NCBI GenBank assembly: GCA_016929035.1
Contig: JAFGJP010000022.1
Span: 1-29,122 of the forward strand
Length of the DNA: 29,122 bases
Source of the DNA: Candidatus Auribacterota bacterium
GTDB lineage: Bacteria; Auribacterota; JAFGBW01; JAFGJP01
Direction of reading: 5' to 3'
Part shown: piece by piece, positions 1-29,122 of the stretch
How positions within the stretch are numbered: the first letter of the stretch is position 1
Layout of the letters: the number at the start of each line of letters is the position of its first letter
Notes under the pieces: model-generated
Told to the model about the DNA's origin: nothing
Seen by the model: only the letters and a program-made list of their open reading frames with translations
Databases searched by the model: none
Position numbers and translations under genes: made by a program

Positions 1-111
1 CGGGCAAAAAAAGGAAAGAAAAGGACTTTTATGAAAATTTGGTTGAAATTTTTTTAAAACAGTGAAAAATTAAGAGGTATTTTTTAAATCAAAAAAAAGG
101 ACACACGGTCA

Positions 112-945
112 ATGATGTTCAAGGGAAAGCAAACGGTAACGTTCCTGGAGCCTGAAGTCCAGGATGTTCTCAAAAGCGCCGGTTTGATAGAGGCCCGGGA
201 TTTCTTTTCCTACAAAAATAAATACTGCTACAAGAGGAATTATTTCAGGGCCGTCTATAAGATTCCCCTGCAGGACAGAAAGAATATCTTTCTTAAAAAG
301 CACGACAGGCTTTCTCCGGCCATGTTCCTGAGACTTCTTTTTGTCGAGAGATTATCTGAGGCCAGGCATGAGCTTGAAAGTATTCTTCTCGCGAGAAAAC
401 TGGGGATTGCCACCCTGAAGCCGTTGGGATATGGCGAGAAGACGATTTTCGGCATTCCTGTTCAATCGTTTCTTCTCACGGAGTCTCTCGAGAAAGTCCC
501 CCGGCTGGAAGATATTATTGCGAAATCCTGGAATAAGTTTCCTTTTGCCAAAAAAAAGTTCATTATTTCCAGCGTGGCGGAAATCGTCGCCAAGCTGCAC
601 AGAAACCGTCTTTTTCACAAGGATCTGTATCTCGGGCACATACTTTTTGACGATGCCGGATCTTCCGACGAATGCGTTTTTTATTTAATTGACCTGCAGA
701 GAATAAATCAACATAATAAAAGGCTGCGAAGGTGGCGAGTGAAAGATCTTTCTTCGCTGAACTATTCGGCTGATCTGTGTGGGGTCGGCATCAAGGACAG
801 GCTCAGGTTCCTCAAGGAATACTGCAGGCATATGAAGTTGCCTAGCAGAGATTACATCCGGCCTGTCAACCGAAAGACAGAGCTTATCAAGAATCATACG
901 CTTAAGCGTTATCTGAAAAACAACTTGAAGAAAAAGACAAGGTAA
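112..945 (+). CDS. Lipopolysaccharide kinase family protein (WaaP/InaA/Kdo-kinase-like)
   Basis: 277-aa ORF with HKDLYLGHILF catalytic-loop-like motif, YLIDLQR (DFG-equivalent) and WRVKDLSSLNYS, resembling WaaP HRDxYxxH / LIDL / WRxKDLxxLxxS. Confidence 0.75.
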   Translation: MMFKGKQTVTFLEPEVQDVLKSAGLIEARDFFSYKNKYCYKRNYFRAVYKIPLQDRKNIFLKKHDRLSPAMFLRLLFVERLSEARHELESILLARKLGIATLKPLGYGEKTIFGIPVQSFLLTESLEKVPRLEDIIAKSWNKFPFAKKKFIISSVAEIVAKLHRNRLFHKDLYLGHILFDDAGSSDECVFYLIDLQRINQHNKRLRRWRVKDLSSLNYSADLCGVGIKDRLRFLKEYCRHMKLPSRDYIRPVNRKTELIKNHTLKRYLKNNLKKKTR

Positions 946-955
946 AGGAGCCTGC

Positions 956-1588
956 ATGACAATAGATATTTCAGATTCATGGAGCAAACTTTACGAAACA
1001 CGAAAAGTGATCCGTGAGAACTTCCCGGATTTTTGGAAGATGCGGGTCATAAGAAAGCCCATGTGGGCCATCAGGCGATTCATGAAGGAAGGCGACCTTG
1101 TTCTTGACGCAGGTTCTTATAACAGGGGCCTTTATCATCAGTTAAAGACGAGTTTTCAGGATGTTAAGTACAGGAGCATGGACATTGACAGGGATAAGAA
1201 GCACGATTATTATTCCTTTGAAGAAATCAAGGAAAAGTTTGATATCGTCTTTCTTTTTGAAGTCATTGAGCATCTTAATCTTCAGGATGGAGTCATCTTG
1301 TTGAAGAAGATTCATCATGTTCTGAAAGACAAGGGGAAGATCATTCTCACGACGCCAAATGTGTTTCACCCGAACCGCTACTGGGAATGTTCTCATAAGG
1401 TTTCCTACAGGCACGATGAGATAGGCGGGATCATGGATTCTGTGGGCTTTAATGTGGTTCAGATATATCGCGTATATAATGATTCTTTTCTCAAAAGAAT
1501 GTTCAGAATCTATATCGCAAGCTTTGTTCATGAATATTTCAGTGTTGATTTTGCCAAATCGATACTGCTGGTGGGTGAGAAAAAATGA
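956..1588 (+). CDS. Class I SAM-dependent methyltransferase, substrate unknown
   Basis: LVLDAGS motif I, KFDIVFLFEVIEHL and LKDKGKIILTTPN post-motifs; GGAG upstream of ATG; stop overlaps acpS start (ATGA). Confidence 0.75.
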   Translation: MTIDISDSWSKLYETRKVIRENFPDFWKMRVIRKPMWAIRRFMKEGDLVLDAGSYNRGLYHQLKTSFQDVKYRSMDIDRDKKHDYYSFEEIKEKFDIVFLFEVIEHLNLQDGVILLKKIHHVLKDKGKIILTTPNVFHPNRYWECSHKVSYRHDEIGGIMDSVGFNVVQIYRVYNDSFLKRMFRIYIASFVHEYFSVDFAKSILLVGEKK

Positions 1589-1980
1589 TTGCAGGCATCG
1601 GCATAGATATTATTGATGTTCAGAGGATGAGAAATATCGTGGAAAAAGAAACAGGGGCCCGGTTTCTCGACCGGACGTTTTCTGAAAGGGAAAAAGAATA
1701 CTGCAGTACATTTAAGGACCCTTTGCCTCGTTTTGCCGGCCGTTTTGCTGCGAAAGAGGCTTTTGTCAAGGCCTCGTCGTCATTTTTAAAGGGGATCGCT
1801 CTAAAAGATATAGAGACCCTGAATGCATCTTCAGGAGCGCCCGGCATCGCTGTCCTTAAAGGAGATTTCGACAGCTCAAGGTACGCCTGTCATGTTTCTA
1901 TCTCTCATACGGAGACATATGCCTGCGCCTGCGTGGTTATCGAAGTCAAGGAAGGAGTCGCACATGATAAATGCAAATGA
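1585..1980 (+). CDS. acpS: Holo-[acyl-carrier-protein] synthase
   Basis: GIGIDII, FAGRFAAKEAFVKA and HVSISHTETYACA motifs; 131 aa. Confidence 0.95.
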   Translation: MIAGIGIDIIDVQRMRNIVEKETGARFLDRTFSEREKEYCSTFKDPLPRFAGRFAAKEAFVKASSSFLKGIALKDIETLNASSGAPGIAVLKGDFDSSRYACHVSISHTETYACACVVIEVKEGVAHDKCK

Positions 1981-2521
1981 CTTAAGACGGGGCATGGCCA
2001 TAAAATTCAATAATTCTCTTTGTGTTGTTGTTGATACAGAGCACATCAAGCCCGGAAAAGGGGGAGCTTATATTCAGGCTGTTCTTAAAGATCTGCGTTT
2101 AGGGCGTACGCTGAATAACCGGTTCCGGTCGCAGGAAAGCGTCGAAGATGTGCGGCTTGAAGGGAAAGCCATGCAGTTTCTTTACAAGGATTCGGGCGGA
2201 TTTCATTTCATGGATCTGGAAACGTTTGAGACCGTTGTGCTTTCGATGGACTTTATAGGAGAAAACGCCCATTTTCTTGTCCCTGAGCTGGAGGTGGAGA
2301 TCGAGTTTTATGACAGTGAGCCTGTGCTGATCGATCTCCCGGCCAGCGTTGATCTCAAGATTGTCGAAACGGTTCCAGGAGAAAAAGGGAACTCTGTCGC
2401 CAACGTTCAAAAACCCGCTACTCTGGAAACAGGTTATACGCTGAATGTTCCTCTTTTTATCAATCAGGGAGAAAAGATAAAGATTGACACACGGTCCGGA
2501 AAATACCTGGGCCGGGCTTGA
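1964..2521 (+). CDS. efp: Translation elongation factor P
   Basis: Start reassigned to ATG 1964 (MINANDLRRG) after AAGGAG; HIKPGKGGAY loop with conserved Lys; C-terminal PGEKGNSV..KPATLETG and VPLFINQGEKIKIDTRSGKYLGRA. Confidence 0.97.
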   Translation: MINANDLRRGMAIKFNNSLCVVVDTEHIKPGKGGAYIQAVLKDLRLGRTLNNRFRSQESVEDVRLEGKAMQFLYKDSGGFHFMDLETFETVVLSMDFIGENAHFLVPELEVEIEFYDSEPVLIDLPASVDLKIVETVPGEKGNSVANVQKPATLETGYTLNVPLFINQGEKIKIDTRSGKYLGRA

Positions 2522-2569
2522 TGCGGAATATGTTGCGGAGCTGAATTTTTTTCTTGCTCCCCGCGGCCG

Positions 2570-2585
2570 TTATTTTTAAAAATAA
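2570..2585. promoter_or_regulatory. Perfect 16-bp palindrome TTATTTTTAAAAATAA, possible operator
   Basis: Self-complementary; lies 46 nt upstream of the ATG at 2632. AT-only, so it may be chance. Confidence 0.2.
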
Positions 2586-2631
2586 TGTCGGACAATTTTT
2601 TCATGAAGGAAGAGGATCGAGGAGAGAATTT

Positions 2632-3030
2632 ATGAAAAAGCCGATTGTCATTGGGACTGGCAAGAAAAGCTTCCTAGATGTTCAAAAAGGATACATCGCA
2701 GGTCTCATCCACAACCTTAAAGATTTTTCCAAGCTTTTTATGAAAAAGAACGGGAGAGGGGGGATGATAAGCCGCCTGTCGCTGAATAATATCGAGGACA
2801 TCTACGATCATATCGTTCAGATTTACTACAATGGTTATCGCATCAAAAAATTTGGTGAAGACTGGATTTATACAGAAGATGCTCCCAGAGAAGGACGCAA
2901 AGCCCAGCAACAGGTAAAATTTGAATCCTCAGGTAATCTGTCTGTCAGGATCCAGGATGGAGCCCATCAGAAGATGCTTTGCTTCTCGATCGATTCCAAG
3001 CTCCGTCTTCATGATACGCGTAAATTCTAA
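2632..3030 (+). CDS. Hypothetical protein (132 aa)
   Basis: ATG 2632 preceded by GAGGAG; fills the gap between efp and convergent panD; no motif recognised. Confidence 0.65.
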   Translation: MKKPIVIGTGKKSFLDVQKGYIAGLIHNLKDFSKLFMKKNGRGGMISRLSLNNIEDIYDHIVQIYYNGYRIKKFGEDWIYTEDAPREGRKAQQQVKFESSGNLSVRIQDGAHQKMLCFSIDSKLRLHDTRKF

Positions 3031-3039
3031 CGCACAGTC

Positions 3040-3393
3040 CTACTTCATCCTTGGATGATTGTCATCATCCATGATAAGAATTCGAGGTTTCAAGGAACCG
3101 GCCTCTTTTTCATCAACCAGGGCAAAGGCAAGAATAATAACCCGGTCTCCCACTGCACCAAGACGGGCAGCTGCACCGTTAAGGCTTACAATGCCGCTTC
3201 CTTTTTTTGCCTTGATGAGATAGGTTTCGAAGCGGCTGCCGTTAGAAAGATTAGCAACAAGGACTTTTTCATATGCCTGCATGCCTGCCAGCGTCATAAA
3301 AGATTCATCAAGCCCCAGGCTGCCATCGTAGTTGATGTGACATTGAGTGATTGTCGCTTTATGGATTTTTGATTTCAGCTTGTGAATAAGCAT
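3040..3393 (-). CDS. panD: Aspartate 1-decarboxylase proenzyme
   Basis: K9, H11, G24-S25 self-cleavage site, R54, T57, Y58 and NGAAAR all at canonical positions. Confidence 0.97.
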   Translation of the reverse strand: MLIHKLKSKIHKATITQCHINYDGSLGLDESFMTLAGMQAYEKVLVANLSNGSRFETYLIKAKKGSGIVSLNGAAARLGAVGDRVIILAFALVDEKEAGSLKPRILIMDDDNHPRMK

Positions 3394-3416
3394 GGCTCAC
3401 CTCAAACAGATGTGTT

Positions 3417-3445
3417 AATATAGCAAAAGGAAAACTTCAGAACAA
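3417..3445 (-). promoter_or_regulatory. Putative sigma70 promoter of panD
   Basis: TTGTTC-N17-TATATT with extended -10 TG on the minus strand. Confidence 0.5.
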
Positions 3446-3475
3446 GCACAAAATATTTACTCTACAAATATAATC

Positions 3476-3504
3476 TTTACAATTGAAGAAAAAAATGCGA
3501 TACT
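3476..3504 (+). promoter_or_regulatory. Putative sigma70 promoter of transketolase operon
   Basis: TTTACA-N17-GATACT with TG extension; divergent from the panD promoter. Confidence 0.55.
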
Positions 3505-3600
3505 GCTTGCCTTTTGAAGGAGAAAAGACTCTCCATCGACTTTTTTATCGTCAATGAACTCGATGCACAGGGTTTGATATCGCCTGAGTGGAGTAACACA

Positions 3601-4434
3601 GTGATTGATGAAAAAAAGATTCAGCATTTAAAAAATACAGCTCAGAAAGTCAGAAGAAAAATCATAGAAATTCTCGGCCGCGCAGGTTCCGGACATCCCG
3701 GGGGGTCTCTTTCTTCAACGGAGATAATCGTTTCCCTGTATGAAGGCATCATGGATGTCGATCCTTCACAGCCCCGGAAGATGCAAAGAGACAGGCTTGT
3801 TCTCAGCAAGGGTCATTCCTGTCCGGCTCTGTATGTGATGCTTGCTTTCAAGGGTTTCTTTCCGGTGGAGGACCTGGATCATTTAAGGCAGTGGGGGTCT
3901 CATCTCCAGGGGCACCCGGATATGAAGTCGACGCCTGGAGTAGACATGTCTTCCGGCTCTCTTGGCCAGGGGCTTTCAGCTGCGTGCGGAATAGCTCTGG
4001 CAGCAAAAATCGATAAAAGAGATTTCTGGACATATTGCATCATCGGCGACGGCGAAGCTCAGGAAGGGCAGATATGGGAAGCATCTATGTTTGCCGCACA
4101 CAACAAGCTGGACAATCTGATCGTATTCCTTGATTTTAATAAGCAGCAGATCGAAGGCCGTGTGGATGAAATCATTGGCCCTCTGCAGTATGAAGAGAAA
4201 TGGAAATCATTTGGCTGGCATGTTCAGACAATAGACGGACACAGCTTTAAAGAGATCTTTCACGCTGTTGATACGGCCAAAAAAAGCAGGTTCAAGCCCT
4301 TTATGATTATAGCGAACACCGTTAAAGGGAAAGGCGTTTCTTTTATGGAGTGGAACCTGGATTTTCACGGCACGGCACCGAAGGGCACTGAAATTGAAAA
4401 AGCGATCAGCGAGATCAATGACAGCGCGTTTTAA
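3601..4434 (+). CDS. Transketolase, N-terminal (TPP-binding) subunit
   Basis: Start reassigned to GTG 3601 after GGAG; GSGHPGGSLS, RDRLVLSKGH, LQGHP, SGSLGQG and GDGEAQEGQIWEA motifs. Confidence 0.93.
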   Translation: MIDEKKIQHLKNTAQKVRRKIIEILGRAGSGHPGGSLSSTEIIVSLYEGIMDVDPSQPRKMQRDRLVLSKGHSCPALYVMLAFKGFFPVEDLDHLRQWGSHLQGHPDMKSTPGVDMSSGSLGQGLSAACGIALAAKIDKRDFWTYCIIGDGEAQEGQIWEASMFAAHNKLDNLIVFLDFNKQQIEGRVDEIIGPLQYEEKWKSFGWHVQTIDGHSFKEIFHAVDTAKKSRFKPFMIIANTVKGKGVSFMEWNLDFHGTAPKGTEIEKAISEINDSAF

Positions 4435-4465
4435 AAAGAAATAAAGGTAACAGGGAACGTTAGAG

Positions 4466-5407
4466 ATGGCTGAACTCAAGGGAACACGCGATGGGTACGG
4501 AGAAGCGCTTATCGAGCTTGGGGAGAAAGATTCTAACATTGTCGTTCTTGATGCGGATCTGGGAAGTTCTACTCGGGCGCGTAAGTTCGCCACCAAATTT
4601 CCAGAGCGCTATTTTAATGTCGGTGTCGCGGAACAGAACATGATCGGCATCGCCTCGGGCCTAGCCTGTACGGGTAAAACAGTTTTTGCCAGCACATTCG
4701 CCATTTTTGCCACAGGACGACCATGGGAACAGATTCGAAATTCGGTTTGTTTCAGTAACCTGAACGTAAAAATTGTTGCTTCACATGGGGGAATTACCGT
4801 TGGCGCTGACGGTGCTTCACATCAGAGCCTTGAAGATGTTGCCATCATGCGGTGTATTCCCAATATGAAAGTTATCGTTCCGTGTGATTACGAGGAAACG
4901 AAAAAAACCATGCGCGAGATCGTTAAGGTCAAAGGCCCGTACTACATCCGCCTCGGAAGGGCCAAGTATCCTGTTCTTACAAATCCTGACACGCCGTTTG
5001 AGGTCGGGAAAGGTCATATTTTTCGCAAAGGAAAACATGTGACGATTATTTCAACAGGAACGATGCTTGACCATGCGTTAAAAGCAGCCGCTCAGCTGGA
5101 AAAGCAGGACGTTCAGGCAGAGGTTATGCACATCCATACGATAAAGCCCATTGACGCAGAACTCATAGCCGCTTCAGCGAAAAAAACGAGGTGTGTTGTC
5201 ACTGTTGAGGAACATTCTGTCATTGGCGGTCTGGGAAGCGCTGTCAGCGAGGTTCTCTGCAGCTGCTGCCCTGTTCCGGTCGAAAGGATAGGCATTCAGG
5301 ACAAATTCGGACGATCAGGTTCTCCGGAAGTTTTAATAAAAGTCTACAATATGGATGTTCCTGATATTGTTGAGGCGGCTAAAAAAGTGATTCAAAAAAA
5401 GGATTGA
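4466..5407 (+). CDS. Transketolase, C-terminal subunit
   Basis: VVLDADL, NVGVAEQNMIG, DGASHQSLED, VVTVEEHSVIGGLG motifs; follows the N-terminal subunit. Confidence 0.93.
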   Translation: MAELKGTRDGYGEALIELGEKDSNIVVLDADLGSSTRARKFATKFPERYFNVGVAEQNMIGIASGLACTGKTVFASTFAIFATGRPWEQIRNSVCFSNLNVKIVASHGGITVGADGASHQSLEDVAIMRCIPNMKVIVPCDYEETKKTMREIVKVKGPYYIRLGRAKYPVLTNPDTPFEVGKGHIFRKGKHVTIISTGTMLDHALKAAAQLEKQDVQAEVMHIHTIKPIDAELIAASAKKTRCVVTVEEHSVIGGLGSAVSEVLCSCCPVPVERIGIQDKFGRSGSPEVLIKVYNMDVPDIVEAAKKVIQKKD

Positions 5408-5410
5408 AAA

Positions 5411-6691
5411 ATGAAAAGAGTTAAATCCAACATCATCAATTTTATTTTGCTTTTTCTTATCCTTCTGGGAATCAGCCTGTGTTTTGGAAATCAGATGAAG
5501 CTCAACATTGCTGATTCAAAAAACGAACTTTATGAAAAACTCCAGCTTTTTGCTGATGTTTTGACAATCGTCAAGAAAAACTACATGCGCGAAGTCTCGT
5601 CCAAAGAGCTTATTTACGGAGCTCTTACCGGAGCCCTTCAGTCTTTGGACCCGCATAGTCAGTTCATGGACCCTGAGATGTACGATGCCATGAAAGTTGA
5701 AACAGAGGGTGTGTTCGGAGGCCTCGGCATCGAGATCACCATCCGCGACGGCGCGCTTACGGTCATCAGTCCGATGGAAGACACTCCGGCTTTTCGTGCC
5801 GGTATCAAGGCAGGGGATAAGATCCTCAAAATCGATGATGAGTCCACGGAGAACATCACTCTGATGGAAGCGGTCAAAAAACTCCGCGGAGAAATCGGAT
5901 CGCAGGTCAACCTGACGATCTTACGGCCGGCGACCAAGGAGTTTTTAGATATCCAGATCATTCGGGCAGAGATCAAGGTTCATGCTGTCAGAGAGGCAAG
6001 GATCATACCTGATACAAGGATCGGTTATGTCCGCATCCTTCATTTTCAGGAAGAGACAGCCGATGAGCTAGAAAAGGCAATTAAGGATTTTGGTGATATT
6101 GAAGGCATGGTGCTTGACCTCAGGAACAATCCCGGGGGTCTTCTTCAGGAAGCTGTAAGGGTATCTGAACTTTTTGTCGGCGGAGAGAGGCTGGTCGTGT
6201 ACACAGAAGGCCGCGTTCCTGATCAGAATATAAAGTATTATAGTAAAAGAAAAGAAAAGATTGTCAGCTGCCCGCTGGTGGTTCTGGTTAATGACGGAAG
6301 CGCCAGCGCTTCAGAAATCGTCGCTGGTGCTATCCAGGATTGGAATGAAGGAGTCATTGTCGGAGTTAAGACCTTCGGCAAAGGTTCTGTCCAGTCCGTG
6401 ATCCCCCTTACCGATGGATCGGCCCTGCGTCTTACGACAGCTCTTTATTTCTTGCCGAAAGGAAGAGTCATCCATGAAAAAGGGATTGATCCGGACGTGG
6501 AGATTACTCTTTCGGCAAAGGACGAAGAGGAGATCATCAAGTATAGATTAGAGCATCTTGATAATCCGGAAGAACCTGAAAAAATCTATCTTGATTCGCA
6601 GCTGAGCCGTGCTGTCGATATCATAAAAGGGATTTCCGTTTATATTGAAAAGAAGGAAAATAATAAAGAAGAACTCAAGCCGGCGGCGTGA
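5411..6691 (+). CDS. ctpA: S41 family C-terminal processing protease with PDZ domain
   Basis: N-terminal hydrophobic segment; LDPHS, FGGLGIEI (PDZ), LDLRNNPGGLL, SASASEIVAGA and TFGKGSVQ. Confidence 0.92.
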   Translation: MKRVKSNIINFILLFLILLGISLCFGNQMKLNIADSKNELYEKLQLFADVLTIVKKNYMREVSSKELIYGALTGALQSLDPHSQFMDPEMYDAMKVETEGVFGGLGIEITIRDGALTVISPMEDTPAFRAGIKAGDKILKIDDESTENITLMEAVKKLRGEIGSQVNLTILRPATKEFLDIQIIRAEIKVHAVREARIIPDTRIGYVRILHFQEETADELEKAIKDFGDIEGMVLDLRNNPGGLLQEAVRVSELFVGGERLVVYTEGRVPDQNIKYYSKRKEKIVSCPLVVLVNDGSASASEIVAGAIQDWNEGVIVGVKTFGKGSVQSVIPLTDGSALRLTTALYFLPKGRVIHEKGIDPDVEITLSAKDEEEIIKYRLEHLDNPEEPEKIYLDSQLSRAVDIIKGISVYIEKKENNKEELKPAA

Positions 6692-6761
6692 TCCTTAAGC
6701 AGGAGAAACTCTGAAGAGCCTGCGGTTTGGATTGTTAAAACGACAGTTCCAGCAGAAAACC

Positions 6762-7547
6762 ATGAATGAGGGTAGAATCAGAAAGAGCATAAAGGCATGT
6801 TTTTTTTTCGGTCTCCTGTGCCTTGTTCTGATTTTGAGCGGCTGTGCAAAGACAAAATTCGCCCTTCGGTCCCGGCCGAAGACCCCGGAAGAAATTCCAC
6901 CGCGCATCGCCATCGTTCTTGATGATGCAGGAAATACTTCAACTTGTCTTCTTGATGTTGAAAATATTTCTTTTCCCGTCACCATAGCTGTTCTTCCTTC
7001 AGTAGCCTACTCGCAGAAGTTCTGCTATGTGAACAATCCTTTTGTAAAGAAAATTGTCCATGTTCCCATGGAAGCGGAGAAGCTTTATCCCGGTCCTGAA
7101 ACAATTTATGCTTCTATGTCAGAAAAAGAGATTATGGAAGCCCTCGAGGTTATTTTTGGTCAGTTTCCAGACCTGAAAGGATTCAACAATCATATGGGAT
7201 CGGTTTTTATGAAGGATGAAAGGGCGTTAAGAACAGTGTTCCTTTTTGCCAAAAAAAGAAAACTATTTTTTCTTAACAGCCTGACCGTGAGTGATGACAC
7301 AGCAAGGCGTTTGGCTGAGAGTCTGGGGGTTCCTTATCTTGAGAGAGATATTTTTCTCGATAATAAGGCGGACAGAAGTTATATACAGGAAAAATTTATC
7401 GAGGGCCTAGCGGGAGCACGTGACAATACGTTTTGCATCATCCAGGGCCATGTTCGACCAGATACGGTTCGAGCGCTCAGAGATCTTGTCCCGAAGGCTC
7501 AAAAAGAGGGATTTAGATTTGTTTTTCTGGAAGATCTGTATCAGTAA
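6762..7547 (+). CDS. Divergent polysaccharide deacetylase family (YibQ-like) lipoprotein
   Basis: IAIVLDDAG, IVHVPME, GFNNHMGS, ERDIFLDN motifs; lipobox LSGC; position after ctpA is typical. Start ATG 6762 is uncertain. Confidence 0.85.
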   Translation: MNEGRIRKSIKACFFFGLLCLVLILSGCAKTKFALRSRPKTPEEIPPRIAIVLDDAGNTSTCLLDVENISFPVTIAVLPSVAYSQKFCYVNNPFVKKIVHVPMEAEKLYPGPETIYASMSEKEIMEALEVIFGQFPDLKGFNNHMGSVFMKDERALRTVFLFAKKRKLFFLNSLTVSDDTARRLAESLGVPYLERDIFLDNKADRSYIQEKFIEGLAGARDNTFCIIQGHVRPDTVRALRDLVPKAQKEGFRFVFLEDLYQ

Positions 7548-7577
7548 AAAATAAAAATTTAAAAGTGAAAAATAAAG

Positions 7578-7603
7578 AATAAGGAGCGCTGCGCGCAGAT
7601 AAT
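7578..7603 (+). repeat. 3'-end motif AATAAGGAGCGCTGCGCGCAGATAAT, copy 1 of 3
   Basis: Related copies at 25853-25879 (+) and 26935-26959 (-), each shortly downstream of a stop codon in sense orientation. Confidence 0.75.
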
Positions 7604-7661
7604 AATAAAAAGTAATCCCGTGACGTCCTTAGGCGGATGGAGTAAAGCATGAAAATTCCTT

Positions 7662-7724
7662 GTCCCTCTTGTTTCTTGCCTCTTGATTCTTTTATCCTGT
7701 ATCGTGTATCCTGTATCTTATATC
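7662..7724 (-). repeat. GATACAG-type heptamer array (9 units)
   Basis: Minus strand reads GATATAA GATACAG GATACAC GATACAG GATAAAA GAATCAA GAGGCAA GAAACAA GAGGGAC. Confidence 0.85.
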
Positions 7725-7823
7725 TGTTATTATTTCCTAATTGTTATTTTTAGCTTTTAATTTTTTTCTCCAGTTTGTTTGTCCGCTTAATTATAAGAGC
7801 AAGAAGAGAAAAAGGATTTTAAA

Positions 7824-8831
7824 ATGATCATTCTAGGCATCGAGACGTCATGCGATGAGACGTCCGCCTCTCTGGTCGGAGACGGGCACAGGATTCTTTC
7901 TCTTGTGACGTCAACGCAGATTGATTTTCACAGGATCTACGGCGGCGTTGTCCCGGAAATCGCGAGCCGCCTTCATGCAGAGACGATAAGAGAGGTCACT
8001 CGAAAAGCCCTTGAAGATGCCTCTGCTGATCTGGAAGAGATTGATGCTGTTGCGGCCACAAGCGGGCCCGGTCTTCTGGGTTCTCTTCTCGTGGGCGTGT
8101 CTTTTGCCAATGCTCTGGCTCTTTCCCTGAGGAAGCCCTGCATGGCCATCAACCATCTCGAGGCTCATATCTATTCGGCTTTTATGGAGTTTTCTGAGAT
8201 TGAGCCTCCGGTTGTCGCTCTTCTTGTATCAGGAGGACATACGGCTATCGTGTTCATGGAAGATTTTGGCCGGTACCGGATGATGGGGAGCACTCTTGAC
8301 GATGCAGCAGGAGAGGCTTTTGATAAGATCGCTTTCTTTCTCGGCCTGGGCTATCCTGGAGGGCCTGCCATAGAGAAAGCGGCTTTGAAAGGAAACCGCA
8401 CAGCTTTTGAATTTCCAAGAGCCATGCTCAGGCATAAAAGATTATATGATTTCAGCTTCAGCGGGTTAAAAACATCTGTCATTAATAAGGTCAGGTCTCT
8501 TGCTGAATCTCCGGAGCTTCTGCCTGAAAAAGTCAAGCTCGACGTCGCAGCCAGTTTTCAGGAAGCTGTCTGCGACGCGCTTGTTGCCAAAACGATTGCT
8601 TCTGCGGAAGAAAGCGGTGTTAAAAGAGTCGTCCTCACAGGCGGTGTTGCAGCCAATTTACGCCTGAGGGAAAAGTTAGGAGAAGCGTGTGAAAAAAAAG
8701 AGATCCGTCTTTTTACTCCTTCCATGAAGCTGTGCGGTGATAATGCAGCCATGATCGCCGGCCTGGCCTTTTATAAGCGACACCAGGCCCTGGAATTCAT
8801 CGATGATGTAAGTTCTGTCAAGCCGATCTAA
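7824..8831 (+). CDS. tsaD: tRNA N6-adenosine threonylcarbamoyltransferase TsaD
   Basis: ILGIETSCDET, SGPGLLGSLLVG, NHLEAH, LLVSGGHT, TLDDAAGEAFDK, FSFSGLKT, GGVAAN, CGDNAAMIA. Confidence 0.97.
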   Translation: MIILGIETSCDETSASLVGDGHRILSLVTSTQIDFHRIYGGVVPEIASRLHAETIREVTRKALEDASADLEEIDAVAATSGPGLLGSLLVGVSFANALALSLRKPCMAINHLEAHIYSAFMEFSEIEPPVVALLVSGGHTAIVFMEDFGRYRMMGSTLDDAAGEAFDKIAFFLGLGYPGGPAIEKAALKGNRTAFEFPRAMLRHKRLYDFSFSGLKTSVINKVRSLAESPELLPEKVKLDVAASFQEAVCDALVAKTIASAEESGVKRVVLTGGVAANLRLREKLGEACEKKEIRLFTPSMKLCGDNAAMIAGLAFYKRHQALEFIDDVSSVKPI

Positions 8832-8855
8832 AATATTCTAAGCACCAAAAAATGC

Positions 8856-8900
8856 GATACAAGATTCACGATACAGGATGCAGGATAAAAGAAGCAAGAA
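8856..8900 (+). repeat. GATACAG-type heptamer array
   Basis: GATACAA GATTCAC GATACAG GATGCAG GATAAAA GAAGCAA GAA; inverted relative to 7683-7724. Confidence 0.85.
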
Positions 8901-8901
8901 G

Positions 8902-8933
8902 CCCTTCGACTCACTGCATTCGCTCAGGACAAG
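8902..8933 (+). repeat. REP-like CCCTTCGACT..CGCTCAGGAC motif
   Basis: Single copy in window; resembles an intergenic repeat type recalled from other bacteria, not verified. Confidence 0.35.
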
Positions 8934-8955
8934 CAAAGAAGTAAGATGCAGAAAA

Positions 8956-9054
8956 AATGAATCTCTCCGGGCTAAAGCCTGGAGTCTTTATAAAAGACCC
9001 CGCTTCGTAACATATCGCAAAAATCCACCGTGGAATTCGCGCATCGATTAAAGA
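8956..9054. mobile_element. Non-autonomous hairpin element, IS200/IS605-end-like, copy A
   Basis: Hairpin CTCCGGGC-TAAA-GCCTGGAG; 55/66 identity of 8974-9039 to 12279-12344; no transposase. Confidence 0.55.
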
Positions 9055-9123
9055 TACAGGAATAACCATAAAAATAAAGAAAATAGAAGAGAGAATAGAA
9101 AAAGACAATATACGATCAAGTGT

Positions 9124-9215
9124 ATCAGATCATAAGGATATCAGGTTTTATTTTTTTCTGATGCCCTGGTGCCCTGATATCCTGCCTCCTGGTTTCCTGA
9201 TAATCTGATTTCCTG
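9124..9215. repeat. NNNATCAG octamer array with local inverted copy
   Basis: 9158-9215 CTGATGCC CTGGTGCC CTGATATC CTGCCTC CTGGTTTC CTGATAAT CTGATTTC; GGATATCAGG (9136-9145) is the exact complement of CCTGATATCC (9173-9182). Confidence 0.8.
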
Positions 9216-9226
9216 TTTTTATTTAT

Positions 9227-9706
9227 CTATAACAGCGCATTGATCTTTTCGCGGATATCTTTGAAAACATCCACTCGTTCTATAGACGTCTGGTCTTTGT
9301 TAATAAGAAAGTTTGCGGGCACGCCGACTATCCTGTAAGAACTGGCCGTCTTTGCTTCCCTGTCGATCAGCGTTGTATACATGATTCCTTTGTCGCGAAC
9401 AAGGCTTTTGACCATGTTTTCTCCCTCGGTGATGTTTACGTAGAGCACCTGGAAAGGCTTGTCCTTATATTCTTCATGCAGCTTGTTAAGATAAGGGATT
9501 TCTTGCATGCAAAACGGGCACCGGCTGAATCCAAAAACGAGAAGAACGACCTTTCCTTTCAGCTGGCTGAGAGTCACGTCTTCACCGTTTACGCTTTTCA
9601 GGGTAAAGTCCTTGACGCTGATCGGCTGACCGGCCAAGGAGCAGGAGGACAAAGAAAGCAAAAGAAAAAAGAAGATGATGATTTTAAAACAAGAAAAATT
9701 TTTCAC
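9227..9706 (-). CDS. TlpA/ResA-like thioredoxin-fold disulfide reductase, probable lipoprotein
   Basis: DFTLKSVNGEDVTLSQLKGKVVLLVF, CPFC CxxC motif, VPANFLINK; lipobox-like LSSC; GTG 9706 after GGAGG. Confidence 0.9.
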   Translation of the reverse strand: MKNFSCFKIIIFFFLLLSLSSCSLAGQPISVKDFTLKSVNGEDVTLSQLKGKVVLLVFGFSRCPFCMQEIPYLNKLHEEYKDKPFQVLYVNITEGENMVKSLVRDKGIMYTTLIDREAKTASSYRIVGVPANFLINKDQTSIERVDVFKDIREKINALL

Positions 9707-9758
9707 AAAGCCTCCAAATGTCAAAATATTTTTTAAAGAATTAAAAAACAGAATTTCA

Positions 9759-10569
9759 TTAGAAAAAAGATCGCGCCGCTAAATAAACAAAGTAAATTCC
9801 CATAAAAATAATCACAGACGCCAGCACTTTTTTGACGGCTATCATCCATTTCCCGCTTTTGAGAAGGCTTGTAAAAAGTGATGAAAATGTCCCGGCAAAG
9901 AGGAAGATCATACCGAGACCCATGGCATAGGTGAAGAGAAGAAGCGAGCCATACAGAATGGAAATTTTTTTAGAGGCGACATAAGTCAAAAGAGCGGCAA
10001 GAACCGGCAGTGTGCATGAGCCGACAACCAGTCCTGAAGCCATGCCGATGAGAAAAGCTCCTGCGTATGTTCCTTTGAGCTGAGACGGGATCTTGCCCGC
10101 AAAGCCTTTTTGAAGGAACCGGGGTATGGGGATCAGGAAAATATCCAGCATGGAAAAGCCGAAGAAAATAAAAATAGCGCCAACGAGGATATTGGTGACC
10201 GGATGTGCTGCGATTCGGCCAAAGAATGTGCCGGCTATCGTGCTGAAAGCACCAAGCGCCGTATAAGTCAGGGCAAGTCCCAGCACGTAGCTCAGAGAAA
10301 TAAGGAAGGCCTGGAGGCGTGAGGAGACGTTCTGGCTGCCGATAAAAGCCACAGTAATGGGGAATAACCGGGTAAACGCACGGAGTCAGGCTGACGGCAA
10401 TGCCTCCGAAAAAAGCGAGAACAAAAGCCAAAAAAGAGCCTCTCTCAAGAGCTTCCTGAAAGGTTTGAGGAATATCTACCGATTGAACAAGAAGGGCATA
10501 GGCTATATAAAAAACAGCAAGCCCCGCAAGAACATAAAGAGGAACTTTAAATTTTTTGAAAAAATTCAT
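9759..10569 (-). pseudogene. ccdA: Cytochrome c biogenesis CcdA / DsbD transmembrane protein, interrupted by a +1 frameshift
   Basis: ORF 9970-10569 carries SLTPCVYPVIP; ORF 9759-10352 carries the rest, including GSCTLPVL. Deleting one G of GGGG 10359-10362 gives a continuous 269-aa protein reading PVIPITVAFIG. Confidence 0.85.
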
Positions 10570-10651
10570 ATTACCTTACATTTTTACCTAAATAACATAA
10601 AAAATAAAAAAAATATTTCTAAAAATAAAAAAAGTTTTTTGGTTATTTTTA

Positions 10652-11254
10652 TCAAAGCAGGCGTATAAAGCAAGAATAAATGACGTAAAGCAGGACAAGA
10701 AGGCTGGTAAGCCCGATAGGAACTCTGTATTTCATAAAGAAGGTGTCGAAATTTTTAAAGAAATCCAGCTGTTCATAGATTTTTTCAGTTGAAATCCACT
10801 GGTTGAAAAAACTGGAGACCGCAGGGAATTTTTGAGGAGAAAAAAACATGAGAACGGCGAAGACCACGCTCAAGCTGAGAAAGATGAAAAAAAACCAGGC
10901 TGAACTCTCAACAATAATGACTGTTAGCCATTCAATTCCTTTTCCTGTCTTGATGAATCTGGAAGTATCAAAAAACGCTTTATTTTTAAAAAGAACATAA
11001 AGGCTGAGCGAAGCAACGATAATAATAAGACAAGAAAACATTCTTATGTGGGGAAGGATTTTCTTCTCTGCATCCCGTCGTTCTTCCAGACGTTTTTGAA
11101 GAGCATTCGAAGAGATCGTGATGTTCGAAGCTTTGGCGATCCGCTCAAAAAGATGAGGGCTGAGCAGCAGCAGGAAAACGAGAAACAGTGAAAAGGTCGA
11201 AAAGGAGAGGATCGTGATCTGAAAAAACTGGATGATAAGTCTGTCAAGGCTCAT
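10652..11254 (-). CDS. Hypothetical membrane protein with two-fold internal repeat
   Basis: About four hydrophobic segments; AAGGA upstream of ATG; matching residues at offset 107. Confidence 0.8.
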   Translation of the reverse strand: MSLDRLIIQFFQITILSFSTFSLFLVFLLLLSPHLFERIAKASNITISSNALQKRLEERRDAEKKILPHIRMFSCLIIIVASLSLYVLFKNKAFFDTSRFIKTGKGIEWLTVIIVESSAWFFFIFLSLSVVFAVLMFFSPQKFPAVSSFFNQWISTEKIYEQLDFFKNFDTFFMKYRVPIGLTSLLVLLYVIYSCFIRLL

Positions 11255-11281
11255 GATAATTATATCCTTGTAATTTATATA

Positions 11282-11310
11282 AGTTTACAGAAAAAGCGGG
11301 CCTTTTTCAA
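11282..11310 (-). promoter_or_regulatory. Putative sigma70 promoter of the membrane protein gene and possibly ccdA-tlpA
   Basis: TTGAAA-N17-TAAACT on the minus strand, ending 27 nt before the ATG. Confidence 0.55.
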
Positions 11311-11327
11311 GGAGGAAAGTATGGGTA

Positions 11328-11378
11328 AATCAAAAATCAAATATAAAAATAAAAAGTCAAAGATTAAAAATCAAAAAT
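11328..11378 (+). repeat. AAAAATC-type heptamer tract
   Basis: AATCAAAAATCAAATATAAAAATAAAAAGTCAAAGATTAAAAATCAAAAAT; shares AAAAATCAAATAT with the minus-strand tract at 26958-26987. Confidence 0.65.
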
Positions 11379-11465
11379 ACATGTGCTGTTAAGAAGAAGT
11401 GTTTACAAATAGGTCATTATTATGCGGGTGACATGATGTGTTCTGAAGCAGAGCGTGCCGACACG

Positions 11466-12101
11466 TCAGATAGGGATAACATGAAAGATATCCTTGAGGT
11501 CTTTCAGTACGTAGTCAGGATTTTCCTTCGAAAGAGTTTCTTTTGACTGGTAGCCTGTTAGAACAGCGGCCGTCTTGAGCCCCGCCTTTTTCCCGGCGCG
11601 GATATCATGGGTCATATCCCCGACATAAACCGTTTTATCCGGCTGGAACCCCATGTCCTGCATGAGGTTTTCTATGGCTTCTTCCTTGTTGGGGATATCT
11701 TCATAGATTCTGTCAAAATAGTCGCGATCCGGAAAGAACCGCTTTGTCTCCAGGCTGACAAAGGAGTGAGAGCTGAGGACGACCAGAACTTTTTCCTGCA
11801 TTTTGAGATTTTTAAGAACCTCTTCAACGCCGTCTATGGGAGCAGGCATGGAATTGTTTTCAGTATAGAATTTTTTAAAGATTTCCCCAAGTTCTCTTTC
11901 GTCTGTCCTTCCCAGATACTCCCGGCAAAAATCCATGTAGGGAAGCCGGAACCTTAATCGGAATTCTCCTATGGAAAGAGGCGGCTTTTTGTAATGCGCA
12001 AAGATCTTCAGGTATGTCTGAAAAACGAAGTGAAAGTCATCGCTGATGACTCCTGACCAGTCAAAGATAAAGTTCTGTATTTTGTGGTTGTTGCTTGCCA
12101 T
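11466..12101 (-). CDS. HAD-superfamily hydrolase (phosphoglycolate-phosphatase-like)
   Basis: Start reassigned to ATG 12101 after AGGA; FIFDWSG motif I, VVLSS motif II, PNK motif III, YVGDMTHDIRAGKKAG motif IV. Confidence 0.9.
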   Translation of the reverse strand: MASNNHKIQNFIFDWSGVISDDFHFVFQTYLKIFAHYKKPPLSIGEFRLRFRLPYMDFCREYLGRTDERELGEIFKKFYTENNSMPAPIDGVEEVLKNLKMQEKVLVVLSSHSFVSLETKRFFPDRDYFDRIYEDIPNKEEAIENLMQDMGFQPDKTVYVGDMTHDIRAGKKAGLKTAAVLTGYQSKETLSKENPDYVLKDLKDIFHVIPI

Positions 12102-12120
12102 ATTGCTTTTCCTGATGAAG

Positions 12121-12129
12121 ATTATACCA
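12121..12129 (-). promoter_or_regulatory. Extended -10 promoter element of HAD gene
   Basis: TGGTATAAT on the minus strand, 19 nt upstream of ATG 12101; -35 is weak. Confidence 0.5.
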
Positions 12130-12230
12130 GATAATGGAAAATGGTGATAATATCCTGTACGCATTTTCAAGTCAAAGAAAAGTTTTGTGTTGTTTTTAAA
12201 ATAAACACATGACAAAGCAGGCAGAGCAGG

Positions 12231-12484
12231 AATGAACCTCCCTGGGCTTCCCTCTGAGGTGGATACGCTTAATGCGGAAAAGCCCGGGGTTTCTTTTAAA
12301 AACCCCGCTTCGTAAAATACCGCAAAAATTCACCGTGAAATTCGAAGAATTCCCGGAGGTAAGTCCTCGGAATTTCTGATGAAATTCCAGAGGGTCTACG
12401 ATATTTTTGCGACACTCAGCGGGATAATCGTCTGCGCTTTCATCTCCGGCTTTATAGGCGGGGAATTCGTGCATCGATTAAAAA
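12231..12484. mobile_element. Non-autonomous hairpin element copy B with two nested insertions
   Basis: Collinear with 8956-9054 (15/18, 55/66 and 20/22 blocks), interrupted by 30 nt (12249-12278) and 125 nt (12345-12469). Confidence 0.6.
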
Positions 12485-12526
12485 ACCTATTGCAAAATTT
12501 TTCCTAACAGTTAATAATAAACACAT

Positions 12527-13054
12527 ATGAAGCAAAACAGAAGAAAACTTTTGATCAATTCCAGAACAAAGTCCATCTTTGCTCTTTTTGTTGTTTTTTC
12601 CTTCATCGTGGCTTTTGTTTTTCTCGGCTGGGAAATCATCATACAGTTTGTTTACTTCAACCATTACGAGCTTTATGAATCGTTGTTCGGTTTTTCCAAC
12701 CTGGGGCTGCTTCTTAAGTCTATCCTTCTTGTTTTCTGGGTGGGTTTTACATTTTTTTCCGCTTATTTTTATATGGAAAGCAAATACAGCGGGATCTTTG
12801 CTCGGATGGACAGGCTTTTTACAGATATCAGCCAGGGGCAGGACAAAAGGCTTTTTTTCCGGGAAAGCGATTCTTTTGCCTATATCGCTGAAAGCTTCAA
12901 CCGCATGGTTGCTAATCTGAAAACAGGTGGCGATATTTCACAACAGGATAAAATTCAGGAAGTTGTAAAAAAATTGGAAAACTTACTCCAGCGTGATGAT
13001 GTTCCAAAGCAGGAAATCGAGACGATTCTCAAAACGATTAAAGAATTTTTGTAA
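12527..13054 (+). CDS. Membrane protein with HAMP-like domain and no output domain
   Basis: Two hydrophobic helices followed by FARMDRLFTDISQGQDKRLFFRESDSFAYIAESFNRMVANL and a short helical tail. Confidence 0.75.
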   Translation: MKQNRRKLLINSRTKSIFALFVVFSFIVAFVFLGWEIIIQFVYFNHYELYESLFGFSNLGLLLKSILLVFWVGFTFFSAYFYMESKYSGIFARMDRLFTDISQGQDKRLFFRESDSFAYIAESFNRMVANLKTGGDISQQDKIQEVVKKLENLLQRDDVPKQEIETILKTIKEFL

Positions 13055-13062
13055 ATTTTTTC

Positions 13063-13091
13063 TTTACAGACACTGTTCTTTCTAATACAAT
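13063..13091 (+). promoter_or_regulatory. Putative sigma70 promoter of pyr operon
   Basis: TTTACA-N17-TACAAT immediately upstream of the PyrR-binding loop. Confidence 0.7.
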
Positions 13092-13104
13092 GACGCAGAA
13101 TCAT

Positions 13105-13137
13105 CCTTTTAAACTAGTCCTGCGAGACTGGAAAAGG
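13105..13137 (+). promoter_or_regulatory. PyrR-binding RNA stem-loop (anti-antiterminator)
   Basis: CCTTTTAAACT-AGTCCTGCGAGACT-GGAAAAGG; has the CUUUAA-like and ARUCCNGNGAG-like elements; CCTTTT pairs with AAAAGG. Confidence 0.85.
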
Positions 13138-13169
13138 TGAAGGCAATGAAAAAAAATAATAAAAAATTG

Positions 13170-13204
13170 ACCCGTCCATTAGATTCAGTGGATGGGTTTT
13201 TTTT
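13170..13204 (+). terminator. Intrinsic terminator of pyr attenuator
   Basis: 11-bp stem ACCCGTCCATT/AGTGGATGGGT (two G-U pairs), 6-nt loop, 8-T tract, upstream of pyrR. Confidence 0.85.
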
Positions 13205-13273
13205 GCCCGCCTCCGCGCAACCTTAAAGCATAGCGAAGGCTTATGCGCTTTGGCGAGGTTTTAAAATGAGGGT

Positions 13274-13831
13274 ATGATGAACGAGCGAAGTATCATGACA
13301 GAAGACGAGATCAAACGGGCGATGATGAGGATTGCCCACGAGATTCTCGAAAAAAACGCAGAAAGAGAAAATCTTGCTCTTGTCGGCATCAGGACCAGGG
13401 GTGTTTTTCTTGCCCAGAGACTGCAGGAAAATATCAAAGGTATCGAGGGCATCACGGTCCCTATGGGGATTCTTGATATCACGCTCCACAGGGATGATCT
13501 TGATCAGCTTCCGACCATGCCGATTGTCGGAAAAACCGAGATCAATTTCGATATAGCCGACAAAATCGTTATCATCGTAGACGATGTCCTTTTTTCCGGA
13601 CGGACCGTTCGGGCAGCACTTGATGAAATCATTGATTTTGGACGTCCAAAAAAAATTCAGCTGGCTGTTCTCGTTGACCGCGGGCACAGGGAGCTCCCCA
13701 TCAAGGCGGACTATGTGGGAAAGAATATCCCGACTTCTCTCAGCGAACAGGTTAAAGTCTCTTTGAAAGAACATGATGAAGAGGAAGGAGTTAAAATCCT
13801 ATGCACAAATGGAACCGAAAGCACCTTCTGA
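13274..13831 (+). CDS. pyrR: Bifunctional pyr regulator / uracil phosphoribosyltransferase PyrR
   Basis: [41 protein letters not shown]. True start may be the second ATG at 13277. Confidence 0.97.
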
Positions 13832-14748
13832 GCATTGAAGAACTGTCCAGGGAAGAGATACTGACGGTTCTGCAGACGGCAGAGTCTTTCAAAGATATCT
13901 CTCTGCGGCCGATAAAAAAGTCTCCAGTGCTCCGCGGAAAAACCATTGTCCTTCTCTTTTACGAACCGAGTACAAGGACAAGCAACTCCTTTTCTCTTGC
14001 CGCCAAGCGTCTGAGTGCCGATGTGGTGAACATATCAGTCAATGCGAGCAGCGTGCAGAAAGGCGAGTCCCTGATAGACACAGCGAAAAACATTGAAGCC
14101 CTGAAGATTCACACGATTATTATCCGTCACTCGCGGGCCGGAGCGCCGATGATACTGGCCAGGCACATCGATGCATCGGTTATCAATGCCGGTGACGGAT
14201 ATCATGAGCATCCGACCCAGGCTCTTCTCGATATGTTCACAATCAAGCAGAGGAAGGGATTTTTTGAAGGCCTTAAGGTCACGATCGTAGGCGACATTCT
14301 CCACAGCCGGGTCGCACGGTCGAACATCTGGGGGCTTTCAAAGCTGGGTGCAGAGGTGACTGTCTGCGGCCCTCCGACCATGATACCTGTTGATATTGAA
14401 GCAATGGGAGCAAAGGTCAGTTACAACCTGAAGGAAGCTGTCGCTGATGCGGATGTTGTCAATCTTCTTCGCGTTCAGTTTGAAAGGGAATCCGGCGTGC
14501 TGTTTCCCTCTGTGAGAGAGTACGCGGCGATGTTCAGCATGGACGATGAGATGGAAAAGTATCTGAAAGAAGATGCTCTGATCATGCATCCGGGCCCCAT
14601 CAACAGGGGGGTTGAGATCTCATCGCGCATGGCTGACGGGAAAAGGTCTGTCATTCTCGAACAGGTCACAAACGGGCTGGCGGTAAGAATGGCCGTGCTC
14701 TATCTTATCTCTGGTGAAAAGGAGAAAACCCGGAAGAGTAGCCTATGA
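13801..14748 (+). CDS. pyrB: Aspartate carbamoyltransferase catalytic subunit
   Basis: [50 protein letters not shown]. Confidence 0.97.
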
Positions 14749-16034
14749 AAACGTTAATAAAAAATGGGAAAGTGATTGATACCGAATCATGCAGCATCAG
14801 GGAAGCGGATATCCTTGTCGAAGAAGCCCGCATTGCTTCCATCAGGAAAAATATAAAAGAAGAGGGCTGCGAAGTTTTTGATGCAAAAGGGCTGATTGTC
14901 TGTCCGGGCTTTATTGATCTTCATGTGCACCTGAGAGAGCCGGGTTTTGAAGCGCAGGAAACAATAGAGACAGGTACAAAAGCAGCTCTGAAAGGCGGTT
15001 TTACAACAGTTGTCTGCATGCCTAATACTAATCCTCCCGTAGACAATGAAGGCATTGTCTCTCTGATCAAGCTGCGGGCGGAAAAGGACGGGTATGTTGA
15101 AGTCTTACCGACAGCCTGCATCACCAAGGGGCGGCTGGGGGAAGAGCTCGCAGAAATAAGCAAGCTTGTTGCCGCAGGCGCCTGTGCGATTTCCGATGAC
15201 GGCTCCACAGTGATGAACAGCTTGGTCATGCGAAGAGCGCTTGAATATATCAAAATGTTTAACATTCCTTTAATCGACCATTGCGAAGACCATCATCTCT
15301 CAGACAGCGGCCTTGTGAACGAGGGATATTGTTCCACTTCTCTTGGCCTCAAGGGCATCCCTTCTGCCAGCGAAGAAATCATCGTTCTCAGGGATATCCT
15401 GCTGTGTGAGTATGTGAATTCGCGCGTCCATATCGCCCATGTCAGCACAAAGGGCTCTGTCAGTCTCATAAGAGAGGCCAAGAAGCGCGGAGTCAGGGTG
15501 ACGGCGGAAACGGCACCGCATTATTTCAGCTTAACCGATAAATCGCTTGTCGGCTATGACACAAACTTTAAGGTCAATCCTCCTCTGCGGTCATCCGAAG
15601 ACATGATAGCCATACAAGAAGGCCTCAGAGATGGAACTCTGGATGCCATCGCGACTGATCATGCGCCGCATACAAGCGATGACAAGGACAAAGAGTTTCA
15701 GGATGCTCCTTTCGGGATGATAGGTCTTGAAACGTCTTTTGCCGTGGGCATCACAGAGCTTTACAGGAAAGATGTTCTCAGCCTTCCGGAACTGGTTCAG
15801 AAATATACTGTCGGACCCGCGTGTGTCCTGGGATTGGACAAGGGTATCCTTAAGGAAGGGCATGAGGCCAATATCACCATCGTTGATACGGAAAAAAGTT
15901 TTATGGTCAGAGAAGATTTCTTTGCAGGAAAATCAAGAAATTCTCCTTATCTGGGCAGAACTCTTCAGGGAACTGTTGAAGCGGTGTTTGTCAATGGAAA
16001 CTTGAGATACAACAAAGGCAGTTTTCGAAAATGA
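14745..16034 (+). CDS. pyrC: Dihydroorotase (type I)
   Basis: PGFIDLHVHLREPG, MPNTNP, HCED, HIAHVST, ATDHAPH, SRNSPY. Confidence 0.96.
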   Translation: MKTLIKNGKVIDTESCSIREADILVEEARIASIRKNIKEEGCEVFDAKGLIVCPGFIDLHVHLREPGFEAQETIETGTKAALKGGFTTVVCMPNTNPPVDNEGIVSLIKLRAEKDGYVEVLPTACITKGRLGEELAEISKLVAAGACAISDDGSTVMNSLVMRRALEYIKMFNIPLIDHCEDHHLSDSGLVNEGYCSTSLGLKGIPSASEEIIVLRDILLCEYVNSRVHIAHVSTKGSVSLIREAKKRGVRVTAETAPHYFSLTDKSLVGYDTNFKVNPPLRSSEDMIAIQEGLRDGTLDAIATDHAPHTSDDKDKEFQDAPFGMIGLETSFAVGITELYRKDVLSLPELVQKYTVGPACVLGLDKGILKEGHEANITIVDTEKSFMVREDFFAGKSRNSPYLGRTLQGTVEAVFVNGNLRYNKGSFRK

Positions 16035-17164
16035 AGGCCATCCTTTACCTGGAAGACGGCAGCGCCTATCTGGGACGGTCTTTTGGTCAATCCGGCGAAG
16101 TCTTCGGGGAAATCGTTTTCAATACAGCTATGACGGGTTATCAGGAGATCCTCACCGATCCATCCTATCATGGACAGATCGTCACCATGACATATCCTCT
16201 TATCGGTAATTACGGCGTTAACGCGAAAGACATAGAGTCTTCTTCTCCGAAAGCCTCAGGCTTTGTTGTCAAGGAGCTTTCCCATGGCTTCAGCAGCTGG
16301 AGGGGAGAGCAGACATTGGATGAATATCTCAAGAAGCACCGGATTATCGGTATAGAAGGTGTGGATACGAGAAGCATTGTTCTCAGGATAAGAGAAAAAG
16401 GCGCGATGAAAGCCGTTATTTCCACCAAGCGTTTTGAAGAAAAAACACTTCAAGAAGATCTTGAGAATTTTCCAGGGATCGAACAAAGGGACCTTGTTGA
16501 CGAGGTCAGCTGCCAGAAAGTTTTTCTATGGGAAGAAGAGGCACCGGTCGAATATGATATTTCGACCCCGCTCAGCCATCCGGTGAAGAGTCCTTACAAA
16601 ATAGCTGTTTATGATTTTGGCATAAAATATAATATCCTGCGGATTCTCAAGACTTATTTCCACAAAGTCGAAGTTTTTCCTTTCCATACCCCTGCGTCAC
16701 GAATACAGGAATCAGGAGCTGACGGTGTCTTTCTTTCCAACGGGCCGGGCGACCCGGCGCGTGTGCTGAAAGGAGTAAAGGCCACCCGGGAGCTTTTCGG
16801 CAAGCTCCCTCTTTTTGGCATCTGCCTGGGGCATCAGATCATGGGGCTTGCCGCCGGGGCCAGGACGTACAAGCTGAAATTCGGACATCACGGGGCCAAT
16901 CATCCGGTCAAAGACATGAAAACAGGAGAGATTGAAATTACATCCCAGAACCACAATTTTGCCATTGATGAAAAATCTCTTAAAAACATCGCAGCCGATG
17001 TGACGCATATTAACCTGAATGATCATACCAATGAAGGGGTGGCTTACAGGAATGCTCCTGCTTTCAGCATCCAGTATCACCCTGAATCATCGCCGGGACC
17101 GCATGATTCACGTTATCTGTTTGAGCGCTTCCATGAACTGATCAAGGAGATAAAAGGTGCCTAA
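16031..17164 (+). CDS. carA: Carbamoyl-phosphate synthase small subunit
   Basis: [40 protein letters not shown]. Confidence 0.98.
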
Positions 17165-20100
17165 GCGACAGGATATTCATTCGATCATGATCATCGGTTC
17201 TGGGCCCATTGTCATCAGCCAGGCCTGTGAGTTTGACTATTCAGGAACTCAGGCCTGCAAGGCGCTCAGGGAAGAAGGGTTCCGCATTATCCTGATAAAC
17301 TCGAATCCTGCTACCATCATGACTGATCCGGAGTTTGCCGACAGGACATATATCGAGCCCATAACAGCCGATATGGTTGAAAAGATTATTGCCCTTGAGA
17401 GGCCGGATGCTCTGCTCCCGACTGTCGGAGGCCAGACAGGTCTGAATACGGCCATGGACCTTTCCAGGCGTGGAGTGTATGAGAAATACAATGTTGAGCT
17501 TATCGGCGCAACACCTCATGTGATCGAAAAGGCGGAAAACAGGGAGCTTTTCAAAGAAGCCATGAAGCGCATCAACTTGAAAATGCCTTTTTCCGACTAC
17601 GTGAACAAATTGGACGGAGCTTATAAAGTCCTTGAAAAGATCGGGCGTTTTCCGGTCATCATCCGGCCGAGCTTTACTCTCGGCGGCATCGGAGGCGGCA
17701 TTGCCTACAACATTGATGAATTCAAGGAGATCTGTGCAAGGGGATTTGAGTTCTCTCCTGTTCACGAGATTCTGGTTGAGGAGTCTGTCATCGGATGGAA
17801 AGAATATGAGCTGGAGGTGATGCGCGATAAAAAAGATAACGTGATCATTGTGTGTTCTATTGAAAACTTCGATCCAATGGGAATCCATACCGGAGACAGC
17901 ATCACGGTTGCTCCGGCTCAGACGCTGACAGACAGAGAATATCAGGCTATGCGCGATGCGGCAAAAGCGGTTATACGGGAGATCGGCGTAGAGACAGGAG
18001 GGTCAAACATCCAGTTTGCCGTCAATCCGGAAAGCGGAGAACTGCATGTCATCGAGATGAACCCGCGCGTTTCCCGGTCTTCGGCGCTTGCGTCAAAGGC
18101 AACAGGTTTTCCCATAGCCAAGTTTGCGGCCAAGCTGGCCGTTGGCTACACTCTGGACGAAATTCAGAATGATATTACAAAAAAAACGCCGGCATGCTTT
18201 GAGCCGGCGATTGACTACTGCGTTGTCAAAGTTCCTCGTTTTACGTTTGAAAAATTTCCCAAGGCTGATCCTACGCTCACGACACAGATGAAATCCGTGG
18301 GTGAGACGATGTCTATCGGGCGGACATTCAAAGAAGCGTTTCAAAAGGCGCTCCGTTCTCTTGAGATCGGTCGTGCGGGATGGGGAATGGATGGCAAAGA
18401 CCTTTCATTTCTCAGCGTGGAGGAGATTTCCCGTAACCTAACGATTCCGAATAAAGACAGGATTTTTTACATCAAGGCCGCTTTCGAGCAGGGAATGACA
18501 GTTGAAGAGATTTATGAGAGAACCCGGATCGACCGCTGGTTTCTTCAGAACATGAAAGACATCCTCGGGTTCATGGAGGAGCTGAAAAAGAAGAAGGGAA
18601 GTCCTGAAAATTTGAGCGAAGAGTTCTGGAAAAAATCCAAGCAGATGGGGTTCAGCGACACGCAGATAGCCGTCAATTTCGGCACAGATGAGGATCGCAT
18701 TCGGCATATACGGAAGCAGAACGGCGTGGTCCCGACCTATCGGCTTGTGGATACCTGTGCAGCTGAGTTTGAAGCTTTCACGCCTTATTATTATTCAACT
18801 TATGAAACGACAACAGAAGTTCGACCATCCAGCAAAAAGAAAATAATGATACTTGGCGGAGGGCCCAATCGCATTGGCCAGGGAATCGAGTTCGATTATT
18901 GCTGTGTCCATGCCTCTTTTGCCTTAAGAGAAGAGGGCTATGAAACGATAATGGTGAATTCGAACCCGGAGACAGTGAGCACGGATTTTGATATTTCCGA
19001 CAAGCTGTATTTTGAACCTCTCACATACGAGGACGTGCTGAACATCTATGAGGCGGAGGGCTGCGATGGAGCGATTGTTCAGCTGGGAGGACAGACGCCG
19101 CTTAATCTTGCACAGAAACTGAAAAAAGCCGGCGTGAAGATACTGGGAACTGACCCGGATGACATCGATGCATCGGAAGACAGGGAAAAATTCCAGAAGC
19201 TTCTGAAAAAACATGATCTTGTCCAGCCTCCCAATGGAACAGCGTGGAGCAAAGAGGAAGCGATGACCGCTGCCCAGAAGATTGGCTACCCTGTGGTCGT
19301 TCGTCCTTCGTTTGTCCTCGGCGGACGTTCGATGGAGATTGTCTATGATGACGACATGCTGAAAAAGTATATGACAAGCGCCATAGAAGCTTCTCCTGAA
19401 CATCCCATTTTGATCGACAAATTTATTGAAGATGCCGTGGAGATCGACGTGGATGCCGTCTGCGACGGAGAAACAACGGTCATCGGAGCTATCATGGAAC
19501 ACATCGAGGAGGCCGGCATCCACAGCGGTGACAGCGCCTGCGTGATCCCTCCTTTTTCTCTGGGTGAAGACATCATCACCCGTGTGAAAGATTATGTCTA
19601 TATCCTGGCTAGAGAGCTGAATGTCAGAGGCCTCATGAATGTGCAGATGGCTGTGAAGAATGATGTCATCTATGTTCTTGAAGTCAATCCGCGGGCATCC
19701 CGCACAGTACCTTTTGTCAGCAAATCCATAGGGATTCCCCTGGCTAAAATAGCCACGAAGGTCATGACGGGAAAAATGCTCAAAGAGCTGGGATTCACGC
19801 AGTCTGAAACACCACGTTTTTTCTGCGTCAAGGAAGCTGTGCTTCCCTTTACGCGGTTCCCCGGATCAGATATCCTGCTTGGTCCGGAAATGCGCTCCAC
19901 AGGAGAAGTGATGGGAATCGACAGAAATTTCGGCGCTGCTTTTATCAAGGCACAGTTCGGGGCTGGACAGTTCCTGCCTAAAAAAGGCACTGTTTTCATC
20001 AGTGTTAAGAACCAGGATAAAAGACATGTGGTTTTTATTGCGAAAAAGCTCAAAGAGATGGGATTTCATATCATCGCCACGTCAGGCACAGCCCAGGTTC

Positions 20101-20420
20101 TTCGCAGTAGCGGCATGGACGTCCAGAAAGTCTGCAAGCTCAAAGAAGGAAGGCCGCATGTTCTTGATTACATCAAGAACCATGACATTCATTTGATCAT
20201 CAATACTCCCCAGGGCAAAGGCCCGAAAGAGGATGAAGAGCTGATCCGCTCGACAGCTGTCCTCAACAGCATTCCCTGCATCACAACGCTCAGCGGCGCC
20301 AGCGCGGCGGTCAACGGCATCGAGTATCTCAATACTCAGGAGCTGACAGTTATCAGCCTTCAGGATTATCATAAAGACAGGATAAAAGATATAAGTAAAA
20401 ACTTAAAAATAGGCTCATGA
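17157..20420 (+). CDS. carB: Carbamoyl-phosphate synthase large subunit
   Basis: GTG start; 1087 aa; [36 protein letters not shown], duplicated ATP-grasp domains, C-terminal MGS domain. Confidence 0.99.
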
Positions 20421-21202
20421 ATAAAAAAATAACATGCGGGACCAGAGCGATCATCGAGAACAGAAAGGTCGGGCAGGAGCATTTTATTCTCCGTTTCAGG
20501 TCAGCTTTTCATGAAAACGATACTGCGCCCGGCCAGTTTGTTTCTGTAAAAGTCGACAGTCCTTTAATGGTTTTAAGGCGTCCGCTGAGCGTTTTTGACA
20601 TCGAAGGAAATGAATTGTCTCTTTTTTACAAGGTTGTCGGGAGTGGAACACAGGCTCTTTCTCAGAAAAAGCCTGGTGAGAAACTGGATGTTCTGGAGGT
20701 TCTTGGGAAAGGTTTTACGATTGACGTTCAGGGCAGGTCCGTTGCCCTTGTCGGCGGCGGAATGGGCGTTGCGCCTCTTTTTTATCTTGCAAAAGTCCTT
20801 AGAAAAAGAAAAAAAGACGTCCACGTTTATCTGGGAGCACAGACGGCTAAAGAGATCTTTTTCGAGGACGGTTTTCAAAAAATGGGCTGTCATGTGTGCG
20901 TAACAACAGATGACGGGAGCAGAAATATCTGTGGCACGGTTTGCTGCGGCCTTGAGCCGGACTGTGCTAAAAAAAGTTTTCAGATGATCTATGCCTGTGG
21001 CCCGCGGTCTATGCTGAAAGCTGTCTCCTTCATTGCAGAAAAGGCAGGGATTCCCTGCGAGGTATCTCTTGAAGAGGTCATGGGGTGCGGCTTTGGAGTG
21101 TGTTTGGGATGTGCCGTGAAGGTGAAGGATAAAGAAAACCCGTATAAAATGGTTTGCAAAGACGGGCCGGTTTTTCATGCGGAAGACATTGACTGGAAGT
21201 AG
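20417..21202 (+). CDS. pyrK: Dihydroorotate dehydrogenase electron transfer subunit
   Basis: [37 protein letters not shown] and VCKDGPVF [2Fe-2S] ligands. Confidence 0.95.
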
Positions 21203-21220
21203 GCGAGAATATGCAAAAAA

Positions 21221-21475
21221 TTCAAATATACTGGAAAAATATTTCTTTGCCTGAAAAGGTTTTTCACGCCGTGAAAGCATCATTTTTTTCGGCGCCTGCC
21301 CTGAACCACAAAGGGTTCAGGGTAAACTCCAATACAAGAATCTTTCCTGTCCTGAACCGAGCGTGCTATGGTTCGGGGCTCGGCGCCCGAACTTTGTTCG
21401 GGACCCTCAAAAAATACTATTTTCAGGCTAAACCTTCTCTAATGGCTACAGAAATATTTTTCCAGTATATTTGAA
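21221..21475. mobile_element. 255-bp MITE-like / fold-back element with perfect 26-bp terminal inverted repeats
   Basis: TTCAAATATACTGGAAAAATATTTCT (21221-21246) is the exact reverse complement of 21450-21475; several internal hairpins; no clear target-site duplication. Confidence 0.75.
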
Positions 21476-21518
21476 AGGTTTTATTGATTTTTTTTAATAA
21501 TCACAGAGATAATAGAGA

Positions 21519-22454
21519 ATGATGGATATTGACTTAACTTGTGATTTGAATGGATTAAAGTTAAAGAATCCTGTTTTTACGGCTTCTGGCACATACGGGG
21601 TGGGGGAGGAGTTTAAGGATTTTTATGATGTGAATTTGCTTGGAGGCATTGTCACCAAGACGGTGACCCTTGAAAAAAGAGAAGGGAATCTGCCTCCAAG
21701 GATATGTGAGACAAGGGGAGGGATTATCAACTCCATCGGTCTTCAGAATCCTGGCGTCGAAGCGTTCGTCAAAGAAAACAAGGAGTGGCTTGAAAGCCTG
21801 AAAACAGCTGTTATCGTGAGCGTATCAGGCCGGACGGTGGATGATTATGTCAGGGTGTGCGCACGGCTGAAGGAGCGACTTCGGTTTGGTGGGGTTGAGC
21901 TGAATGTGTCATGCCCCAATGAAAGGAAGGGGGGCGTTTCTTTCGGACAGGACCCGGACGCTGTGGAGGAAATCGTCGCAAGGGTCAAAAAAGAAACGCA
22001 TCTCTTTGTCATTACCAAGCTTTCTCCCTGGACACACCTTGTCCGTGATGTCGCTTGTGCAGCTGAGGCGGCAGGATCAAACGCCCTTTCAGCCACGAAC
22101 ACGATACCGGCCATAGCCGTTGATCTAAAAACCAGGAAAAGCCGTATTGGGAACGTCACAGGAGGGCTGAGCGGGCCGGCGATAAAACCTGTTTCACAAA
22201 AGATTTTCTATGATATTATTAAAGCTGTAGAAATTCCTGTCATCGGAGTCGGCGGAATAGAGACTCCTGAGGATGCCTTGGAATACATTCTTCTCGGAGC
22301 GACGGCTGTTGAGGTAGGAAGCGCCAATATGTACAATCCGATGGCTGCAAGGGATATCCTTCAGGGCATCAGACGTTATTTATTGTCGAACAGCATGCAG
22401 GACCTTTCGTTGCTGAGAGGATGTTTGGATGAAAAACGAGATGGAAGCGAGTGA
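21519..22454 (+). CDS. pyrD: Dihydroorotate dehydrogenase family 1B catalytic subunit
   Basis: TASGT, TKTVT, NSIGLQNPG, ELNVSCPN (catalytic Cys), TKLSP, GGLSGPAIKP; partner pyrK upstream. Confidence 0.97.
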   Translation: MMDIDLTCDLNGLKLKNPVFTASGTYGVGEEFKDFYDVNLLGGIVTKTVTLEKREGNLPPRICETRGGIINSIGLQNPGVEAFVKENKEWLESLKTAVIVSVSGRTVDDYVRVCARLKERLRFGGVELNVSCPNERKGGVSFGQDPDAVEEIVARVKKETHLFVITKLSPWTHLVRDVACAAEAAGSNALSATNTIPAIAVDLKTRKSRIGNVTGGLSGPAIKPVSQKIFYDIIKAVEIPVIGVGGIETPEDALEYILLGATAVEVGSANMYNPMAARDILQGIRRYLLSNSMQDLSLLRGCLDEKRDGSE

Positions 22455-23166
22455 AAAAATAATCATTGCCCTCGATTTCCCGGAAGAAGAGCGGGCTTTG
22501 AACCTGGTCGATATTCTAGGGAGCTTCTGCAGGATCTATAAGGTGGGCAGCGAGCTTTTTGCGTCTGCAGGATCAAAAATCATTGAAAAGCTCCGCAGCA
22601 GGGGAAAAGACGTTTTTCTTGATCTGAAATTTCATGATATTCCCAATACAGTCGGCCGTGTTTCAAGGTTATCGACACAGCTGGGCGTCAGAATATTCAA
22701 CGTGCATGCTTTTGGCGGAAGCCAGATGATGAAAGCAGCCAAAGAAGAGTCCCTTAAGGCGGCGGAAATGGCCGGTCAAGACTCTCCGCTTGTTTTGGCT
22801 GTAACCATTCTGACAAGCCTCACTTCAGACGTTCTCGTTGATGAGCTGAAAATCCTTTCCACGGTTGAGAACCAGACGATCCATTTTGCACGGCTTGCCC
22901 AGGACAGCGGTCTGGATGGTGTTGTGTGTTCGCCGTTCGAGATAGAGGGCGTGAGGGAAGCCTGTGGAGAAAAATTTGTAGTTCTCACGCCGGGCATCAG
23001 GCCAAAGTGGGCAGCGGCAAATGATCAGAAAAGATTTAAAACACCTGTTGAGGCAGTAAAAGAAGGCGCGGATTTTATTGTTGTCGGGCGTCCTGTCACA
23101 CAGAGCGAAAATCCCAGAGAATCCATGGACAAGATTATTCGAGAGATATCCGGGGTTAAGTCATAA
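22429..23166 (+). CDS. pyrF: Orotidine-5'-phosphate decarboxylase
   Basis: IIIALD, YKVG, DLKFHDIPNT, TPGIR, VVGRPVT. Confidence 0.97.
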   Translation: MKNEMEASEKIIIALDFPEEERALNLVDILGSFCRIYKVGSELFASAGSKIIEKLRSRGKDVFLDLKFHDIPNTVGRVSRLSTQLGVRIFNVHAFGGSQMMKAAKEESLKAAEMAGQDSPLVLAVTILTSLTSDVLVDELKILSTVENQTIHFARLAQDSGLDGVVCSPFEIEGVREACGEKFVVLTPGIRPKWAAANDQKRFKTPVEAVKEGADFIVVGRPVTQSENPRESMDKIIREISGVKS

Positions 23167-23187
23167 CCTTGCCTTGAAGAAAATCCG

Positions 23188-24225
23188 ATGCAGAGTGTTC
23201 TAAAAAAAAAATCCTTAGCTGTTATCAGCGCTTTACTTATTCTTTTTGTTTTCCTTGCTTATCTGGTCCATTCTTATTATTTCAGAGCCAGGCGATATGA
23301 GATCAGCGCCTTAAAGCTGGGAACGGTTGTCTCCATTATCATCTACGCCGAAGGGCCGATCGATCTATCGTCCGTAAAAACGCGCTGCATGGAAAAAATA
23401 GAAGAAAGCGAAAAGGTTTTCAGCGTTCACCGGGAAGACTCGGAGATCGCACGGATGAACGCGCTTGCTGCAAAGAGATCCTTTCCGGCATCAGAGATGA
23501 TGCAGGAGGTCATCAGGAGGTCCAGGAAAATGCACCTGAGAACGGGCGGCGCTTTCGATCCAAGTGTTTTTTCACTCCTGAAGCTCTGGCATCTTTCTGA
23601 TTTTGAAGAGGAAGACAAAAAAGGTTTTCCTCATGATAAAGAGATCAGCGCGCTCATGCCTCTTTTGGGAATGGATAAAGTTATCCTGGAAAAAGAAGGT
23701 TCTGTCCGCTTTGCGAATGAAAGCGTTTCTCTGGATTTCGGGGGCATTGCCAAAGGATTGATTATTGACGGCCTTACGGATATGCTTCAGAGAGAGCCTC
23801 ATGTTTTTGCGGGGATTGTGAATATCGGGGGTGACCTGAAAACGTTTATTTTAAAAGAGGATTATCCTTCTTTTCAGATCGGTATACGCGATCCGGAAAA
23901 AAAGGAAGCGCTTTTGGGAGGCGTTGAAGTCAGAAACTCGTCGGTTATGACATCAGGCGGATACGAAAGGTTTCGCGAATATCATAAAAAAAAATATATC
24001 CATATTCTTGACCCAATGACCGGGCGGCCGGTAGAGAACGGTGTTCTGAGCGTTACGGTCATAGGAGGGAATGCGGCTGACTGTGATGCTTTAGCCACGG
24101 CTCTCATGGTCCTTGGTCCGGAAAAGGCAAAGAGTGCGATAAGAGATGAAAAAGTTTTTTTTGTTGTGAAAAGACATGAAAAAACTGATAAAATTTTTTT
24201 AAATGGGTTTGAGCTGAGAGACTAA
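23188..24225 (+). CDS. apbE: FAD:protein FMN transferase (ApbE family), N-terminal membrane anchor
   Basis: LGTVVSI, GAFDPSV, LDFGGIAKG, VNIGGD, TSGGYER, HILDP, SVTV and CDALATA motifs. Confidence 0.93.
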   Translation: MQSVLKKKSLAVISALLILFVFLAYLVHSYYFRARRYEISALKLGTVVSIIIYAEGPIDLSSVKTRCMEKIEESEKVFSVHREDSEIARMNALAAKRSFPASEMMQEVIRRSRKMHLRTGGAFDPSVFSLLKLWHLSDFEEEDKKGFPHDKEISALMPLLGMDKVILEKEGSVRFANESVSLDFGGIAKGLIIDGLTDMLQREPHVFAGIVNIGGDLKTFILKEDYPSFQIGIRDPEKKEALLGGVEVRNSSVMTSGGYERFREYHKKKYIHILDPMTGRPVENGVLSVTVIGGNAADCDALATALMVLGPEKAKSAIRDEKVFFVVKRHEKTDKIFLNGFELRD

Positions 24226-24227
24226 TT

Positions 24228-24995
24228 ATGTTTTTAGAAGAGATAGTCGAGAAAAAAAGAGCGTATCTTGAAGAGAGAAAGAAGGTTCTTCCCCTTTCTT
24301 CGATCGAAACGGTCAGCACGGAATTTTCTGGCGATATTTTTTATCAGAACCTCAAGAAAAGCGGTATCAATATCATCGCTGAGATCAAGAAAGCCTCGCC
24401 ATCAAAAGGGATCTTTTCAGAGGATTTTGATGCTCTTTCTTTGCTGCGCCAGTACGAAAAAGGCGGCGCCAGAGCCATAAGCATTCTCACGGAAAAAGAT
24501 TTTTTTCTCGGCTCTCCCGAGGTTTTTTGCGAGCTGAGAGAAAAGACGACTCTCCCTCTTCTTAGAAAAGATTTTGTGATCGATGAATACCAGATCTATG
24601 AGTCGGCCTATCTCGGCGCCAACGCGATTCTCTTTATTGTCCGCATTCTGGAACCGGAGCAGCTCAGCGACTATATTTCGCTCGCGCGTGAGCTCGACAT
24701 CGCTCCTCTCGTCGAGGTTCATGATGAAGAGGAGCTCGGAACAGCCCTAAGCTCAGGTACAGACATCATAGGAGTCAACAGCAGGGACCTGAAGACGTTT
24801 AAGGTCAACAGGGAAAAGATGGAGAAGCTTCTTTCTCTTATCCCAACAGGATTTCTGAAGATCGCAGAGAGCGGCATTCAGGACAAGGAAGATATGCTTG
24901 AACTCAGGAGAGCCGGAGCAGATGTCTTTCTTGTGGGAGAAACGCTTATCAAAAGCAAAAGTCCTGAAAGACTATTGAAAAGCTGGACGACATGA
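24228..24995 (+). CDS. trpC: Indole-3-glycerol phosphate synthase
   Basis: IIAEIKKASPSKG, ISILTE, PLLRKDF, LVEVH, IGVNSRDL, IAESGI, LVGETL. Confidence 0.97.
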   Translation: MFLEEIVEKKRAYLEERKKVLPLSSIETVSTEFSGDIFYQNLKKSGINIIAEIKKASPSKGIFSEDFDALSLLRQYEKGGARAISILTEKDFFLGSPEVFCELREKTTLPLLRKDFVIDEYQIYESAYLGANAILFIVRILEPEQLSDYISLARELDIAPLVEVHDEEELGTALSSGTDIIGVNSRDLKTFKVNREKMEKLLSLIPTGFLKIAESGIQDKEDMLELRRAGADVFLVGETLIKSKSPERLLKSWTT

Positions 24996-25110
24996 CAGAA
25001 AAGAGAAAAAAGAGAATAGAAATTAGATACAAGATTCATGATGCAGGATAAAAAAGGGGATCAGATTATTAGGATATCAGGGATAAGGATACCAGGACAT
25101 CGGAAATCAG
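24996..25110 (+). repeat. Stacked arrays: AGAAAAG/AGAGAAT heptads, GATACAA heptads (25026-25053), NNNATCAG octamers (25057-25110)
   Basis: GATACAA GATTCAT GATGCAG GATAAAA matches 8856-8890 minus one unit; the octamers match the reverse complement of 9158-9215. Confidence 0.85.
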
Positions 25111-25159
25111 AGAAAAGAGAAAAACTCGATGATTTATTTCGTCCTTCGTTTTTTTGCTT

Positions 25160-25204
25160 TAGCGGACTTAACGGTCTTAACGGACATAACCGACTCAACG
25201 GATA
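25160..25204 (+). repeat. Nonamer array (5 units) directly before trpF ATG
   Basis: TAGCGGACT TAACGGTCT TAACGGACA TAACCGACT CAACGGATA. Confidence 0.85.
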
Positions 25205-25206
25205 AC

Positions 25207-25854
25207 ATGAGCATTAAGGTCAAGATCTGTGGAATAACCAATATCAGTGATGCAGAGAGCATCCTGAAGTACAGACCGGATTTTTTTGGATTCATCATGT
25301 ACCCCAAAAGCCCGAGGTACATTAAGCCGAACCGGGTGAGGGATATCGTGGAACATGTCCACCGGCAGGTGAGAGCTGTCGGCGTTTTTGTCAATGAGGC
25401 CCCTGAGAACGTTCTTCATTACGCAAGGCTCTGTCATTTTGACTTTGTCCAGCTTCATGGCGATGAGACACAGGAAGACATCAGCTTCCTCAAGGTCCAG
25501 GGTCTCCGGGTCATCAAGGCGTTTCGCCTGAAAGATGAGACGGTCATTGAAAGCGCCCGTGACTTTATGTGCCGGTTTCTTCTCTTTGACGCCTTTAGAA
25601 GAGACCAGTACGGCGGAACAGGAGAAACGATCAACCAGGATCTTCTGACCTTTCTTTCAAAAGATGACGTGCTGCAGAAAAGGCGGATTTTCCTTTCCGG
25701 CGGGCTTCATTCAGGAAATGTCCGTGAAGTCGTTTCGCATTTTTATCCGTATGCTGTTGATGCGTCAAGCCAGCTGGAGTCCGCTCCCGGCATCAAGGAT
25801 ATTGCCAAGGTAAAAGCGTTTATCGAGGAAGTCCGCTCGATCCCGGAAGAATAA
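25207..25854 (+). CDS. trpF: Phosphoribosylanthranilate isomerase
   Basis: Start reassigned to ATG 25207 (MSIKVKICGIT); FGFIMYPKSPRYI, VGVFVN, VQLHGDE, LLFDA, GGTG, LSGGL, AVDASSQLE. Confidence 0.96.
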   Translation: MSIKVKICGITNISDAESILKYRPDFFGFIMYPKSPRYIKPNRVRDIVEHVHRQVRAVGVFVNEAPENVLHYARLCHFDFVQLHGDETQEDISFLKVQGLRVIKAFRLKDETVIESARDFMCRFLLFDAFRRDQYGGTGETINQDLLTFLSKDDVLQKRRIFLSGGLHSGNVREVVSHFYPYAVDASSQLESAPGIKDIAKVKAFIEEVRSIPEE

Positions 25855-25942
25855 TAAGGTACGCTGGCGCGCAGATCATTTTAAATTTAGCCACGAAGAG
25901 CACGAAGGGACACGAAGTTATTCGCACTTCGTGCGAATTTTT
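25853..25942 (+). repeat. 3'-end motif copy 2 plus CACGAAG-repeat/hairpin element copy 1
   Basis: AATAAGGTACGCTGGCGCGCAGAT, then TAGCCACGAAGAGCACGAAGGGACACGAAGTTATTCGCACTTCGTGCGAATTTTT (25888-25942). Confidence 0.85.
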
Positions 25943-25961
25943 GTCAGCCACATATCTGTTC

Positions 25962-26801
25962 TCATCCCATCTTTTTCTTTAAAACTTCTATGGACTGTTC
26001 ACTGAGAAGGAAGCGTTTGATCTTTTCTTCAGGAGACTGTTCTTTGTGCGGTCTCAACTTAAGAGATGCTTTCAGGTCGCGGATGATGTCTTCTTTCTGA
26101 ACTGAAAAATCGACGTCATCCATGCTTCTTATGCGGTCAAGAGTTCCATCTAATTTTTTCCTGTAACTCTCAAGTTCATCCTGGGACAAAAAGGGAAGCA
26201 TCTTTTCAATTCTCAGCATAAAACGGTCAAGGATAAAGGGCTTTCTTTTTGCATAAACGCTCTCAGGAAGTGTGCGGACTTTATCCAGCAGATCAGCTAT
26301 GGGCTTGCTGCTTCCAGCCTGGCCTACACGACCGTCCTGCAACTGGGGAATCAGACAGGGTGTAAATCCGTTAACAGCATAGATCTGATGTTCGCCAAGA
26401 TAATTTTTTATATCAAGGGCAAGTATCATGAGCTTTTTTTCTAACCGGTACTTTATGTCATCTATTTTTTCCTTGGACCGGTGGAAATCCTTTGTTGTCC
26501 CTTTGGTTACGACGACACGGCCTTCTTCGACCTCTTCCTCCAGCATGCTGTAAGCTTCGAAAAAATCCTCATAGTACGCTTTTACTTCTTTTTCCGTAGA
26601 CCTTCTTATATTCCTTGCTTCTTGCGCTTTTTCCAGGATAAACTCCAGCTGCTCCTGGCTCAGGCTGATGGCGTTGATAAAATTGGAAATCTGGATGCGC
26701 TCCACGATATTCTGAAGATCCTGGTAAGGACGCTCTTCTGAAAACGTTGTGCAGGGAAGGCTTAAAATGACAAGGCAGACAATAAGAAATACGTTTTTCA
26801 T
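25962..26801 (-). CDS. Hypothetical secreted alpha-helical protein (279 aa)
   Basis: Signal-peptide-like N-terminus MKNVFLIVCLVILSLPCTTFS; charged helical body; AAGGGG upstream. Confidence 0.8.
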   Translation of the reverse strand: MKNVFLIVCLVILSLPCTTFSEERPYQDLQNIVERIQISNFINAISLSQEQLEFILEKAQEARNIRRSTEKEVKAYYEDFFEAYSMLEEEVEEGRVVVTKGTTKDFHRSKEKIDDIKYRLEKKLMILALDIKNYLGEHQIYAVNGFTPCLIPQLQDGRVGQAGSSKPIADLLDKVRTLPESVYAKRKPFILDRFMLRIEKMLPFLSQDELESYRKKLDGTLDRIRSMDDVDFSVQKEDIIRDLKASLKLRPHKEQSPEEKIKRFLLSEQSIEVLKKKMG

Positions 26802-26873
26802 GGGAATCCCCTTTCTTTTTTAATGTCTGACTTTCTTATACGTTTAAGAAGAGAGGATATTTTAGAATTTTTA

Positions 26874-26987
26874 AAAAATTGCACGAAGTGCAATTAACTT
26901 CGTGTCCCTTTGTGTACATTTGGCTAATTATTTGATTATTGTGCGTAGCGCTCCTTATTTTTGATATTTGATTTTTTATTTTTAATT
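26874..26987 (-). repeat. AAAAATC heptads, 3'-end motif copy 3 and CACGAAG-repeat/hairpin element copy 2
   Basis: Minus strand after the asnB stop: AATTAAAAATAAAAAATCAAATATCAAA, AATAAGGAGCGCTACGCACAATAAT, then TAGCCAAATGTACACAAAGGGACACGAAGTTAATTGCACTTCGTGCAATTTTT (26926-26874). Confidence 0.85.
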
Positions 26988-28874
26988 TTATTGAAACTTC
27001 TCCATCCAGTACTGGAACATCAGGACGGCCCACAGCTTTTTCCTGTGGTCGTCTTTGTTATCGAGATGTTCTTTCTTTATGGCTTCGACGTAATCCGGGT
27101 TAAGCAGTCCCTGGCGGGAAATGTCTGAGGAATTCAGATACTTTTCTATTTCCTCTTGAAAAGCACTTCTCAGCCAGCGTGAAAGGGGCATGGCAAACCC
27201 CTGCTTGGGCCTCCCAATGATCGGTTGCGGTATCACCTTTTTGAAAGTTTCTTTAAGGATGTATTTCACGCGGTAGCGCCGGAATTTTTCAAAGTGAGGT
27301 ATCTGGCGGAATGCGTATTCCACAAGGTCGTGGTCCAGGAAAGGAGAGCGGACTTCCAGTGAGTTTGCCATGCTCGCGCGGTCCACTTTAACAAGGACTC
27401 CGTCGCGAAGGTAAAGCCTCGCCAGGTTGTACTGGAGAAGACTCACCTCATCCTCGTCTTTTCTAAGCATTATGTTTTTCTCGATATCCTCAAGAACGAT
27501 ATCCTGGATATTTTGAAGATGAAAGCCTGTCAGCCGGGAAAGTTCATCAAGTGAAAAAGAGCCGAAAAGAGACATTACCTGGGTCAATGGGTTTGGTAAG
27601 GAAAAGGAGTGCTGCAGTTTTTTCCCCATGTAGTTCCAAGAGGAGTAGGATTCGCTTGAATAAAGAAAAGGTAGGACTGCTTTCAGAAAAAAATTGAAAG
27701 ACGGCCTGCCTTTCCGGAAAAAGGAAAGGATTTTCAGGAGATGAAAACCCTGGTAGCCGGCAAAGAGCTCATCGCCTCCGTCTCCCCCGAGGACGACTTT
27801 GACATGCTGCCTCGCTTTTTCCGAAAGAAAATAGGTTGGCACAAGCGAGGGGTCGGCAAAAGGCTCATCAAGATAATCCTTGATCTTTTGAAGCGTCTCT
27901 CTAGCAGCATGTTCGGTCAGGATAAAGTGATGATGCTTTGTTTTGACTTCATCGGACATGAGGCGGGAATAGAATGACTCATCATAGGAATTTTCTTTAT
28001 AACCGATGCTGAAAGAGTGAAGATTTTTTTGGTGGCTGAGACGTTTCATGAGATAGGAGATAATGCTGGAGTCAATGCCTCCGCTTAAGAAAATACCGAC
28101 TGGCACGTCGCTTCGAAGCCTTTTTTCAACAGCTTTTTCAAGGTGAAAGAAAAGACTTTTTTTCCTTTCTTCAAAAGAAAGGGCTGGTTTTTTTTCAAAG
28201 AGAGGAATATCCCAGTACATATTCTCCTTGTATGATCGGCGCTCGATGTCAACAACAAGCGAGCAGCCTGCGGAAAGCTTGAAAAGAGAAGAAAACATCG
28301 TCTCCTTGCCGGGAATATAATCATAGAAGAAATATTTCATCAGGGCCCTGGAGTTCATTGACCCTGCAGAAGCAGGATGCGATCTTACAGCTTTCGGTTC
28401 TGAGCCAAAAACAAAAACGTCCGGATTCACCAGGTAATAGAGCGGCTTTTGCCCCATCCGGTCCCGGCCAAGAAAAAGGATTTTTTTTCTTTTATCGTAA
28501 AGGGCAAAGGCAAACATTCCGTGGATGTGACGTATGGCGTCAAATCCTTTTTCTTCATAAAGATGCACCAGCACTTCTGCATCTGAGCGCGTCTTAAAGA
28601 CGTGGCCCTTTGCCTGGAGCTCGTTCCGGCATTCAGTAAAGTTGTAAAACTCGCCGTTTTGAATAACGATGATCTCGTCGTCTTCGCTGGTGATGGGCTG
28701 ATGCCCGGTTGAGATGTCGATGATGCTGAGCCGCGAATGGGCCAGCCCCACACGCTCGTCCGTGTAGATGCCCGTGTCATCAGGGCCCCTCTGGCGAAGA
28801 GATGAGATCATGGGTTGGAGAAATGAAGGATCAAGCGTATTTTTAAAGTCGATGTATCCGCAAATGCCGCACAT
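26988..28874 (-). CDS. asnB: Asparagine synthase (glutamine-hydrolyzing) family amidotransferase, possibly surface-polysaccharide associated
   Basis: Start reassigned to ATG 28874 (MCGICG, Ntn Cys2); HSRLSIID, QNGEFYN, RDRMGQKPLYY, LSGGIDSS, GDGGDELFAGY, EVRSPFLD. Confidence 0.95.
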   Translation of the reverse strand: MCGICGYIDFKNTLDPSFLQPMISSLRQRGPDDTGIYTDERVGLAHSRLSIIDISTGHQPITSEDDEIIVIQNGEFYNFTECRNELQAKGHVFKTRSDAEVLVHLYEEKGFDAIRHIHGMFAFALYDKRKKILFLGRDRMGQKPLYYLVNPDVFVFGSEPKAVRSHPASAGSMNSRALMKYFFYDYIPGKETMFSSLFKLSAGCSLVVDIERRSYKENMYWDIPLFEKKPALSFEERKKSLFFHLEKAVEKRLRSDVPVGIFLSGGIDSSIISYLMKRLSHQKNLHSFSIGYKENSYDESFYSRLMSDEVKTKHHHFILTEHAARETLQKIKDYLDEPFADPSLVPTYFLSEKARQHVKVVLGGDGGDELFAGYQGFHLLKILSFFRKGRPSFNFFLKAVLPFLYSSESYSSWNYMGKKLQHSFSLPNPLTQVMSLFGSFSLDELSRLTGFHLQNIQDIVLEDIEKNIMLRKDEDEVSLLQYNLARLYLRDGVLVKVDRASMANSLEVRSPFLDHDLVEYAFRQIPHFEKFRRYRVKYILKETFKKVIPQPIIGRPKQGFAMPLSRWLRSAFQEEIEKYLNSSDISRQGLLNPDYVEAIKKEHLDNKDDHRKKLWAVLMFQYWMEKFQ

Positions 28875-28924
28875 GTCTTTTTCCGAGTGAACTATGAAAA
28901 ATAACTTTTTTACATTGAGTATAA

Positions 28925-28953
28925 ACTTTAATACAATCAATAAGAGAGTGCAA
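28925..28953 (-). promoter_or_regulatory. Putative sigma70 promoter of asnB
   Basis: TTGCAC-N17-TAAAGT on the minus strand, about 50 nt upstream of ATG 28874. Confidence 0.4.
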
Positions 28954-29122
28954 GAGCCTTTATTGATGAAACGTTCACAAAAGCATATGTCGTTGGCCTC
29001 TTCTGCATGGGAAAACCGGGCGGGTAAGTTTTTTCGGCTCTATAAAGAAATCTATGGGTAAATATTGACAAAAAGCGAGCAAAGAGGCACCCTTTCATAT
29101 TAATTTCTCGACTAAAAGAAAA

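Follow-up and report, generated by a model that had tools for sequence, protein, structure and literature searches.

The window analysed here, a stretch of 29,122 nucleotides from Candidatus Auribacterota bacterium (genome G000, 2 Mb), is fully syntenic with the sister genome G001 and carries, among others, a deacetylase gene, tsaD, pyrR, pyrK, pyrD, trpC, trpF, and asnB. No rRNA was found in it by means of Rfam, all its copies of the elements described below lying between protein-coding genes. A previous sequence-only reading had described nine spacers of this window as being built from a few recurring, often stacked short-period modules. This description was borne out for six of them (7548-7823, 8832-9226, 11255-11465, 24996-25206, 25855-25961, and 26802-26987), where short-period arrays were present at the places indicated. 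The nine spacers, 2183 bases altogether, contained 16 rows found by TRF, compared with a mean of 0.92 and a maximum of 5 in 100 dinucleotide shuffles. The features retrieved were the following:

7545..7582, plus strand: A-rich heptamer array (TAAAAAA, 5.4 copies; TRF), outer layer, directly 3' of the stop codon of the deacetylase gene (6732-7547)
7581..7603, plus strand: AAGGWG mini-hairpin (AAGGAG, GCGC-loop-GCGC stem, AT-rich tail; pattern match)
7667..7725, plus strand: pyrimidine-rich heptamer array (TCTTGTA / CCTGTAT, 8.4 copies; TRF) in right-arm orientation, the reverse complement of the GATACAG family
8855..8899, plus strand: GATACAG-family heptamer array (TRF) in left-arm orientation, 3' of the tsaD stop codon
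9120..9217, unstranded: palindromic element without cargo, with ATCAGG-type 8-mers (9124-9147) facing their complement (9155-9217) across a T-rich loop
11327..11378, plus strand: AAATCAA heptamer array (7.6 copies; TRF) of the AAAAATC family, its partner arm being absent from the spacer
13101..13204, plus strand: PyrR-binding attenuator upstream of pyrR (Rfam RF00515; 49.9 bits, gathering score 54), with a terminator-like stem at 13169-13198
21221..21475, unstranded: fold-back element of 255 bp between pyrK and pyrD, whose terminal inverted repeats measure about 24-26 nt
24997..25123, plus strand: purine-rich stack 3' of the trpC stop codon (AGAAAAA heptamers, a GATACAA-type unit, ATCAGG 8-mers, and AGAGAAA; TRF)
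25159..25202, plus strand: TTAACGGAC 9-mer array (4.9 copies; TRF) in right-arm orientation, ending 5 nt before the trpF start codon and belonging to a 24-site family
25856..25879, plus strand: AAGGWG-type mini-hairpin, starting 2 nt past the trpF stop codon and matching a looser pattern only (A where the strict pattern has G)
25892..25917, plus strand: CACGAAG 9-mer array (2.7 copies; TRF), a GxxExxY-type arm, inner layer
25920..25943, plus strand: inner hairpin formed by a single CACGAAG unit with its complement, with a T-run behind it (8-pair stem plus TTTTG)
25962..26801, minus strand: orphan ORF of 279 aa between two CACGAAG half-elements, without a Pfam or NCBIfam match
26868..26989, minus strand: mirror half-element 3' of the asnB stop codon (TRF, AAGGWG pattern, hairpin)

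TRF-type arrays were absent from the three other spacers named, which fall outside the array grammar. Spacer 12102-12526 carries copy B (12231-12484) of a two-copy structured element, whose copy A lies at 8956..9054 (plus strand, where no TRF array was found), spacer 13205-13260 lies just behind the PyrR attenuator, and spacer 21203-21518 carries the fold-back element. A relative of this fold-back element sits between pyrF and apbE in the sister genome G001. The absence of a transposase or nuclease from the window, also put forward before, holds by Pfam for every ORF with a match, four ORFs having none.

The modules are not confined to the window. Each recurs 10-56 times across the 2-Mb genome, nearly all copies being intergenic. 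Three GATACAG units in tandem occur at 21 sites, all intergenic, three AAAAATC units at 27, ATCAGG 8-mers at 59, AACGGAC 9-mers at 24, and three CACGAAG units at 24, whereas the reversed genome gave two matches for AAAAATC and none for the other four. In addition, 160 period-7 arrays were found in internal spacers genome-wide, versus 6.5 +/- 2.7 in shuffles. Period-7 arrays were intergenic in 291 cases and 'coding' in 77, while the non-coding share of the genome is only 18%, and they comprise 124 different units. Convergent spacers contain more arrays (0.87 per spacer) than divergent ones (0.31).

As to polarity, purine-rich arrays had been said to follow stop codons and pyrimidine-rich arrays to precede start codons. 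As an order along the spacer this is the case, purine-rich arrays occupying the left half and pyrimidine-rich arrays the right half of spacers between genes in ++ (Fisher p 3e-6), -- (5e-5), and +- (7e-3) arrangement; in divergent spacers the same genome-wide test revealed no such polarity. As a bias linked to transcription it does not stand, since the purine-then-pyrimidine order is identical on both strands and hence fits any gene orientation, and the stop/start orientation was dropped as a sign of transcription on these grounds. Similarly, all 20 inverted array pairs of G000 without a gene between them (at most 5 kb apart) were purine-first and none was pyrimidine-first. Cargo genes, introduced below, are co-oriented with their neighbours in 52 versus 24 cases, which does not exceed the 75% background of adjacent genes.

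A second kind of order concerns the AAGGWG mini-hairpin. Its pattern matched 44 times in G000 and 21 times in the sister genome G001 but never in 29 further genomes from the order and phylum; the reversed pattern, used as a control, gave no match in either G000 or G001. The stem covaries (CGC/GCG versus TGC/GCA). Around 69 matches, 7-mers were found on the outer side in 32 cases versus 2, and 8-10-mers on the inner side in 25 cases versus 2. The motif lies 3' of a co-directional stop codon in 27 versus 7 cases genome-wide, 13 of these 27 motifs being located at -1 to +7 nt relative to it. The elements thus follow a strict order, from 7-mer arrays through the AAGGWG mini-hairpin and 8-10-mer arrays to an inner hairpin or a cargo gene. 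The mirror half-element behind asnB displays it on the minus strand, with AAAAATC heptamers (26989-26957), an AAGGAG mini-hairpin (26956-26935), CACRAAG 9-mers (26918-26897), and a hairpin with T-run (26904-26868), and is complementary to 25892-25943 (score 27 over 42 nt). The hairpin at 25920..25943 looks like a terminator; the fold of 25886-25948 has a predicted energy of -18.5 kcal/mol (z -2.8). The orphan ORF enclosed by these two half-elements was considered as a dedicated cargo, which, judging from its homologues, it probably is not, as these were detected in G024 and G010 alone (27-32% identity), where no matching arms flank them.

Genes that do lie between such arms were retrieved elsewhere. 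The sequence-only reading had linked similar arrays to TIGR02436 and GxxExxY genes, and this link was confirmed both in the genome itself and across the phylum. In G000, the single TIGR02436 gene and all GxxExxY genes are enclosed by inverted arrays, for example three ACCACAGAG units and their complement on contig C306, GACTCAA on C294, CATGAAG on C325, CACGAAA on C251, and ACGCAGAT on C234. The four-helix-bundle ORF on C294 (317-637; TIGR02436, 122 bits) has no counterpart in the window. Of 58 loci sampled in some 50 further genomes of the phylum, about 45 have inverted arms around the cargo. Arms scoring at least 15 were present at 24 of 29 GxxExxY loci, with a period of 9 in 16 of the 24 and of 8-10 in 21, and at 21 of 29 TIGR02436 loci, with a period of 7 in 19 of the 21. 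The arm period thus tracks the cargo class across the phylum, being 7 nt for the four-helix-bundle proteins and about 9 nt for GxxExxY. The purine-rich arm comes first (5') in 37 cassettes of the phylum and second in 6. The GxxExxY class displays a terminal motif, (T)TCACC ... GGTGA(A), that is conserved across the phylum, and the TIGR02436 cassettes carry GGGAAT, GGGGACT, or AGGGATC arms. Neither the GxxExxY protein, a predicted PD-(D/E)XK nuclease, nor the four-helix-bundle protein is a known transposase; given this predicted nuclease cargo, the statement that no mobile gene is involved holds for the window only. A sequence-based search for solved structures returned none for GxxExxY and two, both unannotated, for TIGR02436, among them 2gsc from Xanthomonas campestris (E 4e-18). 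No mobilising enzyme was identified for the cassettes, and no paper was found that ties TIGR02436 or GxxExxY genes to flanking arrays.

The cassettes are gained or lost as one unit of DNA. At one site, the cassette is present in four species of one genus (G027, G044, G011, and G043), whereas a further genome (G042) lacks the 535 bp of arms and cargo, its flanks being 3 nt apart. No clear target-site duplication was seen at this filled/empty site, where the flanks differ by 15-20%. As the empty orthologous site lacks arms and cargo alike, the arrays belong to the element and not to the site, and the arrays of the window are consequently cargo-less or half elements instead of vacated sites. Of the earlier proposal of empty or decayed sites of a repeat-flanked cassette system, the cassette system and the decay are therefore retained and the empty sites are not. 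Decay is seen on C76, where a 41-aa remnant of the cargo is kept between CATGAAG arms, and on C325, where the cargo is frameshifted, and genus g12 contains arm pairs around a shared 95-nt non-coding core as well as arm-plus-leader remnants. In the window, the modules are not conserved in the orthologous G001 spacers; despite the synteny, the long spacers harbour different elements in the two genomes, which points to turnover. Most copies in G000 have lost their cargo, their partner arm, or both. Since most arrays have no complementary partner nearby, and a single TIGR02436 gene is set against hundreds of heptamer arrays, it is from period and position that a cassette descent is ascribed to every array. 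Array density and cargo density were only loosely correlated across 11 genomes, with a Spearman coefficient of 0.55 (p 0.08), G021 having many cargo genes and few arrays.

Taken together, the spacer arrays are likely the arms, mostly single ones left behind, of palindromic cassettes that are small, selfish, spread over the genome, and related to the intervening sequences (IVS) of 23S rRNA. When complete, such a cassette would comprise, in this order, a purine-rich array of about three short direct repeats, some 50 nt of leader, a small ORF, and a complementary pyrimidine-rich array. A first class would combine heptamer arms with a four-helix-bundle ORF (S23p/TIGR02436), and a second one 8-10-nt arms starting with (T)TCACC or AACC with a GxxExxY (PD-(D/E)XK) ORF; in this bacterial family, the AAGGWG mini-hairpin is placed between the two kinds of array, giving the fixed layered order. 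The elements are located nearly only between genes, preferentially hard against stop codons. They may have inserted into formerly very short spacers, later ones landing inside earlier ones, which would account for both the stacking and the purine-first, pyrimidine-last rule on either strand. The repeat units are putative binding sites of the cargo protein of the respective class. If both arms are still present, the transcript may fold into a long stem cleavable by RNase III, an enzyme encoded by G000, as happens in the Coxiella IVS; such cleavage would make insertion inside operons, as between pyrK and pyrD or trpC and trpF, tolerable. By this analogy, RNA processing is plausible, but the co-option for mRNA processing suggested by the sequence-only reading found no support in the mismatches of the arms or in the comparison with G001. 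No RNA of this organism was found in two metatranscriptome runs of the same study, which yielded only short pieces, 90-95% alike, on conserved genes such as carB.

What is shared with the 23S rRNA IVS of Coxiella burnetii and Leptospira is the make-up of a small selfish insert, its ends inverted and its ORF of the four-helix-bundle (TIGR02436/S23p) family. In the Coxiella IVS, three tandem GACAGAT heptamers precede the S23p ORF and RNase III cuts at the first of them (PMC4990558). Tandem heptamers in the 5' arm are matched here by the period of 7 in the TIGR02436 cassettes, and the GACAGAA/GACAGAT unit itself forms hairpin arms in G000 on C10 and C263. The present elements differ in that they reside in spacers of protein-coding operons and not in a 23S rRNA helix (25 or 45), that most copies lack an ORF, that a second class with 9-nt arms and a GxxExxY ORF exists, and that additional layers, the AAGGWG mini-hairpin among them, are present.

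Like MITEs, REP/BIME, and Correia/NEMIS elements, the present elements exist in numerous short, non-coding copies whose ends are inverted (20 local arm pairs in G000 and the 95-nt core of g12), lie almost exclusively between genes with an enrichment behind them, and are predicted to be co-transcribed with the adjacent genes. RNase III cleaves Correia elements. The ends of the present elements are, in contrast, arrays of at least three short direct repeats with many different units, instead of one conserved inverted repeat, and the tiny ORF of their coding relatives is of the four-helix-bundle or PD-(D/E)XK type, not a recognised transposase. Similarly, the heptamer arrays of cyanobacteria (STRR), Xanthomonas (GGGAATC), Nostoc (GGGGAYT), and Beggiatoaceae (TAACTGA) are tandem, intergenic, and lineage-specific, and the GGGAAT, GGGGACT, or AGGGATC arms of the TIGR02436 cassettes in this phylum closely resemble such heptamers. 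The Xanthomonas heptamers often form convergent inverted pairs (PMC4692102). These reports differ in naming one dominant unit per genome and in having found no link to mobile elements or cargo genes. Further, TAACTGA sets sit just upstream of start codons (PMC4679880), whereas the present outer arrays abut stop codons. Finally, IR-DR transposon ends (Tn7, Tc1-like) have several short units per inverted end, as do the present elements, for which protein binding is putative, and the conserved terminal motif of the GxxExxY class is a further likeness. A transposase gene is missing from the present elements, and the purine-first rule shared by all unit families is not predicted by a transposon model.

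An unlikely alternative is that the host keeps the arrays mainly as RNA structure, the stems terminating, stabilising, or cutting transcripts and bracketing cistrons such as tsaD over long distances. Indeed, the array at 7667..7725 is complementary at 38 of 44 positions to 8856-8899 on the other side of tsaD, nested perfect 19-nt pairs surround a three-gene block on C216, and C129 holds a 25/25 pair. Local hairpins fold well, the palindromic element at 9120..9217 reaching -26.6 kcal/mol on the plus strand (z -2.4) and -27.2 kcal/mol on the minus strand (z -4.0), the inner hairpins carry T-runs, and the Coxiella IVS is cut at a heptamer. Against this, inverted pairs with at least one gene between them numbered 18, as expected at random (about 18), and were mixed in order (8 purine-first, 8 pyrimidine-first, and 2 mixed), so that the brackets around tsaD and on C216 and C129 were rejected as design; such brackets arise by themselves when adjacent spacers have a common layer order. 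Most arrays lack a partner, and arm mismatches on the cargo sense strand included 57 G.U versus 63 A.C, an absence of G.U excess that gives no sign of selection for pairing at the RNA level.

It is more doubtful still that the arrays are host regulatory sites, acting as multivalent platforms for RNA- or DNA-binding regulators in a post-transcriptional regulon, and that the cassettes merely borrow or share these repeats. A position inside operons and close to gene ends would suit such a role, as would the purine-rich stack behind trpC, which is predicted to be unstructured (open centroid fold of 25020-25125, z -0.65). Units of the GATACAGGAT type contain GGA motifs such as those bound by CsrA; a CsrA sponge was nevertheless dismissed, as CsrA was not found in G000, an assembly of only 77% completeness. 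The TAACTGA repeats of Beggiatoaceae, a proposed regulon, offer a precedent (PMC4679880), but AACGGAC arrays in forward orientation abut a convergent stop codon 17 times and a start codon only 7 times, and a TAACTGA-like placement was rejected accordingly. In addition, there are dozens of different units instead of one, the modules differ at orthologous spacers of the syntenic sister G001, and this reading leaves unexplained why arm period goes so strictly with cargo class. Least probable of all is an origin of the AAGGWG module, and possibly of the arrays, as REP/REPIN-like units that a domesticated Y1 (IS200-type, RAYT) transposase disperses independently of the cargo genes. In its favour, the module is a short, covarying, extragenic, and lineage-specific hairpin with a conserved 5' flank, often occurs in inverted pairs 190-350 bp apart, and coexists with five Y1_Tnp matches in G000 and eight in G001. 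Against it, neither the motif nor arrays flank any of the five Y1_Tnp genes of G000 (a broken copy has one motif at a distance of 370 nt), and the position of the module is fixed, between two classes of array that go with the cargo genes.

Within the preferred explanation of the arrays as cassette arms, it may tentatively be proposed that each small protein recognises its own arms, the four-helix-bundle protein the heptamers and the GxxExxY nuclease the nonamers, and that together they drive an undescribed movement of cassettes without a classical transposase, of which STRR, the Xanthomonas GGGAATC arrays, and the Coxiella IVS could be footprints. Intergenic heptamer arrays have been reported since 1990 and, to our knowledge, have no accepted origin or function; likewise, how bacterial IVS elements arose and how they move is, as far as we know, still unsettled. 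Three rules are added here, namely the tie between period and cargo across the phylum, the joint movement of arms and cargo, and the strict layer order. They turn the picture of a repeat-rich spacer into testable claims concerning the binding of repeats by proteins, cuts by RNase III, and the mobility of cargo-less copies. For the genomes concerned, these elements break short-read assemblies and inflate the spacers in essential operons.

The window corresponds to an entire 29-kb contig of the metagenome-assembled genome G000, obtained from a sediment sample (1.97 Mb, 327 contigs, 77% complete, 44.7% G+C), and its gene content is of a housekeeping nature, encompassing genes for LPS kinase, EF-P, panD, transketolase halves, a tail-specific protease, a polysaccharide deacetylase, tsaD, a redoxin, ccdA and a HAD hydrolase, followed by pyrR-pyrB-pyrC-carA-carB-pyrK-pyrD-pyrF, apbE, trpC, trpF and asnB. 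In line with the sequence-only reading, the window ORFs, four of which had no family match, yielded no transposase or nuclease domain. The window is syntenic gene for gene with the sister genome G001, and both genomes carry long spacers in this region, the elements inside these spacers being different. The redoxin and ccdA/DsbD_TM genes (9227-10569, - strand) occurred in G000 only, being absent from the syntenic place in G001; ccdA/DsbD_TM is broken into two frames that overlap (9759-10352 and 9970-10569). The HAD hydrolase gene (11466-12101, - strand), with repeats in both flanking spacers, was oriented opposite to its neighbours compared with G001.

Nine spacers had been described as built from a few recurring repeat modules. 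This held for six of them, in which TRF retrieved arrays of period 7, 8 and 9 (16 rows for the nine spacers pooled versus 0.92 in dinucleotide shuffles), and failed for the spacers 12102-12526, 13205-13260 and 21203-21518. The structures found in or next to the latter three were the following:

8956-9054 and 12231-12484: structured element in two copies, the second within spacer 12102-12526
13101-13204, + strand: PyrR-binding attenuator before pyrR (Rfam 49.9 bits, slightly below the gathering score of 54)
13169-13198: terminator-like stem of 12 pairs in this attenuator
13205-13260: spacer downstream of the attenuator, not array grammar
21221-21475: fold-back element of 255 bp between pyrK and pyrD, in spacer 21203-21518, bounded by terminal inverted repeats (about 24-26 nt)

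In one contig from the source metagenome, 12329 is followed directly by 12395, so that 65 nt of the second copy of the structured element are skipped; this contig may derive from another copy. A relative of the fold-back element occurs between pyrF and apbE in G001 (L003 560-760, - strand), its position being shifted by one or two genes. A further recurring module, CCCTTCGACT...GCTCAGGAC, lies within spacers and adjoins arrays (8897-8935 in the window, and contigs C243, C277 and C325).

The repeats are not confined to the window. TRF returned 1451 rows over the whole of G000, which peaked sharply at period 7 (368 rows, and 91 more at period 14), and the 210 kb of internal spacers held 160 period-7 arrays versus 6.5 ± 2.7 in shuffles. 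The modules named beforehand occurred 10-59 times each, nearly all intergenic, and a reversed-genome control gave no matches, except for AAAAATC (two). Contigs of the source run stop at repeat elements (window 10594/10626, 12295-12482, 25939 and 26955), indicating that the repeats break short-read assembly, so that copy numbers in the fragmented G000 are lower bounds.

The occurrence of such arrays around TIGR02436 and GxxExxY genes, stated in the sequence-only reading and probably stemming from the family descriptions, was borne out. G000 contains a single TIGR02436 gene along with six or seven genes or gene fragments of the GxxExxY family, all of them with a purine-rich array 5' and its complement 3'; in the GxxExxY cassette of C306, for example, the arm consists of three copies of ACCACAGAG. 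Among 79 genomes of the phylum, 47 had GxxExxY and 51 had TIGR02436, and families f5 and f8 had neither. Clear inverted arms were found at 45 of 58 cargo loci with examined flanks (about 50 genomes), the purine-rich arm coming first in 37 cases versus 6. Furthermore, arm period tracked cargo class. Of the TIGR02436 arms, 19 of 21 had period 7, whereas the GxxExxY arms, at whose start (T)TCACC / AACC is conserved, had period 9 in 16 of 24 and period 8-10 in 21 of 24. Hence, the heptamers of the window (GATACAG, AAATCAA, ATTTTTG) have the form of four-helix-bundle arms and its 8-10-mers (ATCAGG, AACGGAC, CACGAAG) that of GxxExxY arms.

The arrays are combined in a layered order. From the gene inward, a half-element (a one-sided stack of layers) consists of heptamer arrays, an AAGGWG mini-hairpin whose 4-bp stem covaries, an AT-rich tail, an 8-10-mer array of about three copies, and either cargo or a small inner hairpin, commonly with a T-run; the opposite side is the mirror image. 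Around 69 AAGGWG motif matches, heptamers were outer in 32 cases versus 2 and 8-10-mers inner in 25 versus 2. The strict AAGGWG pattern had 44 matches in G000 and 21 in G001; 29 further genomes from the order and phylum had none, nor did G000 and G001 when the pattern was reversed as a control. In the window, the layers were found at three places:

26989 down to 26868: complete layer order, behind asnB
25856-25943: layers from the mini-hairpin inward, behind trpF
7545-7603: two outermost layers, behind the deacetylase gene

The order is not absolute, as C294:1-760 of G000 has four different purine-rich modules (GATACAA type, ATCAGG 8-mers, CGCGAAG 9-mers and GACTCAA heptamers) stacked upstream of the sole four-helix-bundle gene, ahead of its cognate arm.

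Comparison of orthologous spacers revealed a GxxExxY cassette at one site in four species of one genus, while in a fifth (G042) exactly the arms and cargo (535 bp) were absent, leaving the flanks 3 nt apart. As this empty site lacks arms, the arrays belong to the element and not to the site. The proposal that the spacers represent empty or decayed cassette sites thus stands as to a repeat-flanked system with decayed copies, but not as to vacated sites that retain arrays. Decay was seen in G000 as a 41-aa cargo remnant (C76) and a frameshifted cargo gene (C325) between intact arms, and in the genus of G042 as arm pairs around a common 95-nt non-coding core and as arm-plus-leader remnants. At L063 (G044:C16, about 1370-1990), a GxxExxY cassette bears second, nested CGCAAAG arms on either side, showing clearly that stacking occurs, whether through repeated insertion or through duplication of the arms.

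Purine-rich arrays occupied the left and pyrimidine-rich arrays the right half of ++, -- and convergent spacers of G000, an order absent in divergent ones; inverted pairs without an intervening gene were purine-first in 20 of 20. The claimed succession of purines after a stop and pyrimidines before a start is therefore real, but, the order being identical on both strands, it fits any gene orientation and is uninformative on transcription. It is the placement of arrays and modules that depends on genes. Convergent spacers held 0.87 arrays each versus 0.31 for divergent ones, and AACGGAC arrays abutted a stop in 17 cases versus a start in 7. Similarly, the AAGGWG module followed a co-directional stop 27 times and faced a start 7 times (binomial p about 0.001, normal-approximation estimate), with 13 of the 27 located -1 to +7 nt from the stop and some contributing the stop codon itself.

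Several other explanations were considered. Cargo was co-oriented with its neighbours in 52 cases versus 24, equal to the adjacent-gene background. Arm mismatches comprised 57 G.U versus 63 A.C on the cargo sense strand, so that pairing is not visibly selected in RNA. Designed brackets around tsaD and other genes gave 18 complementary pairs versus 18 by chance, in mixed order; such pairs reflect the shared layer order. A Y1 transposase link was dismissed, as the Y1 genes of G000 do not adjoin repeats. IS200-type Y1 matches numbered five in G000 (C274:7139-7474, C50, C101, C180 and C272); G001 had eight, some of them within unusually long frames (about 326 aa). CsrA was not found in the 77% complete G000.

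The closest known relatives are S23p-type IVS, MITE/REP-like palindromes, and the heptamer arrays of cyanobacteria, Xanthomonas (frequently inverted pairs; PMC4692102) and Beggiatoaceae (PMC4679880). A literature search returned no paper tying such arrays to the TIGR02436 or GxxExxY families. What is new is that arm period follows cargo class as a rule, that the arrays obey a layered grammar which includes a lineage-specific mini-hairpin, and that cargo-less remnants occur on such a scale within essential operons.

The elements are DNA units gained and lost whole, intergenic and hard against stops, that decay to cargo-less and single-arm remnants. Serial insertion into formerly short spacers, later copies landing within earlier elements, would explain both the stacking and the purine-first rule, and each repeat unit probably serves as a binding site for the cargo protein of its class. 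In Coxiella, the S23p ORF of the 23S IVS has three GACAGAT heptamers ahead of it, with RNase III cleavage at the first of them (PMC4990558). G000 possesses an RNase III gene and hairpins built from this heptamer unit, and the surviving arm pair at 9120-9217 of the window has good predicted folding on both strands. By this analogy, processing of operon transcripts at surviving arm pairs is plausible.

Follow-up and report, generated by a model that had tools for sequence, protein, structure and literature searches.

The bracketing of tsaD by complementary heptamer arrays is most likely a by-product of its location between two intergenic spacer elements (probability about 0.7). Both arrays belong to a family of short tandem repeats, (GATRCAN)n, that is dispersed through the genome and keeps a fixed polarity with respect to the adjacent genes. 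As a device specific to tsaD the bracket has little importance; it is most likely a geometric accident.

The window, i.e., the whole stretch of DNA that was analyzed (29,122 nucleotides), is the complete 29-kb contig C203 of a 77%-complete sediment MAG that comprises 1.97 Mb in 327 contigs. Pfam searches identified the ORFs near tsaD as an S41 peptidase, a deacetylase, a thioredoxin-fold protein, and a CcdA/DsbD-type protein, in addition to one ORF with no match. The features considered here, all identified in the window, are listed below (TRF, Tandem Repeats Finder).

Stop codon at 7547: deacetylase gene, upstream of tsaD.
7545-7582, + strand: heptamer array of the TAAAAAA type, A-rich, which forms the purine-rich left arm of spacer 7548-7823 (TRF).
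7667-7725, - strand: left arm, a heptamer array that is pyrimidine-rich on the + strand (TRF period 7; the family copy is 7683-7724).
7730-7769, + strand: T-rich complement of 7543-7582, innermost right arm of spacer 7548-7823 (inverted-repeat search).
7824-8831, + strand: tsaD, tRNA N6-adenosine threonylcarbamoyltransferase, 335 aa (ORF; Pfam PF00814 TsaD, E=1.9e-95).
8855-8904, + strand: right arm, a purine-rich heptamer array (TRF period 7 at 8856-8887, period 14 at 8855-8896).
8965-8984, + strand: terminator-like hairpin downstream of the right arm, with 8 pairs (6 G-C), a loop of 4, and a T-rich tail.
9046-9104, + strand: additional purine-rich arrays of short period, within the convergent spacer (TRF and direct-repeat search).
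9146-9215, + strand: pyrimidine-rich period-8 arrays (CCTGATAT type), purine-rich on the - strand, just past the stop of the AhpC/TlpA-like gene (TRF).
9227-9724, - strand: AhpC/TlpA-like gene, convergent to tsaD.
25026-25053, + strand: third GATRCAN copy in the window, in the sense orientation 31 nt past a stop codon.

Read on the - strand, the left arm consists of the units GATATAA, GATACAG, GATACAC, GATACAG, GATAAAA, GAATCAA, and onward. It is located 99 nt upstream of the tsaD start in the antisense orientation, and its GATAAAA end is directed left into spacer 7548-7823. The right arm, composed of GATACAA, GATTCAC, GATACAG, GATGCAG, GATAAAA, GAAGCAA, and GAAGCCC, begins 24 nt past the tsaD stop in the sense orientation, and its GATAAAA end is directed right into spacer 8832-9226. 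An initial annotation of this DNA had described 7683-7724 and 8856-8897 as reverse complements at 36 of 42 positions, and direct reading as well as a 42-mer scan confirmed this match. The order of unit variants is also shared by both arms as had been described, with GATAAAA followed by GAAGCAA on one of them and by GAATCAA on the other. A repeat search extended the inverted match to 40 of 47 positions (85%; 7678-7724 and 8856-8902, 1131 nt apart), within which the longest exact run is about 13 nt. When the region 7400-9200 was subjected to 100 dinucleotide-preserving shuffles, the best 47-nt inverted match had a mean of 28.9 and a maximum of 34 positions, compared with the 40 observed.

Heptamer arrays are abundant in this genome. 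A total of 368 period-7 tandem arrays were detected by Tandem Repeats Finder in the 1.97 Mb, and period 7 is by far the commonest. After merging, there are 404 period-7/14/21 arrays, and 283 of them are located in the non-coding 13% of the DNA, as defined by the gene model used for the statistics, a crude longest-ORF caller that assigns 87% of the DNA of this fragmented assembly to genes; 104 of these 283 intergenic arrays adjoin a contig end. The repeated units define several families, including AAAAATC, GATACAN, AAGACNN, AAATTTC, AAAAGTT, and others. The family of the tsaD arms, (GATRCAN)n, is often terminated by GATAAAA and has 108 or 110 copies depending on which of two cataloguing rules is applied. 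The copies have 3-8 units, mostly 4-5, and 97 of the 110 are intergenic. The initial annotation took the tsaD arms for copies of one element rather than independent microsatellites. They are indeed one kind of element, but they do not form a private pair, being two of about 110 family members. The GATAAAA-GAA continuation, which had been read as a sign of common descent, must be qualified in the same manner. Of the 110 copies, 43 contain a GATAAAA or GATAAGA unit, and GATAAAA-GAA is found in 6 of these 43, namely the two tsaD arms and four unlinked copies.

The position and orientation of the GATRCAN copies follow a common rule. If each array is read in the GATRCAN direction, in 53 of 68 cases it is the 5′ end, and not the 3′ end, that lies closer to a gene. 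Fifty-five copies lie in the sense orientation after the end of a gene, 24 of them starting at most 10 nt from the stop codon, and 30 are antisense upstream of a gene start at a median distance of 67 nt. Copies in both orientations share a spacer in 17 instances while 3.0 were expected from a length-weighted permutation, none of whose 2000 replicates reached 17. The purine-rich copy comes first in 18 of 18 same-spacer GATRCAN pairs, so that their GATAAAA ends are directed towards one another over the core of the spacer. This order extends to the other repeats: across all period-7 families, 37 pairs are purine-then-pyrimidine and 3 are the reverse, and the clearly complementary same-spacer pairs, which have loops of 12-216 nt, are purine-first in 16 of 16 cases. 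The order of a pair is identical when it is read from either strand; therefore, it belongs to the spacer, irrespective of the direction in which the genes run. For genes with period-7 arrays on both sides the commonest arrangement is pyrimidine-gene-purine (10 genes, versus 3 with the reverse). The cores of the same-spacer pairs vary from locus to locus. The core at 7588-7677 is single-copy in the genome, and spacer 8832-9226 is built as a mosaic of distinct modules, each of which has 4-9 copies. The possibility that these elements are MITEs was rejected on account of the unconserved cores.

The explanation that we favor is built on this rule. The GATRCAN arrays are a dispersed family lining the edges of intergenic spacers with fixed polarity, so oriented that the 5′ end of each array abuts the nearest gene and the GATAAAA (3′) end points towards the spacer interior. 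Two copies present in the same spacer are convergent and frame its core as an imperfect fold-back. The left-hand array of the tsaD bracket serves as right arm to spacer 7548-7823, and the right-hand array as left arm to spacer 8832-9226. Any gene located between two array-bearing spacers, as tsaD is, acquires a bracket of inverted repeats by geometry, and the complementarity of the tsaD arms is at the level given by family membership. The arrays may arise and turn over through replication slippage inside fold-back elements, of the same type that encloses the gene for the 23S-IVS protein. By analogy with Xanthomonas, they are probably transcribed as 3′-UTR or intercistronic RNA. A duplex spanning tsaD, if ever formed on a read-through RNA, would be incidental.

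Local pairing is predicted in both spacers. The A-rich array at 7545-7582 overlaps the very end of the upstream deacetylase gene, and the segment 7543-7582 is 73% complementary to 7730-7769 over 40 nt; the two are paired in the local fold with a duplex energy of -17.8 kcal/mol. On the other side of tsaD, the right arm has a weaker local partner in the period-8 arrays at 9146-9215, which are paired with 8856-8890 in the local fold (duplex, -33.1 kcal/mol). Folded alone, the two spacers are no stabler than shuffled sequences (z = 0.29 and -1.61). Several observations count against a by-product. Neither tsaD arm has a partner of the same family in its own spacer, and no other gene-bracketing pair is as similar as that of tsaD, whether among the 9 of the same family or the 14 of any family. 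The predicted preference for the long-range stem over the local one, the plausible co-transcription of both arms, and the weak excess of gene brackets, all described below, point the same way, and the statistics depend on the crude gene model mentioned above.

The resemblance between the tsaD arms was compared with that existing within the family as a whole. A scan of the genome with the right-arm 42-mer produced a ranking that begins with an unlinked copy in contig C306 and the left arm, both with 36 matches, and continues with 35, 34, 34, 34, and seven sites at 33; the scan with the left arm is similarly smooth. That unlinked copy, located at C306:6498-6539, is also close to the left arm (35 of 42 positions, compared with 36 of 42 for the right arm). 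Over the 5995 pairs that can be formed with 110 copies, the best 35-nt window has a mean of 24.4 matches (SD 3.2). The tsaD pair, with 30 of 35, is at the 96th percentile, and 4.1% of the family pairs have at least 30 matches. As there are 28 adjacent inverted pairs in the genome (19 in the same spacer and 9 across genes), about one value this high is expected. A predicted pairing as strong as -44.3 kcal/mol is formed by 4 of the 109 other copies with one of the arms and by 6 of 109 with the other. Brackets of the same family around single genes show a weak excess, 3 versus 0.97 expected (P=0.07). When all heptamer families were considered, complementary pairs amounted to 3 of 14 (21%) across genes, 50% within the same spacer, and 11% at random. 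Since the enrichment occurs in the same spacer and is not significant across genes, the partner preference operates within spacers. Among the across-gene pairs that of tsaD ranks first, yet it does not exceed the result expected from sampling.

These comparisons also bear on the idea that the arms are true sister copies, generated by local inverted duplication or gene conversion and devoid of function, which we consider unlikely. Each arm is the best or joint-best 42-mer match of the other in the genome and both share the minority GATAAAA-GAA continuation (6 of 43), which favors this idea, but unlinked copies tie with them or fall only one match short. When the best 35-nt window is used as the measure, several copies located elsewhere are closer to each arm than the other arm is (33 and 32 matches versus 30). 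Furthermore, adjacent pairs are on average no more alike than random pairs, with 24.6 matches for those in the same spacer and 24.0 for those across genes, compared with 24.4.

The initial annotation also proposed that both arms, present on one transcript, form a stem enclosing tsaD, and suggested folding the region 7650-8910. In this fold, carried out with ViennaRNA, the arms are paired in both the MFE and the centroid structures. The stem is kept in the MFE structure of 7420-9235, where the local partners compete for the same sequences (-54.9 versus -33.1 kcal/mol), and the predicted energy of the arm-arm duplex is -44.3 to -54.9 kcal/mol. A search for sigma-70-like promoters found none on the + strand near tsaD or between the left arm and tsaD, a result to be read with the caveat that the consensus of this lineage may differ, and no terminator-like site was found on the + strand upstream of tsaD. 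With no promoter-like site after the left arm and no terminator before it, co-transcription of both arms from the upstream S41 peptidase and deacetylase genes seems plausible. The terminator-like hairpin at 8965-8984, if used, would produce a predicted tsaD mRNA that includes the right arm and ends near 8990. An Rfam search of 7300-9500 with E up to 1 returned only two sub-threshold chance matches, HgcC and CrcZ. Two metatranscriptome runs from the study that provided the source DNA gave no usable coverage of the locus, and no RNA run was listed for 7400-9400.

A functional version of this stem, in which the arms pair over about 45 bp on an RNA reading through from the peptidase and deacetylase genes and a cut by RNase III frees or stabilizes the tsaD mRNA, is nonetheless improbable. 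Besides the predicted folds, it is favored by the location of the only terminator-like hairpin past the right arm, by the presence of an RNase III gene in the genome (contig C80), by the top rank of the tsaD pair among all gene-bracketing pairs, and by the fact that Xanthomonas transcripts carry both strands of comparable repeats (PMC4692102). However, the similarity of the arms is inside the background of the family, complementary arrays across genes show no general excess, and competition in trans could come from about 100 other copies. The polarity is also opposite to that of all 18 same-spacer pairs, such that the GATAAAA ends, which face the loop in those pairs, are directed away from tsaD. 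Thus, the stem proposed in the initial annotation forms in silico, but the polarity and the within-spacer enrichment leave its functional reading unsupported. Long-range pairing between the 5′ and 3′ UTRs of a single mRNA, as in S. aureus icaR, draws RNase III to the paired ends and is in principle like the putative tsaD stem.

Comparison with related genomes, another check suggested in the initial annotation, gave further information on this point. The tsaD gene was matched in all 31 related genomes searched. In G001, a member of the same family, the peptidase, deacetylase, and tsaD genes are found in the same order and orientation, and in the order-level relatives G002 and G003 the peptidase gene is followed by tsaD in the same orientation. 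Period-7 arrays flanking tsaD were found in none of these three loci; the G001 spacers were also read directly and contain no arrays of this kind. The conserved place of tsaD in array-free relatives indicates that the gene was already present when this lineage acquired the arrays. It also indicates, against a functional stem, that the expression of tsaD does not need the arrays. No relative close enough for covariation was found, the top TsaD identity being 67% in the genomes searched, 52% in genome contigs, and 49% in metagenome contigs. An exact look-up of the TsaD protein yielded no sequence other than the contig of the source sample itself, with identity over 3507 nt.

A broader proposal, more doubtful than either of the preceding ones, is that the arrays located at gene boundaries constitute a genome-wide RNA pairing code, and that RNase III, by cutting the resulting duplexes, frees a stem-closed monocistronic tsaD mRNA. 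On polycistronic precursors, a pyrimidine-rich array before a gene would pair with a purine-rich array of the same family behind it, and a few other genes might be released likewise, a prospect that we regard as equally doubtful. The release of tsaD would then be analogous to the excision of rRNA from its precursor, a likeness that stands or falls with this rather improbable proposal.

That the arms are the ends of an invertible or mobilized DNA cassette carrying tsaD, as also contemplated in the initial annotation, is very improbable and is contradicted by several observations: inverted repeats around a 1.1-kb segment provide the right geometry, but tsaD is present in 31 of 31 related genomes and keeps its place and orientation with respect to the gene for the S41 peptidase in relatives at the family and order levels, the arms are imperfect (85% alike), no recombinase was found among the tsaD-neighboring ORFs submitted to Pfam, the one DNA contig of the source run that spans the whole stretch is identical to the window and has this single arrangement, and the joints listed for the source-run DNA contigs over the stretch are skips and not strand changes.

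To return to the by-product of two spacer elements, structures in which complementary arms enclose a gene are known in the form of the intervening sequences (IVS) of 23S rRNA and of free-standing cassettes of the PF05635 family (S23p / bAvd-like). In Coxiella the IVS is excised by RNase III (PMC4990558). The genome studied here has one PF05635 gene (C294:287-727, E=4e-37), with AAGACNC units upstream and GTCTTGN units downstream, the purine-rich arm being first. The PF05635 family was found in 20 of 30 related genomes, often in several copies, and 18 of the 27 copies examined in these relatives have a flanking inverted match of at least 22 of 28 positions, most of them with visible 7-nt periodicity. 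Each of those 18 cassettes has its own unit, and the purine-rich arm is first in 14 and second in 4. The sampled relatives also include gene-less hairpins with lineage-specific units (TTGGGAT, GCCTCGA, GTCGTGA, AATTCAG) and a patchy distribution. The GATRCAN arrays are the local, gene-less form of this widespread fold-back architecture. The tsaD locus resembles IVS and PF05635 cassettes in having a gene between complementary arms, but the cargo is a housekeeping gene instead of one coding for the PF05635 four-helix bundle, and it is located outside rRNA. In addition, the tsaD bracket is pyrimidine-first, whereas the cassette in C294 is purine-first, and the ends that would face the loop are directed away from tsaD. 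For annotators, the consequence is that in array-rich genomes long inverted repeats around single genes are to be expected by default.

REP and BIME sequences of enterobacteria are intergenic hairpins found near stop codons and are in principle like the GATRCAN arrays. Unlike tandem heptamers, REPs are single imperfect palindromes linked to RAYT transposases. Binding of the arrays by CsrA/CsrB-like (CAGGAUG) or HutP-like (a triplet every 7 nt) regulators was considered and dropped, as position 7 of the unit can be any base.

Tandem heptamers have been described in several other groups. According to Mrazek et al. 2007, as cited in PMC4679880, they are the commonest class of long simple-sequence repeats in many prokaryotes and are ascribed to polymerase slippage. 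The TAACTGA direct repeats of Beggiatoaceae, Cyanobacteria, and Bacteroidetes (MacGregor 2015, PMC4679880) share with the GATRCAN arrays their abundance, their intergenic location, and a strand bias relative to genes. They differ in that they closely precede start codons, in the forward orientation, and hardly ever form inverted pairs (169 direct sets and one indirect; PMC4679880). In Geobacter metallireducens, multicopy intergenic sites made of four to five tandem heptanucleotides are mostly paired and are drawn as fold-backs (Aklujkar et al. 2009, PMC2700814), and these are properties that the GATRCAN arrays have in common with them. The units of the Geobacter sites are GGACCGG and MTYCTGA, they were proposed to be regulator binding sites, and no polarity rule is given in the passages on these sites (PMC2700814).

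The best-fitting published description of the GATRCAN arrays is that of the Xanthomonas GGGAATC repeats, which were reported together with the Nostoc GGGGAYT repeats as heptameric simple-sequence repeats by Rehm et al. 2015 (PMC4692102). The Xanthomonas repeats are nearer to the ORF on their 5′ side regardless of orientation, at no more than 50 bp after the stop codon when in the sense orientation or before the ORF when antisense, and they include 70-75 convergent pairs per genome; most of these repeats are transcribed, and their function is not known (PMC4692102). Both sets of repeats are degenerate 7-nt tandem arrays with few units and an intergenic excess, and both have ORF-proximal 5′ ends, a rule with which the two tsaD arms comply, and frequent convergent pairs capable of forming stem-loops. 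The differences are that the GATRCAN unit has no G-tracts and occurs in another lineage, and that transcription was demonstrated in Xanthomonas while here it is only predicted. The lack of a G-tract means that the G-quadruplex explanation proposed for the Xanthomonas and Nostoc repeats cannot apply to GATRCAN. That the Xanthomonas placement rule is shared by a unit unable to form quadruplexes suggests that quadruplex formation is not the explanation for the rule, and that fold-back formation, slippage, or transcription-linked strand asymmetry may fit it better. This class of heptamer arrays was already known from Xanthomonas (PMC4692102) and the GATRCAN unit in this lineage is new; the tsaD locus provides a clean example of the polarized heptamer arms that are widespread at the edges of spacers.

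The only PF05635 gene of the source genome (G000) sits within a heptamer-array hairpin on contig C294 (locus L073, positions 228-762).

C294:287-727, + strand, PF05635 gene (23S rRNA intervening-sequence protein, bAvd-like)

The array upstream of the gene consists of AAGACTC/AAGACAC units and the downstream array of GTCTTGG/GTCTTGT units, with the purine-rich arm coming first. PF05635 genes are present in 20 of the 30 related genomes analyzed (G001-G030), with a maximum of 18 matches per genome, and inverted arrays flank the gene in 18 of the 27 copies examined (loci L074-L101). Most of the flanking arrays in the relatives show 7-nt periodicity, their unit sequence differs copy by copy, and 4 of the 18 array-flanked copies have the pyrimidine-rich arm ahead of the purine-rich one.

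Heptamer-array hairpins with loops of ~20-30 nt were also found at loci L064 (genome G013), L067 (G020), L070 (G028), L007 and L012. Their units are lineage-specific (TTGGGAT/AAATCCC, GCCTCGA, GTCGTGA/ACTCACG, AATTCAG/TATTCTG and TGAGTGG/CTCACCC). The density of these hairpins is uneven: some relatives have 50-80 period-7 arrays per 100 kb sampled and others almost none. Across the whole G000 genome, a contig end adjoins 104 of the 283 intergenic period-7 arrays. Therefore, these repeats are probably behind much of the break-up of the assembly into 327 contigs, and the paired-array counts in G000 are lower bounds.

The spacers around tsaD include other repeated elements, three of them located between tsaD and the convergent AhpC/TlpA-like gene.

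7578-7597, small motif made up of AAGGAGCGC, 3-4 intervening nt and GCGC (or its complement), also in spacers on C2, C29, C231, C277 and C323
8902-8945, dispersed module 1, with 4 other copies in G000
8972-9045, dispersed module 2, with 4-9 other copies in G000
9158-9215, pyrimidine-rich period 8 arrays, units CTGATGCC and CCTGATAT

The first of these elements, a Shine-Dalgarno-like word plus a G-C hairpin of 4-5 bp, often immediately adjoins heptamer arrays. The start of module 2 falls inside a terminator-like hairpin (8965-8984). Runs of cctgata like those of 9158-9215 are also found in spacers of C7, C77, C80 and C116, adjoining arrays of GATRCAN, the heptamer family that includes both tsaD arms.

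Most GATRCAN copies in the whole G000 genome have 4-5 units. The GGGAATC heptamer repeats of Xanthomonas prefer four units, which was read as a sign of quadruplex formation (PMC4692102); the GATRCAN unit is incapable of forming a G-quadruplex, yet a similar unit number predominates.

Follow-up and report, generated by a model that had tools for sequence, protein, structure and literature searches.

The fold-back element at positions 21221-21475 of the window (the complete stretch of 29,122 nucleotides that was analyzed) is interpreted here, with a probability of roughly 0.58, as a copy of an old, low-copy, lineage-restricted hairpin repeat of REPIN/MITE-like character that was inserted into the normally tight junction between pyrK and pyrD. 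The assignment as an inserted repeat element, and not as native operon sequence, is supported by related copies at nonorthologous sites. The insertion itself would have taken place at the DNA level in the lineage of the source assembly, G000 (1.97 Mb, 77% complete). The taxonomic family of G000 contains just one further genome, the sister MAG G001, a member of Candidatus Auribacterota with 93% completeness, which belongs to a different genus. The copy in the pyrK-pyrD junction, designated W, and its relatives form a previously undescribed small family of hairpin-forming noncoding repeats seen only in these two uncultured Auribacterota genomes, with the unusual trait of a conserved core combined with copy-specific paired termini. 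In this interpretation, the striking fold-back within an operon of core biosynthesis proves to be an inserted repeat instead of a native regulatory RNA, and an undescribed hairpin-repeat family is added from a phylum known solely by metagenomes. With three copies per genome, its practical significance is modest at present.

The order of the genes according to Pfam is PyrR, PyrB, PyrC, CarA, CarB, PyrK, the element, PyrD, PyrF, and ApbE, with overlaps of 4-31 nt between successive open reading frames from pyrR to pyrK. Gene order and reading frames thus bear out the sequence-only reading, which had placed the element between pyrK and pyrD in an operon whose genes overlap from pyrR through pyrK. 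On the plus strand, pyrK for the electron-transfer subunit of DHOD B (20417-21202; PF10418 and PF00175, and the open reading frame list) ends 18 nt upstream of the element, and pyrD for the catalytic subunit of dihydroorotate dehydrogenase (21519-22454; PF01180) follows a T-rich tail (21476-21518). The element parts the genes for the two subunits of a single enzyme, whose linkage is normally tight, and is a natural test case for the effects of insertions on operon expression. The T-rich tail contains a single sigma-70-like match, TTGATT-18-GATAAT at 21484-21513, which is not above the shuffle expectation and whose -10 box would put the transcription start at or beyond the ATG of pyrD. An ATG-initiated open frame for 87 aa runs across the element (21211-21474). 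That the element encodes this protein has next to no probability: the frame has no Pfam match and belongs to no protein family, it is made of hairpin arms, and it crosses an apex that is replaced or absent in other copies, for which reasons it was rejected as a gene.

The fold-back described from the letters alone is present in all its parts. Its two 26-bp arms (21221-21246 and 21450-21475) are complementary at 26/26 positions. Among the perfect inverted repeats of the 1.97-Mb assembly that have spacers of up to 400 bp, they rank first in length, the runner-up measuring 22 bp. The inner 9-bp pair GCCTGAAAA / TTTTCAGGC (21249-21257 / 21420-21428) and the dyad TTTCAC-GCC-GTGAAA (21262-21276) were found as well, and so were the three CCYGAAC..GTTCRGG hairpins (21300-21321, 21351-21377, and 21386-21402) and the octamer TCGGCGCC, repeated at 21289 and 21380. 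The 316-nt pyrK-pyrD spacer folds as RNA at -111 kcal/mol (z = -9.0) and as single-stranded DNA at -61.8 kcal/mol (z = -9.3). In 4/4 full copies, the fold of the antisense strand is more stable than that of the sense strand by 5-8 kcal/mol, and G-U and A-C cells are balanced across the copies. A Logan contig from a DNA run of the probable source sample spans 20700-22000 as a single contig with 0 differences and with neither a variant nor a joint; since this independent contig matches exactly, the fold-back is not an artifact of MAG assembly. No RNA run containing the locus was found; two metatranscriptomes from the same study do not cover the stretch and are uninformative about expression.

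The stability as single-stranded DNA, the equal or better fold of the other strand, and the rank as the longest perfect short-range palindrome of the assembly would also suit a functional site at the DNA level, that is, a cruciform or protein-binding, recombination, or replication-related palindrome. This explanation is highly improbable: a position inside an operon, nonorthologous sites, variable arms, and a replaceable apex do not speak for a fixed chromosomal site, and no recombinase or replication gene is adjacent.

Profile searches recover exactly three copies in G000, namely, W and the copies on contigs C61 and C213, with two of the three lying within 300 bp of a contig end. G001 contains one full copy (G001a, located between pyrF and apbE just past the pyrF stop codon), one 3' partial copy, and one 5' partial copy. 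For REPIN or MITE families, copy numbers in the tens to hundreds are usual. In G000, neither the complete element nor its arms have a second copy; the subterminal parts recur in C61 and C213. A covariance model (R1), seeded with the other copies and with W left out, retrieves W over its full model length (21238-21457, plus strand) with 76.4 bits and an E value of ∼1e-15. The family is lineage restricted in every collection searched. No copy was found in 77 further genomes of the phylum (79 in the covariance model search including G000 and G001), and weak covariance model matches in G028 and G020 were rejected because both lie within long open reading frames. An exact-motif scan of 185,579 species genomes returned the sister MAG and one match in a coding sequence, and the same scan of JGI metagenomes returned just four copies of one unrelated coding sequence; these coding matches are attributed to chance. 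Rfam searches with W and four other copies at permissive thresholds gave best scores of 14-27 bits against gathering thresholds of 39-128, with none of the matches on the core. The closest PyrK proteins in a collection of 5.8 billion proteins are 61-62% identical, and the 62% match is from the G001 organism. Among these PyrK relatives, one contig (L096) reaches the junction; it derives from the same organism as G001 and so supplies no nearer relative for an empty-site comparison.

Sequence conservation is concentrated in two boxes inside the arms. Both boxes are borne out by alignments and nhmmer. In W, the 5' box (21241-21277; TTTCTTTGCCTGAAAAGGTTTTTCACGCCGTGAAAG) shows 29/36 positions identical to G001a, and the 3' box (21420-21449; TTTCAGGCTAAACCTTCTCTAATGGCTNCAGAAA), the best-conserved segment of the family, shows 32/37. 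Compared with C213 and C61, 25-28 of 33-35 positions of the 5' box and 28-29 of 37 positions of the 3' box are identical. The box identities do not group the copies by genome, which indicates an old family predating or spanning the split of the two genera. Across the genera, the boxes are 81-86% identical, compared with ∼70% for the DNA of pyrK and pyrD. This difference fits selection at the level of the host no less than selection that favors mobility.

The 5' box and the reverse-complemented 3' box share the motif order TTTCT, GYC, GARAAGGTTT, and GCC(G)TGAAA. The elements are thus built as inverted doublets of a ∼35-nt unit and fold around a variable apex into long rod-like hairpins. The rod is composed of the helices P1' (GYC:GRC), P2 (10 bp), P4 (8 bp with a bulged G), and often P5 (U6:A6). 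In W, with all strands read on the plus strand, the 5' box contributes P1' GCC (21249-21251), P2 GAAAAGGTTT (21253-21262), and P4 GCC-G-TGAAA (21268-21276), and the 3' box contributes P4 TTTCAGGC (21421-21428), P2 AAACCTTCTC (21430-21439), and P1' GGC (21444-21446). P5 of W pairs TTTTTT (21283-21288) with AAAAAA (21409-21414); this helix is kept in G001a and absent from C213. The sequences of the helices vary with retention of pairing: for P1', W and C61 have GCC:GGC, G001a has GUC:GAC, and C213 has GC:GC, and for P4, W has UGAAA:UUUCA, C213 has UGAAC:GUUCA, and G001a has UGAG:CUCA. On the model-based alignment, 87% of the cells are paired, compared with 53-62% when the partners are slid by 1 column. 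Changes on both sides occur in 5 pairs, a count equalled in 5/500 shuffles; the covariation evidence is modest since the alignment has only five rows and was fitted to the structure. An alternative pairing, P1 (GCCUGAAAA:UUUUCAGGC) with a P3 dyad, can be formed in W and was rejected because it is kept worse elsewhere than P2 and P4.

Outside the boxes, both the ends and the apex are replaceable. Only the inner base of the outer stem P0 (TTTCT/AGAAA) is conserved in the family. The remainder of P0 differs from copy to copy and is still self-complementary, at 26/26 positions in W and 13/13 in C213 and imperfectly in C61 and G001a. The variable apical domain (21289-21408 in W) is occupied by a GGATGAGG...CCTCATCC hairpin in C213 and G001a, by nothing in C61, and by three REP-like hairpins in W. 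The conserved core with copy-specific paired ends would bear on the recognition of hairpin elements if the mobility of the family were studied.

The interpretation of W as a classical MITE is largely refuted and, as an explanation of W, very improbable. Such an element would derive from an insertion sequence by deletion and be moved by a DDE transposase, with the 26-bp terminal inverted repeats as its binding sites and a duplication of the target on insertion. The small size, the noncoding sequence, the perfect terminal repeats, an intergenic site that lacks a spacer in relatives, and three DDE_Tnp_1 genes in G000 speak for such an element. The arm, however, is confined to its own two positions in the genome, and conservation within the family is lowest at the termini; as P0 is different in every copy, the arms are not a conserved terminal repeat of the transposase type. 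The proposed search for a cognate transposase likewise found none linked to the family: there is no nearby transposase gene with matching ends, and no insertion sequence with ends like TTCAAATATACTGGAAAAATATTTCT was found in the assembly. What stands of the original MITE proposal is the inserted repeat with related copies at nonorthologous sites; what is not supported is a conserved terminal repeat bound by a transposase. No autonomous partner was found, and no significant target site duplication flanks W.

The three hairpins in the apex of W belong to a separate REP-like family, which makes W a composite. The consensus CCYGAACC-N6-GGTTCRGG occurs 11 times in G000, compared with 0 occurrences in five block-shuffled genomes. 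Three of the 11 hairpins lie inside W, and the other 8 are uniform 22-mers in other noncoding stretches amid other repeat modules (C14:2772, C62:1652, C68:4510, C82:4576, C144:1050, C189:1375, C285:2230, and C296:4300). A longer form, cacCCTGAACC...GGTTCAGGg, is frequent. In W, the TCGGCGCC octamers (21289-21296 and 21380-21387) flank hairpins 1 and 2 of the apex and could be marks of a nested insertion, but a direct repeat of 8 bp is near chance in 255 bp (∼0.5 expected by a rough estimate). GGCGCC is self-complementary, so the octamer pair may simply be a stem.

Among the same-phylum comparison genomes, pyrK abuts or overlaps pyrD without a spacer in G004 and G009, and G002 and G003 have a pyrD with no pyrK in front. 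In G001, the pyrK-pyrD spacer measures 329 nt and contains other repeats; its similarity to the spacer of W is not significant, with 35/200 shuffles scoring as high. Since the G001 insert is unrelated to W, the junction was filled independently in both genera. The G001 spacer (C59, reverse strand, ∼1160-1500) has its own imperfect ∼25-bp fold-back, AAAGTGTATAAAGTTAAGGAGTGC ... GCACACCTTTAACTTTAAGTACTTT, together with GC-rich hairpins (TCCCACCTCGTAGGTGGG...). The insert as a whole lies between the repeat copies ATTGGGAGTAAA / ATTGGAGTAAA (p ∼0.02), of which the left is the end of pyrK and the right carries the Shine-Dalgarno sequence of pyrD.

The remaining sites also differ between the genera. 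G001 has pyrF, the element, and apbE where G000 has pyrF, 21 nt, and apbE, and the in silico removal of the G001a insert with one flanking repeat leaves 21 nt. The orthologue of the C213 site in G001 shows other gene content and no element. In total, 0/6 copies occupy an orthologous position between the genera, and presence therefore varies between G000 and G001. These comparisons imply gains and losses of copies after the two genera had separated. The direct repeat flanking W is not significant (p ∼0.26). For G001a, the flanking repeat reaches p ∼0.008; its right member overlaps a 3' tail that is conserved in C61 too (p ∼0.01 for the conservation between C61 and G001a) and may for this reason belong to the element itself instead of representing a target duplication. 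The tail of W shows no significant similarity to that of G001a or to the tails of the other copies. The two pyr-operon copies may descend from one ancestor that was relocated by ∼1.7 kb within the operon, through either local transposition or duplication and deletion.

Inverted doublets, compensated pairing, and an opposite strand that folds equally well or better fit a REPIN-like single-stranded DNA element acted on in trans better than a MITE bound at its terminal repeats. In the preferred reading as a REPIN/MITE-like repeat, the element would accordingly move, or have moved, in the form of a single-stranded DNA hairpin acted on in trans, the most plausible enzyme being a Y1 (IS200/RAYT-type) HUH transposase of G000. 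Recognition would then proceed through the pairing and the subterminal boxes and not through the outermost arms. Y1_Tnp matches number 5 in G000 and 8 in G001, and both genomes also have a few DDE genes. In G000, all Y1 and DDE transposase genes are more than 2 kb away from the boxes and hairpins of the family, and in G001, judged by coordinates, the Y1 matches are all more than ∼30 kb from any copy. One Y1 transposase gene of G000 (C50:1914-2210) is bracketed by near-identical perfect hairpins of 18-19 bp, AAACCATATTCTTCCACCT (1692-1732 and 2422-2460); it looks IS200-like or like a RAYT with its own REP and is unrelated to the W family.

REPINs and their RAYT genes (PMC3116915) resemble the W family in the inverted doublet of a conserved short unit with a less conserved spacer that forms a long hairpin. 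Compensatory changes are common in REPIN hairpins (PMC3116915), and both systems show compensated pairing, an extragenic and noncoding location, and a long life within a lineage; Y1 HUH genes are present in G000. In contrast to the tens to hundreds of REPIN copies, the W family comprises 3 copies per genome; it also has an extra copy-specific outer stem and unrelated sequences, and no cognate RAYT gene flanked by the same repeat was found. The preferred explanation is chiefly at odds with the very low copy number and with the lack of a RAYT gene that has the unit on its flanks.

A perfect 26-bp duplex is a standard substrate of RNase III. The Correia elements (CREE/nemis) of Neisseria form hairpins in mRNAs that are bound or cut by RNase III with changes in expression (PMC2649163). 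Like W, CREE are intergenic, measure ∼100-250 bp, and have 26-bp inverted repeats; they are often cotranscribed with their neighbors, and their long and short forms differ by an internal segment, as do the members of the W family. The terminal repeats of CREE are conserved over >100 copies, the elements insert at TA with target duplication, and they occur only in Neisseria (PMC2649163). The W family differs by copy-unique arms, few copies, no demonstrable duplication, the lack of sequence similarity, and an Auribacterota host; in place of a conserved 26-bp repeat with a core, W has an arm that is unique and unrelated. Further parallels exist with modular interspersed repeats such as pneumococcal BOX (PMC3049150 for BOX and RUP), ERIC of enterobacteria, and REP/BIME mosaics, the features of ERIC and BIME being general knowledge: conserved paired end modules surround a variable or repeated middle, and the repeats lie just past genes in operons, stacked beside other repeat families, with a proposed effect on mRNA stability. 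All of these families differ from the W family in sequence and lineage and have far more copies, and the middle of W consists of hairpins of another repeat family.

The sense orientation inside the operon should place the element in the pyr mRNA, where it would form an intercistronic hairpin that breaks the translational coupling of pyrK and pyrD. In analogy to the Correia elements, the perfect duplex of 26 bp would offer RNase III a substrate. The role in RNase III cleavage and segmental mRNA stability that the sequence-only reading had offered beside the MITE is plausible by this analogy, and rnc, the gene for RNase III, is encoded in both G000 and G001.

A rival explanation treats W as a host-selected, cis-acting RNA module of 3' untranslated or intercistronic regions that serves mRNA processing, stability, or uncoupling, for example, through RNase III or a double-stranded-RNA-binding protein, with dispersal as a secondary matter. 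Such a module is unlikely, though the likeliest of the rivals. All 3 full copies with both neighbors known are in sense orientation between codirectional genes and begin 18-55 nt past a stop codon, and the partial copy G001b is likewise found behind a sense-strand gene; against the module, one partial copy is antisense relative to its neighbors, and the genes downstream of the copies are unrelated (pyrD, an epimerase, and apbE). The strong conservation of the boxes between genera whose neutral spacers do not align, the compensatory helix changes, and the rnc gene agree with an RNA function, whereas the better antisense folds of the four full copies, with G-U and A-C in balance, speak against it. 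Each genome holds one pyr-operon copy, these two being at least as similar to each other as W is to other G000 copies, and the pyrK-pyrD spacer of G001 has a fold-back of its own. Against this, the apex is freely replaceable or missing, and a family of 3 copies per genome has no Rfam relative.

A further proposal combines both aspects in a new type of mobile element defined by structure, in which the boxes and the rod would be recognized in single-stranded DNA, a Y1 HUH enzyme being one candidate. The arms would be remade with each insertion, for example, by hairpin-primed (snap-back) synthesis, and the pyr transcript would be processed in an RNase III-dependent manner. The processing site in the pyr operon enters this proposal because each genome keeps one copy there. 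Snap-back would, if true, explain termini that differ between copies and yet are self-complementary, as well as the 26/26 arms in what is presumably the youngest copy. The proposal as a whole is very improbable.

The REPIN/MITE-like family of W is accompanied by several other repeats in the source assembly. The repeat at 8956-9054 and 12231-12484 of the window was rejected as a relative of W; it represents a different family with a GGAATTCGCGCATCGATTAAA end, whose two copies in the window end at 9030-9054 and 12455-12484. The C61 copy of the W family begins ∼20 nt past the GGAATTCGCGCATCGATTAAA end of this other family (C61 85-110), so that distinct repeat families stand head to tail at this site in a BIME-like mosaic pattern. 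Upstream of the C213 copy and past the stop codon that precedes it, a separate perfect 10-bp hairpin is located at C213 62-96, GGATATTTGA-N15-TCAAATATCC; the string ATATTTGAA, common to this hairpin and the 3' arm of W, is not significant once its post hoc choice is allowed for. Perfect inverted repeats that measure 16 bp or more and have spacers of up to 400 bp number 51 in the G000 assembly. Several with spacers of 90-250 nt may be further fold-backs, among them C209:337-452, C80:4710-4939, and C176:3349-3619, and one arm, TAGCCACGAAGAACACGAAG, is part of a CACGAAG repeat. Another intergenic module, found in C276 (∼1500-1560), C238, and C322 of G000, reads AAAAACCGTAGG...CTTCG...CTCAGGATAAAC and is followed by GGGACG-type repeats.

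Follow-up and report, generated by a model that had tools for sequence, protein, structure and literature searches.

Two convergent genes, trpF and an asnB-like asparagine synthase gene, bound a 1,133-bp segment (25855–26987) that holds one gene for a 279-aa protein and two inverted copies of a composite intergenic element of approximately 100 nt. The window analyzed here is the whole 29,122-nt contig (C203) of a fragmented metagenome-assembled genome from a Candidatus Auribacterota bacterium. The genome comprises 327 contigs and 1.97 Mb, with 44.7% GC content. It is 77% complete and its repeats are under-assembled, so all element copy numbers are lower bounds. The trpF open reading frame (25129–25854, plus strand) matches PF00697 (PRAI; E value, 1.7e-38). 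Its homologs are 211–217 aa long and cover only 88% of the reading frame, so the true start is probably the ATG at 25208. The asnB-like gene (26988–28940, minus strand) encodes PF00733 (Asn_synthase) and PF13537 (GATase) domains. These Pfam assignments agree with the original prediction, which placed the two elements just after the ends of trpF and asnB.

The enclosed gene (25962–26801, minus strand) encodes a protein with a signal-peptide-like N-terminus and belongs to an uncharacterized family of about 280 aa. A word-indexed search returned the self-match only. An exhaustive search (E ≤ 1e-3) retrieved 560 cluster representatives, most of them close to 280 aa in length, and the gene is therefore not the orphan it was first taken for. 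Its Atlas clusters are unnamed and come from Omnitrophota, Chloroflexota, and Thermodesulfobacteriota. The protein matched no Pfam family above the cut-off and has neither a PF13366 nor a PF05635 domain; it is not a nuclease. Paralogy with a 281-aa bracketed gene on contig C45 was considered and rejected, as none was found.

Copy 1 of the element (25849–25950, plus strand) was matched by covariance model R1 with 93.3 bits (E value, 2.2e-17; alignment A1), and its onset is the tandem stop TAA-TAA of trpF. Its outer hairpin, read from the sequence as TACGC-TGGC-GCGCA (25860–25873, plus strand), has one A·C mismatch and lies 6 nt past the trpF stop codon, after a TAAGG motif (25855–25859). The arm (25892–25917, plus strand) consists of three exact CACGAAG heptamers starting at 25892, 25901, and 25911, with a period of 9–10 nt, purine spacers, and AGC-C in front. 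The inner hairpin, ATTCGCAC-TTC-GTGCGAAT (25920–25938), continues into a T-run that ends at 25943 on the same strand, and together they are predicted to be terminator-like.

Copy 2 (26865–26963, minus strand; R1, 85.1 bits; E value, 1.7e-15; alignment A1) follows asnB in sense orientation and precedes the enclosed gene. Its outer hairpin, read as AGCGC-TAC-GCACA (26940–26952, minus strand), keeps three of five pairs and is preceded by TAAGG (26957–26953); the nearest variant, TGTGC-TAC-GCACA, is on contig C60. In the heptamer arm (26898–26923, minus strand) the third unit alone is intact (CACGAAG, 26904–26898). The first two, which are CACGAAG in copy 1, have decayed here to CAAATGT and CACAAAG. 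Despite the decayed arm, copy 2 keeps a perfect inner hairpin, AATTGCAC-TTC-GTGCAATT (26895–26877), and a six-T run (the whole at 26871–26895, minus strand), also predicted to be terminator-like.

The inverted CACGAAG pair described in the original prediction is the single inverted pair recovered in the window by a repeat search (25901–25942 and 26873–26914; 42 nt, 88% complementary). The sequence GCACTTCGTGC occurs exactly twice in the window, where 0.27 occurrences are expected, and in the whole genome the 14-mer GGGACACGAAGTTA has exact matches at the two window copies only. The copies share no more than 16 identical nucleotides in a row, and a 16-mer common to both is absent from the rest of the genome. 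Both inner stems have 8 bp with 4 G-C pairs, with predicted energies of −8.6 kcal/mol (copy 1) and −6.8 kcal/mol (copy 2). Two pair positions are not the same in the two stems, each with a compensated change (T-A to A-T and C-G to T-A), as had been claimed along with the T-runs. On the sense strand, the hairpins lie 66 nt past the trpF stop and 93 nt past the asnB stop. The ATTCGCAC stem variant is also present on C192 and C158, and the ATTGCAC/GTGCAAT variant on C60. Copy 1 is 82% identical to the copy on C163, copy 2 is 77% identical to that on C60, and the two window copies are 78% identical to each other. No target-site duplication was seen by eye around 25855 and 26963. A Rfam scan of the window at the gathering threshold gave no match.

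Aligning the hairpin-bearing copies gave the full length of the unit, and each window copy spans about 100 nt rather than the approximately 55 nt (25888–25942 and 26926–26874) originally assigned to it. The unit begins with TAAGG and an outer hairpin of the TGCGC-NNN-GCGCA type, followed by an AT-rich linker, GATGATTATAAAATTTA, that leads to the arm. The 3′ part comprises (A/G)CCAC and three heptamers, an inner hairpin of the TTCGCAC-TTC-GTGCGAA type, and usually a T-rich tail. Model R1 was built from 15 copies and used with a cut-off of E ≤ 0.01. It found 92 matches in the source genome, in line with the dispersed module proposed from the window. Many of these lie beyond the training set, including those on C173, C124, C80, C174, C250, and C29, all at E ≤ 1e-11. 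The single same-family genome has 10 matches. In 23 other relatives of the phylum, there were none among 150 candidates scored per genome.

The genomic positions of the elements were surveyed with nhmmer and crude longest-ORF gene calls. Coding sequence makes up about 88% of the genome, and 106 of 113 matches (94%) are intergenic. The upstream gene is on the same strand for 67 copies and on the opposite strand for 28. About 20 copies start within 10 nt of a stop codon; in three of these the TAA of TAAGG is the stop itself. One copy lies between two tRNA genes. A separate array scan, using a pattern of three similar 7-mers with 8–11-nt spacing and purine spacers, found 57 arrays versus 1 in a shuffled genome. 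Fifty of the 57 are intergenic and none lies between divergent genes. Heptamer subfamilies are CACGAAG, CACAGAG, CGCTAAG, CACTAAG, CATGAAG, CGCGAAG, and CACGAAT/CACAAAT. Copies of the family are only 55–82% identical to each other and thus give no sign of recent copying. Elements bracket eight genes, where chance alone would give 2.9 ± 1.7 (P about 0.01). Apart from the enclosed gene, those bracketed are of ordinary kinds and include a histidine kinase, a VIT-VWA protein, an MFS transporter, glycosyltransferases/sugar transferases, and an epimerase.

Covariation across the gathered copies extends what was seen in the two window stems. In the MAFFT alignment A1, 97.5% of cells in the inner helix are paired and five of eight pairs have changed on both sides. 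Among 46 model-aligned copies, six of them from the relative, 94.6% are paired and six of eight pairs are compensated; this alignment was made with the model and leans towards it. The outer helix is 72–74% paired across the family (72% on A1), with double changes at 4–5 of 5 pairs (4 of 5 on A1). For both helices together, none of 500 shuffles reached the observed values, a count that overstates independence since copies from one genome are related, and slid controls were 20–65% paired (20–58% on A1). Since the window stem variants recur in other copies, the compensatory changes in the window are family-level covariation. On the sense strand, G·U pairs exceed A·C pairs (25 versus 12), which weakly supports a structure read on the sense transcript.

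Family stems are short (7–8 bp; −7 to −10 kcal/mol). At least five T residues in the 8 nt after the stem are found in 13 of 41 family hairpins, both window copies included, so termination is neither a general property of the family nor the sole constraint on the hairpin. Intrinsic (Rho-independent) terminators are known on dispersed repeats, such as the Correia/ERIC type, in which a stem-loop and a U-run are supplied to gene ends. The element differs from such terminator-bearing repeats in its short stems, with 7–8 bp and 4 G-C pairs, and in carrying a good U-run in about one-third of copies. Both window copies have a stem-loop with G+C pairs and a U-run, in sense and downstream of a gene, as in intrinsic terminators.

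The original prediction offered two alternative folds, of which only one covaries. A second pairing, CACGAAGT/ACTTCGTG, between the third heptamer and the 3′ half of the hairpin is indeed predicted, and in copy 2 it gives the fold of lowest energy (−9.5 kcal/mol). However, the alternative helix is 71.4% paired versus 72.2% in shuffled columns and has no compensatory changes. Copies whose third unit is CACAAAT, CAGAGAG, or AACGAAG still keep CTTCGTG in the hairpin. The fit of CACGAAGT to ACTTCGTG is probably a by-product of the hairpin, whose core is a single heptamer in inverted form (CACGAAG on the other strand). Attenuators occupy 5′ leaders; copy 1 lies between convergent gene ends and family copies follow stops. 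A terminator/antiterminator attenuator was rejected, as only the terminator helix covaries. The terminator half of that proposal is supported for the two window copies, with a covarying hairpin, a T-run, and sense orientation after a gene end, while the antiterminator half fails.

The heptamer arm is not limited to this element. Triple CACGAAG with 2–3-nt spacing occurs 16 times in the source genome and 7–16 times in several relatives from other families; reversed-pattern controls gave 0 matches. It is present in at least 119 contigs of species-representative genomes from many phyla and groups, including Acidobacteriota, Planctomycetota, Verrucomicrobiota, Chloroflexota (among them Herpetosiphon aurantiacus DSM 785), Desulfobacterota, Heliobacteria, Nitrospirae, Proteobacteria, and Bacteroidales. 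In these contigs, it commonly forms an inverted pair with arms 6–130 nt or about 400 nt apart. As a family, the elements form a high-copy repeat about 100 nt long, specific to this lineage and built around a widespread triple-heptamer arm. It is almost confined to intergenic DNA, mostly in sense and near the upstream stop, and both of its hairpins are kept by compensatory change.

In the source genome, inverted triple-repeat arms flank all the PF13366 (GxxExxY/PDDEXK_3) genes found and the one PF05635 gene. The upstream arm is in sense and the geometry matches that of the window. For the PF13366 gene on C243, which is cut by the contig end, the downstream arm alone is visible, and its unit is CACGAAG. 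The arm unit varies among cassettes and is equal at both ends of each, with CACAGAG, CACGAAA, ACGCAGAT, CATGAAG, and CAAGAC represented. The full-text literature, queried with the names GxxExxY, PDDEXK_3, and IVS protein, yielded no description of heptamer arms. Overall, seven PF13366 matches were counted in the genome, along with three small GIY-YIG genes and five Y1 (PF01797) genes. Y1 gene flanks carry unrelated palindromes, such as CCATATTCTTCCACC...GGTGGAAGAATATGG, and a RAYT was rejected as the mobilizer in this 77% complete genome. A recombinase search of the same incomplete genome found PF00589 on C269 and C21 only and no PF00239. An inverton with a local invertase was rejected, as the contig has no recombinase. 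No transposase bracketed by elements was found.

Gene order was compared among relatives. The nearest named relative of TrpF is from a Candidatus Aureabacteria MAG (51% identity). In a genome of the same family (G001), TrpF is 50% identical and the downstream neighborhood is different, and metagenome contigs were used instead for fine synteny. In two of these (L204 and L206), TrpF is 58% and 63–64% identical and the convergent gene is 51–52% identical to the window asnB. The trpF and asnB ends overlap there by 4–6 nt, tail to tail, with no gene and no repeat in between. In L207 (TrpF, 56%), a 47%-identical ortholog of the enclosed gene lies right after trpF on the same strand as trpF, and is thus inverted relative to the window. 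In L209, an ortholog is 51% identical, and the contig begins upstream of it in an element-like outer hairpin followed by CCAC, in sense. Neither R1 matches nor inverted repeats were found around the orthologs or the corresponding sites in L204, L206, L207, and L209. Two relatives thus lack the enclosed gene and a third has it inverted, which answers the check suggested with the original prediction, and the segment 25855–26987 is variable among relatives. These relatives are distant (TrpF, 56–64%), so the change in the segment cannot be tied to the repeats. The opposite gene orientation is seen solely in the distant L207, which is without repeats.

A read search found the locus only in the source run, and neither of the source study's two metatranscriptome runs covers it. 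In the source run, contigs are interrupted within both elements (25939 and 26955), and read depth over the repeats increases from 9x to 55x and 146x. No joints were seen in these broken contigs.

Judged from sequence, the two window copies are probably independent members of the family that act as 3′-end or terminator modules. The inner hairpin and U-run are predicted to end or 3′-protect the trpF and asnB transcripts. For copy 1, this would be the likely intrinsic terminator or 3′-end hairpin of the trp operon. For copy 2, it would be the likely asnB terminator, insulating the enclosed gene. Translation termination may be influenced by the outer hairpin, which lies very close to the stop codon; stop-proximal REPs have such an effect in Escherichia coli. 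The inverted arrangement of the copies would simply follow from the convergence of trpF and asnB. The family is most likely spread by a small nuclease that recognizes either the arm or the hairpin in its single-stranded form. Candidates are the GxxExxY genes, whose arms are the same. Some observations count against independent copies. The 16-mer is unique to the pair, bracketed genes number eight where 2.9 are expected, and the absence of the 1.13-kb trpF-asnB segment in two relatives would fit one insertion that brought in both copies.

An unlikely alternative is that the element works at the DNA level only. Hairpins and arms would then be kept for a nuclease or transposase acting on single-stranded DNA, as in REP/RAYT and NTS/SsnA, the T-runs and gene-end positions would merely reflect tolerated insertion sites, and the RNA would have no role. 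The 7–8-bp stems with 3-nt loops resemble the geometry of NTS/dRS3 and REP, the same arm recurs across phyla, and a good T-run is present in just a third of copies. The seven PF13366 matches, three small GIY-YIG genes, and five Y1 genes also count in its favor. However, the Y1 genes carry other, unrelated palindromes, and the 55–82% identity among copies shows no apparent recent copying. The bias to the sense of the upstream gene (67 versus 28) and the excess of G·U over A·C on the sense strand (25 versus 12) also argue against it.

Similarly improbable is that the inverted elements are cassette ends or the ends of an invertible segment, that is, arms of one unit that inserts or flips the 279-aa gene. 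In line with a proposal for GxxExxY cassettes, the heptamer arms or the hairpins would be the sites of cutting or recombination. The geometry is that of the arm-bracketed PF13366 and PF05635 genes in the same genome, and the 16-mer is shared by the two copies alone. The trpF-asnB overlap in L204 and L206 without a gene or repeat, the L207 ortholog (47%) on the opposite strand, and the mild enrichment of bracketing (8 versus 2.9 expected) are also consistent with this explanation. Yet at TrpF identities of 56–64%, unrelated rearrangements are equally likely, and the L207 ortholog is flanked by neither an R1 element nor an inverted repeat. The copies are not clearly each other's closest kin (82% to C163 and 77% to C60, versus 78% within the pair), and their longest identical run of 16 nt is short for homologous recombination. 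No target duplication was seen, the contig encodes no recombinase, the cargo is not a nuclease, and each copy fits the rule for solitary copies, in sense and just after a stop codon.

More doubtful still is the specific proposal that the composite elements are working ends, with a small GxxExxY nuclease that recognizes the arm or the element's hairpins and thereby moves, deletes, or flips the DNA between inverted copies. If it were true, ordinary genes such as that for the 279-aa protein would be mobile or invertible cargo at gene ends, and the absence of the gene in two relatives and its inversion in a third would be explained. A switch controlled by some factor, in which pairing of the third heptamer to the hairpin's 3′ half blocks termination, is very improbable and largely refuted. 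The alternative helix is predicted, and in copy 2 it has the lowest energy, but it lacks compensatory change and its pairing does not exceed that of shuffled columns. CTTCGTG is retained where the third unit is CACAAAT, CAGAGAG, or another variant, copy 1 sits between two convergent gene ends and so has nothing downstream to regulate, and no Rfam family matches.

With the copies read as 3′-end modules, the family can be placed beside known repeats. REP/BIME and REPIN-RAYT systems are short, high-copy intergenic palindromes whose spread is ascribed to a hairpin-recognizing nuclease or transposase of low copy number (PMC3116915, PMC3337134, PMC3733652). REPs often lie just after stop codons, and proposed roles include termination, mRNA stability, and translation termination (PMC12306157 for stop-proximal REPs). 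Like REPs, the elements are high-copy extragenic palindromes (92 matches; 94% intergenic). Unlike REPs, they have no GTAG or CGTC tag at either hairpin in the A1 and A2 consensus, and the unit is about 100 nt long with two different hairpins flanking a triple-heptamer array. Unlike REPIN-RAYT, the arm-sharing gene here encodes a PD-(D/E)XK (GxxExxY) protein and not a Y1 transposase.

In the NTS/SRM and SsnA system, a hairpin repeat lies on both sides of the gene for the enzyme that cuts it, a small single-strand nuclease of the GIY-YIG type, and the repeats occur in hundreds of copies around genes (PMC11893778). This system is the nearest published logic for an arm paired with a small nuclease. 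It differs in its CGTCATT motif and its nuclease fold, and the window copies flank a non-nuclease gene. The TAACTGA heptamer direct repeats of Beggiatoaceae and Cyanobacteria are likewise intergenic with a patchy cross-phylum distribution (PMC4679880). Those repeats, in contrast, run without spacers, usually sit immediately before start codons, and lack both hairpins and an inverted partner. In contrast to MITEs, terminal inverted repeats are lacking in a single composite copy, and neither a target-site duplication nor a bracketed transposase was seen.

The GxxExxY/PF05635 cassettes have the same kind of arm, three 7-nt units with a 9–10-nt period after (A/G)CCAC, in inverted pairs around a gene; in the window, all three units are perfect in copy 1 and one of three in copy 2. 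The same arm also occurs in inverted pairs around a gene in ORF-bearing 23S rRNA intervening sequences. The window differs from the GxxExxY cassettes in its cargo, a 279-aa secreted-type protein, and in the embedding of the arm in a two-hairpin composite. That composite is confined to this genome family among the genomes scanned with R1.

The locus thus joins a cross-phylum triple-heptamer arm, a lineage-specific element of about 100 nt, and a gene that varies in presence and orientation. In a small genome, the element supplies about a hundred gene ends with two covarying hairpins. If the hairpins terminate or stabilize transcripts, a single repeat family would provide a candidate-phylum bacterium with many 3′ ends. 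Should the arms be targets of a nuclease, a DNA partner would be available for GxxExxY proteins, a large family of unknown function, and a new local route of gene rearrangement would be plausible. For annotation, such repeats should not be taken for riboswitch-like attenuators. CGTCATT-type repeats and the three small GIY-YIG genes are found elsewhere in the genome and are absent at the locus. Palindromic arm-hairpin-arm forms also occur elsewhere in the genome, on C43, C74, and C306.

The genome of Candidatus Auribacterota bacterium carries inverted triple-repeat arms, each of three spaced 7-nt units with (A/G)CCAC in front, on both sides of each GxxExxY (PF13366) gene found and of its single 23S_rRNA_IVP (PF05635) gene. 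These loci lie at C306:2214–2564, C251:5311–5652, C234:5400–5741, C325:2103–2451, C76:2554–2664, C243:1–240, and C294:302–619 (C-numbers are contigs); the C243 locus is truncated by the contig end, and its downstream arm is the sole visible arm. The arm repeat unit varies between cassettes, but the two ends of one cassette match. The C325 copy is frameshifted and is located immediately downstream of a tRNA gene. A full composite element, the ~100-nt dispersed repeat that contains the CACGAAG heptamers, sits at C192:101–217 (−) with a tRNA gene on either side; the element and both tRNA genes read in the same direction.

Many copies of the composite element are followed on the 3′ side by a TTT(A)TTCAGCC(A/G)C junction, and elements are therefore often stacked head to tail. 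The same junction follows copy 1, the window copy after trpF, where GTCAGCCACATATCTG lies directly 3′ of the T-run (window 25944–25961) and is the (C)AGCCAC head of a further, decayed arm. Fully palindromic forms occur at C43:1392–1462, C43:3341–3423, C74:1475–1559, and C306:4781–4860. They consist of three CACTAAG units, a TTTCGCAC-NNN-GTGCGAAA hairpin, and three inverted CACGAAG units, so heptamers can differ between the two arms of one element.

The trpC-trpF spacer (window 24996–25207) is composed of purine-rich modules and ends in five 9-nt units of the GGNCTTAAC type (~25163–25205), which immediately precede the likely trpF start, ATG 25208. In L204 and L206, metagenome contigs of relatives, trpC and trpF overlap without a spacer, which suggests that this stretch, too, is an insertion of repeat DNA. 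The listed trpF ORF (241 aa) probably begins ~26 codons too far upstream (window 25129–25207), because homologues are 211–217 aa and cover 88% of it.

Dispersed CGTCATTGCGAG-type repeats, for example downstream at C193:3549 and C218:2919, are similar to the Ssn-related motif of PMC11893778 and are frequently stacked immediately 3′ of heptamer arms. The genome also encodes three small GIY-YIG genes of ~91–97 aa (C56:1316–1528, C146:57–257, and C209:474–674). Two Y1_Tnp (RAYT/IS200-like) genes (C50:1914–2210 and C180:366–593) each carry their own long perfect palindrome on both flanks, for example CCATATTCTTCCACC-TACGA-GGTGGAAGAATATGG. These genes and palindromes are a separate REP/RAYT-like system with no relation to the CACGAAG element.
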